Shown one piece after another: positions 1 through 64,000 of a stretch of 64,000 bases of DNA. The stretch covers positions 180,858,101-180,922,100 of the forward strand of contig NC_090371.1 in assembly GCF_036365525.1 (NCBI RefSeq). Direction: 5' to 3'. Below the pieces are notes generated by a model, which was not told the DNA's origin, made no database searches, and saw only the letters and a program-made list of their open reading frames with translations. Source of the stretch: Heterodontus francisci (Eukaryota). A program made the position numbers and the translations under genes. Position 1 is the first letter of the stretch. Each line of letters begins with the position of its first letter.

Positions 1-599
1 GGCCAAGCTGATCTGCCATAACATAACCGCAACGACTTTTTATTGAAATGAGAAGTAAAAAAGCTTACCAGTTACTCACCAATCAACTTCTTCCCCTATA
101 CAGAACAGTGAGGCAGCTCCTGGAGGCTGAAAAAAAGGTAGAAGAAAGAAATAAAAAAAAGGAGCTCCTCCCTCATGTACCAAACTCCCACTTTACAGTC
201 TGTGCACTCAAATCTATTTTCTTCTTAACTTATGTTCCCTTCCTGACTAATCTCCCTCAATTACCAAACTCCCTTCTTCACATTCTGTGCTCTCCAGCAG
301 CACTCAATGCAACAGGCAGCACTGAGAGTTCCCTCAATTTATACTCTGAAAACAATGCTGTGTCAGCTCTGCTAGAGCTCTGCTACAACTCAGAAACCAG
401 TTTAAGATAGCTACCTAATTCACTAGCTGCAGATACACTCAGAGTGTTAGTATACCTCTGTGTAAGAAACCTAACTTACCTCTTAACTGAAACAGGAATT
501 TCACTTAGTGCTTGATATAAACAAAACAAAAACTAGTCGAGAGATTAACCCTCAAAATTCACTCACTTTCCAAACTCCTTCCTCATGTTCAGTGCAGTA

Positions 600-3500
600 C
601 TGGAGAAAGTGGGAGCTTTATCGTTGGGACATTCTTCACTTGAACTGTGCTGGGACCAGTGATCTGGCGAGTCGTATAACTAGGTAAGTAGAGAGGGCTT
701 TAAACTAAATAGTGGGGCGAGGGATCAAGTGAGGGAAGATGCGATAATTTAAAGAGAGAGGAGAAGGCAAGAGAGCAATATAGCAATAAGGGTAATGATA
801 ATCAGAGTGTGGCAGAAAGCGACAGAGCGTACAAACCTAAGAGTGTGCCAGCAGATAAGTCTAGAGGTTGTGAACTAACAGAGGAGGGGGAGGGTTCAGG
901 TGACAGGAGATTTACAAATCCACAGAGAAAGGTCGAGGCATCCGAATAGTGCAGCATTGTGGGTAAAGACAGGAAGGGGCAGACAGTTTAACAATATTGT
1001 ACATCAGCGAATAAGGTAATAGGAGTTAAAAAATTGAAATTAAAGGTTCTTTATCTGAATGCATGAAGCATCTGCAAACGATATTTATTTAATAAATATT
1101 TTATTTATTTATTTAATTTATTCAGAGATACAGCACTGAAACAGGCCCTTCGGCCCACCGAGTCTGAGCCGACAATCAACCACCCATTTATACTAATCCT
1201 ACATTAATCCTATATTCCTACCCCATCCCCACCATTCCTCAATTCCCCTAGCACCTACCTATACTAGGGGCAATTTATAATGGCCAATTTACCTATCAAC
1301 CTGCAAGTCTTTGGCTGTGGGAGGAAACCGGAGCACTCAGTGAAAACCCATGTTTTGGGTTTGAGGAAACCCAGGGAGAACTTGCAAACTCCACACAGGC
1401 AGTACCCAGGATTGAACCAGGGTCGCTGGAGCTGTGAGGCTGTGGTGCTAACCACTGTGCCACTCTGCCGCCCAAACTGAACGAATGGTAAAAATGGAGG
1501 TAAATGATTTAGATCTAATCGCCATTGCAGAGACATGGTTACCAGGTGATCAAGGTTGGGAAATAAATATTTCAGGGTGCACAATATTTCGGAAAGACAT
1601 ACAAAATGGCAAAGGAGGAGGGGCACACTTGATAATAAAGGATGGCATAAGGACATTAGTGTGAAAGGATCTGGCCTCAGAAGATTGTGAAGTAGTATCA
1701 GTATGGGTGGAAATTAGGAATAGCAAGAGTCAGAAAACATTGGTTGGAGTAGTCTATAGGCCCACTAACAGTAGTTATAACTTTGGACAAAGCATTGAAC
1801 AAGAACTTATTGGAGCTTGTAACAATGGCAATAGAATAGTTATGGGGGAAGTTAATCTTCATATAGACTGGGACAATGAAATTGGCAAGCGTGGTCCAGA
1901 ATATGAGTTCTTAGAATGTTTGCGGGACAGTTTCTTGGAGCAATACATTGTGGGGCTGACTAGGAATAAAGGTATCTCAGATCTAGCATCGTGTAATGAA
2001 GCACGGTAAATTTGCAATGTCATAGTAAAAGATCCACTAGGAAATAGTGATCATAATACAACTGCATTCCATTTAAAATTTGAAAGTGACATACTTCAAT
2101 CACAAACAATAATCTTAAACTGAAATAAAGCCAATTACATAGGTATCAGGGGAGAACTGGCTGACGTAAATTGGGTAAATAGACTAAAAGATATGGCGGT
2201 AAATGAACAGTGGGAAACTTTAAAGGAAACAAAAATATATTCCATTGAAAAACAAAAACTCAGCAAGAAAGACCCATCCATGGTTCACTCAGGAAGTTAA
2301 GGACAGTGTTTGATTAAAAGAAGAGGCTTACAATGTTGCAAAAATGAGTAGCAAGTTTGAGGATTGGGAATGTTTTAGAAACCAGCAAAGAGCCACCAAA
2401 ACATTGATAAAAAAAGAATGAGAGTAAACTAGCTAGTAGTATGAAAACAGATTCTGAGAAATTCTTTAGGTATATAAAAAGGAAGAGAGTAGCCAAAGTA
2501 AATGTTGGTCTCTTAGAAGCAAAGACAGGAGAAATTATCATGGGGAATGAGGAAATGGCAAAGACTTTGAACACATATTTTGTGTCAGCCTTCACAGTAG
2601 AAGACACATGTTTCATACCAGAAATGGATGGTCACCTAGGGGCTAAAAAGAGTGAAGAAATTAAGGAAATTCATATCAGTAGAGAAAATGTATTGGAAAA
2701 ACTTATGGGACTAAATTCCAACAAATCCGCAGGATCTGATGGCCTCCACCCTCGGGTTCTAAAAGAGATAGCTGCAGAAATAGTGGCTGAGCTGGCTATA
2801 ATTTTCCAAAATTCATTTGATTCGAGAACGGTGCCATCAGATTGGAAGTTGGCAAATGTTACAATGCTTTTTAAGAAAGGAGAAAGAGAGAAACCAGTGA
2901 ACTACAGGCCAGTTACAACCAGTCGTTGGGAAAATGCTGGAATCTATATCAAGTCTTAACAATGCACTTAGAAAAGCACTGTATAGTTAGACCAAGTCAA
3001 CATGGTTTTACTAAAGGGAAATCCTGTTTGGCAAATTTATTAGAGCTTTTTGAAGATGTAACTAGTAGGGTATATAAAGACGAACCAATAAATGTAGTTT
3101 ACCTGGGATCTCCAAAAGGCATTCATTAAGGTGCCACACAAAAGGTTAATTGGCAAGATAAGGGCTCATGAGTTAGGGGTAATATATTAGCATGGATAGA
3201 AGATTGGTTAATGGACAGGATGAAAAGGGTGCATTGTAAAACAGACATTTTCTCGTTGGCAGGCTGTGAATAGTGGAGTGCCGCAAGGATCAGTGCTGGG
3301 CCTCAGCAATTTACAATCTATATTTATGACTTAGATGAAGAAACAGAGTAATGTATCTAAGTTTGTTGATGATACAAAGGTAGGTGGAATGATAAGTTGT
3401 GGGGAGGACACAGAGAAGCTGCAAAGAGATAGAGACATGTTAAGAGAGTGGGCAAAAGGATGGCAGATGGAAAATAATGCAGGGAAGTGTGAAGTTATTC

Positions 3501-4287
3501 ACTTTGGTCATAAGAATAAAAAAGCTGAATATTCTTTAAAAAGTGTGAAACTTGTAAGTGTTGATGTTCAAAGAGACTTACGTGTGCTTGTAAAAGGAAC
3601 ACAGGAAATTAGCATGCAGATACAGCAAGCAATTAGGAAGGCAAATGGCATGTTGGCCTTGATTGAAAGGGGTTTGGAATACAGGAATAAAGAAGTCTTG
3701 CTACAATTGTACAGGGTTTTGATGAGAACACACCTGGAGTACTGCGTGCAGCTTTGGTCTCCACATTTAAGAAAGGATATACCTGCATTGGAGGTTGTGC
3801 AACGATGTTTGACTTAATTGGTCCCTGAGCTTGTCCTGTGATGAGAGACTGAGTAAATTGGGCCTATATTCTCAGGAGTTTAGAAGAATGAGAGGCGATC
3901 TCATTGAAACATACAAGATACTGAAGCAGCTGGATAGGGTAGGCGCTGAGAGATTGTTTCTGCTGGTTGGGGAATCTGAAACACAGGGGTACAGTCTCAG
4001 GATAAGGGGTTGATCATTAGGACTGAGATGATGAGAAATTTCTTCACTCAAAGGATTGTGAGTGTTTGGAATTCTCTACCTCAGAGGATTGTAGATGCTC
4101 CATCATTGAATACATTTCAGTCTGGGCGAGACAGATATTTGGTCTCTCAGCGAATCGAGGAATATGGCAAGCAGGCAGGGAAGTGGAGTTGAAGCCTAAG
4201 ATCAGCCTTGAGCGTATTGAATGGTGGCAGATCAGGCTCGATGGGCCATATGGTCTACTCCTGTTCCTACTTCTTGTGTTCTTGTGT
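600..4287 (+). mobile_element. Degenerate CR1 LINE (end of ORF1, ORF2 endonuclease + RT, 3' tail), interrupted by a SINE
   Basis: Fragments VGVVYRP, FLECLRDSFLEQY, GSDGLHPRVLKE, QHGFTKGKSCL, KFVDDTK, HLEYCVQLWSP, with many stops and frameshifts; 3' end ctactcctgttcctacttcttgtgttcttgtgt. Confidence 0.92.
1082..1473 (-). mobile_element. tRNA-derived SINE (HE1/V-SINE-like) inserted in CR1
   Basis: Minus strand begins gggcggcagagtggcacagtggttagc (A box) ... ggttcaatcc (B box) and ends in an (AAAT)n tail; absent from the paralogous site near 29010. Confidence 0.88.
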
Positions 4288-4534
4288 ACAGAGTGTGTTG
4301 AGTGAATTTTTGAGTGATTCAATTCAAGGTACCTGACAAATGGGGAAGACACACCTTTGATGGACAGTAACTGTGCACGCAGAGGTGCATGACGAGGAGA
4401 CGATGGTGATTGGTACTGGAAAGATTTGGAGCCAGATTGGAATAAAAATGGTTTGACATCGCAGAATTAATGAAAAAAATAAAGGCACTGAGGTAAAATG
4501 TAATCAATGTATTATAAGATAGAGAGAAACTGAA

Positions 4535-4800
4535 GTGGTGATTGGAGGGATGGCGATGGCAAGTGTGCGATGTGGATGGCATGGGAGGGATGGAATGGAA
4601 TGGGATGGGGATGACAAGGGAGGAGTGGGAGCCAGGGGATGGCATCCAAAGGGTGGCCTGGGAAGGATAGCATCAGAGGGAGGGATTGGCATGAGCGGGA
4701 TGGCATGGGAAGGATGAAATGGCATGGGATGGGGATGGCACGGGAGGGAGGGGATGACATGGAATGGGTGGCATATGGTAGATGGATGAGATGATGGAAT
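4535..4800. repeat. Low-complexity (GGATG/GGCATG)-like decayed satellite
   Basis: Repeated ggatgg/gcatgg/gaatgg units. Confidence 0.75.
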
Positions 4801-5769
4801 ATCTTGAGTATACTAATTTGACCACAAATGTTCTGCAGGTCTCTGCTAGTTTCCAATATATTTGGTACACTGATCAAGCGTGAAAGTCATAAATGTATAA
4901 TAGTAACTGCTGGGCAATTTCCAAGTTCAGCAGTAAATTTGTTCTAATTTGGTTAGCACTGAGTTAAGACACTAGTGCTAAGAGCAGAATACTACATAGA
5001 AGTTAAATTTTGTGGGAAAGGACAATTAAAGGTGTGCGTTACAAGGAGGCAGACAAACATCTGTGGAGCATTAAAAGTTATCTCAATTCATCAGCAATCA
5101 TTGCTAAGGTCAAAGGAGCCTGTGATTAAGAAACAACATGCACGGGTCAAAGGTGAAACACCCTGTGTATAAGTGCTGTGCTGCATGGTAGCTGCTGGTA
5201 TTTGCAGCATTTGGCACAGCGTGATATTTTCCCATGTGTTGATCCAGATCCTGAGAAAGCAAATTAACCAAGTCATCCTCAGGTACATTTGTCAGGTTCA
5301 GCAGAATGGCTGGTGCCATTTTTGTGGCAGAGCTCTGTTCATGCAGTAGCCTGGAAAGCATGGTGTTCTGTAAATGTGGTGCCTCTGCAAACCTTCAAAT
5401 TTAAGGATGAGGCAGATACTTTGTATCTCATTGTGATGCCACTGGGAGTCCGCTGGCACAGCTGTCTTTGGAAAGAGGCCCCTTTTCCCACCTCCATCAA
5501 TACACTGTTTTCTATAGTGAGGTATTCTACTTGTCTCTGATGATGTGTCTGTGCAGAGGGCAGTGGGAGGGCACACAATAATTCTCTGTTCCTCCAAAGC
5601 TTGCAGGATTCCTGGGGGTCGTGCTGTGCATCAGTAAGAAAATCAGATGTGGTGTAAAACAGCGATTTGTTATCGTCTGTTCTGTGCCACTGTCAAAGAC
5701 CAATTTCACCGGCTGAGTGGTCTGAAAAATGGTACGGCATTCCAGCCGTCACCTTTAACTGTTTAAATA

Positions 5770-7516
5770 GAGGATGAAAAGGGGAATTTAGTAATGGGAA
5801 ATGATGAAATGGCCGAGGCATTGAACAGGTATTTTGTATCGGTCTTCACAGTGGAGGATATTAATAACATGCCAGTAATTGACAAAGAGACGAACGTAGG
5901 ACCTGGAAACAATCATTATTACAGAAGAGGTAGTGTTGGGCAAGCTAATGGAGCTAAGGATTGATAAGTCTCCTGGCCCTGATGGAATGCATCCCAGGGT
6001 ACTAAAAGAGATGGCAGGAGAAATAGCAGGTGCACTGACGGTAATTTTCCAAAATTTGCTGGACTCTGGGGTAGTCCCAGTTGATTGGAAAACAGCAGAT
6101 GTGACGCCACTGTTTAAAAAGGGAGGTAGACAAAAGATGGGGAATTATAGACCGGTTAGCTTAACCTCTGTAGTGGGGAAGATGCTTGAGTCTATTATCA
6201 AGGAAGAAATAGCAGGGCATCTCGATAGAAATTGTCCCGTTGGGCAGATGCAGCATGGGTTCATGAAGGGCAGGTCATGCTTGACAAATCTTTTGGAATT
6301 CTCTGATGACATTACGAGCAAGATGGACAATGGGGACCCAGTGGATGTGGTGTACCTAGATTTCCAAAAGGCCTTCGACAAGGTGCCGCACAAGAGGCTG
6401 CTGCATAAGATAAGGATGCATGGCGTTAGGGGTAAAGTATTAGCATGGATAGAGGATTGGTTGACCAACAGGAAGCAGAGAGTGGGGATAAATGAGTGCT
6501 ATTCTGGTTGGCAATCAGTCACTAGTGGTGTGCCTCAGGGATCGGTGTTGGGACCGCAATTATTTACAATTTATATAGATGATTTGGAGTTGGGGACCAC
6601 GTGTAGGGTGTCAAAGTTTGAAGATGACACTAAGATGAGTGGCAGAGCAAAGTGTGCAGTTGACTGTGAAATTTTGCAGAGGAACATAGATACATTGAGT
6701 GAGTGGGAAAAGGTCTGGCAGATGGAATACAATGTTAATAAATGTGAAATCATTCATTTCGGTAGGAGTAACAGTAAAAAGGATTATTACTTGAATGGTA
6801 ATAAGTTGCAGCATGCTGCGATGCAGAGGGACCTGGGTGTCCTTGTGCATGAATCGCAGAAGGTTGGTCTGCAGGTACAGCAAGTAATTAGGAAGGCAAA
6901 TGGAATTTTGTCCTTCATTGCTAAAGGGATTGAGTTTAAAAGCAGAGAGGTTATGTTGCAGCTGTATAAGGTACTGGTGAGGCCGCACCTGGAGTACTGT
7001 GTGCAGTTTTGGTCTCCTTACTTGAGAAAGGGTGTACTTGCACTGGAGGTGGTGCAGAGGAGGTTCACTAGGTTGATTCCGGAGTTGAATGGGTTGGCTT
7101 ATGAGGAGAGACTGAGTAGATTGGGATTATATTCCTTGGAATTCAGAAGAATGAGGGGGGATCTTATAGAAACATATAAAATTATGAAGGGAATAGATAA
7201 GATACAAGTAGAGAGGGCATAGCCTCAAGATTAGAGGGAGCAGATTTAGGACTGAATTAAGAAGGAACTTCTTCACCCAGAGGGTTGTTAATCTATGGGA
7301 TTCCTTGCCCAGTGAAGTAGTTGACGCTTCTTCAGTAAACGTCTTTAAAGCTAAGGTAGATATCTTTTTGAACAATAAAGGAATTAAGGGATACAGTGAG
7401 AGCGCGGGTAAGTGGATCTGAGTCCATGAAAAGATCAGCCATGATCTTATTGAATGGCGGAGCAGGCTCGAGGGGCTGGACGGCCTACTCCTGCTCCTAG
7501 TTCTTATGATCTTATG
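5770..7516 (+). mobile_element. Young 5'-truncated CR1 LINE with a 429-aa RT ORF (5933-7222)
   Basis: Uninterrupted CR1 RT motifs (YRPVSLTS, DFQKAFDKVPH, GVPQGSVLGP); (ttcttatg)-type tail; flanked by AAATA at 5765-5769 and 7517-7521; empty site gtttaaatatttaaatg near 31990. The catalytic FADD reads FEDD. Confidence 0.95.
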
Positions 7517-8402
7517 AAATATTTAAATGTCATCTGGAATGTTTAGCAGATTTGATAGCTAGAATATTCTTTATTCATTACATTTATCTCATGGCCAAAT
7601 TCCAATTGGGTTTGTTGTTAAGCCTCAGGAAAACCTGGCTGCCAAGTCAAGCCATCTGAATTTGTTAGGAACAAACTATTAATCAAAATTATTTTGCAAT
7701 CCTGTCAGATTGCCGAAGATGTTGCAATCTCTTCTGCCTGCGTGCAAGCCCCCCTCACCCGTTCCTGCTCACTGCTGCACGGGAGCAAATTCAACTTTCA
7801 CCCACGAGCCACTTGGAGTATAAAATAATCTGATTTCCTGGAATTCACACGGGTTCACCATCGCAGACTGCTGTTTGAATGAAATCTGACTCTGGAACTT
7901 CCTCAACCACTGTACAAACCCAGGGGGAGGAGTCACCACAACAGCTGCCTCAACACTTTACAAATGATAAACTGAAAGGTGAATCACCTCCAGACACCCC
8001 TGAAGCTTTTATTTCATCCCTGTCTTGCTTGTGAACAGTGACTGTGTGATATCAGCACAGGTCCTTGTATATAACTAACTGATCTCTCATGGTGTTGCTC
8101 TGGTTAACATGGCCAGGTGTGTGAAGGGGATAAGACCCGGGTGTGAAAACATTGGTGAGGGGATTCACCTGAAGTTTGGTATCAATGGGATTGTAGAATG
8201 TGGGGATTGGGTCAGCAGCTGATTCCTAGTGTTTGGGAGAAGTTTCAGTGCGGAGGGTAATACAGCTCCGTAGGTGGAGCATGTTCCAGGGATCTGCAGC
8301 ATTTGAGGGAGGTGCAGAACTGGAAATGATTCCAGGTCCTGACAGCACTCGGACTGAGGTCATGGTGTGGACAATCATCGGCTGAAACCAAGATCCAGCT
8401 GC

Positions 8403-8730
8403 TATACAGCACTGAAACAGGCCCTTCGGCCCACCGAGTCTGTGCCAAACATCAACCACCCATCTATACTAATCCTACACTAATCCCATATTCCCACCAA
8501 ACATCCCCACCTGTCCCGATATTTCCCTACCACCTACCTATACTAGTGACAATTTATAATGGCCAATTTACCTATCAACCTGCAAGTCTTTTGGCTTGTG
8601 GGAGGAAACCAGAGCACCCGGCGAAAACCCACGCAGTCACAGGGAGAACTTGCAAACTCCGCACAGGCAGTACCCAGAATCGAATCCAGGTCCCTGGAGC
8701 TGTGAGGCTGCGGTGCGAACCACTGTGCCA
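8403..8730 (-). mobile_element. tRNA-derived SINE, same family as 1082-1473
   Basis: Shares cagcactgaaacaggcccttcggcccaccgagtc...ggagctgtgaggc; absent at the paralogous site near 32860. Confidence 0.88.
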
Positions 8731-10992
8731 GGGGGATAGGGCAAATGTAAACGGTCTGCATGCAGTGAGGAGTGGCCATCAAGCATCTGGTTAGAAATTG
8801 GCAGATTCTTGACAGCACTGTGCTGGTGTCCAAGAAACTGGGTGTGGTGGTTTGTACATCTGGGTCAGTCAGCACTGGGGATGGAGCGTCCCAGGGTGTG
8901 AGGAATATGATGGCTTCTGTAGCTTTGGAGCGAGCCTGGCGTCTGTAAAAAAGATCAACACCTGAAGCCTAGTGAGAATGGAAGCAGCAGGTCTGCTTGG
9001 CTGAAAGGGGATTTATGAGTTTGGGCCAGGTGAGATAGCCTGTGGGAGATGAGGCAGGAGGATGGTGGGGAGGAGGGGCGGGAGTCAGTTTCATATCACT
9101 GAGGAATTTCCCTTTCAGGAAGTCTTGTGGGATGAAGGTTCACAGAATCACGACTTCAACGTCTCTCAGAAATCTTCCAAAGAACTTCACACATCGGGAT
9201 ATACATGTACACGGGGAAGATCAGATCACTTTTCTCTTTCTACATAGTTTGAAATATGCACAGCTCCTCCTGTGGATGTCTGATTTTCTGTTCTTGCAAA
9301 CACAACTTTCACCACAGCAATAATTCCCCTTCCATTTGATGGTCAGCAGCAGAGCTACTGCATCAACAGATTACCCATGTCTCCAGCAAACCATGCGGCT
9401 GATTAAACTCCACTGTGACATTTTAAATCAAGAGTTTACTCACAAATACAATGAGATCAATCCTTCTCCCCACCAGCACAGACCGGGATCGAGTTTGTTT
9501 TCTCTCACCTGGTGTTAACGGGGTTGTAATGGCTTCAACATGGGGTTGGTTGCCTTACTGCCACATTAACACCAGCGATGTGATCAGTTCCGCTGTAGAA
9601 GGGTCTACTGCCGGGTGACCATAGCGCCTGCCTGCTTCAGATGATAGGCCCCTCTTCATATGGAAATTGGGTTCCCAGGATGTCATTAGGACCTGATTAC
9701 CATTTTCAGTAGGAAGTGGTGCAAAGATGATGTCAGCAAAGAGGCCTTCAAAGGGTAAGTGTAGAGTTGGGTCTGGTCAGGTTCTGGCCAGGTAGCCATG
9801 CTCTACCCTCGCCCTCTTTGATTATGACCACACACCCTCCTGCACCTTGCCACCGACACTTGTAACTGATATTGTTGCCAGCAGGTCTGGCTCAGGCTTT
9901 CAATGTAGGAAACTGCATTGGATTTCTGGCATTGTGCTCCACAGCTCACCTGCTGAATTTGTGACAGGGACCTCTTTGCACAGTTGCCCGAAATCCAAAT
10001 TTGCCCTGTGGTCTCATGTTATAGGTATGTACATACCTGATCTACCTGATAAGTTGGAATACTAAATCTTTCAACTCCTTTCATACACTGTTGCAAACTC
10101 TGACTGAAAAGGCATTACACATGAAAAATCTTTGGATTTAATATATTTACACCATTGCACTGTTTACAATTAGAATCTGATCTTTTTAAATAAGCAAAGA
10201 TATAGTTTAGCTTTGCAACTTGCAGTTAGAGGATGCCCCATTTCCTGTAATTCACAAGTTTCAGCTCAGGGTTGTGTTTCCTTTTTATTATAATCCTAAG
10301 GTTCAGTGCCAAGTCTGCACAGGAGCATTGTCCTGTGGGTCAGCTGCAAAATGTGGAACTGAATTTTCATTTTGGGGAGGAAAATTGAATATACAATTAA
10401 TCATACCTTGTAATACATGATTCCATGCAAAGTCTCAGCTGCATTTTAACTCTGTCAATAAATCAGTTTGAATAATTCTCAAGGAAATGACTGAGCAAAA
10501 TTAAACATCTCTGCAGGCGCAGGTATGTTTAAGATATTTCTATTCCAGAATTGAAGCTATTACCTCCTCAAACTTAAAATCTATTGTAAGTGGAATGAAC
10601 ACGAACCAACTTTAGAACTACATTTACACCATCGCACCTCTTTGCAAACTTGTCGCATTACAAGCCAAAGAATCACATTATAAAGTCCAGCCAATGAAAG
10701 GGAGAGTTATTTCCTGTAAATCACATGTTTCAGTTCCATTGACAGGTCAGCATATTCTCTTATTTTCAGGAGGAGGTTACCAATGGGTCAGGTGTAAAAT
10801 CTGGAACTGGATTATTCTCTGGATCATCTGACGCTGCTTGGCTCGGGGAACAACAATTAAAAGCATCAAATGATCTTATCAATGTTGAATTATCTGTCAT
10901 TTACAATTGTGTAAAAATAAAAGGAAGATATTAATGCCGCACCATAAGGACTTGAATCAATTATCATTGAGATGAAAACTACAGAAATATTG

Positions 10993-11176
10993 AGGGTAAA
11001 ATTCAGTTTTAATCGGGGTGCGAGATGGGCAGTATGGATCAGTCACCCGTTATATACCACAGTTAATTCTCCTTTACAGTGAAGCTTAACTGAAAGAGAA
11101 ATTGGACAGGATGTGTATACAGGTGACTGATCTTCTAACACTTTTTTGCACTTTCGCTAAAGATGAATTTTACACC
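10993..11176. mobile_element. Small palindromic MITE-like element upstream of the chemokine promoter (also ~35101-35284, ~53486-53669)
   Basis: Termini gggtaaaattca / tgaattttacacc and internal inverted match gatcagtcacc / ggtgactgatc; no clear TSD. Confidence 0.55.
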
Positions 11177-11318
11177 ACTTTTCTGAAACTTGCAATTAAA
11201 CCTTTAAAATCTACACAAATCTAGTTCCCCACCTATAACAAGGGATTATCTCCTGTTGCTGCTGTAAACCGTGCAGAAGTTGTGAATATATTTAAAACTG
11301 CAAAAGTAAAAGAAAGTT

Positions 11319-11413
11319 TGATTCAGCAGCAGGGAAATTCCCTCCCTCAGAACTTTGGCCAGCTTTCACTGCTTATGATTATGCAAAATGAAAGTAAAGG
11401 ATCTCAATAAATA
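11319..11413 (+). promoter_or_regulatory. Inflammatory-type proximal promoter of chemokine copy 1
   Basis: NF-kB consensus GGGAAATTCC 11332-11341; AP-1-like TGATTCA 11319-11325; C/EBP- or octamer-like ATTATGCAAAAT 11378-11389 overlapping an IRF-like AAATGAAA; TATA-like AATAAATA 11406-11413, ~110 nt before the ATG. Confidence 0.7.
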
Positions 11414-11520
11414 GGAGCTCATTGAAGCTCTCTTCAGCAGAACCTCATTCAACAGAGAGAGGCACAGAGGTAGACTGAAGATCCTTCAGCAGAAATCTAT
11501 TCAGCATCACAAAGTCAAAG

Positions 11521-13250
11521 ATGAACAGAGCAACTACTGTCACGATTCTCATCCTGCTTTTGTGTGCCATTGCTGCACAGGGTATGTCGATGTTTTTAGC
11601 TTGTGTTTTATTGCATTGGAGTGTGGAAAGGAGTCATTCTGTTGAGTTACTGATCAGCTATGCATGCCCCAGTGTGCAGGTTGGTTATTCATTGTGCAAT
11701 TAAATGGTCACCGACACTATATGCTATTGATAATACAATGCTGGTTTGAACAGCTTTCAAAGCTGAAACAAAGTGTCAAAATTCTTAACTTCAATCAACA
11801 TCTAAATCACAGTTAAATTGATTTTTTCACAGGTATTCCAATCCCAGGAACTCAGGGAAGGTGCCAGTGCCCTCAGACCAGCTCCAAAATGATCCGCCTG
11901 AATCATATCCAGAATTTGAAATTTATCCCTAAAGGATCTCACTGTGAGACACTGGAGATAATGTGAGTAAATGGGTCAGAAGGTCACCTTCAACATTTCT
12001 TCTTCTGTGACGTCTATTTAGAAGCTGTGCTCTTTGTTCAAAGCATGTTGGATCAATCACTGTTTATGATGAGTTTTACTGAATTCTCACCTTTCAGTGG
12101 GAGACATCCAATTTCTGTGGATTAGATTTTAAAGGTTTACCTTCTCTTCACAGTGTCACCTTGAAAACTGGAAATCAATTATGCGTGAGTCCTGATGCCA
12201 AGTGGGTGAAGACTATTATTAAAGCCAAGAAAGGTTGGTGTTGGTGTTTGTCAGAATTCAGACTTTACATGTCAATAAAAGCAATTTTTTATTTCACTAT
12301 GTCTGTTGTCTCCTGCTTGGCTGAGGGCATTGATTCCTTTCTGCTGCATATTCCCACAGGCTCTTGGTGCATTCTGGTACCATGCCCAAGTGGCCAACAT
12401 TTATGTGTCAGCCATGACAGTGAATGTCAGCAAGCTATTCAGCCACAATATTCATCAGAGTTGAGCCCTACACTGCCCTCGCCATGCATCCATATATGGT
12501 AAATCACAGAGGCGGCAGATGGGGGTCACTGGATAGCAATCAGCTGCAGGAATACTGGGCGATGTCATGTTCCCTCACCCACAATGCTGTGACCAATTGT
12601 TGTACCTATAGTACCCAGCCGAGATCAACCAATTAATCACAATGAATGATCAAAACAGAAACTTTAAAAATAAGATATTTAAAATATCTCTTCACCATTT
12701 TCATCTCCTTTTCCTGCCACATTCCTTCCATTATGGTCAACTGCAGAATTTTCTGCACTGCACATTAAGCTGCCCCATTGCATCTTTGTTTCAAACATAT
12801 TTTTAACCTTTAACATAATATTCCTGCAGACTCCTGTCAGAACTGAGATTTTAAATGGATATATTTGTTCAAGTTACACAGAAATGTTGTTCAGTAAACT
12901 CTAGACCATCTTTCTCCCTGTTTTGTGTCATCCACCATTGTCAGAAGTCAGGATTTTATTTACCATTTACTGACTTTGCATTATTCTAGAATGTCTTTCA
13001 TTCATCACAATGGAAGGAAGAGACAACTGTGACCCTGTGAATGCTGCATGCTGTTAAAACCAAATTGCAAAATCAATGAATTGTGAACAAAATCACAAGT
13101 GTTAGCAATGCTGTGTAATGGGCTGATTGATAATTCTCCATAATGATGTTGCTGAAGACATTGCCCTCTATATTAAAATAAATATCTGCGGTTAATGAGG
13201 AAAAATGTAATTTATTTTGTTTTATTTCAGGTGCCAGACAACACAACTGA
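11521..13250 (+). CDS. CXC chemokine copy 1 (ELR-negative, CXCL8/CXCL9-11-like), 96 aa; exons 11521-11581, 11833-11962, 12154-12233, 13231-13250
   Basis: Manual splicing at GT-AG sites (exons 61/130/80/20 nt, phases 1-2-1) gives MNRATTVTILILLLCAIAAQGIPIPGTQGRCQCPQTSSKMIRLNHIQNLKFIPKGSHCETLEIIVTLKTGNQLCVSPDAKWVKTIIKAKKGARQHN*. It has a signal peptide, the CQC motif plus two more Cys, and the EIIVTLK and C-x-x-P-x-x-x-WV motifs. The 4-exon layout is typical of CXC chemokines. Confidence 0.93.
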
Positions 13251-13554
13251 GAAATGAAGACACAATGGGTTGGACTCAATTCCACACCTGGGAACCCGCC
13301 GTACAGTGAACGCTGCAATGAAGGATGTTCTGTCCAACGTGTTCACTTTCTTCCGTCACCTTCTGATAACTTGTTCAAATATTAACCCTGCATTGTTTTT
13401 TGAAAATGGTTTCACTGTTTAACCCTGTTGCACTCTAATCGTTTACCCACAGCTAAAGAAAGCAGTCTGACGTTTTTGTGAAACCTTATGCCAGGACTAA
13501 AGTTTCTTTCACATGGTGTTAGGTGTACGATTATTAAGAATAGACTCTTTTAGA

Positions 13555-13950
13555 CTAGATTACGAGCAGAGAAAGGAGGGAGGGCAGGAAAGAACAAAAG
13601 GGAAAGCTGGTGACAGGGTTGAAGACAGGAGAGATTAAATGACAAAAGAAGTGATGGTGCAAGGTTTAAAAGAGATGGTAATGGAACAAGGAAAGAAAGA
13701 AAATCTGTGCATAGAGGTGTAAATGGGAAAGCAGAATCACCATCAAAAGATGCTGTCAAAAAATAGTGGGGGGGGTGGGGGGTGCAGGGGAAGTTATGAT
13801 CTGAAATTGTTGAACTCAATGTTGAGTCCGGAACACAGTAAAGTGCCAGTCAAAAGATGAGGCGCTGTTCTTCGAGCATGCACTGAGTTTGTTTGGCGCA
13901 GTGTAGGAGATTGAGGACACAAAGGTTAGAGTGGGAGTGGAGCAAAGAAT
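13555..13950 (-). mobile_element. Penelope-like retroelement fragment (GIY-YIG C-terminus + 3' region) in the chemokine 3' UTR region; also ~37654-38048 and ~56039-56433
   Basis: Minus strand reads ..LEEQRLIF*L..GLNIEFNNFR across a frameshift, the typical C-terminus of vertebrate Penelope GIY-YIG proteins, followed by a pyrimidine-rich tract. Confidence 0.65.
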
Positions 13951-14558
13951 TACTGTAATATGACATTGTATCAAACTAACTTACAAACCAAATTTGGTGC
14001 AATCTTCCTTTAGCTGCTCAAATCCTCTTGATGTTCTATGTGACATATTGATGGCAAGATATGGATTTTAATTTTTGACCAAATGTATTTCCAGTTCCAG
14101 TTTGAATGAAAACTTTTTTTATTAAAAGCCAAGAACAATTGCTTTTCATTAAAATTGGTGCTATTTTACTGCACTGACATTTAAACTGGAACCTTGGGAT
14201 TTTCTCAATAACTCACCAGACCTTTGGATCAATCCAAAACTGAAGTCTTTGGAAGCAATTTCTTTATAGAAATCATCTTGTGTATAAAATACCTACCTTT
14301 GAGGAGGTAGTGCTGCTTAATATTAACTGGAATAAGTGGCATTTATAATTAGAAGTAATTTTTGGTCAGTGATCAGTAGAAACATTTTGCAATGAGGGAT
14401 TTCACTGACTGGGTCTTGTTGACTGAAAACCTCAAAGGCTTTGTGTAAAAATTGTGTTGAATATCACTCAGGAAAATTGCTACACGTGATTGAATTGTGT
14501 GTGAATCAATCTTTGGAGTTTTTTGTACCTTTATCCTCAAATGTATTTGAGTGATTCA

Positions 14559-14564
14559 AATAAA
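14559..14564 (+). terminator. Candidate polyadenylation signal of the chemokine
   Basis: AATAAA at the end of an AT-rich tract with ATTTA motifs, followed by T/GT-rich sequence; ATTAAA alternatives near 14121 and 14148. Confidence 0.45.
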
Positions 14565-16027
14565 CTAGATTTCTTATGAAGAATGTGTTATCACTGTTTC
14601 TGAATCATCAGCAAAACAATTGTATGTTTCTCCAGTAGATAAATTTAATGGAATGACCAATAATAATAACCTGTTCGGGCCATTTCTTAAACAATGATAA
14701 AGGTGCAGGATATTTGCAGTGTGGCAGATTTCAGATCAAATTCTGTGAAATCTGGCAGTGATTTTTATGGAGTCTGTTTAACTTTCCTGTTCCCTCACCC
14801 ACACCCCCATTCACTGCTGGAACGGGTTGAAGGGGTTGTTAAGATGTCAGGTTGGTGGGGAGGGGGGCAGAGACGGTGGTGTGGACGCACCTTCCATTGT
14901 AACTCATCTGCAAACTGCTAGGCAGGGTCTGCTGTGCACTGAACTTCAAATCTGGAAGATGACAGGCCCGCATGCAGCCAAAACTAAATCATTGCAGGAT
15001 TCAGCAGGCAGGCTAGATAAAGCCATGTTAACTAGTTTTCTTCATCCCCACCTTCATCCACTCCCTCAAGGAGTCCTTGGGCCTCTCTTGCCCTGGTCTT
15101 GCTTCTCCCTCACATTAACAGTGTCTCCTCTCAACCATCTCCCCAAACCAGCACTGACTCTGGCTGGTGACTGTTTCCCTGGGACCCTGCTGGCTTCAAG
15201 CTCCCACTCAAATTCCCAGTCCCACCCACCAGCCCTGACCCCACCCACAGGTTTTCGGCTGGTCTCAGGGCTGCACTATACAAATGATGCCCAGATATTA
15301 AAATGGCGAGGGCTACACGCTCAACTTTCTATGGGGTTTCCCTTCCATTCGCAAGCCGCCTAGGCTGAATCTACCCCTGTAAGAGTTGATTTCTCCAGAG
15401 TGAGAACCTGTCAGAAGTAATATTTTTATTACATCATCTTATGTGTGGGGAGAGAGGCAACATCAGTTTAGGGATCTTTGATGTTCAGTAGCAGGATGTT
15501 GATTGCTCCCTATTTAAATACGACAATAACCAATGAACAGAAGGTGCTCCAGTTTAAGATCTACTCTTCCTGGACCATTATTTCTAAGAAAGCCAAATCA
15601 ATTCTGGAATCTTAATTGAGCTGATGCCTTGCTATTGTTTTTTAGATTTTCTACTTAGATTATCAAATGTCCCAAATGACATCCTATATGTGACCATGGG
15701 AAACTATTTCTCTCCATCCTTCTCAGGCAGCAGGAGGGACTAATCTCCGAATGATCAGGCGAGCTGTAGAGCTGGGACCAGCGCAGAATAATGATAAAAT
15801 AATTTCAATGACCATTGTAGTGGCAGCTGCTGGCTAGGTCACATCCATGTCCTGAAAACCCAAAGCCTACTCTGCTCAGGGCAGCACAATTCCTGGAAAG
15901 GGTCCAATTTTGGGTTGTCTGTTTTTCAGGCTTCCTTCAGGTGGATGATATTGCATCCTGAAATTAACCCCATTTATGCCTGTTTTATACTTGTAAAATG
16001 GGCTAAACAAGGAACAATTTCTACCTC

Positions 16028-19000
16028 TGTTACGACCAGGTGAGAAAAGAGGTCTACGGGTTCCCTCTTTAGTTTCCCCTGAGTGAATTCTTGTTCACTG
16101 CTCTCCAATTGTAATGGCAAAGAAATCAACCAGACAGGTGTTCTCAGATTTAAACAAGAAAGGTATAAGTTTATTAATTTAAAACTCTAATTCGGTTAAT
16201 ATTACTAAAAATACTCAACGCGACCACCCTAGCACGCATGCACAATAAACACACACGCGGTTAGAAACAGCAAAGTGCAAAGAATCAAGGGGAATTGTTT
16301 GAAGCAACAGTTGGAGTTCATTTTCTGTCTTTTGAGTTTGATGTAAAGTCTTCGATTGAAGTTCGATCTTGCTGTCTTGTTGGGGCCCAGTACACACTTT
16401 CAAACTTGTTCGATGACTTTCTGTCTTCTTGAAATCCACTTGCAGTTTCTTCTTTTTGTGAGAGAAAGAGATGCGGGGAGAGACCTTCCTTCTGTTTTAT
16501 CTTCAAATCGCAGTCTGACCCAAACTGTTCTGTGAACACAATTCAAACCAAAACTGAGCCAGCAGGCCAGTCATATAAGTAGCTCTTTTTTTTTAGAGAC
16601 AACCTGCCCGGTGAGTTTTTGTAAATTCTTTTGACTAGGGGGCTGGAATGCTGGCTTTCACACAGTCAATGCCTGGTGATCAAAATCCATTTGGATTAAT
16701 TGAATCAGGGAGCAGTTCCATTGTCTTCTCCAGGCAACTGTCTATTTGAATGCAAATGTTTCCAGCCACTGTCCTGTTCGAATGCAGGTTCAGCCATGTT
16801 TTCAGTCCAGTAAGAGTTTAAAATTAATGTTCCACATGGGGAAATTAATATGCCTCATTCTTGACAGGTATAGTTTTCACGACACCTCCTCATCCTGCAG
16901 AATGACATGCCACTTCAGAAGAGCATTTCATTAAAAGAGAATAGAGAGAAGAGTAAGTACAGGAAAACACACATGCATTTCTCTCATTCATTCTCATTCA
17001 TTCAGAAATCCTACAAATCGTTACAGCATGCCTTTAAGTAGCAATGCTGTTTTAACTGCCCTTATTGGCATCCCAATAAACATGTGATTTTTGGGTAATT
17101 TTTCAGTTTGTACATTTCCATGACTGCATAGTTTGTCTTTGTTCCTGTTGAGGTCTGCAGGGGGAGGTTCAGATTTAACTAACACTAGGTTAGAGTTCTG
17201 CACCTGAGAGTCAGTAGTGGGTGGATCCATTCAGTGATTTGATGAGTCATGCCAGGGCTTTTCACCTTAGGGGATAGTTGGTTCCCTTTCTTCCTGACTG
17301 TGGGGGATGATTCTTTGCTCATTTTCCCTTTGTCCTCTGGGACACTCCTGCTTGCAGGTATTTGTCCAGATTCTGCTACACTCCCTTGCGGCACTTCGAC
17401 TAGGTGAGGCATCACCCTTACAGTTTCTCTGCCCTCTGGAGGACTTTCTTTGTCTCTGCCAGTTTCTGTCAATGCTGTGAGTAATTCTGGTGGGGTGCTT
17501 CTGGCGTCTGCATTTACCTAGGAGAATGTGGAGTCTATGTTTTCCAACATTATGTGGTTGGCTGACCAGACAGTCGTGGTTTTCATCTGGGAACCCACTC
17601 GGATTTACTTTAACCTGTCCTCGTTGTCCCTTTTTCCCCTCTCCTCTCTAACCTTTTTCCAGCCTTGTGCCTGTCTGTCCCCTTTTGTTCTCAGCAGGGG
17701 TCCCTTACAGTTCACCAGCCCTCTGCTCGAGGGTCCTCCAAACTCTGAAACAGGACTTAGGGGTGCAGGTTTCACTGTAGGTTGGGGTTCCCCCTGAACC
17801 TGGCACATGTGGCAACTCCTACAGTACTCCACCACATGTTTGTGGAGTTTTCGCCAGTCAAACTGCTGCCTTACATGGGCTTTGGTCTCTCGTATACTGA
17901 CATGTATAGCCACTGTAACCTCATGGGCCATTCTTAAAATTTCTTCCTCTGCAGCACCACTAACGTGTGAACCACTGTCCACTCCTTGCTCTCAGGTCTG
18001 CGAGGAGAACACCACTTCTTTATCAATACCTCATTCTTTAAATAGTAGCAGTCAGGAACTCCCTCTGCTTCAATTTCAGACTGGGCAGCCTGTGCTAGCT
18101 CTCTCTATACTGGGTCGGCTCGCTGAGCCTCGGCTTGGGAAGATCTATTTAATTCATTCCCTGGGTCTTGTAACTTTCCAAAGAAAGTCTCAGACAGGCA
18201 GACCTCATGGTCATCTGCCGACAGTGCTGATTCAGTCTCCTCTGGGGGAGTTGGTTTGATCATGGCCCCATGCACTACACATTCAGGGAAACTGCAGAGG
18301 ACAGTCTCCTGCCACTGCCCTGTCTCTCTGACCTCCTGCGGTCTTTCTTTCACTACTGGAGAAGCTACCACCTTCACCCCTACCAGATCATTACCAAGGA
18401 GTAGGTCAACCCTGTCCGCAGGCAAACTAGGGACAATTCCTACAGTCACCGATCCCGAAACTAGGTCACACTCCAAGAGCACCCGGTGTAAATGTACACT
18501 GCCCTCCAATACCATTCACCACCATTCTAGTATTAACTACACTCTCTGGGGGAAAGGGCAGGCCTTTTCCCAGTAAAAGGGATCTCGTGGCCCCTGTGTC
18601 CCTCAGGATTACTATTGACTTGCTTGCTCCGCTCGAGGGGTCTGATAACGTTCAAGAATCCTATTAAATTTTCCAGAACTCGCAGTAGTATGCTTCCTGG
18701 GCCTTACTACTGCTGCAGTTAAAGCTACAGCTTGTTCTACTGTGCTTTCCATCAGGGTCCTTTCTCCGTCACTGAACTGGTGTGCCCTGATTAACCATAA
18801 AGGCTTTCCCCGTAGTTTCCAGCAGTCAGCTCTTAGATGACCTGCTTTAATACAGTGGAAGCACACAGGTCTCCAGGTCTCACTCCTACTTACAGCATCT
18901 TCCTTTTTGGCTGGAGGAGGGCCCCCTGTGTCTCCTGCTTTTCCATCTCTCCCAGGACTGCGTGCGCTACTATCACCTTTCCACCCTTTGTCCTTCTCAG

Positions 19001-21044
19001 ATTTGTGGGGGTGATGAGGAAAGACTTTTCCCTGGGGAACCGACTTACAGATGAGAGCAAACTCTTCAGCCAGAACTGCAGCTTGCCTGGCTCTTTGAAC
19101 TTTTTGTGTATTCATGGAGAGTGGGAGAGGCTTTTTAAATTCCTCGAGCAAAATTATCTCTCTGAAATTTTCATAGCTGGGCTGCACTTTAAGAGCCCTC
19201 AGTCACTGGTCAAAAGCCAGTTGCTTACATCTCTCAAACTCCAAGTAAGTTTGATCAGCTTGCTTCTTGAGGGTTTGAAACTTTTGGTGATAGGCTTCCG
19301 GTACTAGCTCATATGCCCAAGGATAGCATTTTTTGTCAGTTCATAATTTGATGAACTCTCATCTGGCAACAGGGAATAAACCTCATGGGCTTTTCCTCTT
19401 AACTTGCTTTGCAACAGAAGAGTCCAAGTCTCAGCTGGCCACTTTAACTGCCTTGCAAGTTTTTCAAAAGATACGAAAACTGCTTCCACGTCTCCCTTAT
19501 TGAATTTTGGGATCAGTTGAGTAAATTTTAACGATTCAGTACCCAGCCCTGAATTATGATCCTCCATATTGCCATGCTTTCACTGGGGTTACTCTGTTGC
19601 CCCCTAGTTAACTCAAGCTCTCTCTCCTCGCATTCCTTCCGGAAGGTTGTTGCTCTCTTTCTCTGCTGTCTCTCTTTTTCTTCACAGTGCTTCTGGAAGG
19701 CACTTTCTTTCTCTCTCTCTCCTCTCTCTCTTTCTCATTCTCTTTCCCTGTCTTCTAATTCAAATTTCCTCTGTTCCAATTGTATCTTTGTTCGCAATAC
19801 CTGTCGGAGTCTATTTCTAACCCTGTTTCTGCTTCTTCAGATTTGTGGGAAAATTGGTGAGCCACTAGTCTTAGGAGTTCAGACTTTCTAGCCTTGGCAC
19901 AGATAGTGATCTCACACTGCTCAGCCATTTTTCTGAACTCTTCCACAGATAGTGCTTTTAACTTATCCCAAGTTACTTCACCCTGGCTTGGGGAGCGACT
20001 GGCTTTAGTCATTAACATGTTAATATTCTAGCACACAACCACAAGAAAAACTGTATTGAAATCTTTTCTCTTTTTGATTGGGATCAATTTCCCACTTTCA
20101 ATTTCTCATTTGTCTGTGGGTCGAATCCAGACACTAGCCCCCAAATTTCTGTTACAACCAGGTGAGAAATGGGTCTCAGGGCTTCCTCTCAGTCCTTTCC
20201 TGGTTTGACTATAACATGGTTTAATTTTCAAACACCATGTTTTCAGCTTCCCCTCAGTGAATCCTTGTTCACTGCTCTCCAATTGTCATGGCAAAGAAAT
20301 CAATCAGACAGGTTTTCTTAGATTTCATCAAGAACGGTGTAAGTTTATTAACCCTAAAACACTAATTCGGTTAACACTACCAAAAATATGGGACCCAACC
20401 ACTGTAGCATGCATACGCGATAAACACACAGGCAGATAGAGAGAGAAAAGGGCAAAGAATCAAGGGGAAAGGTTTGAACCAATAGCTGGAGTTTATTTAC
20501 TGTCTTTTGAGTTTGATGTAAAGTCTTTGATTGCAATTCGATCTTGCCGTCTAGTTGGGGATCAGTACACACTTTCAAATTAGTTCGATGGTTTTCTGTC
20601 TTCTTGAAATCCAGTTGCAGTTTCTTCTTTTCGTGAGAGAGAGAGAGACAGGGAGAGACCTTCCTTCTCTTTTGTCTTCAAATTGCAGTCGGACCCAAAC
20701 TGTTCTGTGAACACAATTCAAACCAAACTTGGACCAGCAGGCCAGTCATGTGACTCGCTCTTTTTTTTTGAGACAACCTGCCCAGCGAGTTTTGTGGATT
20801 CTTTCAATCTTAGTCGACATCCACAGTAGGGGGCTGGAATGCTGGCTTCCACAGAAGATCCATTAGGGTTAATTGAATCAGAGAACAGTTCCATTGTCTT
20901 CTCCAGGCAACTGTGAGTTCAAATGCAAACCTTTCCAGCCACTGTCCTGTTAGAATGCAGGTGCAGCTATGTTTTTCGTCCAGTAAGAGTTTCATATGAT
21001 GAAATTAATATGCCTCATTCATGGCAGGTGCGGTTTTCATCACA
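16028..21044 (-). mobile_element. Internally deleted Gmr1-like Gypsy LTR retrotransposon; LTRs 20150-21044 (5') and 16028-16884 (3')
   Basis: TGT...ACA LTRs; 5-bp TSD ACCTC (16023-16027, 21045-21049); tRNA-Pro-like PBS TGGGGGCTag at ~20125-20143; purine tract ggatgaggagg next to the 3' LTR. Coding remnants: gag (FEKLARQLKWP..WTLLLQSKLRGKA), CCHC knuckle CFHCIKAGHLRADC, protease VILRDTGA (~18590-18612), integrase H-H-C-C finger (17605-17982). Confidence 0.92.
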
Positions 21045-22009
21045 ACCTCAGTCTCATGGGAAACTTCCAAATAAAGCTAGGAACCTTAGTAATGAAGAGA
21101 AAAGGAAAGTGAAGTTCTGATCCTTTAACTAGCAACACAATGAAAAACAACTATTCCTCATCAAGCTCCCAGCATCAGTATTGATCAGCTGCTGCTCTGT
21201 GTTTCCTCCAGTTTAAAATGACTTAAATTAGATTCTTGCATCCGAACAAATAAAGTTCAGAATTTAGGTTCATGGGCCCTGAAATTCCAGAATGAGTTTC
21301 CTAATCTTCTGGTGTAAATCTGGAAAGCGATTGGTGAACCCCTATTGAAGTGGAGAGTGACCTTGAGCTTTGCAGCCTGGGTGGCAACCTGGCAGAGCGG
21401 ATCACCCGCCCTTTATGTAACAAACTCGATTTTTGCTCCGTCGATTACAGTGACGTGAAAGTCAGGAGGGTTCTACCATGGATGGTTAACTCGCTCCACT
21501 CGGTTACTGCTTCACCTGAAAAAGTAGAAAAATACTCCCATGCTGCAAATTGCTGACTCTGAGGGTTCTGTGAGTTACCTGTCAATATCAAAGCAGCAGA
21601 TCGGGGGAAATCCCCCAAGGATTTGCCAAGCTTTAATGCCATTCTGGTCTAAGATCAATATTTGCATGGAAACACTTTATCGATGGCAGGCTCATCTTAC
21701 ACTGCTCCTCCCTGGTAGTGGGAATCATTGAGGAATCTAAAACTGGAGTAAAACAAGATTATCTTCTCTAATTCACAAATTCTTAGCCACACCAGATAGC
21801 CGCAATTGGTTTATATGTTAACAAATTATTGGAATTTCACGACCTGAAATGTGAATTACACCAAGGTCGAAGTCACAATACACTGTGATAAATATTCCAT
21901 TCCACCAATCCAAGTACGTGCTGGGAGTGCATCTGCAAATCTGCACATTTCCAGACATTTTGTCCACTAGTTTCATTGGGCACAAAATTGCAGTGTACCA
22001 TATTGTGAT

Positions 22010-22835
22010 AAAAAGGGGAGCAGGAATGGGCTGAATAATTACAGGGCAGGCAGCCTGAGAGATGGACAATTCTTTTTTGATGAGGTAACAAGAAGGGTCG
22101 ATGTGGGTAGAACATTTGATAGAGTCGATATGGATTTTAGCAGGACATTTGACAAGGTTCCACATGGCAGACTGGTCAGACAAGGAACAGATCTTGGGAT
22201 CCAAGGGCGAGTAGCTCGTCAGTCGGAACCAAAATTAGTTGAGTGGCAGGAGCATAGGGTAATGGTCAACGGGTGTTATTTCACTTGGATGGCTGTTTCC
22301 AGTGGGGTTCCAAAGGACTCAGTACTGGAACCCATGCTTTTGTGCTATACATCTATGGGCAAGAAACCTGCAGACAGTAGAAAAATCAATTGTGTGGTTA
22401 ACAGAGAAGAATAAAGCTGTAGATTGTAAGGAGATAATAACGAACTGGTCAGGTGGGATGAAGAGTGGCTGATTGAATTCTTTCTGGATAAATGTCAGGT
22501 AATCCATTTGGGGAGGGCAAACAAGGCACGGGAATACACAATAAATGGTAGGTGAAGGAAAAGTATAGAGCAACAGAGGGACATTGAAGTCCATATCCAC
22601 AGATCCCTGAAGGGGGCAGGACAGGCAGATAAGTGGTTAAGAAGGCAAATTGGATAGTTTGCATTATTAGACAGGGCATAGAAAATAATAGCAGAGAGGT
22701 CATGATAGAACTCTTTAAAACACTAGTTAGGCCACAGCTGGAATACTGCATGCAGTTCTGATCACTGCATCACAGGAATGATGTGATTGTGCCAGAGAGG
22801 GTACAAAGGAGATTTACCAAAATGTAGCCAGGAAT
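22010..22835 (+). mobile_element. Old CR1 RT fragment (duplicate ~40395-41220)
   Basis: MDFSRTFDKVPHGRLV, VSSGVPKDSVL, and ctagttaggccacagctggaatactg (LVRPQLEYC) remnants. Confidence 0.85.
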
Positions 22836-23625
22836 GACCTGGACATCAGTGGCACACAACAATTTGGACATTGTTCCATTAGATGTGGTACACCTTTATT
22901 AAACCACTATGCAATAGCGCATACTTACGATAATATTGGTTGCTTAGCAGCCCTGCCGCCTGGAGTCTGTCTCGGTCGTCAATCCGCCGATGAGGCTTTC
23001 ATGCGCAACTGTCGGATGGCTGACCACATCACCCTAACCACTGCAGCAAAGATGTTCCTGTGGGCTCTTTCTTTATCTCTTTTTGTGCTATGGTCCTGTG
23101 CCATATAAGTTAAACCTGTCATCGACTACTTCAATTAGTCTAGAATTACCTCACTGTCCTTTTCCAACTGACGTCAGTTCCTTGTCCAGTCGGTTTCTGC
23201 CTTGGGCTTCATGCAGGAATTTCAAGGCCCACGCTTGAGACAACAAAGCAGCTTGGATCCGCTCTGTTATCTCTAACACTGTTATCAATCTCCAGGATGG
23301 TAGTCAGGCATGTTTATTAGTTCTTAATAAGCAAAAGCCTATCTCTCCTCGGATGCAAGCACTTCTGGAGTTTAGTTCATTTTGTAGGATTTGTTAAGTC
23401 TGGCCAAGCTTTGTCATGACCAAATTGACCATCCTGCCTTGCGCTTTCAAGCCCACAATACAGTTCATTAGATGTCTTCAGTCGGGTGCTTCGATGTTCC
23501 ATGTTGCTACCATGAGACAGACTCCACACACACAGCTCTCCACCACAACTGGCCTGCATTAATGAATACAAAAGAAGCAAAGGAACAGTTGCACAGTTAT
23601 AAAGTTATTGCACTTGAAACGGTAA

Positions 23626-24208
23626 TGTTATGATCAGGTGAGGAGGGGTCGAAAGGCTCCCCTCTTGTCCCTTTTCTTGTTTGATGCAACAGGTTTTATT
23701 TCTTTTAAACAGTGGATGTGCTTACCAATTCAATGTATGTTTAACCCTTTTATGTGCTCTGATCATAAAAGAACCAATCGGACAGGTTTTCTTGAGGTTA
23801 AACAACAAAGAGGTTAGTTTATTGTACTTAAAATCAAAACACAATGTAAGTAAAAATAATAAACTATGCTCCAACTTTCATACACACACACACACACATG
23901 AGAATCACACACACACAAATAGGTTAGAGAGTAATGAAGAATAGATTGGCTGGATTAGAGCTCAGAAATAAAAAAAACAGTAGAAAGAACAAATAAAAGA
24001 ATATACAGTCTATGGAGTCTAGTAATTCAGTGGTCCACTGGATGAGCTCGTGATCCTCATGTTTCTGGCTGGTAGAGGTGGCCACCTGGATCAGAGTTTT
24101 CTTACACATTGTGATGTAGATGGTTCTCTCCTGGAGTCTTTGTCTGCAGCACTGATTGACTTGGATGTTACATCTGCCTGCAGATAGGGTTGATCTCACA
24201 GTGTTGCC

Positions 24209-24246
<38 letters not shown>

Positions 24247-24667
24247 CCACTTGGATCCTGCACAGATTAAAACTCAGAAGCTTCTCTGATGTAGCCAAAA
24301 ATGGACTCCAAGTTTTCACACAGATGGAGAGACTGTCACATGACTGTCCCAGTGTATTCTCTTTTGCACTTTAATGAGATCCAAGTCTGATAATTCCAAT
24401 CTCTCTCAGGTCTTATTGTTTCAATGTGTGTACCCCTTGAGGTTCGTCTCCACTTGTGCTAATGTTCCAAGATGGCTTTGAATGTCTTGCTAATGAAGTT
24501 GATACCCGGTAGCTCATTCAACCCACTCAAATCATTGTTCCGGCATATGTCTACACCTTTCAATGCAAATTGCGGTGGTCACCTTAGCTACTTTCTTTTT
24601 AAAATTTGAATTTAGGTTCTCAACCAATGAATTAAAAATAATCATTCAGCATAGCATGTTCATGACA
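23626..24667. mobile_element. Solo LTR related to the Gmr1-like LTRs (duplicate 42011-43052)
   Basis: Begins tgttatgatcaggtgag (compare tgttacgaccaggtgag), shares the gacaggttttct...gtttatt block, ends catgaca; contains (CA)n ~23882-23915 and (GA)n 24209-24243; TSD imperfect. Confidence 0.7.
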
Positions 24668-24879
24668 TTAAAAAATATGTTGGCTTACAGACCACGGAGA
24701 GCGACCCGTTTTAAAAATAGGACAACTTCTGTTGGGTTCGCAGGTCTTGGTTTGTGGAATGTTTTATAAAGTCCAGTAAAGCTTGGCACACAGGGACAGA
24801 CAGTTGGTTGGTTAGATATTGTAACATTTTCTGTAACATTAAAGTAGAATTAATTAAGACACACAAGCAGAAGGGAAGT

Positions 24880-25600
24880 AAGAAGCTGGTGAGTATACTG
24901 TTTTGTTTTTTTTAGGCAGTAAGGTGTATAGTATTACCAAGGTTTAAATTAGTCCAGTAAGTGCTGGTGAGGAGAGGCATTAATTAAAAACAATAAATTC
25001 AGAAAATAATTAATTAGTTAGTTAAAACACAATCAGGATGGGAGGGCAGGTGATGTGTTGCAGCTGCAGTATGTGGGAGCTCGTGCACACCAATGTGAAT
25101 CACTGCAACCATGTCGGCAGTGTTTAAAGATGGAGGAGCTTTGGCTCAGAGTCAATCAGCTGGAGGCCAAGCATGCATCAGGGAGGGGGAAAGTTATCTG
25201 GACACTTGGTTCCAGAAGGCAGTCACATCCCATAGGATAGGGTCATCTGTTTTGTCAGTGGTCAAGGAGAGGAGGATGTGACTGCGAGTAAGGCAGGTAA
25301 GGGGACTGAGAAGGCAGAAGTGGAGAAGCCTCAGCCCTTGCAGTTTTCCCACATGTTTGAGGTTCTTTCAACTTGAATGGATAAAAGCAAGGGCTGCAGG
25401 GTGGATGGGAAAACTAACCATGGCACCGTGGTACAGGAAGCCATTCAAGCAGGGGGAGAGAATAGGAATGCAGTGGTAGTAGGAGATAGTATGGTCAGGG
25501 GATTGGCACAGTTTTCTGCAGCTGAGAGTAACCGTCCAGAAGACTGTGTTGCCTGCCCAGTGCCAGGGTACAGAACATCTGCTCAGGGCTGGAAAGGAAC
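24880..25600 (+). mobile_element. CR1 5' region/ORF1 fragment (duplicate ~43265-43985)
   Basis: MCCSCSMWEL Zn-finger start, EELWLRVNQLEA coiled coil, VVVGDSMVRG SGNH-esterase motif. Confidence 0.8.
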
Positions 25601-25601
25601 C

Positions 25602-28600
25602 TTTGCATCTTCCTCACAACATACATTCCCACCTAGTTTTGTGTCATCTGCGAACTTGGAAATACTAAATTTGGTCACCACATCCAAATCATTGATATAT
25701 ATTGTGAATAGCTGGTGCTCAAGCACTGATCCCTGTGGTACCCCACTAGTCACGGCCTGCCAATGCGAGAATGACCCGTTTATTCCTACTCTCTGCTTTC
25801 TGCCTGTTAACCAATCCTTAATCCTCACCAGTATATTACCTATATAAAAAAAAAGAAATGCTTGAAATACTCAGCAGGTCTGGCAGCATCTGTGGGCAGA
25901 GAAGAAGAGTTAATGTTTCCTTCTGAAGAAGGGTCACTGACCTGAAATGTTAACTCTGCTTCTCTGTCCACAGATGCTGCCAGACCTGCTGAGTATTTCC
26001 AGCATTTCTTGTTTTAATTTCAGATTTACAGCATCTGCAGTATTTTGCTTTTATTCCACTGCATGACCTCCAATCCCACGTGCTTTAATTTTGCTAACCA
26101 ACCTTCTGTGGGGGACTTTATCAAAAGCCTTCTGAAAATCCAAATATACCATGTTCACCAACTCTCCTTTATCAATTCTGGTAGCAACATCCTCAAAAAA
26201 CTCCAACAGGTTCGTCAAACATGATTTCCCATTCATAAATCCATGTTGACTATGACCAATCAGATCATTATTATCCAAGTGTCCATTTATCACATCCTTT
26301 AGAATAGATTCTAGCATTTTCCCCAACGACTGATGTCAGGCTAACAGGTCAGTAATTCCCTGTTTTCTCTCTCCCTCCTTTCTTAAATAGTGGGGTGGCA
26401 TCTGCGATCTTCAAATCTGCAGGAACCGCTCCAGAATCTATAGAATTTTGGAAGATGATCACCAATGCATTCACTATCTCCATAGCTACCTCTTTCAACT
26501 CTCTGGGATGTAGAATATCAGGTCCTGGGGACTTAGCAACCTTCAACCTTCTAATACTAATTTCCTTCAATTCCTCATTTCCCTAATCCCTTGGATCTCT
26601 ACAATTCTGGGAGATTTCTTATATCTTCCTCAGTGAAGACAGACACAAAGTAAACATTTAGCTTCTCTGCCATGTCTCTATTCCCCATTATAAATTCTCC
26701 TGACTCTGCCTGTAATGAGCACACATTTGTCTTTGCCAAGTGTTTCCTTTTTACACTCCATCTTTATATTTTTTGCTAGCTTACATTCATATCCTGTTCT
26801 CCCTTTCTTTACATGCTTCTTCGTCCTCCTTTGCTGTATTTTAAAACCTCCCAATCCTAAGATTTACTACAATTTCTGGCAACCTAACAGGCCTTTTCTT
26901 ATAATCTTATACAATCCTTAACTTCCTTTGTTATCTACGGTAGACTGCCTTTACTTTTGTGCCTTGAAGGAATGTATAGTTGCTGTAAGCTATGTAATAT
27001 TTCTTTAAAACTATCCATTGTACTGTCACACCTTTTAATGCATTTTCCCAATCCTCCTCAGACAAGTTGCCCCTCATACCTTCATAATTTCCATTGTTCC
27101 AAGTTAACACCTTGGCTTTAGATTGAACTACCTCAAGTTCAAACATAATGGAAAATTTTATCATAATATGGTCACTCATCCTTAAAGGTTCTTTTACAAC
27201 AAGATTATTAATTAGCCCTTTCTCATTACATAAAACTATACCTAAAATAGCATGTTTTCTAGTCGGTTCCTCAACGTACTGCTCAAGAAAACCATCCCAA
27301 ACACGCTCCAGAAACTCGTCCTCCACAGCATTAGTGATCATTAGTTTTACCCAATCTATATGTAGAATGAATTCACCAATGATTACTGTATTTCTCATGC
27401 CACATGCTTCTTTAATCTCCTGATCAATACCATGCCACACACTACCACTACTGTTTTGTGGCCGCAAACAACTCCTACCAATGTTTGCTGCCCCTTTCTG
27501 TTTCTTAGCTCCACTCAAACAGATTCCACATTTTGTTCTACTGATCTGAGATCCTCCCTTACTAATGTACTGATCCCATCCCATATTATCAGCACCTCCT
27601 TTTCCTTTTTGCCTGTCCTTCCTAAATGTTCTTGAATATTCAGTTCTGAGTCTTGATCACCCTGTAGCCATGTTTCTGTTGCGGCAATTAGATCATACCC
27701 ATTTACATCTATTTGGACCTTAAAATCATCTGTTTCGAATGCTGCGTGCATTAAGGTAGAATGGCCTTCACCTTGTCTTTTTGACATTATTCTGCATTCT
27801 AAGCCTAGTTGATGCTCGCCTTTGTTTTCCTACCTTCTAATGTCACTTGCTACTTTTCTACCTCCTGGTACCAGCTTTACCTCCTTCCAATTTGAGCTAC
27901 CCCTCAGGTTCCCATCCCCTGTCAAGCTAGTTTAAACCCTCCCCTACTGCACTAGCAAATCTCCCTGCGAGAATGTTAGTTCCGGTCCTGTAAAGGTGTA
28001 GCTCATCCATCTTGTACAGGTCTCATCTACCCCAGAACTGGTCCCAATGCTTCAGAAATTTGATGCCCTCCCTCCGACACCAATTCTCCAGCCATGTGTT
28101 CAATCAATCCATCCTCCTATTCCCATGATCACTAGCATGTGGCACTGGGAGTAATCCTGAGACTACTGCTTTTGAAGTCCTGCTTTTTAATTTCCTTCCT
28201 AACTCCCTAAAATATGCTTTCAGGACCTTATCCTTCTTCCTACCTATGTCATTGTGGACCATGACCACTGGCTGTTCACCCTCCCCCAGATGGATGTCCT
28301 GCATCCGCTCCGTGACATCCTTAACCCTGGCACCAGGGAGGCAGCATACCATCCTGGAGTCACATTTACTGCCGCAGAGACACATGTCTGATCCCCTGAC
28401 TATTGAATCCCCTATCACTATTGCTCTGCCACTCTTCTTCCTCCCTTCCTGTGCAGCTGAGCTACCCATGGTGCCACAGACATTGCTCTGGCTGCACTCC
28501 CCCGGGGATCCATCGCTCTCACCAGTGTCCAAAATGGAAAACCAATTAGCAAGCAAGATAGACTCAGGGGACTCCTGCACTGCCTGCCTGGTTCTCTTAG

Positions 28601-28745
28601 ACTGCCTGGCGGTCACCCATTCCCTCTCTACCTGCATGCTCCCAATCAGCAATGTTACCACCTCTCTAAGCATGCTATTCGCGTAGTCCTCTGCCTCGCA
28701 GATACACAACAGTGACTCCAGCTGCCGCCCAAGTTCTGAAACCCG
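25602..28745 (-). mobile_element. Degenerate CR1 LINE (ORF1 esterase, endonuclease, RT to FADD), truncated at both ends (duplicate ~43987-47130)
   Basis: IVIGDSIVRG and CCLPGARVKDV; IAATETWL; QHGFMNGKSCLTNLLEFF; GVPQGSVL; KFADDTK. Confidence 0.92.
25842..26065. mobile_element. Palindromic Penelope-type terminal element inserted in CR1 RT (duplicate ~44227-44450)
   Basis: ~65-bp inverted arms (~25854-25919 / 25944-26009) around ctgaagaagggtcactgacct; the CR1 sequence resumes afterwards; possible ACCT duplication. Confidence 0.65.
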
Positions 28746-28751
28746 AAAGCG

Positions 28752-31105
28752 ACTGAACGTACAAACCTAAGAGCGTGCCAGCAGATAAGGCTAGAGGTTG
28801 TAAACTAACAGAGTCGGGGAGGGTTCAGGTGACGGGAGATTTACAAATCTGCAGAGAAAGGTCGAGGCATCCGAATAGTATAGCATTGTGGGTAAAGATA
28901 GGAAGGGACAGAGAGTTTAACAACATTTGTACATCAGCGAATAGGGGAATAGAAGTTAAAAAATTGAAATCAAAGGTTCGTTATCTGAATGCATGAAGCA
29001 TCTACAAAATGATAGATGAACTAATGGCACAAATGGAGGTAAATGATTTAGATCTAATTGCCAGTACAGAGACATGGTTACAAGGTGATCAAGGTTGGGA
29101 AATAAATATTTCAGGGTGCACAATATTTCAGAAAGACAGACAGAATGTCAAAGGAGGATGGGTATACTTGATAATAAAGGATGACATAAGGACATTAGTG
29201 TGAAAGGATCTGGCCTCAGAAGATTGTGAAGTAGTATCAGTATGGGTGGAAATTAGGAGTAGCAAGAGTCAGAAAACATTGGTTGGAGTAGTTTATAGGC
29301 CCACTAACAGTAGTTATAACTTTGGACAGAACATTGAACAAGAACTTATTGGAGCTTGTAACAAAGGCAATATAATAGTTATGGGGCTCGTTAATCTTCA
29401 TATAGACTGGGACAATGAAATTGGCAAGCGTGGTCCAGAATATGAGTTCTTAGAATGTTTGCGGGACAGTTTCTTGGAGCAATACATCATGGAGCTGACT
29501 AGGAATAAAGGTATCTCAGATCTAGTATTGTGTAATGAAGCACGGTTATTAGTAATGTCATAGTAAAAGATCCACTGGGAAATAGTGATCATAATACAAC
29601 TGCATTCCATTTAAAATTTGTAAGTGATATACTTCGCTCACAAACAATAATCATAAATTGAAATAAAGCCAATTACATAGGTATCAAGGGAGAACTGGCT
29701 AACGTAAATTGGGTAAATAGACTAAAAGATATGGCGGTAAATGAACAGTGGGAAACTTTAAAAGAAACAATTGAAAATATTCAACAAAAATACGTTCCAT
29801 TAAAAAACACAAACTCAGCAAGTAAGACCCATCTGTGGCTCACTCAGGAAGTTAAGGACAGTGTTAAATTAAAAGACGAGGCTTACAATTTTGCAAAAGA
29901 GAAGCAAGTCTGAGTATTGGGAATGTTTTAGAAACCAGCAAAGGACCACCAAAAAGTTGATAAAAAAGTAAAAAATGGAATGAGAGTAAACTGGTCAGTA
30001 ATATAAAAACAGATTGTGAGAGCTTTTATAGATATATAAAAAGGAAGAGAGTAGCTAAAGTAAACGTTGGTGTCTTAGAAGCAAAGACAGGAGAAATGAT
30101 CATGGGGAATGAAAACATGGCAATGAACACATATTTCGTGTTGGCCTTCATAGTAGAAGATACATGTTTCATTCCAGAAATAGATAGTAACCTAGGGGCT
30201 AAAAAGAGTGAGGAAATTAAGGAAATTCATATCTGTAGAGAAAAAGTATTGGAAAAACTAAAGGGACTAAATTCCAACAAATCTGCAAGACCTGAGGTTC
30301 TAAAAGTGATAACTGCAGACGTAGTGGCTGAGCTAGCTATGATTTTCCAAAATCTCATTAGATTCGAGAACGGTGCCATCAGATTGGAAATTGGCAAACG
30401 TTACACTGCTTTCCAAGAAAGGAGGGAAAGAGAAAACAGTGAACTACAGGCCAGTTAGCCTAAGACCAGTCATTGGGAAAATGCTGGAATCTATTATTAA
30501 GAAAGTTTTAACAATTCGCCTAGAAAAGCACTGTGTATAATTAGAACAAGTCTACGTGGTTTTATGAAAGAGAAATCCTGTTTGACAAATTTATTAGTGA
30601 TTTTTGAGGATGTAACTCATTGGGTATATAAAGGGGAACCAATAGATGTAGTATACCTGGATCTCCAAAAGGCATTTGTTAAGGTGCCACACAAAAGTTT
30701 AATAGGCAAGATATGGGCTCATGAGTTAGAGGTAATATATTAGCATGGATAGAGGATTGGTTAATGGACAGAAGGCAAAGGGTGGGCATAAACCAGGCAT
30801 TTTCTCATTGGCAGGCTGTGAATTGTGGAGTGCTGCAAGGATCAGTGTTGGGCCTCAGCTATTTACAATCTATATTTATGACTTAGATGAAGAGACAGAG
30901 AGTAAAGAATCTAAGTTTGCTGATGATACAAAGATAGGTGGAATATTAAGTTGTGGGGAAGACACAGAGAAGCTGCAAAGAGATAGAGACATGTTAAGAG
31001 AGTGGGCAACAAGATGGCAGATGGAGTATAATGTAGGGAAGTGTGAAGTTATTCACTTTGGTCATAAGAATAAAAGAACTGAATATTCTCTAAAAGGTGT
31101 GAAAC
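28752..31105 (+). mobile_element. CR1 LINE paralogous to ~822-3551, 3' part deleted (duplicate ~47137-49490)
   Basis: Collinear with the unit-1 CR1 but lacks the SINE; joins directly to sequence equivalent to ~5041. Confidence 0.9.
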
Positions 31106-34100
31106 AAGGAGGCAGACAAACATCTGTGGAGCATTAAAAGTTATCTCAATTCATCAGCAATCATTGCTAAGGTCAAAGGAGCCTGTGATTAAGAAACAAC
31201 AGGCACGGGTCAAAGGTGAAACACCCTGTGTGCAGTTATGATTCTGCTGTCCAGTTCCTCACCACCTCTATAATGACTGCTGAATCAAGGGGGTTCTGCA
31301 ACCAATGCTTGCAGGGGGCATTGTCCTCAGTGCACTTCAGAGGATCATAGATTGGCACTGCAGCATGGCTGATGATTATCATCCCTGCACATGTATAAAT
31401 GCTGTGCTGCATGGTAGCTGCTGGTATTTGCAGCATTTGGCACAGCGTGGTATTTTCCCATGTGTTGATCCAGATCCTGAGAAAGCAAATTAACCAAGTC
31501 ATCCCCAGGTACATTTGTCAGGTTCAGCAGAATGGCTGGTGCCATTTTTGTGGCAGAGCTCCGTTCATGCAGTTGCCTGGAAAGCATGGTGTTCTGTAAA
31601 TGTGGTGCCTCTGCAAACCTTCAAATTTAAGGATGAGGCAGATACTTTGTATCTCATTGTGATGCCACTGGGAGTCCGCTGGCACAGCTGTCTTTGGAAA
31701 GAGGCCCCTTTCCCCACCTCCATCAACACACTGTTTTCTGTAGTGAGGTATTCTACTTGTCTCTGATGATGTGGCTGTGCAGAGGGCAGTGGGAGGGCAC
31801 ACAATAATTCTCTGCTCCTCCAAAGCTTGCAGGATTCCTGGGGGTCGTGCTGTACATCAGTAAGAAAATCAAGTGTGGTGTAAAACAGCGATTTGTTATC
31901 GTCTGTTCTGTGCCACTGTCGAAGACCAATTTCACCGGCTTGGTGGTCTGGAAAATGGCACGGCATTCCAGCCGTCACCTTTAACTGTTTAAATATTTAA
32001 ATGCCATCTGGAATGATTAGCAGATTTGATATCTAGAATATTCTTTATTCATTACATTTATCTCATGGCCAAATTCCAACTGGGTATGTTGTTGAGCCTC
32101 AGGAAAACCTGGCTGCCAAGTCAAACCATCAGAATTTGTTAGGAACAAACTATTAATCAAAATTATTTTGCAATTCTGCCAGATTGCCCACGATGTTGCA
32201 ATCTCTTCTGCCTGCGTGCAAGCCCCCCTCACCCCTTCCTGCTCACTGCTGCACGGGAGCAAATTCAACTTTCACCCATGAGCCACTTGGAGTATAAAAT
32301 AATCTGATTTCCTGGAATTCACACGGGTTCACCATCGCAGACTGCTGTTTGAATGAAATCTGACTCTGGAACTTCCTCAACCACTGGACAAACCCAGGGG
32401 GAGGAGTCACCACAACAGCTGCCTCAACACTTTACAAATCATAAACTGAGCCGTGAATCACCTCCAGACGCCCCTGAAGCTTTTATTTCATCCCTGTCTT
32501 GCTTGTGAACAGTGACTGTGTGATATCAGCACAGGTCCTTGTATATAACTAACTGATCTCTCATGGTGTTGCTCTGGTTAACATGGCCAGGTGTGTGAAG
32601 GGGATAAGACCCGGCTGTGAAAACATTGGTGAGGGGATTCACCTGAAGTTTGGTATCAATGGGATTGTAGAATGTGGGGATTGGGTCAGCAGCTGATTCC
32701 TAGTATTTGGGAGAAGTTTCAGTGCGGAGGGTAATACAGCTCCGGAGGTGGAGCATGTTCCAGGGTTCTGCAGCATTTGAGGGAGGTGCAGAACTGGAAA
32801 TGATTCCAGGTTCTGGCAGCAGTCAGAAGTGGATAACATGCATTGTTGTGGATCTAACTGCATGGGATAGGGAAAATGTAAGCGGTCTGCATGCAGTGAG
32901 GAGTGGCCACCTAGCATCTGGATAGAAGTTGGCAGATTCTTGACAGCACTGTGCTGGTTTCCAAGAAACTGGGTGTGGTGGTTTGTACATCTGGGTCAGT
33001 CAGCACTGGGGATGGAGCGTCCCAGGGTGTGAGGAATATGATGGCTTCTGTCGCATTGGAGCGGGCCTGGGGTCTGTAAAAAAGATCAACACCTGAAGCC
33101 TAGTGAGAATGGAAGCAGCAGGTCTGCTTGGTTGAAAGGGGATTTATGAGTTTGGGCCAGGTGAGATAGCCTGTGGGAGATGAGGCAGGAGGATGGTGGG
33201 GAGGAGGGGAGGGAGACAGTTCCATATCACTGAGGAATTTCCCCTTCAGGAAGTCTTGTGGGATGAAAGTTCACAGAATCAAGATTTCAATGTCTCTCAG
33301 AAATCTTCCAAAGAACTTCACACATCGGGATATACATGTACACGGGGAAGATCAGATCAATTTTCTCTTTCCACATAGTTTGAAATATGCACAGCTCCTC
33401 CTGTGGATGTCTGATTTTCTGTTCTTGCAAACACAACTTTCACCACAGCAAAAATTCCCCTTCCATTTGATGGTCAGTAGCAGAGCTACTGCATCAACAG
33501 ATTACCCATGTCTCCAGCAAAGCATGCTGCTGATTAAACTCCACTGTGACATTTTAAATCAAGAGTTTACTCACAAATACAATGAGATCAATCCTTCTCC
33601 CCACCAGCACAGACCGGGATCGAGTTTGTTTGCTCTCACCTGGTGTTAAGGGGGTTGTAATGGCTTCAACATGGGGTTGGTTGCCTAACTGCCACATTAA
33701 CACCAGCGATGTGATCAGTTCCGCTGTAGAAGGGTCTACTGCCGGGTGACCATAGCGCCTGCCTGCTTCAGATGATAGGCCCCTCTTCATATGCAAATTA
33801 GGTTCCCAGGATGTCATTAGGACCTGATTACCATTTTCAGTAGGAAGTGGTGCAAAGATGATGTCAGCAAAGAGGCCTTCAAAAGGTAAGTGTCGAGTTG
33901 GGTCTGATCAGGTTCTGGTCAGGTAGCCGTGCTCTACCCTCGCCCTCTTTGATTATGACCACACACCCTCCTGCACCTTGCCACCAACACTTGTAACTGA
34001 TATTGATGCCAGCAGGTCTGGCTCAGGCTTTCAATGTAGCAAACTGCATTGGATTTCTGGCATTGTGCTCCACAGCTCACCTGCTGAATTTGTGACAGGG

Positions 34101-35426
34101 ACCTCACTGCACAGTTGCCCAAAATGCAAATCTGTCCTGTGATCTCATGTTCTAGGTATGTACATACCTGATCTACCTGATAAGTTGGAATACTAAATTT
34201 TTCAACTCCTTTTATACACTGTTGCAAACTCTGACTGAAAAGGAATTACACGTGAAAAATCTTTGCACTGTTTACAATTAGAACCTGATCTTTTAAAATA
34301 AGCAAAGATATAGTTAAGCTTTGCAACTTGCAGTTAGAGGATGCCCCATTTCCTGTAATTCACAAGTTTCAGCTCAGGGTTGTGTTTCCTTTTTATTATA
34401 ATCCTAAGGTTCAGTGCCAAGTCTGCACAGGAGCATTGTCCTGTGGGTCAGCTGCAAAATGTGGAACTGAATTTTCATTTTGGGGAGGAAAATTGAATAT
34501 ACAATTAATCATACCTTGTAATACATGATTCCATGCAAAGTCTCAGCTGCATTTTAACTCTGTCAATAAATCAGTTTGAATAATTCTCAAGGAAATGACT
34601 GAGCAAAATTAAACATCTCTGCAGGCGCAGGTATGTTTAAGATATTTCTATTCCAGAATTGAAGCTATTGCCTCCTCAAACTTAAAATCTATTGTAAGTG
34701 GAATGAACACTAACCAACTTTAGAACTACATTTACACCATTGCACCTCTTTGCAAACTTGTCGCATTACAGGCCAAAGAATCACATTATAAAGTTCAGCC
34801 AATGAAAGGGAGAGTTATTTCCTGTAAATCACATGTTTCAGTTCCATTGACAGGTCAGCATGTTCTCTTATTTTTGTGAGGAGGTTACCAATGGGTCAGG
34901 TGTAAAATCTGGAACTGGATTATTCTCTGGATCATCTGACGCTTCTTGGCTTGGGGAACAACAATTAAAAGCATCAAATGATCTTATCAATGTTTAATTA
35001 TCTGTCATTTACAATTGTGTAAAAATAAAAGGAAGATATTAATGCCGCACCATAAGGACTTGAATCAATTATCATTGAGATGAAAACTACAGAAATATTG
35101 GGGGTAAAATTCAGTTTTAATCGGGGTGCGAGATGGGCAGTATGGATCAGTCACCCGTTATATACCACAGTTAATTCTCCTTTACAGTGAAGCTTAACTG
35201 AAAGAGAAATTGGACAGGATGTATATACAGGTGACTGATCTTCTAACACTTTTTTGCACTTTTGCCAAAGATGAATTTTACACCACTTTTCTGAAACTTG
35301 CAATTAAACCTTTAAAATCTACACAAATCTAGTTCCCCACCTATAACAAGGGATTATCTCCTGTTGCTGCTGTAAACCGTGCAGAAGTTGTGAATATATT
35401 TAAAACTGCAAAAGTAAAAGAAAGTT

Positions 35427-35521
35427 TGATTCAGCAGCAGGGAAATTCCCTCCCACAGAACTTTGGCCAGCTTTCACTGCTTATGATTATGCAAAATGAA
35501 AGTAAAGGATCTCAATAAATA
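35427..35521 (+). promoter_or_regulatory. Proximal promoter of chemokine copy 2 (NF-kB site 35440-35449)
   Basis: Same motifs as copy 1 at offset 24108. Confidence 0.7.
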
Positions 35522-35628
35522 GGAGCTCATTGAAGCTCTCTTCAGCAGAACCTCATTCAACAGAGAGAGGCACAGAGGTAGACTGAAGATCCTTCAGCAG
35601 AAATCTATTCAGCATCACAAAGTCAAAG

Positions 35629-37349
35629 ATGAACAGAGCAACTACTGTCACGATTCTCATCCTGCTTTTGTGTGCCATTGCTGCACAGGGTATGTCGATG
35701 TTTTTAGCTTGTGTTTTATTGCATTGGAGTGTGGAAAGGAGTCATTCTGTTGAGTTACTGATCAGCTATGCATGCCCCAGTGTGCAGGTTGGTTATTCAT
35801 TGTGCAATTAAATGGTCACCGACACTATATGCTATTGATAATACAATGCTGGTTTGAACAGCTTTCAAAGCTGAAACAAAGTGTCAAAATTCTTAACTTC
35901 AATCAACATCTAAATCTCAGTTAAATTGATTTTTTCACAGGTATTCCAATCCCAGGAACTCAGGGAAGGTGCCAGTGTCCTCAGACCAGCTCCAAAATGA
36001 TCCCTCTGAATCATATCCGGAATTTGAAATTTATTCCTAAAGGATCTCACTGTGAGACACTGGAGATAATGTGAGTAAATGGGTCAGAAGGTCACCTTCA
36101 ACATTTCTTCTTCTGTCACGTCTATTTAGAAGCTGTGCTCTTTGTTCAAAACATGTTGGATCAATCAATGTTCAGGATGAGTTTTACTGAATTCTCACCT
36201 TTCAGTGGGAGACATCCAATTTCTGTGGATTAGATTTTAAAGGTTTACCTTCTCTTCACAGTGTCACCTTGAAAACTGGAAATCAATTATGCGTGAGTCC
36301 TGATGCCAAGTGGGTGAAGACTATTATTAAAGCCAAGAAAGGTTGGTGTTGGTGTTTGTCAGAATTCAGACTTTACATGTCAATAAAAGCAATTTTGTAT
36401 TTCACTATGTCTGTTGTCTCCTGCTTGGCTGAGGGCATTGATTCCTTTCTGCTGCATATTCCCACAGGCTCTTGGTGCATTCTGGTACCATGCCCAAGTG
36501 GCCAACATTTATGTGTCAGCCATGACAGTGAATGTCAGCAAGCTATTCAGCCACAATATTCATCAGAGTTGAGCCCTACACTGCCCTCGCCATGCATCCA
36601 TATATGGTAAATCACAGAGGAGGCAGATGGGGGTCACTGGATAGCAATCAGCTGCAGGAATACTGGGCGATGTCATGTTCCCTCACCCACAATGCTGTGA
36701 CCAATTGTTGTACCTATAGTACCCAGCCGAGATCAACCAATTAATCACAATGAATGATCAAAACAGAAACTTTAAAAATAAGATATTTAAAATATCTCTT
36801 CACCATTTTCATCTCCTTTTCCTGCCACCTTCCTTCCATTATGGTCAACTGCAGAATTTTCTGCACTGCACATTAAGCTGCCCCATTGCATCTTTGTTTC
36901 AAACATATTTTTAACCTTTAACATAATATTCCTGCAGACTCCTGTCAGAACTGAGATTTTAAATGGATATATTTGTTCAAGTTACACAGAAATGTTGTTA
37001 AGTAAACTCTAGACCATCCTTCTCCCTGTTTTGTGTCATCCACCATTGTCAGAAGTCAGGATTTTGTTTACCATTTACTGACTTTGCATCATTCTAGAAT
37101 GTCTTTCATTCATCACAATGGAAGGAAGAGACAACTGTGACCCTGTGAATGCTGCATGCTGTTAAAACCAAATTGCAAAATCAATGAATTGTGAACAAAA
37201 TCACAAGTGTTAGCAATGCTGTGTAACGGGCTGATTGATAATTCTCCGTAATGAAGACATTTCCCTCTATATTAAAATAAATATCTGCGGTTAATGAGGA
37301 AAAATGTAATTTATTTTGTTTTATTTCAGGTGCCAGACAACACAACTGA
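35629..37349 (+). CDS. CXC chemokine copy 2, 96 aa; exons 35629-35689, 35941-36070, 36262-36341, 37330-37349
   Basis: Same exon structure and intact splice sites as copy 1; differs by R42P (cgc>cct), Q47R (cag>cgg) and two synonymous changes, all in exon 2. Confidence 0.92.
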
Positions 37350-40126
37350 GAAATGAAGACACAATGGGTTGGACTCAATTCCACACCTGGGAACCCGCCG
37401 TACAGTGAACGCTGCAATGAAGGATGTTCTGTCCAACGTGTTCACTCTCTTACGTCACCTTCTGATAGCTTGTTCAAATATTAACCCTGCATTGTTTTTT
37501 GAAAATGGTTTCACTGTTTAACCCTGTTGCACTCTAATCGTTTACCCACAGCTAAAGAAAGCAGTCTGACGTTTTTGTGAAACCTTATGCCAGGACTAAA
37601 GTTTCTTTCACATGGTGTTAGGTGTACGATTATTAAGAATAGACTCTTTTAGACTAGATTACGAGCAGAGAAAGGAGGGAGGGCAGGAAAGAACAAAAGG
37701 GAAAGCTGGTGACAGGGTTGAAGACAGGAGAGATTAAATGACAAAAGAGGTGATGGTGCAAGGTTTAAAAGAGATGGTAATGGAACAAGGAAAGAAAGAA
37801 AATCTGTGCATAGAGGTGTAAATGGGAAAGCAGAATCACCATCAAAAGATGCTGTCAAAAAATAGTGGGGGGGTGGGGGGTGCAGGGGAAGTTATGATCT
37901 GAAATTGTTGAACTCAATGTTGAGTCCGGAACACAGTAAAGTGCCAGTCAAAAGATGAGGCGCTGTTCTTCGAGCATGCACTGAGTTTGTTTGGCGCAGT
38001 GTAGGAGATTGAGGACACAAAGGTTAGAGTGGGAGTGGAGCAAAGAATTACTGTAATATGACATTGTATCAAACTAATTTACAAACCAAATTTGGTGCAA
38101 TCTTCCTTTAGCTGCTCAAATCCTCTTGATGTTCTATGTGATATATTGATGGCAAGATATGGATTTTAATTTTTGACCAAATGTATTTCCAGTTCCAGTT
38201 TGAATGAAAACTTTTTTTATTAAAAGCCAAGAACAATTGCTTTTCATTAAAATTGGTGCTATTTTACTGCACTGACATTTAAACTGGAACCTTGGGATTT
38301 TCTCAATAACTCACCAGACCTTTGGATCAATCCAAAACTAAAGTCTTTGGAAGCAATTTCTTTATAGAAATCATCTTGTGTATAAAATACCTACCTTTGA
38401 GGAGGTAGTGCTGCTTAATATTAACTGGAATAAGTGGCATTTATAATTAGAAGTAATTTTTGGTCAGTGATCAGTAGAAACATTTTGCAATGAGGGATTT
38501 CACTGACTGGGTCTTGTTGACTGAAAGCCTCAAAGGCTTTGTGTAAAAATTGTGTTGAATATCACTCAGGAAAATTGCTACACGTGATTGAATTGTGTGT
38601 GAATCAATCTTTTGAGTTTTTTGTACCTTTATCCTCAAATGTATTTGAGTGATTCAAATAAACTAGATTTCTTATGAAGAATGTGTTGTCACAGTTTCTG
38701 AATCATCAGCAAAACAGTTGTTTGTTTCTCCAGTAGATAAATTTATTGGAATGACCAATAATAATAACCTGTTCGGGCCATTTCTTAAACAATGATAAAG
38801 GTGCAGGATATTTGCAGTGTTGCAGATTTCAGATCAAATTCTGTGAAATCTGAAAGTGTTTTTTATGGAGTCTGTTTAACTTTCCTGTTCCCTCACCCAC
38901 ACCCCCATGCACTGCTGGAACGGGATGAAGGGGTTGTTAAGATGTCAGCTTGGTGGGGAGGGGGGCAGAGACGGTGGTGTGGACGCACCTTCCATTGTAA
39001 CTCATCTGCAAACTGCCAGGCAGGGTCTGCTGTGCACTGAACTTCAAATCTGGAAGATGACAGGCCCGCATGCAGCCAAAACTAAATCATTGCAGGATTC
39101 AGCAGGCAGGCTAGATAAAGCCATGTTAACTAGTTTTCTTCATCCCCACCTTCATCCACTCCCTCAAGGAGTCCTTGGGCCTCTCTTGCCCTGGTCTTGC
39201 TTCTCCCTCACATTAACAGTGTCTCCTCTCAACCATCTCCCCAAACCAGCACTGACTCTGGCTGGTGACTGTTTCCCTGGGACCCTGCTGGCTTCAAGCT
39301 CCCACTCAAATTCCCAGTCCCACCCACCAGCCCTGACCCCACCCACAGGTTTTCGGCTGGTCTCAGGGCTGCACTATACAAATGATGCCCAGATATTAAA
39401 ATGGCGAGGGCTACACGCTCAACTTTCTATGGGGTTTCCCTTCCATTCGCAAGCCGCCTAGGCTGAATCTACCCCTGTAAGAGTTGATTTCTCCAGAGTG
39501 AGAACCTGTCAGAAGTAATATTTTTATTACATCATCTTATGTGTGGGGAGAGAGGCAACATCAGTTTAGGGATCTTTGATGTTCAGTAGCAGGATGTTGA
39601 TTGCTCCCTATTTAAATACGACAATAACCAATGAACAGAAGGTGCTCCAGTTTAAGATCTACTCTTCCTGGACCATTATTTCTAAGAAAGCCAAATCAAT
39701 TCTGGAATCTTAATTGAGCTGATGCCTTGCTATTGTTTTTTAGATTTTCTACTTAGATTATCAAATGTCCCAAATGACATCCTATATGTGACCATGGGAA
39801 ACTATTTCTCTCCATTCTTCTCAGGCAGCAGGAGGGGACTAATCTCCGAATGATCAGGCGAGCTGTAGAGCTGGGACCAGCGCAGAATAATGATAAAATA
39901 ATTTCAATGACCATTGTAGTGGCAGCTGCTGGCTAGGTCACATCCATGTCCTGAAAACCCAAAGCCTACTCTGCTCAGGGCAGCACAATTCCTGGAAAGG
40001 GTCCAATTTTGGGTTGTCTGTTTTTCAGGCTTCCTTCAGGTGGATGATATTGCATCCTGAAATTAACCCCATTTATGCCTGTTTTATACTTGTAAAATGG
40101 GCTAAACAAGGAACAATTTCTACCTC

Positions 40127-40344
40127 TGTTACGACCAGGTGAGAAAAGAGGTCTACGGGTTCCCTCTTTAGTTTCCCCTGAGTGAATTCTTGTTCACTGC
40201 TCTCCAATTGTAATGGCAAAGAAATCAACCAGACAGGTGTTCTCAGATTTAAACAAGAAAGGTATAAGTTTATTAATTTAAAACTCTAATTCGGTTAATA
40301 TTACTAAAAATACTCAACGCGACCACCCTAGCACGCATGCACAA
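40127..40344 (-). mobile_element. Terminal part of the same LTR, cut by the assembly gap
   Basis: Matches 16028-16245 and 58512-58729 and stops at the Ns. Confidence 0.9.
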
Positions 40345-40357
40345 NNNNNNNNNNNNN
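40345..40357. other. Assembly gap (13 N)
   Basis: 13 Ns in the sequence. Confidence 0.99.
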
Positions 40358-42593
40358 TTTCATTGGCACAAAATTGCAGTGTACCATATTGTGATAAAAA
40401 GGGGAGCAGGAATGGGCTGAATAATTACAGGGCAGGCAGCCTGAGAGATGGACAATTCTTTTTTGATGAGGTAACAAGAAGGGTCGATGTGGGTAGAACA
40501 TTTGATAGAGTCGATATGGATTTTAGCAGGACTTTGACAAGGTTCCACATGGCAGACCTGGTCAGACAAGGAACAGATCTTGGGATCCAAGGGCGAGTAG
40601 CTCGTCAGTCGGAACCAAAATTAGTTGAGTGGCAGGAGCATAGGGTAATGGTCAACGGTGTTATTTCACTTGGATGGCTGTTTCCAGTGGGGTTCCAAAG
40701 GACTCAGTACTGGAACCCATGCTTTTGTGCTATACATCTATGGGCAAGAAACCTGCAGACAGTAGAAAAATCAATTGTGTGGTTAACAGAGAAGAATAAA
40801 GCTGTAGATTGTAAGGAGATAATAACGAACTGGTCAGGTGGGATGAAGAGTGGCTGATTGAATTCTTTCTGGATAAATGTCAGGTAATCCATTTGGGGAG
40901 GGCAAACAAGGCACGGGAATACACAATAAATGGTAGGTGAAGGAAAAGTATAGAGCAACAGAGGGACATTGAAGTCCATATCCACAGATCCCTGAAGGGG
41001 GCAGGACAGGCAGATAAGTGGTTAAGAAGGCAAATTGGATAGTTTGCATTATTAGACAGGGCATAGAAAATAATAGCAGAGAGGTCATGATAGAACTCTT
41101 TAAAACACTAGTTAGGCCACAGCTGGAATACTGCATGCAGTTCTGATCACTGCATCACAGGAATGATGTGATTGTGCCAGAGAGGGTACAAAGGAGATTT
41201 ACCAAAATGTAGCCAGGAATGACCTGGACATCAGTGGCACACAACAATTTGGACATTGTTCCATTAGATGTGGTACACCTTTATTAAACCACTATGCAAT
41301 AGCGCATACTTACGATAATATTGGTTGCTTAGCAGCCCTGCCGCCTGGAGTCTGTCTCGGTCGTCAATCCGCCGATGAGGCTTTCATGCGCAACTGTCGG
41401 ATGGCTGACCACATCACCCTAACCACTGCAGCAAAGATGTTCCTGTGGGCTCTTTCTTTATCTCTTTTTGTGCTATGGTCCTGTGCCATATAAGTTAAAC
41501 CTGTCATCGACTACTTCAATTAGTCTAGAATTACCTCACTGTCCTTTTCCAACTGACGTCAGTTCCTTGTCCAGTCGGTTTCTGCCTTGGGCTTCATGCA
41601 GGAATTTCAAGGCCCACGCTTGAGACAACAAAGCAGCTTGGATCCGCTCTGTTATCTCTAACACTGTTATCAATCTCCAGGATGGTAGTCAGGCATGTTT
41701 ATTAGTTCTTAATAAGCAAAAGCCTATCTCTCCTCGGATGCAAGCACTTCTGGAGTTTAGTTCATTTTGTAGGATTTGTTAAGTCTGGCCAAGCTTTGTC
41801 ATGACCAAATTGACCATCCTGCCTTGCGCTTTCAAGCCCACAATACAGTTCATTAGATGTCTTCAGTCGGGTGCTTCGATGTTCCATGTTGCTACCATGA
41901 GACAGACTCCACACACACAGCTCTCCACCACAACTGGCCTGCATTAATGAATACAAAAGAAGCAAAGGAACAGTTGCACAGTTATAAAGTTATTGCACTT
42001 GAAACGGTAATGTTATGATCAGGTGAGGAGGGGTCGAAAGGCTCCCCTCTTGTCCCTTTTCTTGTTTGATGCAACAGGTTTTATTTCTTTTAAACAGTGG
42101 ATGTGCTTACCAATTCAATGTATGTTTAACCCTTTTATGTGCTCTGATCATAAAAGAACCAATCGGACAGGTTTTCTTGAGGTTAAACAACAAAGAGGTT
42201 AGTTTATTGTACTTAAAATCAAAACACAATGTAAGTAAAAATAATAAACTATGCTCCAACTTTCATACACACACACACACACATGAGAATCACACACACA
42301 CAAATAGGTTAGAGAGTAATGAAGAATAGATTGGCTGGATTAGAGCTCAGAAATAAAAAAAACAGTAGAAAGAACAAATAAAAGAATATACAGTCTATGG
42401 AGTCTAGTAATTCAGTGGTCCACTGGATGAGCTCGTGATCCTCATGTTTCTGGCTGGTAGAGGTGGCCACCTGGATCAGAGTTTTCTTACACATTGTGAT
42501 GTAGATGGTTCTCTCCTGGAGTCTTTGTCTGCAGCACTGATTGACTTGGATGTTACATCTGCCTGCAGATAGGGTTGATCTCACAGTGTTGCC

Positions 42594-42631
<38 letters not shown>

Positions 42632-45600
42632 CCACTTGGATCCTGCACAGATTAAAACTCAGAAGCTTCTCTGATGTAGCCAAAAATGGACTCCAAGTTT
42701 TCACACAGATGGAGAGACTGTCACATGACTGTCCCAGTGTATTCTCTTTTGCACTTTAATGAGATCCAAGTCTGATAATTCCAATCTCTCTCAGGTCTTA
42801 TTGTTTCAATGTGTGTACCCCTTGAGGTTCGTCTCCACTTGTGCTAATGTTCCAAGATGGCTTTGAATGTCTTGCTAATGAAGTTGATACCCGGTAGCTC
42901 ATTCAACCCACTCAAATCATTGTTCCGGCATATGTCTACACCTTTCAATGCAAATTGCGGTGGTCACCTTAGCTACTTTCTTTTTAAAATTTGAATTTAG
43001 GTTCTCAACCAATGAATTAAAAATAATCATTCAGCATAGCATGTTCATGACATTAAAAAATATGTTGGCTTACAGACCACGGAGAGCGACCCGTTTTAAA
43101 AATAGGACAACTTCTGTTGGGTTCGCAGGTCTTGGTTTGTGGAATGTTTTATAAAGTCCAGTAAAGCTTGGCACACAGGGACAGACAGTTGGTTGGTTAG
43201 ATATTGTAACATTTTCTGTAACATTAAAGTAGAATTAATTAAGACACACAAGCAGAAGGGAAGTAAGAAGCTGGTGAGTATACTGTTTTGTTTTTTTTAG
43301 GCAGTAAGGTGTATAGTATTACCAAGGTTTAAATTAGTCCAGTAAGTGCTGGTGAGGAGAGGCATTAATTAAAAACAATAAATTCAGAAAATAATTAATT
43401 AGTTAGTTAAAACACAATCAGGATGGGAGGGCAGGTGATGTGTTGCAGCTGCAGTATGTGGGAGCTCGTGCACACCAATGTGAATCACTGCAACCATGTC
43501 GGCAGTGTTTAAAGATGGAGGAGCTTTGGCTCAGAGTCAATCAGCTGGAGGCCAAGCATGCATCAGGGAGGGGGAAAGTTATCTGGACACTTGGTTCCAG
43601 AAGGCAGTCACATCCCATAGGATAGGGTCATCTGTTTTGTCAGTGGTCAAGGAGAGGAGGATGTGACTGCGAGTAAGGCAGGTAAGGGGACTGAGAAGGC
43701 AGAAGTGGAGAAGCCTCAGCCCTTGCAGTTTTCCCACATGTTTGAGGTTCTTTCAACTTGAATGGATAAAAGCAAGGGCTGCAGGGTGGATGGGAAAACT
43801 AACCATGGCACCGTGGTACAGGAAGCCATTCAAGCAGGGGGAGAGAATAGGAATGCAGTGGTAGTAGGAGATAGTATGGTCAGGGGATTGGCACAGTTTT
43901 CTGCAGCTGAGAGTAACCGTCCAGAAGACTGTGTTGCCTGCCCAGTGCCAGGGTACAGAACATCTGCTCAGGGCTGGAAAGGAACCTTTGCATCTTCCTC
44001 ACAACATACATTCCCACCTAGTTTTGTGTCATCTGCGAACTTGGAAATACTAAATTTGGTCACCACATCCAAATCATTGATATATATTGTGAATAGCTGG
44101 TGCTCAAGCACTGATCCCTGTGGTACCCCACTAGTCACGGCCTGCCAATGCGAGAATGACCCGTTTATTCCTACTCTCTGCTTTCTGCCTGTTAACCAAT
44201 CCTTAATCCTCACCAGTATATTACCTATATAAAAAAAAAGAAATGCTTGAAATACTCAGCAGGTCTGGCAGCATCTGTGGGCAGAGAAGAAGAGTTAATG
44301 TTTCCTTCTGAAGAAGGGTCACTGACCTGAAATGTTAACTCTGCTTCTCTGTCCACAGATGCTGCCAGACCTGCTGAGTATTTCCAGCATTTCTTGTTTT
44401 AATTTCAGATTTACAGCATCTGCAGTATTTTGCTTTTATTCCACTGCATGACCTCCAATCCCACGTGCTTTAATTTTGCTAACCAACCTTCTGTGGGGGA
44501 CTTTATCAAAAGCCTTCTGAAAATCCAAATATACCATGTTCACCAACTCTCCTTTATCAATTCTGGTAGCAACATCCTCAAAAAACTCCAACAGGTTCGT
44601 CAAACATGATTTCCCATTCATAAATCCATGTTGACTATGACCAATCAGATCATTATTATCCAAGTGTCCATTTATCACATCCTTTAGAATAGATTCTAGC
44701 ATTTTCCCCAACGACTGATGTCAGGCTAACAGGTCAGTAATTCCCTGTTTTCTCTCTCCCTCCTTTCTTAAATAGTGGGGTGGCATCTGCGATCTTCAAA
44801 TCTGCAGGAACCGCTCCAGAATCTATAGAATTTTGGAAGATGATCACCAATGCATTCACTATCTCCATAGCTACCTCTTTCAACTCTCTGGGATGTAGAA
44901 TATCAGGTCCTGGGGACTTAGCAACCTTCAACCTTCTAATACTAATTTCCTTCAATTCCTCATTTCCCTAATCCCTTGGATCTCTACAATTCTGGGAGAT
45001 TTCTTATATCTTCCTCAGTGAAGACAGACACAAAGTAAACATTTAGCTTCTCTGCCATGTCTCTATTCCCCATTATAAATTCTCCTGACTCTGCCTGTAA
45101 TGAGCACACATTTGTCTTTGCCAAGTGTTTCCTTTTTACACTCCATCTTTATATTTTTTGCTAGCTTACATTCATATCCTGTTCTCCCTTTCTTTACATG
45201 CTTCTTCGTCCTCCTTTGCTGTATTTTAAAACCTCCCAATCCTAAGATTTACTACAATTTCTGGCAACCTAACAGGCCTTTTCTTATAATCTTATACAAT
45301 CCTTAACTTCCTTTGTTATCTACGGTAGACTGCCTTTACTTTTGTGCCTTGAAGGAATGTATAGTTGCTGTAAGCTATGTAATATTTCTTTAAAACTATC
45401 CATTGTACTGTCACACCTTTTAATGCATTTTCCCAATCCTCCTCAGACAAGTTGCCCCTCATACCTTCATAATTTCCATTGTTCCAAGTTAACACCTTGG
45501 CTTTAGATTGAACTACCTCAAGTTCAAACATAATGGAAAATTTTATCATAATATGGTCACTCATCCTTAAAGGTTCTTTTACAACAAGATTATTAATTAG

Positions 45601-48600
45601 CCCTTTCTCATTACATAAAACTATACCTAAAATAGCATGTTTTCTAGTCGGTTCCTCAACGTACTGCTCAAGAAAACCATCCCAAACACGCTCCAGAAAC
45701 TCGTCCTCCACAGCATTAGTGATCATTAGTTTTACCCAATCTATATGTAGAATGAATTCACCAATGATTACTGTATTTCTCATGCCACATGCTTCTTTAA
45801 TCTCCTGATCAATACCATGCCACACACTACCACTACTGTTTTGTGGCCGCAAACAACTCCTACCAATGTTTGCTGCCCCTTTCTGTTTCTTAGCTCCACT
45901 CAAACAGATTCCACATTTTGTTCTACTGATCTGAGATCCTCCCTTACTAATGTACTGATCCCATCCCATATTATCAGCACCTCCTTTTCCTTTTTGCCTG
46001 TCCTTCCTAAATGTTCTTGAATATTCAGTTCTGAGTCTTGATCACCCTGTAGCCATGTTTCTGTTGCGGCAATTAGATCATACCCATTTACATCTATTTG
46101 GACCTTAAAATCATCTGTTTCGAATGCTGCGTGCATTAAGGTAGAATGGCCTTCACCTTGTCTTTTTGACATTATTCTGCATTCTAAGCCTAGTTGATGC
46201 TCGCCTTTGTTTTCCTACCTTCTAATGTCACTTGCTACTTTTCTACCTCCTGGTACCAGCTTTACCTCCTTCCAATTTGAGCTACCCCTCAGGTTCCCAT
46301 CCCCTGTCAAGCTAGTTTAAACCCTCCCCTACTGCACTAGCAAATCTCCCTGCGAGAATGTTAGTTCCGGTCCTGTAAAGGTGTAGCTCATCCATCTTGT
46401 ACAGGTCTCATCTACCCCAGAACTGGTCCCAATGCTTCAGAAATTTGATGCCCTCCCTCCGACACCAATTCTCCAGCCATGTGTTCAATCAATCCATCCT
46501 CCTATTCCCATGATCACTAGCATGTGGCACTGGGAGTAATCCTGAGACTACTGCTTTTGAAGTCCTGCTTTTTAATTTCCTTCCTAACTCCCTAAAATAT
46601 GCTTTCAGGACCTTATCCTTCTTCCTACCTATGTCATTGTGGACCATGACCACTGGCTGTTCACCCTCCCCCAGATGGATGTCCTGCATCCGCTCCGTGA
46701 CATCCTTAACCCTGGCACCAGGGAGGCAGCATACCATCCTGGAGTCACATTTACTGCCGCAGAGACACATGTCTGATCCCCTGACTATTGAATCCCCTAT
46801 CACTATTGCTCTGCCACTCTTCTTCCTCCCTTCCTGTGCAGCTGAGCTACCCATGGTGCCACAGACATTGCTCTGGCTGCACTCCCCCGGGGATCCATCG
46901 CTCTCACCAGTGTCCAAAATGGAAAACCAATTAGCAAGCAAGATAGACTCAGGGGACTCCTGCACTGCCTGCCTGGTTCTCTTAGACTGCCTGGCGGTCA
47001 CCCATTCCCTCTCTACCTGCATGCTCCCAATCAGCAATGTTACCACCTCTCTAAGCATGCTATTCGCGTAGTCCTCTGCCTCGCAGATACACAACAGTGA
47101 CTCCAGCTGCCGCCCAAGTTCTGAAACCCGAAAGCGACTGAACGTACAAACCTAAGAGCGTGCCAGCAGATAAGGCTAGAGGTTGTAAACTAACAGAGTC
47201 GGGGAGGGTTCAGGTGACGGGAGATTTACAAATCTGCAGAGAAAGGTCGAGGCATCCGAATAGTATAGCATTGTGGGTAAAGATAGGAAGGGACAGAGAG
47301 TTTAACAACATTTGTACATCAGCGAATAGGGGAATAGAAGTTAAAAAATTGAAATCAAAGGTTCGTTATCTGAATGCATGAAGCATCTACAAAATGATAG
47401 ATGAACTAATGGCACAAATGGAGGTAAATGATTTAGATCTAATTGCCAGTACAGAGACATGGTTACAAGGTGATCAAGGTTGGGAAATAAATATTTCAGG
47501 GTGCACAATATTTCAGAAAGACAGACAGAATGTCAAAGGAGGATGGGTATACTTGATAATAAAGGATGACATAAGGACATTAGTGTGAAAGGATCTGGCC
47601 TCAGAAGATTGTGAAGTAGTATCAGTATGGGTGGAAATTAGGAGTAGCAAGAGTCAGAAAACATTGGTTGGAGTAGTTTATAGGCCCACTAACAGTAGTT
47701 ATAACTTTGGACAGAACATTGAACAAGAACTTATTGGAGCTTGTAACAAAGGCAATATAATAGTTATGGGGCTCGTTAATCTTCATATAGACTGGGACAA
47801 TGAAATTGGCAAGCGTGGTCCAGAATATGAGTTCTTAGAATGTTTGCGGGACAGTTTCTTGGAGCAATACATCATGGAGCTGACTAGGAATAAAGGTATC
47901 TCAGATCTAGTATTGTGTAATGAAGCACGGTTATTAGTAATGTCATAGTAAAAGATCCACTGGGAAATAGTGATCATAATACAACTGCATTCCATTTAAA
48001 ATTTGTAAGTGATATACTTCGCTCACAAACAATAATCATAAATTGAAATAAAGCCAATTACATAGGTATCAAGGGAGAACTGGCTAACGTAAATTGGGTA
48101 AATAGACTAAAAGATATGGCGGTAAATGAACAGTGGGAAACTTTAAAAGAAACAATTGAAAATATTCAACAAAAATACGTTCCATTAAAAAACACAAACT
48201 CAGCAAGTAAGACCCATCTGTGGCTCACTCAGGAAGTTAAGGACAGTGTTAAATTAAAAGACGAGGCTTACAATTTTGCAAAAGAGAAGCAAGTCTGAGT
48301 ATTGGGAATGTTTTAGAAACCAGCAAAGGACCACCAAAAAGTTGATAAAAAAGTAAAAAATGGAATGAGAGTAAACTGGTCAGTAATATAAAAACAGATT
48401 GTGAGAGCTTTTATAGATATATAAAAAGGAAGAGAGTAGCTAAAGTAAACGTTGGTGTCTTAGAAGCAAAGACAGGAGAAATGATCATGGGGAATGAAAA
48501 CATGGCAATGAACACATATTTCGTGTTGGCCTTCATAGTAGAAGATACATGTTTCATTCCAGAAATAGATAGTAACCTAGGGGCTAAAAAGAGTGAGGAA

Positions 48601-51600
48601 ATTAAGGAAATTCATATCTGTAGAGAAAAAGTATTGGAAAAACTAAAGGGACTAAATTCCAACAAATCTGCAAGACCTGAGGTTCTAAAAGTGATAACTG
48701 CAGACGTAGTGGCTGAGCTAGCTATGATTTTCCAAAATCTCATTAGATTCGAGAACGGTGCCATCAGATTGGAAATTGGCAAACGTTACACTGCTTTCCA
48801 AGAAAGGAGGGAAAGAGAAAACAGTGAACTACAGGCCAGTTAGCCTAAGACCAGTCATTGGGAAAATGCTGGAATCTATTATTAAGAAAGTTTTAACAAT
48901 TCGCCTAGAAAAGCACTGTGTATAATTAGAACAAGTCTACGTGGTTTTATGAAAGAGAAATCCTGTTTGACAAATTTATTAGTGATTTTTGAGGATGTAA
49001 CTCATTGGGTATATAAAGGGGAACCAATAGATGTAGTATACCTGGATCTCCAAAAGGCATTTGTTAAGGTGCCACACAAAAGTTTAATAGGCAAGATATG
49101 GGCTCATGAGTTAGAGGTAATATATTAGCATGGATAGAGGATTGGTTAATGGACAGAAGGCAAAGGGTGGGCATAAACCAGGCATTTTCTCATTGGCAGG
49201 CTGTGAATTGTGGAGTGCTGCAAGGATCAGTGTTGGGCCTCAGCTATTTACAATCTATATTTATGACTTAGATGAAGAGACAGAGAGTAAAGAATCTAAG
49301 TTTGCTGATGATACAAAGATAGGTGGAATATTAAGTTGTGGGGAAGACACAGAGAAGCTGCAAAGAGATAGAGACATGTTAAGAGAGTGGGCAACAAGAT
49401 GGCAGATGGAGTATAATGTAGGGAAGTGTGAAGTTATTCACTTTGGTCATAAGAATAAAAGAACTGAATATTCTCTAAAAGGTGTGAAACAAGGAGGCAG
49501 ACAAACATCTGTGGAGCATTAAAAGTTATCTCAATTCATCAGCAATCATTGCTAAGGTCAAAGGAGCCTGTGATTAAGAAACAACAGGCACGGGTCAAAG
49601 GTGAAACACCCTGTGTGCAGTTATGATTCTGCTGTCCAGTTCCTCACCACCTCTATAATGACTGCTGAATCAAGGGGGTTCTGCAACCAATGCTTGCAGG
49701 GGGCATTGTCCTCAGTGCACTTCAGAGGATCATAGATTGGCACTGCAGCATGGCTGATGATTATCATCCCTGCACATGTATAAATGCTGTGCTGCATGGT
49801 AGCTGCTGGTATTTGCAGCATTTGGCACAGCGTGGTATTTTCCCATGTGTTGATCCAGATCCTGAGAAAGCAAATTAACCAAGTCATCCCCAGGTACATT
49901 TGTCAGGTTCAGCAGAATGGCTGGTGCCATTTTTGTGGCAGAGCTCCGTTCATGCAGTTGCCTGGAAAGCATGGTGTTCTGTAAATGTGGTGCCTCTGCA
50001 AACCTTCAAATTTAAGGATGAGGCAGATACTTTGTATCTCATTGTGATGCCACTGGGAGTCCGCTGGCACAGCTGTCTTTGGAAAGAGGCCCCTTTCCCC
50101 ACCTCCATCAACACACTGTTTTCTGTAGTGAGGTATTCTACTTGTCTCTGATGATGTGGCTGTGCAGAGGGCAGTGGGAGGGCACACAATAATTCTCTGC
50201 TCCTCCAAAGCTTGCAGGATTCCTGGGGGTCGTGCTGTACATCAGTAAGAAAATCAAGTGTGGTGTAAAACAGCGATTTGTTATCGTCTGTTCTGTGCCA
50301 CTGTCGAAGACCAATTTCACCGGCTTGGTGGTCTGGAAAATGGCACGGCATTCCAGCCGTCACCTTTAACTGTTTAAATATTTAAATGCCATCTGGAATG
50401 ATTAGCAGATTTGATATCTAGAATATTCTTTATTCATTACATTTATCTCATGGCCAAATTCCAACTGGGTATGTTGTTGAGCCTCAGGAAAACCTGGCTG
50501 CCAAGTCAAACCATCAGAATTTGTTAGGAACAAACTATTAATCAAAATTATTTTGCAATTCTGCCAGATTGCCCACGATGTTGCAATCTCTTCTGCCTGC
50601 GTGCAAGCCCCCCTCACCCCTTCCTGCTCACTGCTGCACGGGAGCAAATTCAACTTTCACCCATGAGCCACTTGGAGTATAAAATAATCTGATTTCCTGG
50701 AATTCACACGGGTTCACCATCGCAGACTGCTGTTTGAATGAAATCTGACTCTGGAACTTCCTCAACCACTGGACAAACCCAGGGGGAGGAGTCACCACAA
50801 CAGCTGCCTCAACACTTTACAAATCATAAACTGAGCCGTGAATCACCTCCAGACGCCCCTGAAGCTTTTATTTCATCCCTGTCTTGCTTGTGAACAGTGA
50901 CTGTGTGATATCAGCACAGGTCCTTGTATATAACTAACTGATCTCTCATGGTGTTGCTCTGGTTAACATGGCCAGGTGTGTGAAGGGGATAAGACCCGGC
51001 TGTGAAAACATTGGTGAGGGGATTCACCTGAAGTTTGGTATCAATGGGATTGTAGAATGTGGGGATTGGGTCAGCAGCTGATTCCTAGTATTTGGGAGAA
51101 GTTTCAGTGCGGAGGGTAATACAGCTCCGGAGGTGGAGCATGTTCCAGGGTTCTGCAGCATTTGAGGGAGGTGCAGAACTGGAAATGATTCCAGGTTCTG
51201 GCAGCAGTCAGAAGTGGATAACATGCATTGTTGTGGATCTAACTGCATGGGATAGGGAAAATGTAAGCGGTCTGCATGCAGTGAGGAGTGGCCACCTAGC
51301 ATCTGGATAGAAGTTGGCAGATTCTTGACAGCACTGTGCTGGTTTCCAAGAAACTGGGTGTGGTGGTTTGTACATCTGGGTCAGTCAGCACTGGGGATGG
51401 AGCGTCCCAGGGTGTGAGGAATATGATGGCTTCTGTCGCATTGGAGCGGGCCTGGGGTCTGTAAAAAAGATCAACACCTGAAGCCTAGTGAGAATGGAAG
51501 CAGCAGGTCTGCTTGGTTGAAAGGGGATTTATGAGTTTGGGCCAGGTGAGATAGCCTGTGGGAGATGAGGCAGGAGGATGGTGGGGAGGAGGGGAGGGAG

Positions 51601-53811
51601 ACAGTTCCATATCACTGAGGAATTTCCCCTTCAGGAAGTCTTGTGGGATGAAAGTTCACAGAATCAAGATTTCAATGTCTCTCAGAAATCTTCCAAAGAA
51701 CTTCACACATCGGGATATACATGTACACGGGGAAGATCAGATCAATTTTCTCTTTCCACATAGTTTGAAATATGCACAGCTCCTCCTGTGGATGTCTGAT
51801 TTTCTGTTCTTGCAAACACAACTTTCACCACAGCAAAAATTCCCCTTCCATTTGATGGTCAGTAGCAGAGCTACTGCATCAACAGATTACCCATGTCTCC
51901 AGCAAAGCATGCTGCTGATTAAACTCCACTGTGACATTTTAAATCAAGAGTTTACTCACAAATACAATGAGATCAATCCTTCTCCCCACCAGCACAGACC
52001 GGGATCGAGTTTGTTTGCTCTCACCTGGTGTTAAGGGGGTTGTAATGGCTTCAACATGGGGTTGGTTGCCTAACTGCCACATTAACACCAGCGATGTGAT
52101 CAGTTCCGCTGTAGAAGGGTCTACTGCCGGGTGACCATAGCGCCTGCCTGCTTCAGATGATAGGCCCCTCTTCATATGCAAATTAGGTTCCCAGGATGTC
52201 ATTAGGACCTGATTACCATTTTCAGTAGGAAGTGGTGCAAAGATGATGTCAGCAAAGAGGCCTTCAAAAGGTAAGTGTCGAGTTGGGTCTGATCAGGTTC
52301 TGGTCAGGTAGCCGTGCTCTACCCTCGCCCTCTTTGATTATGACCACACACCCTCCTGCACCTTGCCACCAACACTTGTAACTGATATTGATGCCAGCAG
52401 GTCTGGCTCAGGCTTTCAATGTAGCAAACTGCATTGGATTTCTGGCATTGTGCTCCACAGCTCACCTGCTGAATTTGTGACAGGGACCTCACTGCACAGT
52501 TGCCCAAAATGCAAATCTGTCCTGTGATCTCATGTTCTAGGTATGTACATACCTGATCTACCTGATAAGTTGGAATACTAAATTTTTCAACTCCTTTTAT
52601 ACACTGTTGCAAACTCTGACTGAAAAGGAATTACACGTGAAAAATCTTTGCACTGTTTACAATTAGAACCTGATCTTTTAAAATAAGCAAAGATATAGTT
52701 AAGCTTTGCAACTTGCAGTTAGAGGATGCCCCATTTCCTGTAATTCACAAGTTTCAGCTCAGGGTTGTGTTTCCTTTTTATTATAATCCTAAGGTTCAGT
52801 GCCAAGTCTGCACAGGAGCATTGTCCTGTGGGTCAGCTGCAAAATGTGGAACTGAATTTTCATTTTGGGGAGGAAAATTGAATATACAATTAATCATACC
52901 TTGTAATACATGATTCCATGCAAAGTCTCAGCTGCATTTTAACTCTGTCAATAAATCAGTTTGAATAATTCTCAAGGAAATGACTGAGCAAAATTAAACA
53001 TCTCTGCAGGCGCAGGTATGTTTAAGATATTTCTATTCCAGAATTGAAGCTATTGCCTCCTCAAACTTAAAATCTATTGTAAGTGGAATGAACACTAACC
53101 AACTTTAGAACTACATTTACACCATTGCACCTCTTTGCAAACTTGTCGCATTACAGGCCAAAGAATCACATTATAAAGTTCAGCCAATGAAAGGGAGAGT
53201 TATTTCCTGTAAATCACATGTTTCAGTTCCATTGACAGGTCAGCATGTTCTCTTATTTTTGTGAGGAGGTTACCAATGGGTCAGGTGTAAAATCTGGAAC
53301 TGGATTATTCTCTGGATCATCTGACGCTTCTTGGCTTGGGGAACAACAATTAAAAGCATCAAATGATCTTATCAATGTTTAATTATCTGTCATTTACAAT
53401 TGTGTAAAAATAAAAGGAAGATATTAATGCCGCACCATAAGGACTTGAATCAATTATCATTGAGATGAAAACTACAGAAATATTGGGGGTAAAATTCAGT
53501 TTTAATCGGGGTGCGAGATGGGCAGTATGGATCAGTCACCCGTTATATACCACAGTTAATTCTCCTTTACAGTGAAGCTTAACTGAAAGAGAAATTGGAC
53601 AGGATGTATATACAGGTGACTGATCTTCTAACACTTTTTTGCACTTTTGCCAAAGATGAATTTTACACCACTTTTCTGAAACTTGCAATTAAACCTTTAA
53701 AATCTACACAAATCTAGTTCCCCACCTATAACAAGGGATTATCTCCTGTTGCTGCTGTAAACCGTGCAGAAGTTGTGAATATATTTAAAACTGCAAAAGT
53801 AAAAGAAAGTT

Positions 53812-53906
53812 TGATTCAGCAGCAGGGAAATTCCCTCCCACAGAACTTTGGCCAGCTTTCACTGCTTATGATTATGCAAAATGAAAGTAAAGGATCTCAA
53901 TAAATA
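53812..53906 (+). promoter_or_regulatory. Proximal promoter of chemokine copy 3 (NF-kB site 53825-53834)
   Basis: Same motifs at offset 18385 from copy 2. Confidence 0.65.
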
Positions 53907-54013
53907 GGAGCTCATTGAAGCTCTCTTCAGCAGAACCTCATTCAACAGAGAGAGGCACAGAGGTAGACTGAAGATCCTTCAGCAGAAATCTATTCAGCAT
54001 CACAAAGTCAAAG

Positions 54014-55734
54014 ATGAACAGAGCAACTACTGTCACGATTCTCATCCTGCTTTTGTGTGCCATTGCTGCACAGGGTATGTCGATGTTTTTAGCTTGTGTT
54101 TTATTGCATTGGAGTGTGGAAAGGAGTCATTCTGTTGAGTTACTGATCAGCTATGCATGCCCCAGTGTGCAGGTTGGTTATTCATTGTGCAATTAAATGG
54201 TCACCGACACTATATGCTATTGATAATACAATGCTGGTTTGAACAGCTTTCAAAGCTGAAACAAAGTGTCAAAATTCTTAACTTCAATCAACATCTAAAT
54301 CTCAGTTAAATTGATTTTTTCACAGGTATTCCAATCCCAGGAACTCAGGGAAGGTGCCAGTGTCCTCAGACCAGCTCCAAAATGATCCCTCTGAATCATA
54401 TCCGGAATTTGAAATTTATTCCTAAAGGATCTCACTGTGAGACACTGGAGATAATGTGAGTAAATGGGTCAGAAGGTCACCTTCAACATTTCTTCTTCTG
54501 TCACGTCTATTTAGAAGCTGTGCTCTTTGTTCAAAACATGTTGGATCAATCAATGTTCAGGATGAGTTTTACTGAATTCTCACCTTTCAGTGGGAGACAT
54601 CCAATTTCTGTGGATTAGATTTTAAAGGTTTACCTTCTCTTCACAGTGTCACCTTGAAAACTGGAAATCAATTATGCGTGAGTCCTGATGCCAAGTGGGT
54701 GAAGACTATTATTAAAGCCAAGAAAGGTTGGTGTTGGTGTTTGTCAGAATTCAGACTTTACATGTCAATAAAAGCAATTTTGTATTTCACTATGTCTGTT
54801 GTCTCCTGCTTGGCTGAGGGCATTGATTCCTTTCTGCTGCATATTCCCACAGGCTCTTGGTGCATTCTGGTACCATGCCCAAGTGGCCAACATTTATGTG
54901 TCAGCCATGACAGTGAATGTCAGCAAGCTATTCAGCCACAATATTCATCAGAGTTGAGCCCTACACTGCCCTCGCCATGCATCCATATATGGTAAATCAC
55001 AGAGGAGGCAGATGGGGGTCACTGGATAGCAATCAGCTGCAGGAATACTGGGCGATGTCATGTTCCCTCACCCACAATGCTGTGACCAATTGTTGTACCT
55101 ATAGTACCCAGCCGAGATCAACCAATTAATCACAATGAATGATCAAAACAGAAACTTTAAAAATAAGATATTTAAAATATCTCTTCACCATTTTCATCTC
55201 CTTTTCCTGCCACCTTCCTTCCATTATGGTCAACTGCAGAATTTTCTGCACTGCACATTAAGCTGCCCCATTGCATCTTTGTTTCAAACATATTTTTAAC
55301 CTTTAACATAATATTCCTGCAGACTCCTGTCAGAACTGAGATTTTAAATGGATATATTTGTTCAAGTTACACAGAAATGTTGTTAAGTAAACTCTAGACC
55401 ATCCTTCTCCCTGTTTTGTGTCATCCACCATTGTCAGAAGTCAGGATTTTGTTTACCATTTACTGACTTTGCATCATTCTAGAATGTCTTTCATTCATCA
55501 CAATGGAAGGAAGAGACAACTGTGACCCTGTGAATGCTGCATGCTGTTAAAACCAAATTGCAAAATCAATGAATTGTGAACAAAATCACAAGTGTTAGCA
55601 ATGCTGTGTAACGGGCTGATTGATAATTCTCCGTAATGAAGACATTTCCCTCTATATTAAAATAAATATCTGCGGTTAATGAGGAAAAATGTAATTTATT
55701 TTGTTTTATTTCAGGTGCCAGACAACACAACTGA
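54014..55734 (+). CDS. CXC chemokine copy 3 (same sequence as copy 2, probably the same locus assembled twice); exons 54014-54074, 54326-54455, 54647-54726, 55715-55734
   Basis: Offset exactly 18385 from copy 2; I saw no differences in the exons. Confidence 0.85.
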
Positions 55735-58511
55735 GAAATGAAGACACAATGGGTTGGACTCAATTCCACACCTGGGAACCCGCCGTACAGTGAACGCTGC
55801 AATGAAGGATGTTCTGTCCAACGTGTTCACTCTCTTACGTCACCTTCTGATAGCTTGTTCAAATATTAACCCTGCATTGTTTTTTGAAAATGGTTTCACT
55901 GTTTAACCCTGTTGCACTCTAATCGTTTACCCACAGCTAAAGAAAGCAGTCTGACGTTTTTGTGAAACCTTATGCCAGGACTAAAGTTTCTTTCACATGG
56001 TGTTAGGTGTACGATTATTAAGAATAGACTCTTTTAGACTAGATTACGAGCAGAGAAAGGAGGGAGGGCAGGAAAGAACAAAAGGGAAAGCTGGTGACAG
56101 GGTTGAAGACAGGAGAGATTAAATGACAAAAGAGGTGATGGTGCAAGGTTTAAAAGAGATGGTAATGGAACAAGGAAAGAAAGAAAATCTGTGCATAGAG
56201 GTGTAAATGGGAAAGCAGAATCACCATCAAAAGATGCTGTCAAAAAATAGTGGGGGGGTGGGGGGTGCAGGGGAAGTTATGATCTGAAATTGTTGAACTC
56301 AATGTTGAGTCCGGAACACAGTAAAGTGCCAGTCAAAAGATGAGGCGCTGTTCTTCGAGCATGCACTGAGTTTGTTTGGCGCAGTGTAGGAGATTGAGGA
56401 CACAAAGGTTAGAGTGGGAGTGGAGCAAAGAATTACTGTAATATGACATTGTATCAAACTAATTTACAAACCAAATTTGGTGCAATCTTCCTTTAGCTGC
56501 TCAAATCCTCTTGATGTTCTATGTGATATATTGATGGCAAGATATGGATTTTAATTTTTGACCAAATGTATTTCCAGTTCCAGTTTGAATGAAAACTTTT
56601 TTTATTAAAAGCCAAGAACAATTGCTTTTCATTAAAATTGGTGCTATTTTACTGCACTGACATTTAAACTGGAACCTTGGGATTTTCTCAATAACTCACC
56701 AGACCTTTGGATCAATCCAAAACTAAAGTCTTTGGAAGCAATTTCTTTATAGAAATCATCTTGTGTATAAAATACCTACCTTTGAGGAGGTAGTGCTGCT
56801 TAATATTAACTGGAATAAGTGGCATTTATAATTAGAAGTAATTTTTGGTCAGTGATCAGTAGAAACATTTTGCAATGAGGGATTTCACTGACTGGGTCTT
56901 GTTGACTGAAAGCCTCAAAGGCTTTGTGTAAAAATTGTGTTGAATATCACTCAGGAAAATTGCTACACGTGATTGAATTGTGTGTGAATCAATCTTTTGA
57001 GTTTTTTGTACCTTTATCCTCAAATGTATTTGAGTGATTCAAATAAACTAGATTTCTTATGAAGAATGTGTTGTCACAGTTTCTGAATCATCAGCAAAAC
57101 AGTTGTTTGTTTCTCCAGTAGATAAATTTATTGGAATGACCAATAATAATAACCTGTTCGGGCCATTTCTTAAACAATGATAAAGGTGCAGGATATTTGC
57201 AGTGTTGCAGATTTCAGATCAAATTCTGTGAAATCTGAAAGTGTTTTTTATGGAGTCTGTTTAACTTTCCTGTTCCCTCACCCACACCCCCATGCACTGC
57301 TGGAACGGGATGAAGGGGTTGTTAAGATGTCAGCTTGGTGGGGAGGGGGGCAGAGACGGTGGTGTGGACGCACCTTCCATTGTAACTCATCTGCAAACTG
57401 CCAGGCAGGGTCTGCTGTGCACTGAACTTCAAATCTGGAAGATGACAGGCCCGCATGCAGCCAAAACTAAATCATTGCAGGATTCAGCAGGCAGGCTAGA
57501 TAAAGCCATGTTAACTAGTTTTCTTCATCCCCACCTTCATCCACTCCCTCAAGGAGTCCTTGGGCCTCTCTTGCCCTGGTCTTGCTTCTCCCTCACATTA
57601 ACAGTGTCTCCTCTCAACCATCTCCCCAAACCAGCACTGACTCTGGCTGGTGACTGTTTCCCTGGGACCCTGCTGGCTTCAAGCTCCCACTCAAATTCCC
57701 AGTCCCACCCACCAGCCCTGACCCCACCCACAGGTTTTCGGCTGGTCTCAGGGCTGCACTATACAAATGATGCCCAGATATTAAAATGGCGAGGGCTACA
57801 CGCTCAACTTTCTATGGGGTTTCCCTTCCATTCGCAAGCCGCCTAGGCTGAATCTACCCCTGTAAGAGTTGATTTCTCCAGAGTGAGAACCTGTCAGAAG
57901 TAATATTTTTATTACATCATCTTATGTGTGGGGAGAGAGGCAACATCAGTTTAGGGATCTTTGATGTTCAGTAGCAGGATGTTGATTGCTCCCTATTTAA
58001 ATACGACAATAACCAATGAACAGAAGGTGCTCCAGTTTAAGATCTACTCTTCCTGGACCATTATTTCTAAGAAAGCCAAATCAATTCTGGAATCTTAATT
58101 GAGCTGATGCCTTGCTATTGTTTTTTAGATTTTCTACTTAGATTATCAAATGTCCCAAATGACATCCTATATGTGACCATGGGAAACTATTTCTCTCCAT
58201 TCTTCTCAGGCAGCAGGAGGGGACTAATCTCCGAATGATCAGGCGAGCTGTAGAGCTGGGACCAGCGCAGAATAATGATAAAATAATTTCAATGACCATT
58301 GTAGTGGCAGCTGCTGGCTAGGTCACATCCATGTCCTGAAAACCCAAAGCCTACTCTGCTCAGGGCAGCACAATTCCTGGAAAGGGTCCAATTTTGGGTT
58401 GTCTGTTTTTCAGGCTTCCTTCAGGTGGATGATATTGCATCCTGAAATTAACCCCATTTATGCCTGTTTTATACTTGTAAAATGGGCTAAACAAGGAACA
58501 ATTTCTACCTC

Positions 58512-61500
58512 TGTTACGACCAGGTGAGAAAAGAGGTCTACGGGTTCCCTCTTTAGTTTCCCCTGAGTGAATTCTTGTTCACTGCTCTCCAATTGTAATG
58601 GCAAAGAAATCAACCAGACAGGTGTTCTCAGATTTAAACAAGAAAGGTATAAGTTTATTAATTTAAAACTCTAATTCGGTTAATATTACTAAAAATACTC
58701 AACGCGACCACCCTAGCACGCATGCACAATAAACACACACGCGGTTAGAAACAGCAAAGTGCAAAGAATCAAGGGGAATTGTTTGAAGCAACAGTTGGAG
58801 TTCATTTTCTGTCTTTTGAGTTTGATGTAAAGTCTTCGATTGAAGTTCGATCTTGCTGTCTTGTTGGGGCCCAGTACACACTTTCAAACTTGTTCGATGA
58901 CTTTCTGTCTTCTTGAAATCCACTTGCAGTTTCTTCTTTTTGTGAGAGAAAGAGATGCGGGGAGAGACCTTCCTTCTGTTTTATCTTCAAATCGCAGTCT
59001 GACCCAAACTGTTCTGTGAACACAATTCAAACCAAAACTGAGCCAGCAGGCCAGTCATATAAGTAGCTCTTTTTTTTTAGAGACAACCTGCCCGGTGAGT
59101 TTTTGTGAATTCTTTTGACTAGGGGGCTGGAATGCTGGCTTTCACACAGTCAATGCCTGGTGATCAAAATCCATTTGGATTAATTGAATCAGGGAGCAGT
59201 TCCATTGTCTTCTCCAGGCAACTGTCTATTTGAATGCAAATGTTTCCAGCCACTGTCCTGTTCGAATGCAGGTTCAGCCATGTTTTCAGTCCAGTAAGAG
59301 TTTAAAATTAATGTTCCACATGGGGAAATTAATATGCCTCATTCTTGACAGGTATAGTTTTCACGACACCTCCTCATCCTGCAGAATGACATGCCACTTC
59401 AGAAGAGCATTTCATTAAAAGAGAATAGAGAGAAGAGTAAGTACAGGAAAACACACATGCATTTCTCTCATTCATTCTCATTCATTCAGAAATCCTACAA
59501 ATCGTTACAGCATGCCTTTAAGTAGCAATGCTGTTTTAACTGCCCTTTTTGGCATCCCAATAAACATGTGATTTTTGGGTAATTTTTCAGTTTGTACATT
59601 TCCATGACTGCATAGTTTGTCTTTGTTCCTGTTGAGGTCTGCAGGGGGAGGTTCAGATTTAACTAACACTAGGTTAGAGTTCTGCACCTGAGAGTCAGTA
59701 GTGGGTGGATCCATTCAGTGATTTGATGAGTCATGCCAGGGCTTTTCACCTTAGGGGATAGTTGGTTCCCTTTCTTCCTGACTGTGGGGGATGATTCTTT
59801 GCTCATTTTCCCTTTGTCCTCTGGGACACTCCTGCTTGCAGGTATTTGTCCAGATTCTGCTACACTCCCTTGCGGCACTTCGACTAGGTGAGGCATCACC
59901 CTTACAGTTTCTCTGCCCTCTGGAGGACTTTCTTTGTCTCTGCCAGTTTCTGTCAATGCTGTGAGTAATTCTGGTGGGGTGCTTCTGGCGTCTGCATTTA
60001 CCTAGGAGAATGTGGAGTCTATGTTTTCCAACATTATGTGGTTGGCTGACCAGACAGTCGTGGTTTTCATCTGGGAACCCACTCGGATTTACTTTAACCT
60101 GTCCTCGTTGTCCCTTTTTCCCCTCTCCTCTCTAACCTTTTTCCAGCCTTGTGCCTGTCTGTCCCCTTTTGTTCTCAGCAGGGGTCCCTTACAGTTCACC
60201 AGCCCTCTGCTCGAGGGTCCTCCAAACTCTGAAACAGGACTTAGGGGTGCAGGTTTCACTGTAGGTTGGGGTTCCCCCTGAACCTGGCACATGTGGCAAC
60301 TCCTACAGTACTCCACCACATGTTTGTGGAGTTTTCGCCAGTCAAACTGCTGCCTTACATGGGCTTTGGTCTCTCGTATACTGACATGTATAGCCACTGT
60401 AACCTCATGGGCCATTCTTAAAATTTCTTCCTCTGCAGCACCACTAACGTGTGAACCACTGTCCACTCCTTGCTCTCAGGTCTGCGAGGAGAACACCACT
60501 TCTTTATCAATACCTCATTCTTTAAATAGTAGCAGTCAGGAACTCCCTCTGCTTCAATTTCAGACTGGGCAGCCTGTGCTAGCTCTCTCTATACTGGGTC
60601 GGCTCGCTGAGCCTCGGCTTGGGAAGATCTATTTAATTCATTCCCTGGGTCTTGTAACTTTCCAAAGAAAGTCTCAGACAGGCAGACCTCATGGTCATCT
60701 GCCGACAGTGCTGATTCAGTCTCCTCTGGGGGAGTTGGTTTGATCATGGCCCCATGCACTACACATTCAGGGAAACTGCAGAGGACAGTCTCCTGCCACT
60801 GCCCTGTCTCTCTGACCTCCTGCGGTCTTTCTTTCACTACTGGAGAAGCTACCACCTTCACCCCTACCAGATCATTACCAAGGAGTAGGTCAACCCTGTC
60901 CGCAGGCAAACTAGGGACAATTCCTACAGTCACCGATCCCGAAACTAGGTCACACTCCAAGAGCACCCGGTGTAAATGTACACTGCCCTCCAATACCATT
61001 CACCACCATTCTAGTATTAACTACACTCTCTGGGGGAAAGGGCAGGCCTTTTCCCAGTAAAAGGGATCTCGTGGCCCCTGTGTCCCTCAGGATTACTATT
61101 GACTTGCTTGCTCCGCTCGAGGGGTCTGATAACGTTCAAGAATCCTATTAAATTTTCCAGAACTCGCAGTAGTATGCTTCCTGGGCCTTACTACTGCTGC
61201 AGTTAAAGCTACAGCTTGTTCTACTGTGCTTTCCATCAGGGTCCTTTCTCCGTCACTGAACTGGTGTGCCCTGATTAACCATAAAGGCTTTCCCCGTAGT
61301 TTCCAGCAGTCAGCTCTTAGATGACCTGCTTTAATACAGTGGAAGCACACAGGTCTCCAGGTCTCACTCCTACTTACAGCATCTTCCTTTTTGGCTGGAG
61401 GAGGGCCCCCTGTGTCTCCTGCTTTTCCATCTCTCCCAGGACTGCGTGCGCTACTATCACCTTTCCACCCTTTGTCCTTCTCAGATTTGTGGGGGTGATG

Positions 61501-63528
61501 AGGAAAGACTTTTCCCTGGGGAACCGACTTACAGATGAGAGCAAACTCTTCAGCCAGAACTGCAGCTTGCCTGGCTCTTTGAACTTTTTGTGTATTCATG
61601 GAGAGTGGGAGAGGCTTTTTAAATTCCTCGAGCAAAATTATCTCTCTGAAATTTTCATAGCTGGGCTGCACTTTAAGAGCCCTCAGTCACTGGTCAAAAG
61701 CCAGTTGCTTACATCTCTCAAACTCCAAGTAAGTTTGATCAGCTTGCTTCTTGAGGGTTTGAAACTTTTGGTGATAGGCTTCCGGTACTAGCTCATATGC
61801 CCAAGGATAGCATTTTTTGTCAGTTCATAATTTGATGAACTCTCATCTGGCAACAGGGAATAAACCTCATGGGCTTTTCCTCTTAACTTGCTTTGCAACA
61901 GAAGAGTCCAAGTCTCAGCTGGCCACTTTAACTGCCTTGCAAGTTTTTCAAAAGATACGAAAACTGCTTCCACGTCTCCCTTATTGAATTTTGGGATCAG
62001 TTGAGTAAATTTTAACGATTCAGTACCCAGCCCTGAATTACGATCCTCCATATTGCCATGCTTTCACTGGGGTTACTCTGTTGCCCCCTAGTTAACTCAA
62101 GCTCTCTCTCCTCGCATTCCTTCCGGAAGGTTGTTGCTCTCTTTCTCTGCTGTCTCTCTTTTTCTTCACAGTGCTTCTGGAAGGCACTTTCTTTCTCTCT
62201 CTCTCCTCTCTCTCTTTCTCATTCTCTTTCCCTGTCTTCTAATTCAAATTTCCTCTGTTCCAATTGTATCTTTGTTCGCAATACCTGTCGGAGTCTATTT
62301 CTAACCCTGTTTCTGCTTCTTCAGATTTGTGGGAAAATTGGTGAGCCACTAGTCTTAGGAGTTCAGACTTTCTAGCCTTGGCACAGATAGTGATCTCACA
62401 CTGCTCAGCCATTTTTCTGAACTCTTCCACAGATAGTGCTTTTAACTTATCCCAAGTTACTTCACCCTGGCTTGGGGAGCGACTGGCTTTAGTCATTAAC
62501 ATGTTAATATTCTAGCACACAACCACAAGAAAAACTGTATTGAAATCTTTTCTCTTTTTGATTGGGATCAATTTCCCACTTTCAATTTCTCATTTGTCTG
62601 TGGGTCGAATCCAGACACTAGCCCCCAAATTTCTGTTACAACCAGGTGAGAAATGGGTCTCAGGGCTTCCTCTCAGTCCTTTCCTGGTTTGACTATAACA
62701 TGGTTTAATTTTCAAACACCATGTTTTCAGCTTCCCCTCAGTGAATCCTTGTTCACTGCTCTCCAATTGTCATGGCAAAGAAATCAATCAGACAGGTTTT
62801 CTTAGATTTCATCAAGAACGGTGTAAGTTTATTAACCCTAAAACACTAATTCGGTTAACACTACCAAAAATATGGGACCCAACCACTGTAGCATGCATAC
62901 GCGATAAACACACAGGCAGATAGAGAGAGAAAAGGGCAAAGAATCAAGGGGAAAGGTTTGAACCAATAGCTGGAGTTTATTTACTGTCTTTTGAGTTTGA
63001 TGTAAAGTCTTTGATTGCAATTCGATCTTGCCGTCTAGTTGGGGATCAGTACACACTTTCAAATTAGTTCGATGGTTTTCTGTCTTCTTGAAATCCAGTT
63101 GCAGTTTCTTCTTTTCGTGAGAGAGAGAGAGACAGGGAGAGACCTTCCTTCTCTTTTGTCTTCAAATTGCAGTCGGACCCAAACTGTTCTGTGAACACAA
63201 TTCAAACCAAACTTGGACCAGCAGGCCAGTCATGTGACTCGCTCTTTTTTTTTGAGACAACCTGCCCAGCGAGTTTTGTGGATTCTTTCAATCTTAGTCG
63301 ACATCCACAGTAGGGGGCTGGAATGCTGGCTTCCACAGAAGATCCATTAGGGTTAATTGAATCAGAGAACAGTTCCATTGTCTTCTCCAGGCAACTGTGA
63401 GTTCAAATGCAAACCTTTCCAGCCACTGTCCTGTTAGAATGCAGGTGCAGCTATGTTTTTCGTCCAGTAAGAGTTTCATATGATGAAATTAATATGCCTC
63501 ATTCATGGCAGGTGCGGTTTTCATCACA
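58512..63528 (-). mobile_element. Second copy of the Gmr1-like LTR element (same insertion, duplicated with the tandem unit)
   Basis: Offset 42484, same flanks and ACCTC TSD, only a few SNPs seen. Confidence 0.92.
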
Positions 63529-64000
63529 ACCTCAGTCTCATGGGAAACTTCCAAATAAAGCTAGGAACCTTAGTAATGAAGAGAAAAGGAAAGTGAAGTT
63601 CTGATCCTTTAACTAGCAACACAATGAAAAACAACTATTCCTCATCAAGCTCCCAGCATCAGTATTGATCAGCTGCTGCTCTGTGTTTCCTCCAGTTTAA
63701 AATGACTTAAATTAGATTCTTGCATCCGAACAAATAAAGTTCAGAATTTAGGTTCATGGGCCCTGAAATTCCAGAATGAGTTTCCTAATCTTCTGGTGTA
63801 AATCTGGAAAGCGATTGGTGAACCCCTATTGAAGTGGAGAGTGACCTTGAGCTTTGCAGCCTGGGTGGCAACCTGGCAGAGCGGATCACCCGCCCTTTAT
63901 GTAACAAACTCGATTTTTGCTCCGTCGATTACAGTGACGTGAAAGTCAGGAGGGTTCTACCATGGATGGTTAACTCGCTCCACTCGGTTACTGCTTCACC

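What the first reader, a model, noticed from the sequence alone, without database searches (positions are those of the whole stretch)
11521..55734. Tandemly amplified ELR-negative CXC chemokine hidden from the ORF track
Seen: four short exons splice into an intact 96-aa secreted CXC chemokine, repeated in a ~24-kb unit. It has QGR instead of ELR before CQC. Known: ELR governs CXCR1/2 neutrophil activity in mammals. The N-terminus (LCA..QG.P...GRCxC) resembles CXCL9/11, while PKGSHC and P..KWV resemble CXCL8. Inference: a lineage-specific chondrichthyan chemokine expansion of uncertain orthology, possibly continuing beyond the window.
Basis: partly seen in the sequence, partly recalled or inferred. 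Interest (0 to 1): 0.7.

Follow-up and report, generated by a model that had tools for sequence, protein, structure and literature searches.

The report
Shark chemokine array, one false copy
This is a real, spliced shark immune-signalling (chemokine) gene of a family already catalogued in sharks and rays, repeated in a young tandem array in which one of the three copies in this window is likely an assembly duplicate; its receptor, likely of the CXCR3 type, is untested.

Summary
The gene is real: four exons (61/130/80/20 nt) give a 96-aa QGR-CQC chemokine at 11521, 35629 and 54014. All three junctions occur in transcript-type contigs of two studies. It is not hidden: all 7 intact models in the array equal RefSeq 'interleukin-8-like' proteins labelled Heterodontus francisci. 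Copies 2 and 3 lie in an 18,374-bp block duplicated at 99.98% exactly around a 13-N gap, likely a scaffolding overlap; removing it restores the 24.1-kb unit. The array continues on both sides: likely six intact copies, one damaged copy and two older paralogs, between CNOT6L and a TNIP gene. Intron phases 1-2-1 and these flanks place it in chondrichthyan CXCL cluster B (Kawasaki 2024), which lists 5-10 such genes in each of 8 elasmobranchs. The CXCL8-like xLR genes lie about 61 Mb away, so 'IL-8-like' misleads, and lack of ELR is normal in sharks. The copies form one species-level clade, with an exon-2 conversion tract and no excess of amino-acid change. Trees do not resolve the deep sister group. 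Likely role: inducible leukocyte attractant through a CXCR3-type receptor (about 45%). Ordinary; low interest.

The parts
11521..13250 (+). Copy 1 (array unit u3): exons 11521-11581, 11833-11962, 12154-12233, 13231-13250 (stop included); 96 aa; intron phases 1-2-1
   Evidence: equals P0002, XP_067872185.1; junctions
11332..11342 (+). NF-kappaB consensus site 189 bp upstream of the ATG of copy 1 (consensus recalled; function untested)
   Evidence: same place in all 8 array units and in the older paralog p9
35629..37349 (+). Copy 2 (u4): exons 35629-35689, 35941-36070, 36262-36341, 37330-37349; differs from copy 1 by R42P and Q47R plus 2 synonymous codons
   Evidence: equals P0018
54014..55734 (+). 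Copy 3 (u5): exons 54014-54074, 54326-54455, 54647-54726, 55715-55734; identical to copy 2; likely the same locus assembled twice
   Evidence: 0 differences over promoter, exons, introns, 3' flank; P0018 carries two RefSeq accessions
40345..40357 (.). 13-N scaffold gap, the only N run in the 664 kb joined around the window
21971..40344 (.). Left member of the 18,374-bp duplicate; ends at the gap
40358..58729 (.). Right member of the duplicate; starts at the gap; 99.978% identical, last 18,073 bp exact
16246..21970 (.). 5.7-kb part of the normal unit; recurs at 58730-64454 and 82838-88562 but is missing between copies 2 and 3
8733..32863 (.). One full 24.1-kb array unit (start homologous to 32864 and 51249)
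5900..7219 (+). Reverse-transcriptase fragment of a LINE-type repeat; related fragments fill much of the spacer DNA
   Evidence: RVT_1, E 2.7e-30; 1 of 8 frames scanned had a Pfam hit

Best explanation
A four-exon, spliced CXC chemokine gene of the elasmobranch cluster-B (QGR) family lies in a young tandem array between CNOT6L and a TNIP gene; copy 3 of the window is likely an assembly duplicate of copy 2, and the protein likely acts as an inducible leukocyte attractant through a CXCR3-type receptor. Shown: gene structure, splicing, array layout, flanks, species-level clade, chemokine fold of the predicted model. Inferred: the signal peptide is cleaved at the exon 1/2 boundary; the basic 75-aa mature protein (pI 9.97) forms two disulfides (C31-C58, C33-C74) and binds glycosaminoglycans; NF-kappaB induces it; its IPIP...GR N-terminus enters a CXCR3-type pocket. 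The array likely grew by unequal crossing-over and is mixed by gene conversion, giving mainly more dosage, with two N-loop variants. Odds: identity, array and false copy about 0.85; CXCR3-type receptor about 0.45.
For: Models equal RefSeq proteins, 7 of 7. Junctions in contigs of 2 studies. Pfam IL8 and CXC fold. CNOT6L last exon on + strand upstream (E 7.5e-37); TNIP-type UBAN exon downstream (E 7.6e-13); same order, exon sizes 61/130/80, CXC at exon-2 nt 30 and phases 1-2-1 as cluster-B rows in PMC10801876 Dataset S1. xLR genes with 136-nt exon 2 at C1:242 Mb, 5 of 6 loci NLR/SLR. Array copies one clade 100/99. False copy: duplicate bounded by the gap, 0 substitutions against 65 for the next real unit, regular 24.1-kb spacing after collapse, 13-N mark described in PMC7649008. 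CXCR3: xPxx and G-R motifs of CXCL9-11 (PMC13089336) present, Pro at mature position 2 in 35 of 38 aligned relatives; a CXCR3-like gene is reported in little skate (PMC9252580 passage).
Against: Trees do not group QGR with CXCL9/10/11: best tree joins it to the CXCL13-like group at only 74/57; AU p 0.43 for CXCL9-11 and 0.37 for CXCL8. The basic R/K four residues before the first Cys that CXCR3 ligands share is Thr here, and the N-terminus is one residue longer. Best PDB sequence hit is CXCL8 (52.7 bits vs 45.8 for CXCL10), and WV is a CXCL8-like motif. No receptor or induction data exist here. A second 13-N gap, inside CNOT6L, has no long flanking duplicate, so 13 N alone does not prove overlap; the scaffolding method of G000 was not checked and no DNA reads were laid.
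Confidence: 0.8

Rival explanations
1. All three window copies are real; copy 3 is a very recent tandem duplication with an 18.4-kb unit.
For: The array is young: neighbouring units are 99.3-99.6% alike. RefSeq lists two accessions for the identical protein. The other 13-N gap seen has no long duplicate.
Against: Both ends of the duplicate coincide with the gap to the base; the only 4 differences are one-base indels in the first 300 bp after the gap; the 5.7-kb part found in the neighbouring units is missing only here.
Confidence: 0.1
2. The protein works like CXCL8: an NF-kappaB-driven granulocyte attractant on CXCR1/2-type receptors, ELR being dispensable in fish.
For: Top PDB sequence hit is CXCL8; Glu and WV motifs kept; fish CXCL8 lacking ELR attracts neutrophils (PMC6145007 passages); kappaB site; AU test does not reject (p 0.37).
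Against: The xLR cluster-A genes exist separately at C1:242 Mb; phase 1-2-1 occurs only in cluster B; the N-terminus is xPxx...GR, not xLR.
Confidence: 0.3
3. The QGR genes are a separate chondrichthyan lineage, possibly duplicated from the neighbouring CXCL13-like genes, with CXCR5 or another receptor.
For: Own clade 99/99; best tree joins it to the CXCL13-like group (74/57); two xSR genes with 133-nt exon 2 lie between it and CNOT6L.
Against: Support is weak, and only 1 of 8 rows of that group is named CXCL13. Phase 1-2-1 is shared with cluster-B genes of coelacanth and lungfish.
Confidence: 0.25
4. Most of the array is misassembly of one or two genes (haplotype duplication).
For: One copy is likely false; u3, u4 and u6 are over 99% alike in places.
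Against: No other gap in 664 kb; six different proteins, promoters up to 13% apart; transcript contigs carry at least three exon-2 types; other elasmobranchs have 5-10 such genes.
Confidence: 0.04

Closest known systems
Chondrichthyan CXCL cluster B, QGR-type genes between cnot6l and tnip3 (Kawasaki et al. 2024, PMC10801876, Dataset S1)
   Same: Flanks, orientation, exon sizes 61/130/80/17 (+stop), phases 1-2-1, QGR, CXC at exon-2 nt 30, WV, pI near 10, tandem copies (sawfish has 9 QGR rows).
   Different: This species is not among the nine chondrichthyans listed; the copies here are younger (89-100% protein identity) and spaced 21-28 kb.
RefSeq 'interleukin-8-like' proteins XP_067872185.1, XP_067872322.1, XP_067872438.1 and neighbours
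   Same: Letter-for-letter identical to the spliced models.
   Different: The automatic name implies CXCL8 kinship that synteny does not support; two accessions likely stand for one locus.
CXCL9/CXCL10/CXCL11 (CXCR3 ligands, cluster B of bony vertebrates)
   Same: Cluster-B position as argued in PMC10801876; no ELR; xPxx start and G-R before CXC; basic.
   Different: No basic residue four before the first Cys; one extra N-terminal residue; keeps PKG-HC and WV; not grouped by the careful tree.
CXCL8 and shark cluster-A xLR genes
   Same: Fold, Glu and WV motifs, best PDB sequence score.
   Different: No xLR; exon 2 of 130 not 136 nt; phase 1-2-1 not 1-2-2; locus about 61 Mb away.
13-N overlap duplication of optical-map scaffolding (BiSCoT, PMC7649008)
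   Same: Contig end, 13 N, then the same sequence again over kilobases.
   Different: The scaffolder used for G000 was not checked; another 13-N gap nearby lacks a long overlap.

Membership tests
CXC chemokine | C-X-C plus two further Cys; IL8 domain | tested here: met
   Cys 31, 33, 58, 74; PF00048 60.7 bits vs cut-off 21.3
CXC chemokine | Three-strand sheet plus C-terminal helix | tested here: met
   Predicted model pLDDT 81; top Foldseek rows all CXC chemokines
CXC chemokine | Cleaved signal peptide, secretion | tested here: inconclusive
   Hydrophobic helix 3-19 in the model; cleavage site taken from orthologue rows of Dataset S1; no predictor run
Chondrichthyan cluster B (QGR type) | Between cnot6l and tnip3 | tested here: met
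   CNOT6L; TNIP-type exon; TNIP3 itself is not in the PDB hits, paralog identity rests on position
Chondrichthyan cluster B (QGR type) | Intron phases 1-2-1, exons 61/130/80 | tested here: met
   junctions
Chondrichthyan cluster B (QGR type) | Groups with listed QGR proteins | tested here: met
   Relatives include accessions listed in Dataset S1, e.g. XP_041033766.1, XP_038648972.1, XP_020387328.1; clade 99/99
CXCL8 / cluster A | ELR or xLR before CXC | tested here: not met
   QGR
CXCL8 / cluster A | Phases 1-2-2 and position beside jchain/anxa5 | tested here: not met
   1-2-1; xLR genes lie at C1:242 Mb; jchain itself was not located
CXCL8 / cluster A | Glu and WV motifs | tested here: met
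   E62 and W81-V82; also in nearly all shark cluster-B rows of Dataset S1, so not discriminating
CXCL9/10/11 (CXCR3 ligands) | xPxx hydrophobic N-terminus | tested here: met
   IPIP if cleaved at the exon boundary; Pro in 35 of 38; motif from PMC13089336
CXCL9/10/11 (CXCR3 ligands) | R/K-x-G/V-R before CXC | tested here: not met
   T-Q-G-R: G-R kept, first basic residue absent in all 38
CXCL9/10/11 (CXCR3 ligands) | One clade with CXCL9-11 | tested here: inconclusive
   Open group at SH-aLRT 80 in the quick tree; not in the careful tree, AU p 0.43
CXCL9/10/11 (CXCR3 ligands) | CXCR3 activation and IFN-gamma induction | not testable with these tools
   Needs receptor and stimulation assays
CXCL13 | One clade with CXCL13 | tested here: inconclusive
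   74/57; exon sizes and phase differ from the neighbouring 133-nt xSR genes
13-N overlap artefact | Duplicate bounded by a 13-N gap | tested here: met
13-N overlap artefact | Reads show a single copy | not tested
   Only RNA-type contigs were available

The most novel reading that the evidence does not exclude
The QGR genes are an elasmobranch CXC lineage of their own, and in this species gene conversion is shuffling two receptor-contact N-loop types (IIPPKL and MI[P/R]LNH) and a new C-helix among young copies, making ligands with different receptor preference: a live case of chemokine specificity evolving by exon-sized conversion.
Probability: 0.15. Interest if true: 0.5.

Novelty: new member of a known kind. 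Interest (0 to 1): 0.2.

Why it matters
Modest. It corrects two things in public annotation: these 'interleukin-8-like' genes are cluster-B genes, not the shark CXCL8 cluster, and one annotated gene is likely counted twice. The family itself is of some interest: it is the best positional candidate for the shark counterpart of the CXCR3 ligands CXCL9-11, and I found no functional study of it. A receptor assay would date the origin of the CXCR3 axis.

Tried and rejected
Positive selection: pN below pS in 14 of 15 pairs of the six distinct intact copies (mature region, simple counts); not supported. Locating jchain with PF15097 found nothing (0 of 7 candidates; the control rang nowhere), so cluster A at 242 Mb rests on xLR motifs and exon size. 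Run search: no holder is on record as RNA; the 7 rows are guessed RNA, and I rely only on spliced contigs. The u7-specific end of exon 3 was not seen in 4 runs; contigs show presence, not absence. ESM Atlas gave only generic CXC clusters. Control for the 13-N mark: the gap inside CNOT6L shows no long overlap, only a 354-bp 94% repeat match. The kappaB pattern count in the window (24 vs 7.6 expected) is inflated by palindromes and the duplicated units and is not used as support. Earlier findings: none. Paper search for a second source on 13-bp gaps: 0 papers. PMC10450919 held nothing relevant. No complex was predicted: no shark receptor sequence was in hand.
Full report
Observation. The window holds three copies of a four-exon gene on the + strand, with ATGs at 11521, 35629 and 54014. 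Exons are 61, 130, 80 and 20 nt (stop included), introns are GT..AG, and the frame gives 96 aa with QGR before CQC. Pfam IL8 scores 60.7 bits against a cut-off of 21.3. A model from 38 aligned relatives (pLDDT 81) has the chemokine fold, and the top structural matches are all CXC chemokines. In contigs of runs guessed to be RNA, intron 1 is skipped in 3 of 4 runs and introns 2 and 3 in 4 of 4, from 2 studies, with intron depth near zero; one 863-nt contig of organism B spans all four exons.

It is already annotated. An exon-2 search returned 96-aa RefSeq proteins named 'interleukin-8-like [Heterodontus francisci]' on a record of the same length as C1. All 7 intact models I built equal such proteins letter for letter. 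Copies 2 and 3 both equal P0018, which carries two accessions.

One window copy is likely false. Bases 21971-40344 recur at 40358-58729 at 99.978%, with no substitution and four one-base indels, all within 300 bp after a run of 13 N at 40345-40357; the last 18,073 bp are exact. The duplicate ends at the gap on both sides. The next real unit differs at 65 positions over the same segment. A 5.7-kb part found in the neighbouring units is missing only between copies 2 and 3. Collapsing the block turns spacings of 24,108, 18,385 and 24,096 bp into two regular 24.1-kb units. PMC7649008 (part 1 of 3 read: abstract, introduction, methods) describes this pattern: overlapping contigs written out with 13 N between them, duplicating the shared region. 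Against this: I did not check how G000 was scaffolded, laid no DNA reads, and the only other 13-N gap in 100 fetched stretches, inside CNOT6L, has no long overlap. I put the artefact at about 0.9.

The array. The window is G000:C1:180858101-180922100. In window coordinates the units start at -43722 (u1), -16590 (u2), 11521 (u3), 35629 (u4), 54014 (u5, the likely false copy), 78110 (u6), 106626 (u7) and 128145 (u8). u8 has lost the normal exon-3 acceptor by a short deletion, and its RefSeq model is aberrant (P0003). Two older paralogs follow at 147213 (+, QGR, 64% identical) and 215647 (-, AGR). That leaves likely six intact young copies, one damaged copy and two older genes. The 7 distinct young proteins form one clade at 100/99 in a tree of 58 elasmobranch proteins; catsharks, Heptranchias and rays show their own recent clades. 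This is repeated birth and death, not a single expansion.

Which family. Upstream lie two minus-strand genes with xSR and a 133-nt exon 2, then the last exons of CNOT6L on the + strand. Downstream, about 170 kb past the last chemokine, is a TNIP-type UBAN exon. Kawasaki et al. 2024 (PMC10801876; whole text and Datasets S1 and S2 read, S3 and S4 not) describe two CXCL clusters in cartilaginous fish. Genes with intron phases 1-2-1 all lie in cluster B, between cnot6l and tnip3. By my count of Dataset S1, 8 of 8 elasmobranchs have 5-10 such rows, and 7 of 8 have 3-9 rows with QGR, mostly with exons 61/130/80/17 and CXC at exon-2 nt 30. Our gene has exactly these values. The CXCL8-like cluster is elsewhere: six loci at C1:242.1-242.4 Mb have a 136-nt exon 2, five with NLR or SLR. 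No elasmobranch row in Dataset S1 has ELR, and PMC6145007 (passages) states that cartilaginous fish CXCL8 lacks it. So lack of ELR is not unusual here. This species is not among the nine listed. Four searches (listings only, 25 of 67 shown in the last) showed no paper on this array or on the function of QGR chemokines.

Deep orthology. From 150 representatives (14 of 148 new rows dropped for length or missing Cys pattern) a quick tree of 146 rows left the QGR clade (99) in an open group at SH-aLRT 80 with proteins named CXCL9, CXCL10 and CXCL11 and two agnathan proteins. A careful tree of 49 of these rows, picked after that first tree, kept QGR as a clade (99/99) but joined it to the CXCL13-like group at only 74/57. 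AU tests rejected neither CXCL9-11 (p 0.43) nor CXCL8 (p 0.37). Only 20 rows were named by look-up, so group labels are partly inferred. Sequence alone leaves the sister group open; synteny and intron phase argue for cluster B. Nomiyama 2013 (PMC3568907, passages) lists four elephant-shark genes as CXCL22G; whether these are this family is untested, as their supplement was not read.

Evolution inside the array. pN is below pS in 14 of 15 pairs. There is a clear conversion tract: u7 is close to u6 in non-coding DNA (21 of 2289 differences) but not in exons 2 and 3 (19 of 210; Fisher p 4.5e-11; 4 of 15 pairs under 0.001, all with u7; noticed after the fact). Ten consecutive informative sites from the end of intron 1 through exon 2 match the distant u1 (0 of 100,000 permutations). 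u1 and u7 differ at 1 of 130 exon-2 bases but 106 of 833 promoter bases. The result is two N-loop types. Transcript contigs match the R42 type, the P42 type and the u1/u7 type, so several copies are expressed.

Likely mechanism. Shown: structure, splicing, layout. Inferred from family knowledge: secretion after cleavage at the exon 1/2 boundary, two disulfides, a basic mature protein (pI 9.97) that binds glycosaminoglycans and forms a gradient. A recalled NF-kappaB consensus sits about 189 bp before the ATG in all 8 units and in the older paralog p9, which suggests inflammatory induction. CXCR3 ligands share a hydrophobic xPxx start and R/K-x-G/V-R before CXC (PMC13089336 and PMC11026165, passages). 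Ours has the first and G-R, but lacks the basic residue and is one residue longer. A CXCR3-like gene is reported in little skate (PMC9252580, passage); I did not look for it in G000. I commit to a CXCR3-type receptor at about 0.45, CXCR1/2 at 0.3, other at 0.25. The young copies most likely add dosage.

Verdict. A real gene and a real array, of a catalogued family, already annotated under a misleading name, with one likely false copy. New here: the layout in this species, the artefact and the conversion tract. Interest 0.2.

Noticed in passing
G000:C17:93130001-93330000 (L081-L100): A second young chemokine array: 10 copies of a CC chemokine at about 18-31 kb spacing, units 96-99% alike, with an identical exon-2 peptide in all 10 and no N gap; another copy near C17:93735000.
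   Followed up: partly
L015:2626-4400 (unit u7, G000:C1:180964726): Recombinant copy: u6-like non-coding DNA, u1-type exon 2, and a private exon-3 end with several adjacent changes (WLHIIT) whose donor was not found.
   Followed up: partly
L017 (unit u8, G000:C1:180986245): Exon-3 acceptor lost by a short deletion between two TCAC words; an upstream AG keeps the frame with an insertion; intron 3 is longer. Likely a decaying or altered copy.
   Followed up: partly
L069:7990-8002 (G000:C1:180546090): A second 13-N gap, inside a CNOT6L intron, without a long flanking duplicate.
   Followed up: yes
L080:4900-5800 (G000:C4:147.94 Mb): A lone CXCL8-like gene (GLR, 136-nt exon 2; RefSeq model P0075) on another chromosome, outside clusters A and B; it groups with xLR proteins.
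   Followed up: partly
L077 (G000:C1:242.44 Mb): A cluster-A gene with HPR instead of xLR before CXC.
   Followed up: no
L045-L046 (G000:C1:181069945-181073747, minus strand): Diverged AGR chemokine (P0091) closing the cluster, with no kappaB consensus in 330 bp upstream; like the AGR rows of whale shark and catshark in Dataset S1.
   Followed up: partly
window 12234-12237: A second GT four bases into intron 3 would give an open 117-aa form with a different C-terminus in every intact copy; not seen among the joints listed.
   Followed up: partly
G000:C17 about 93276000-93287000: An 11-kb short-period tandem repeat inside the CC chemokine array.
   Followed up: no
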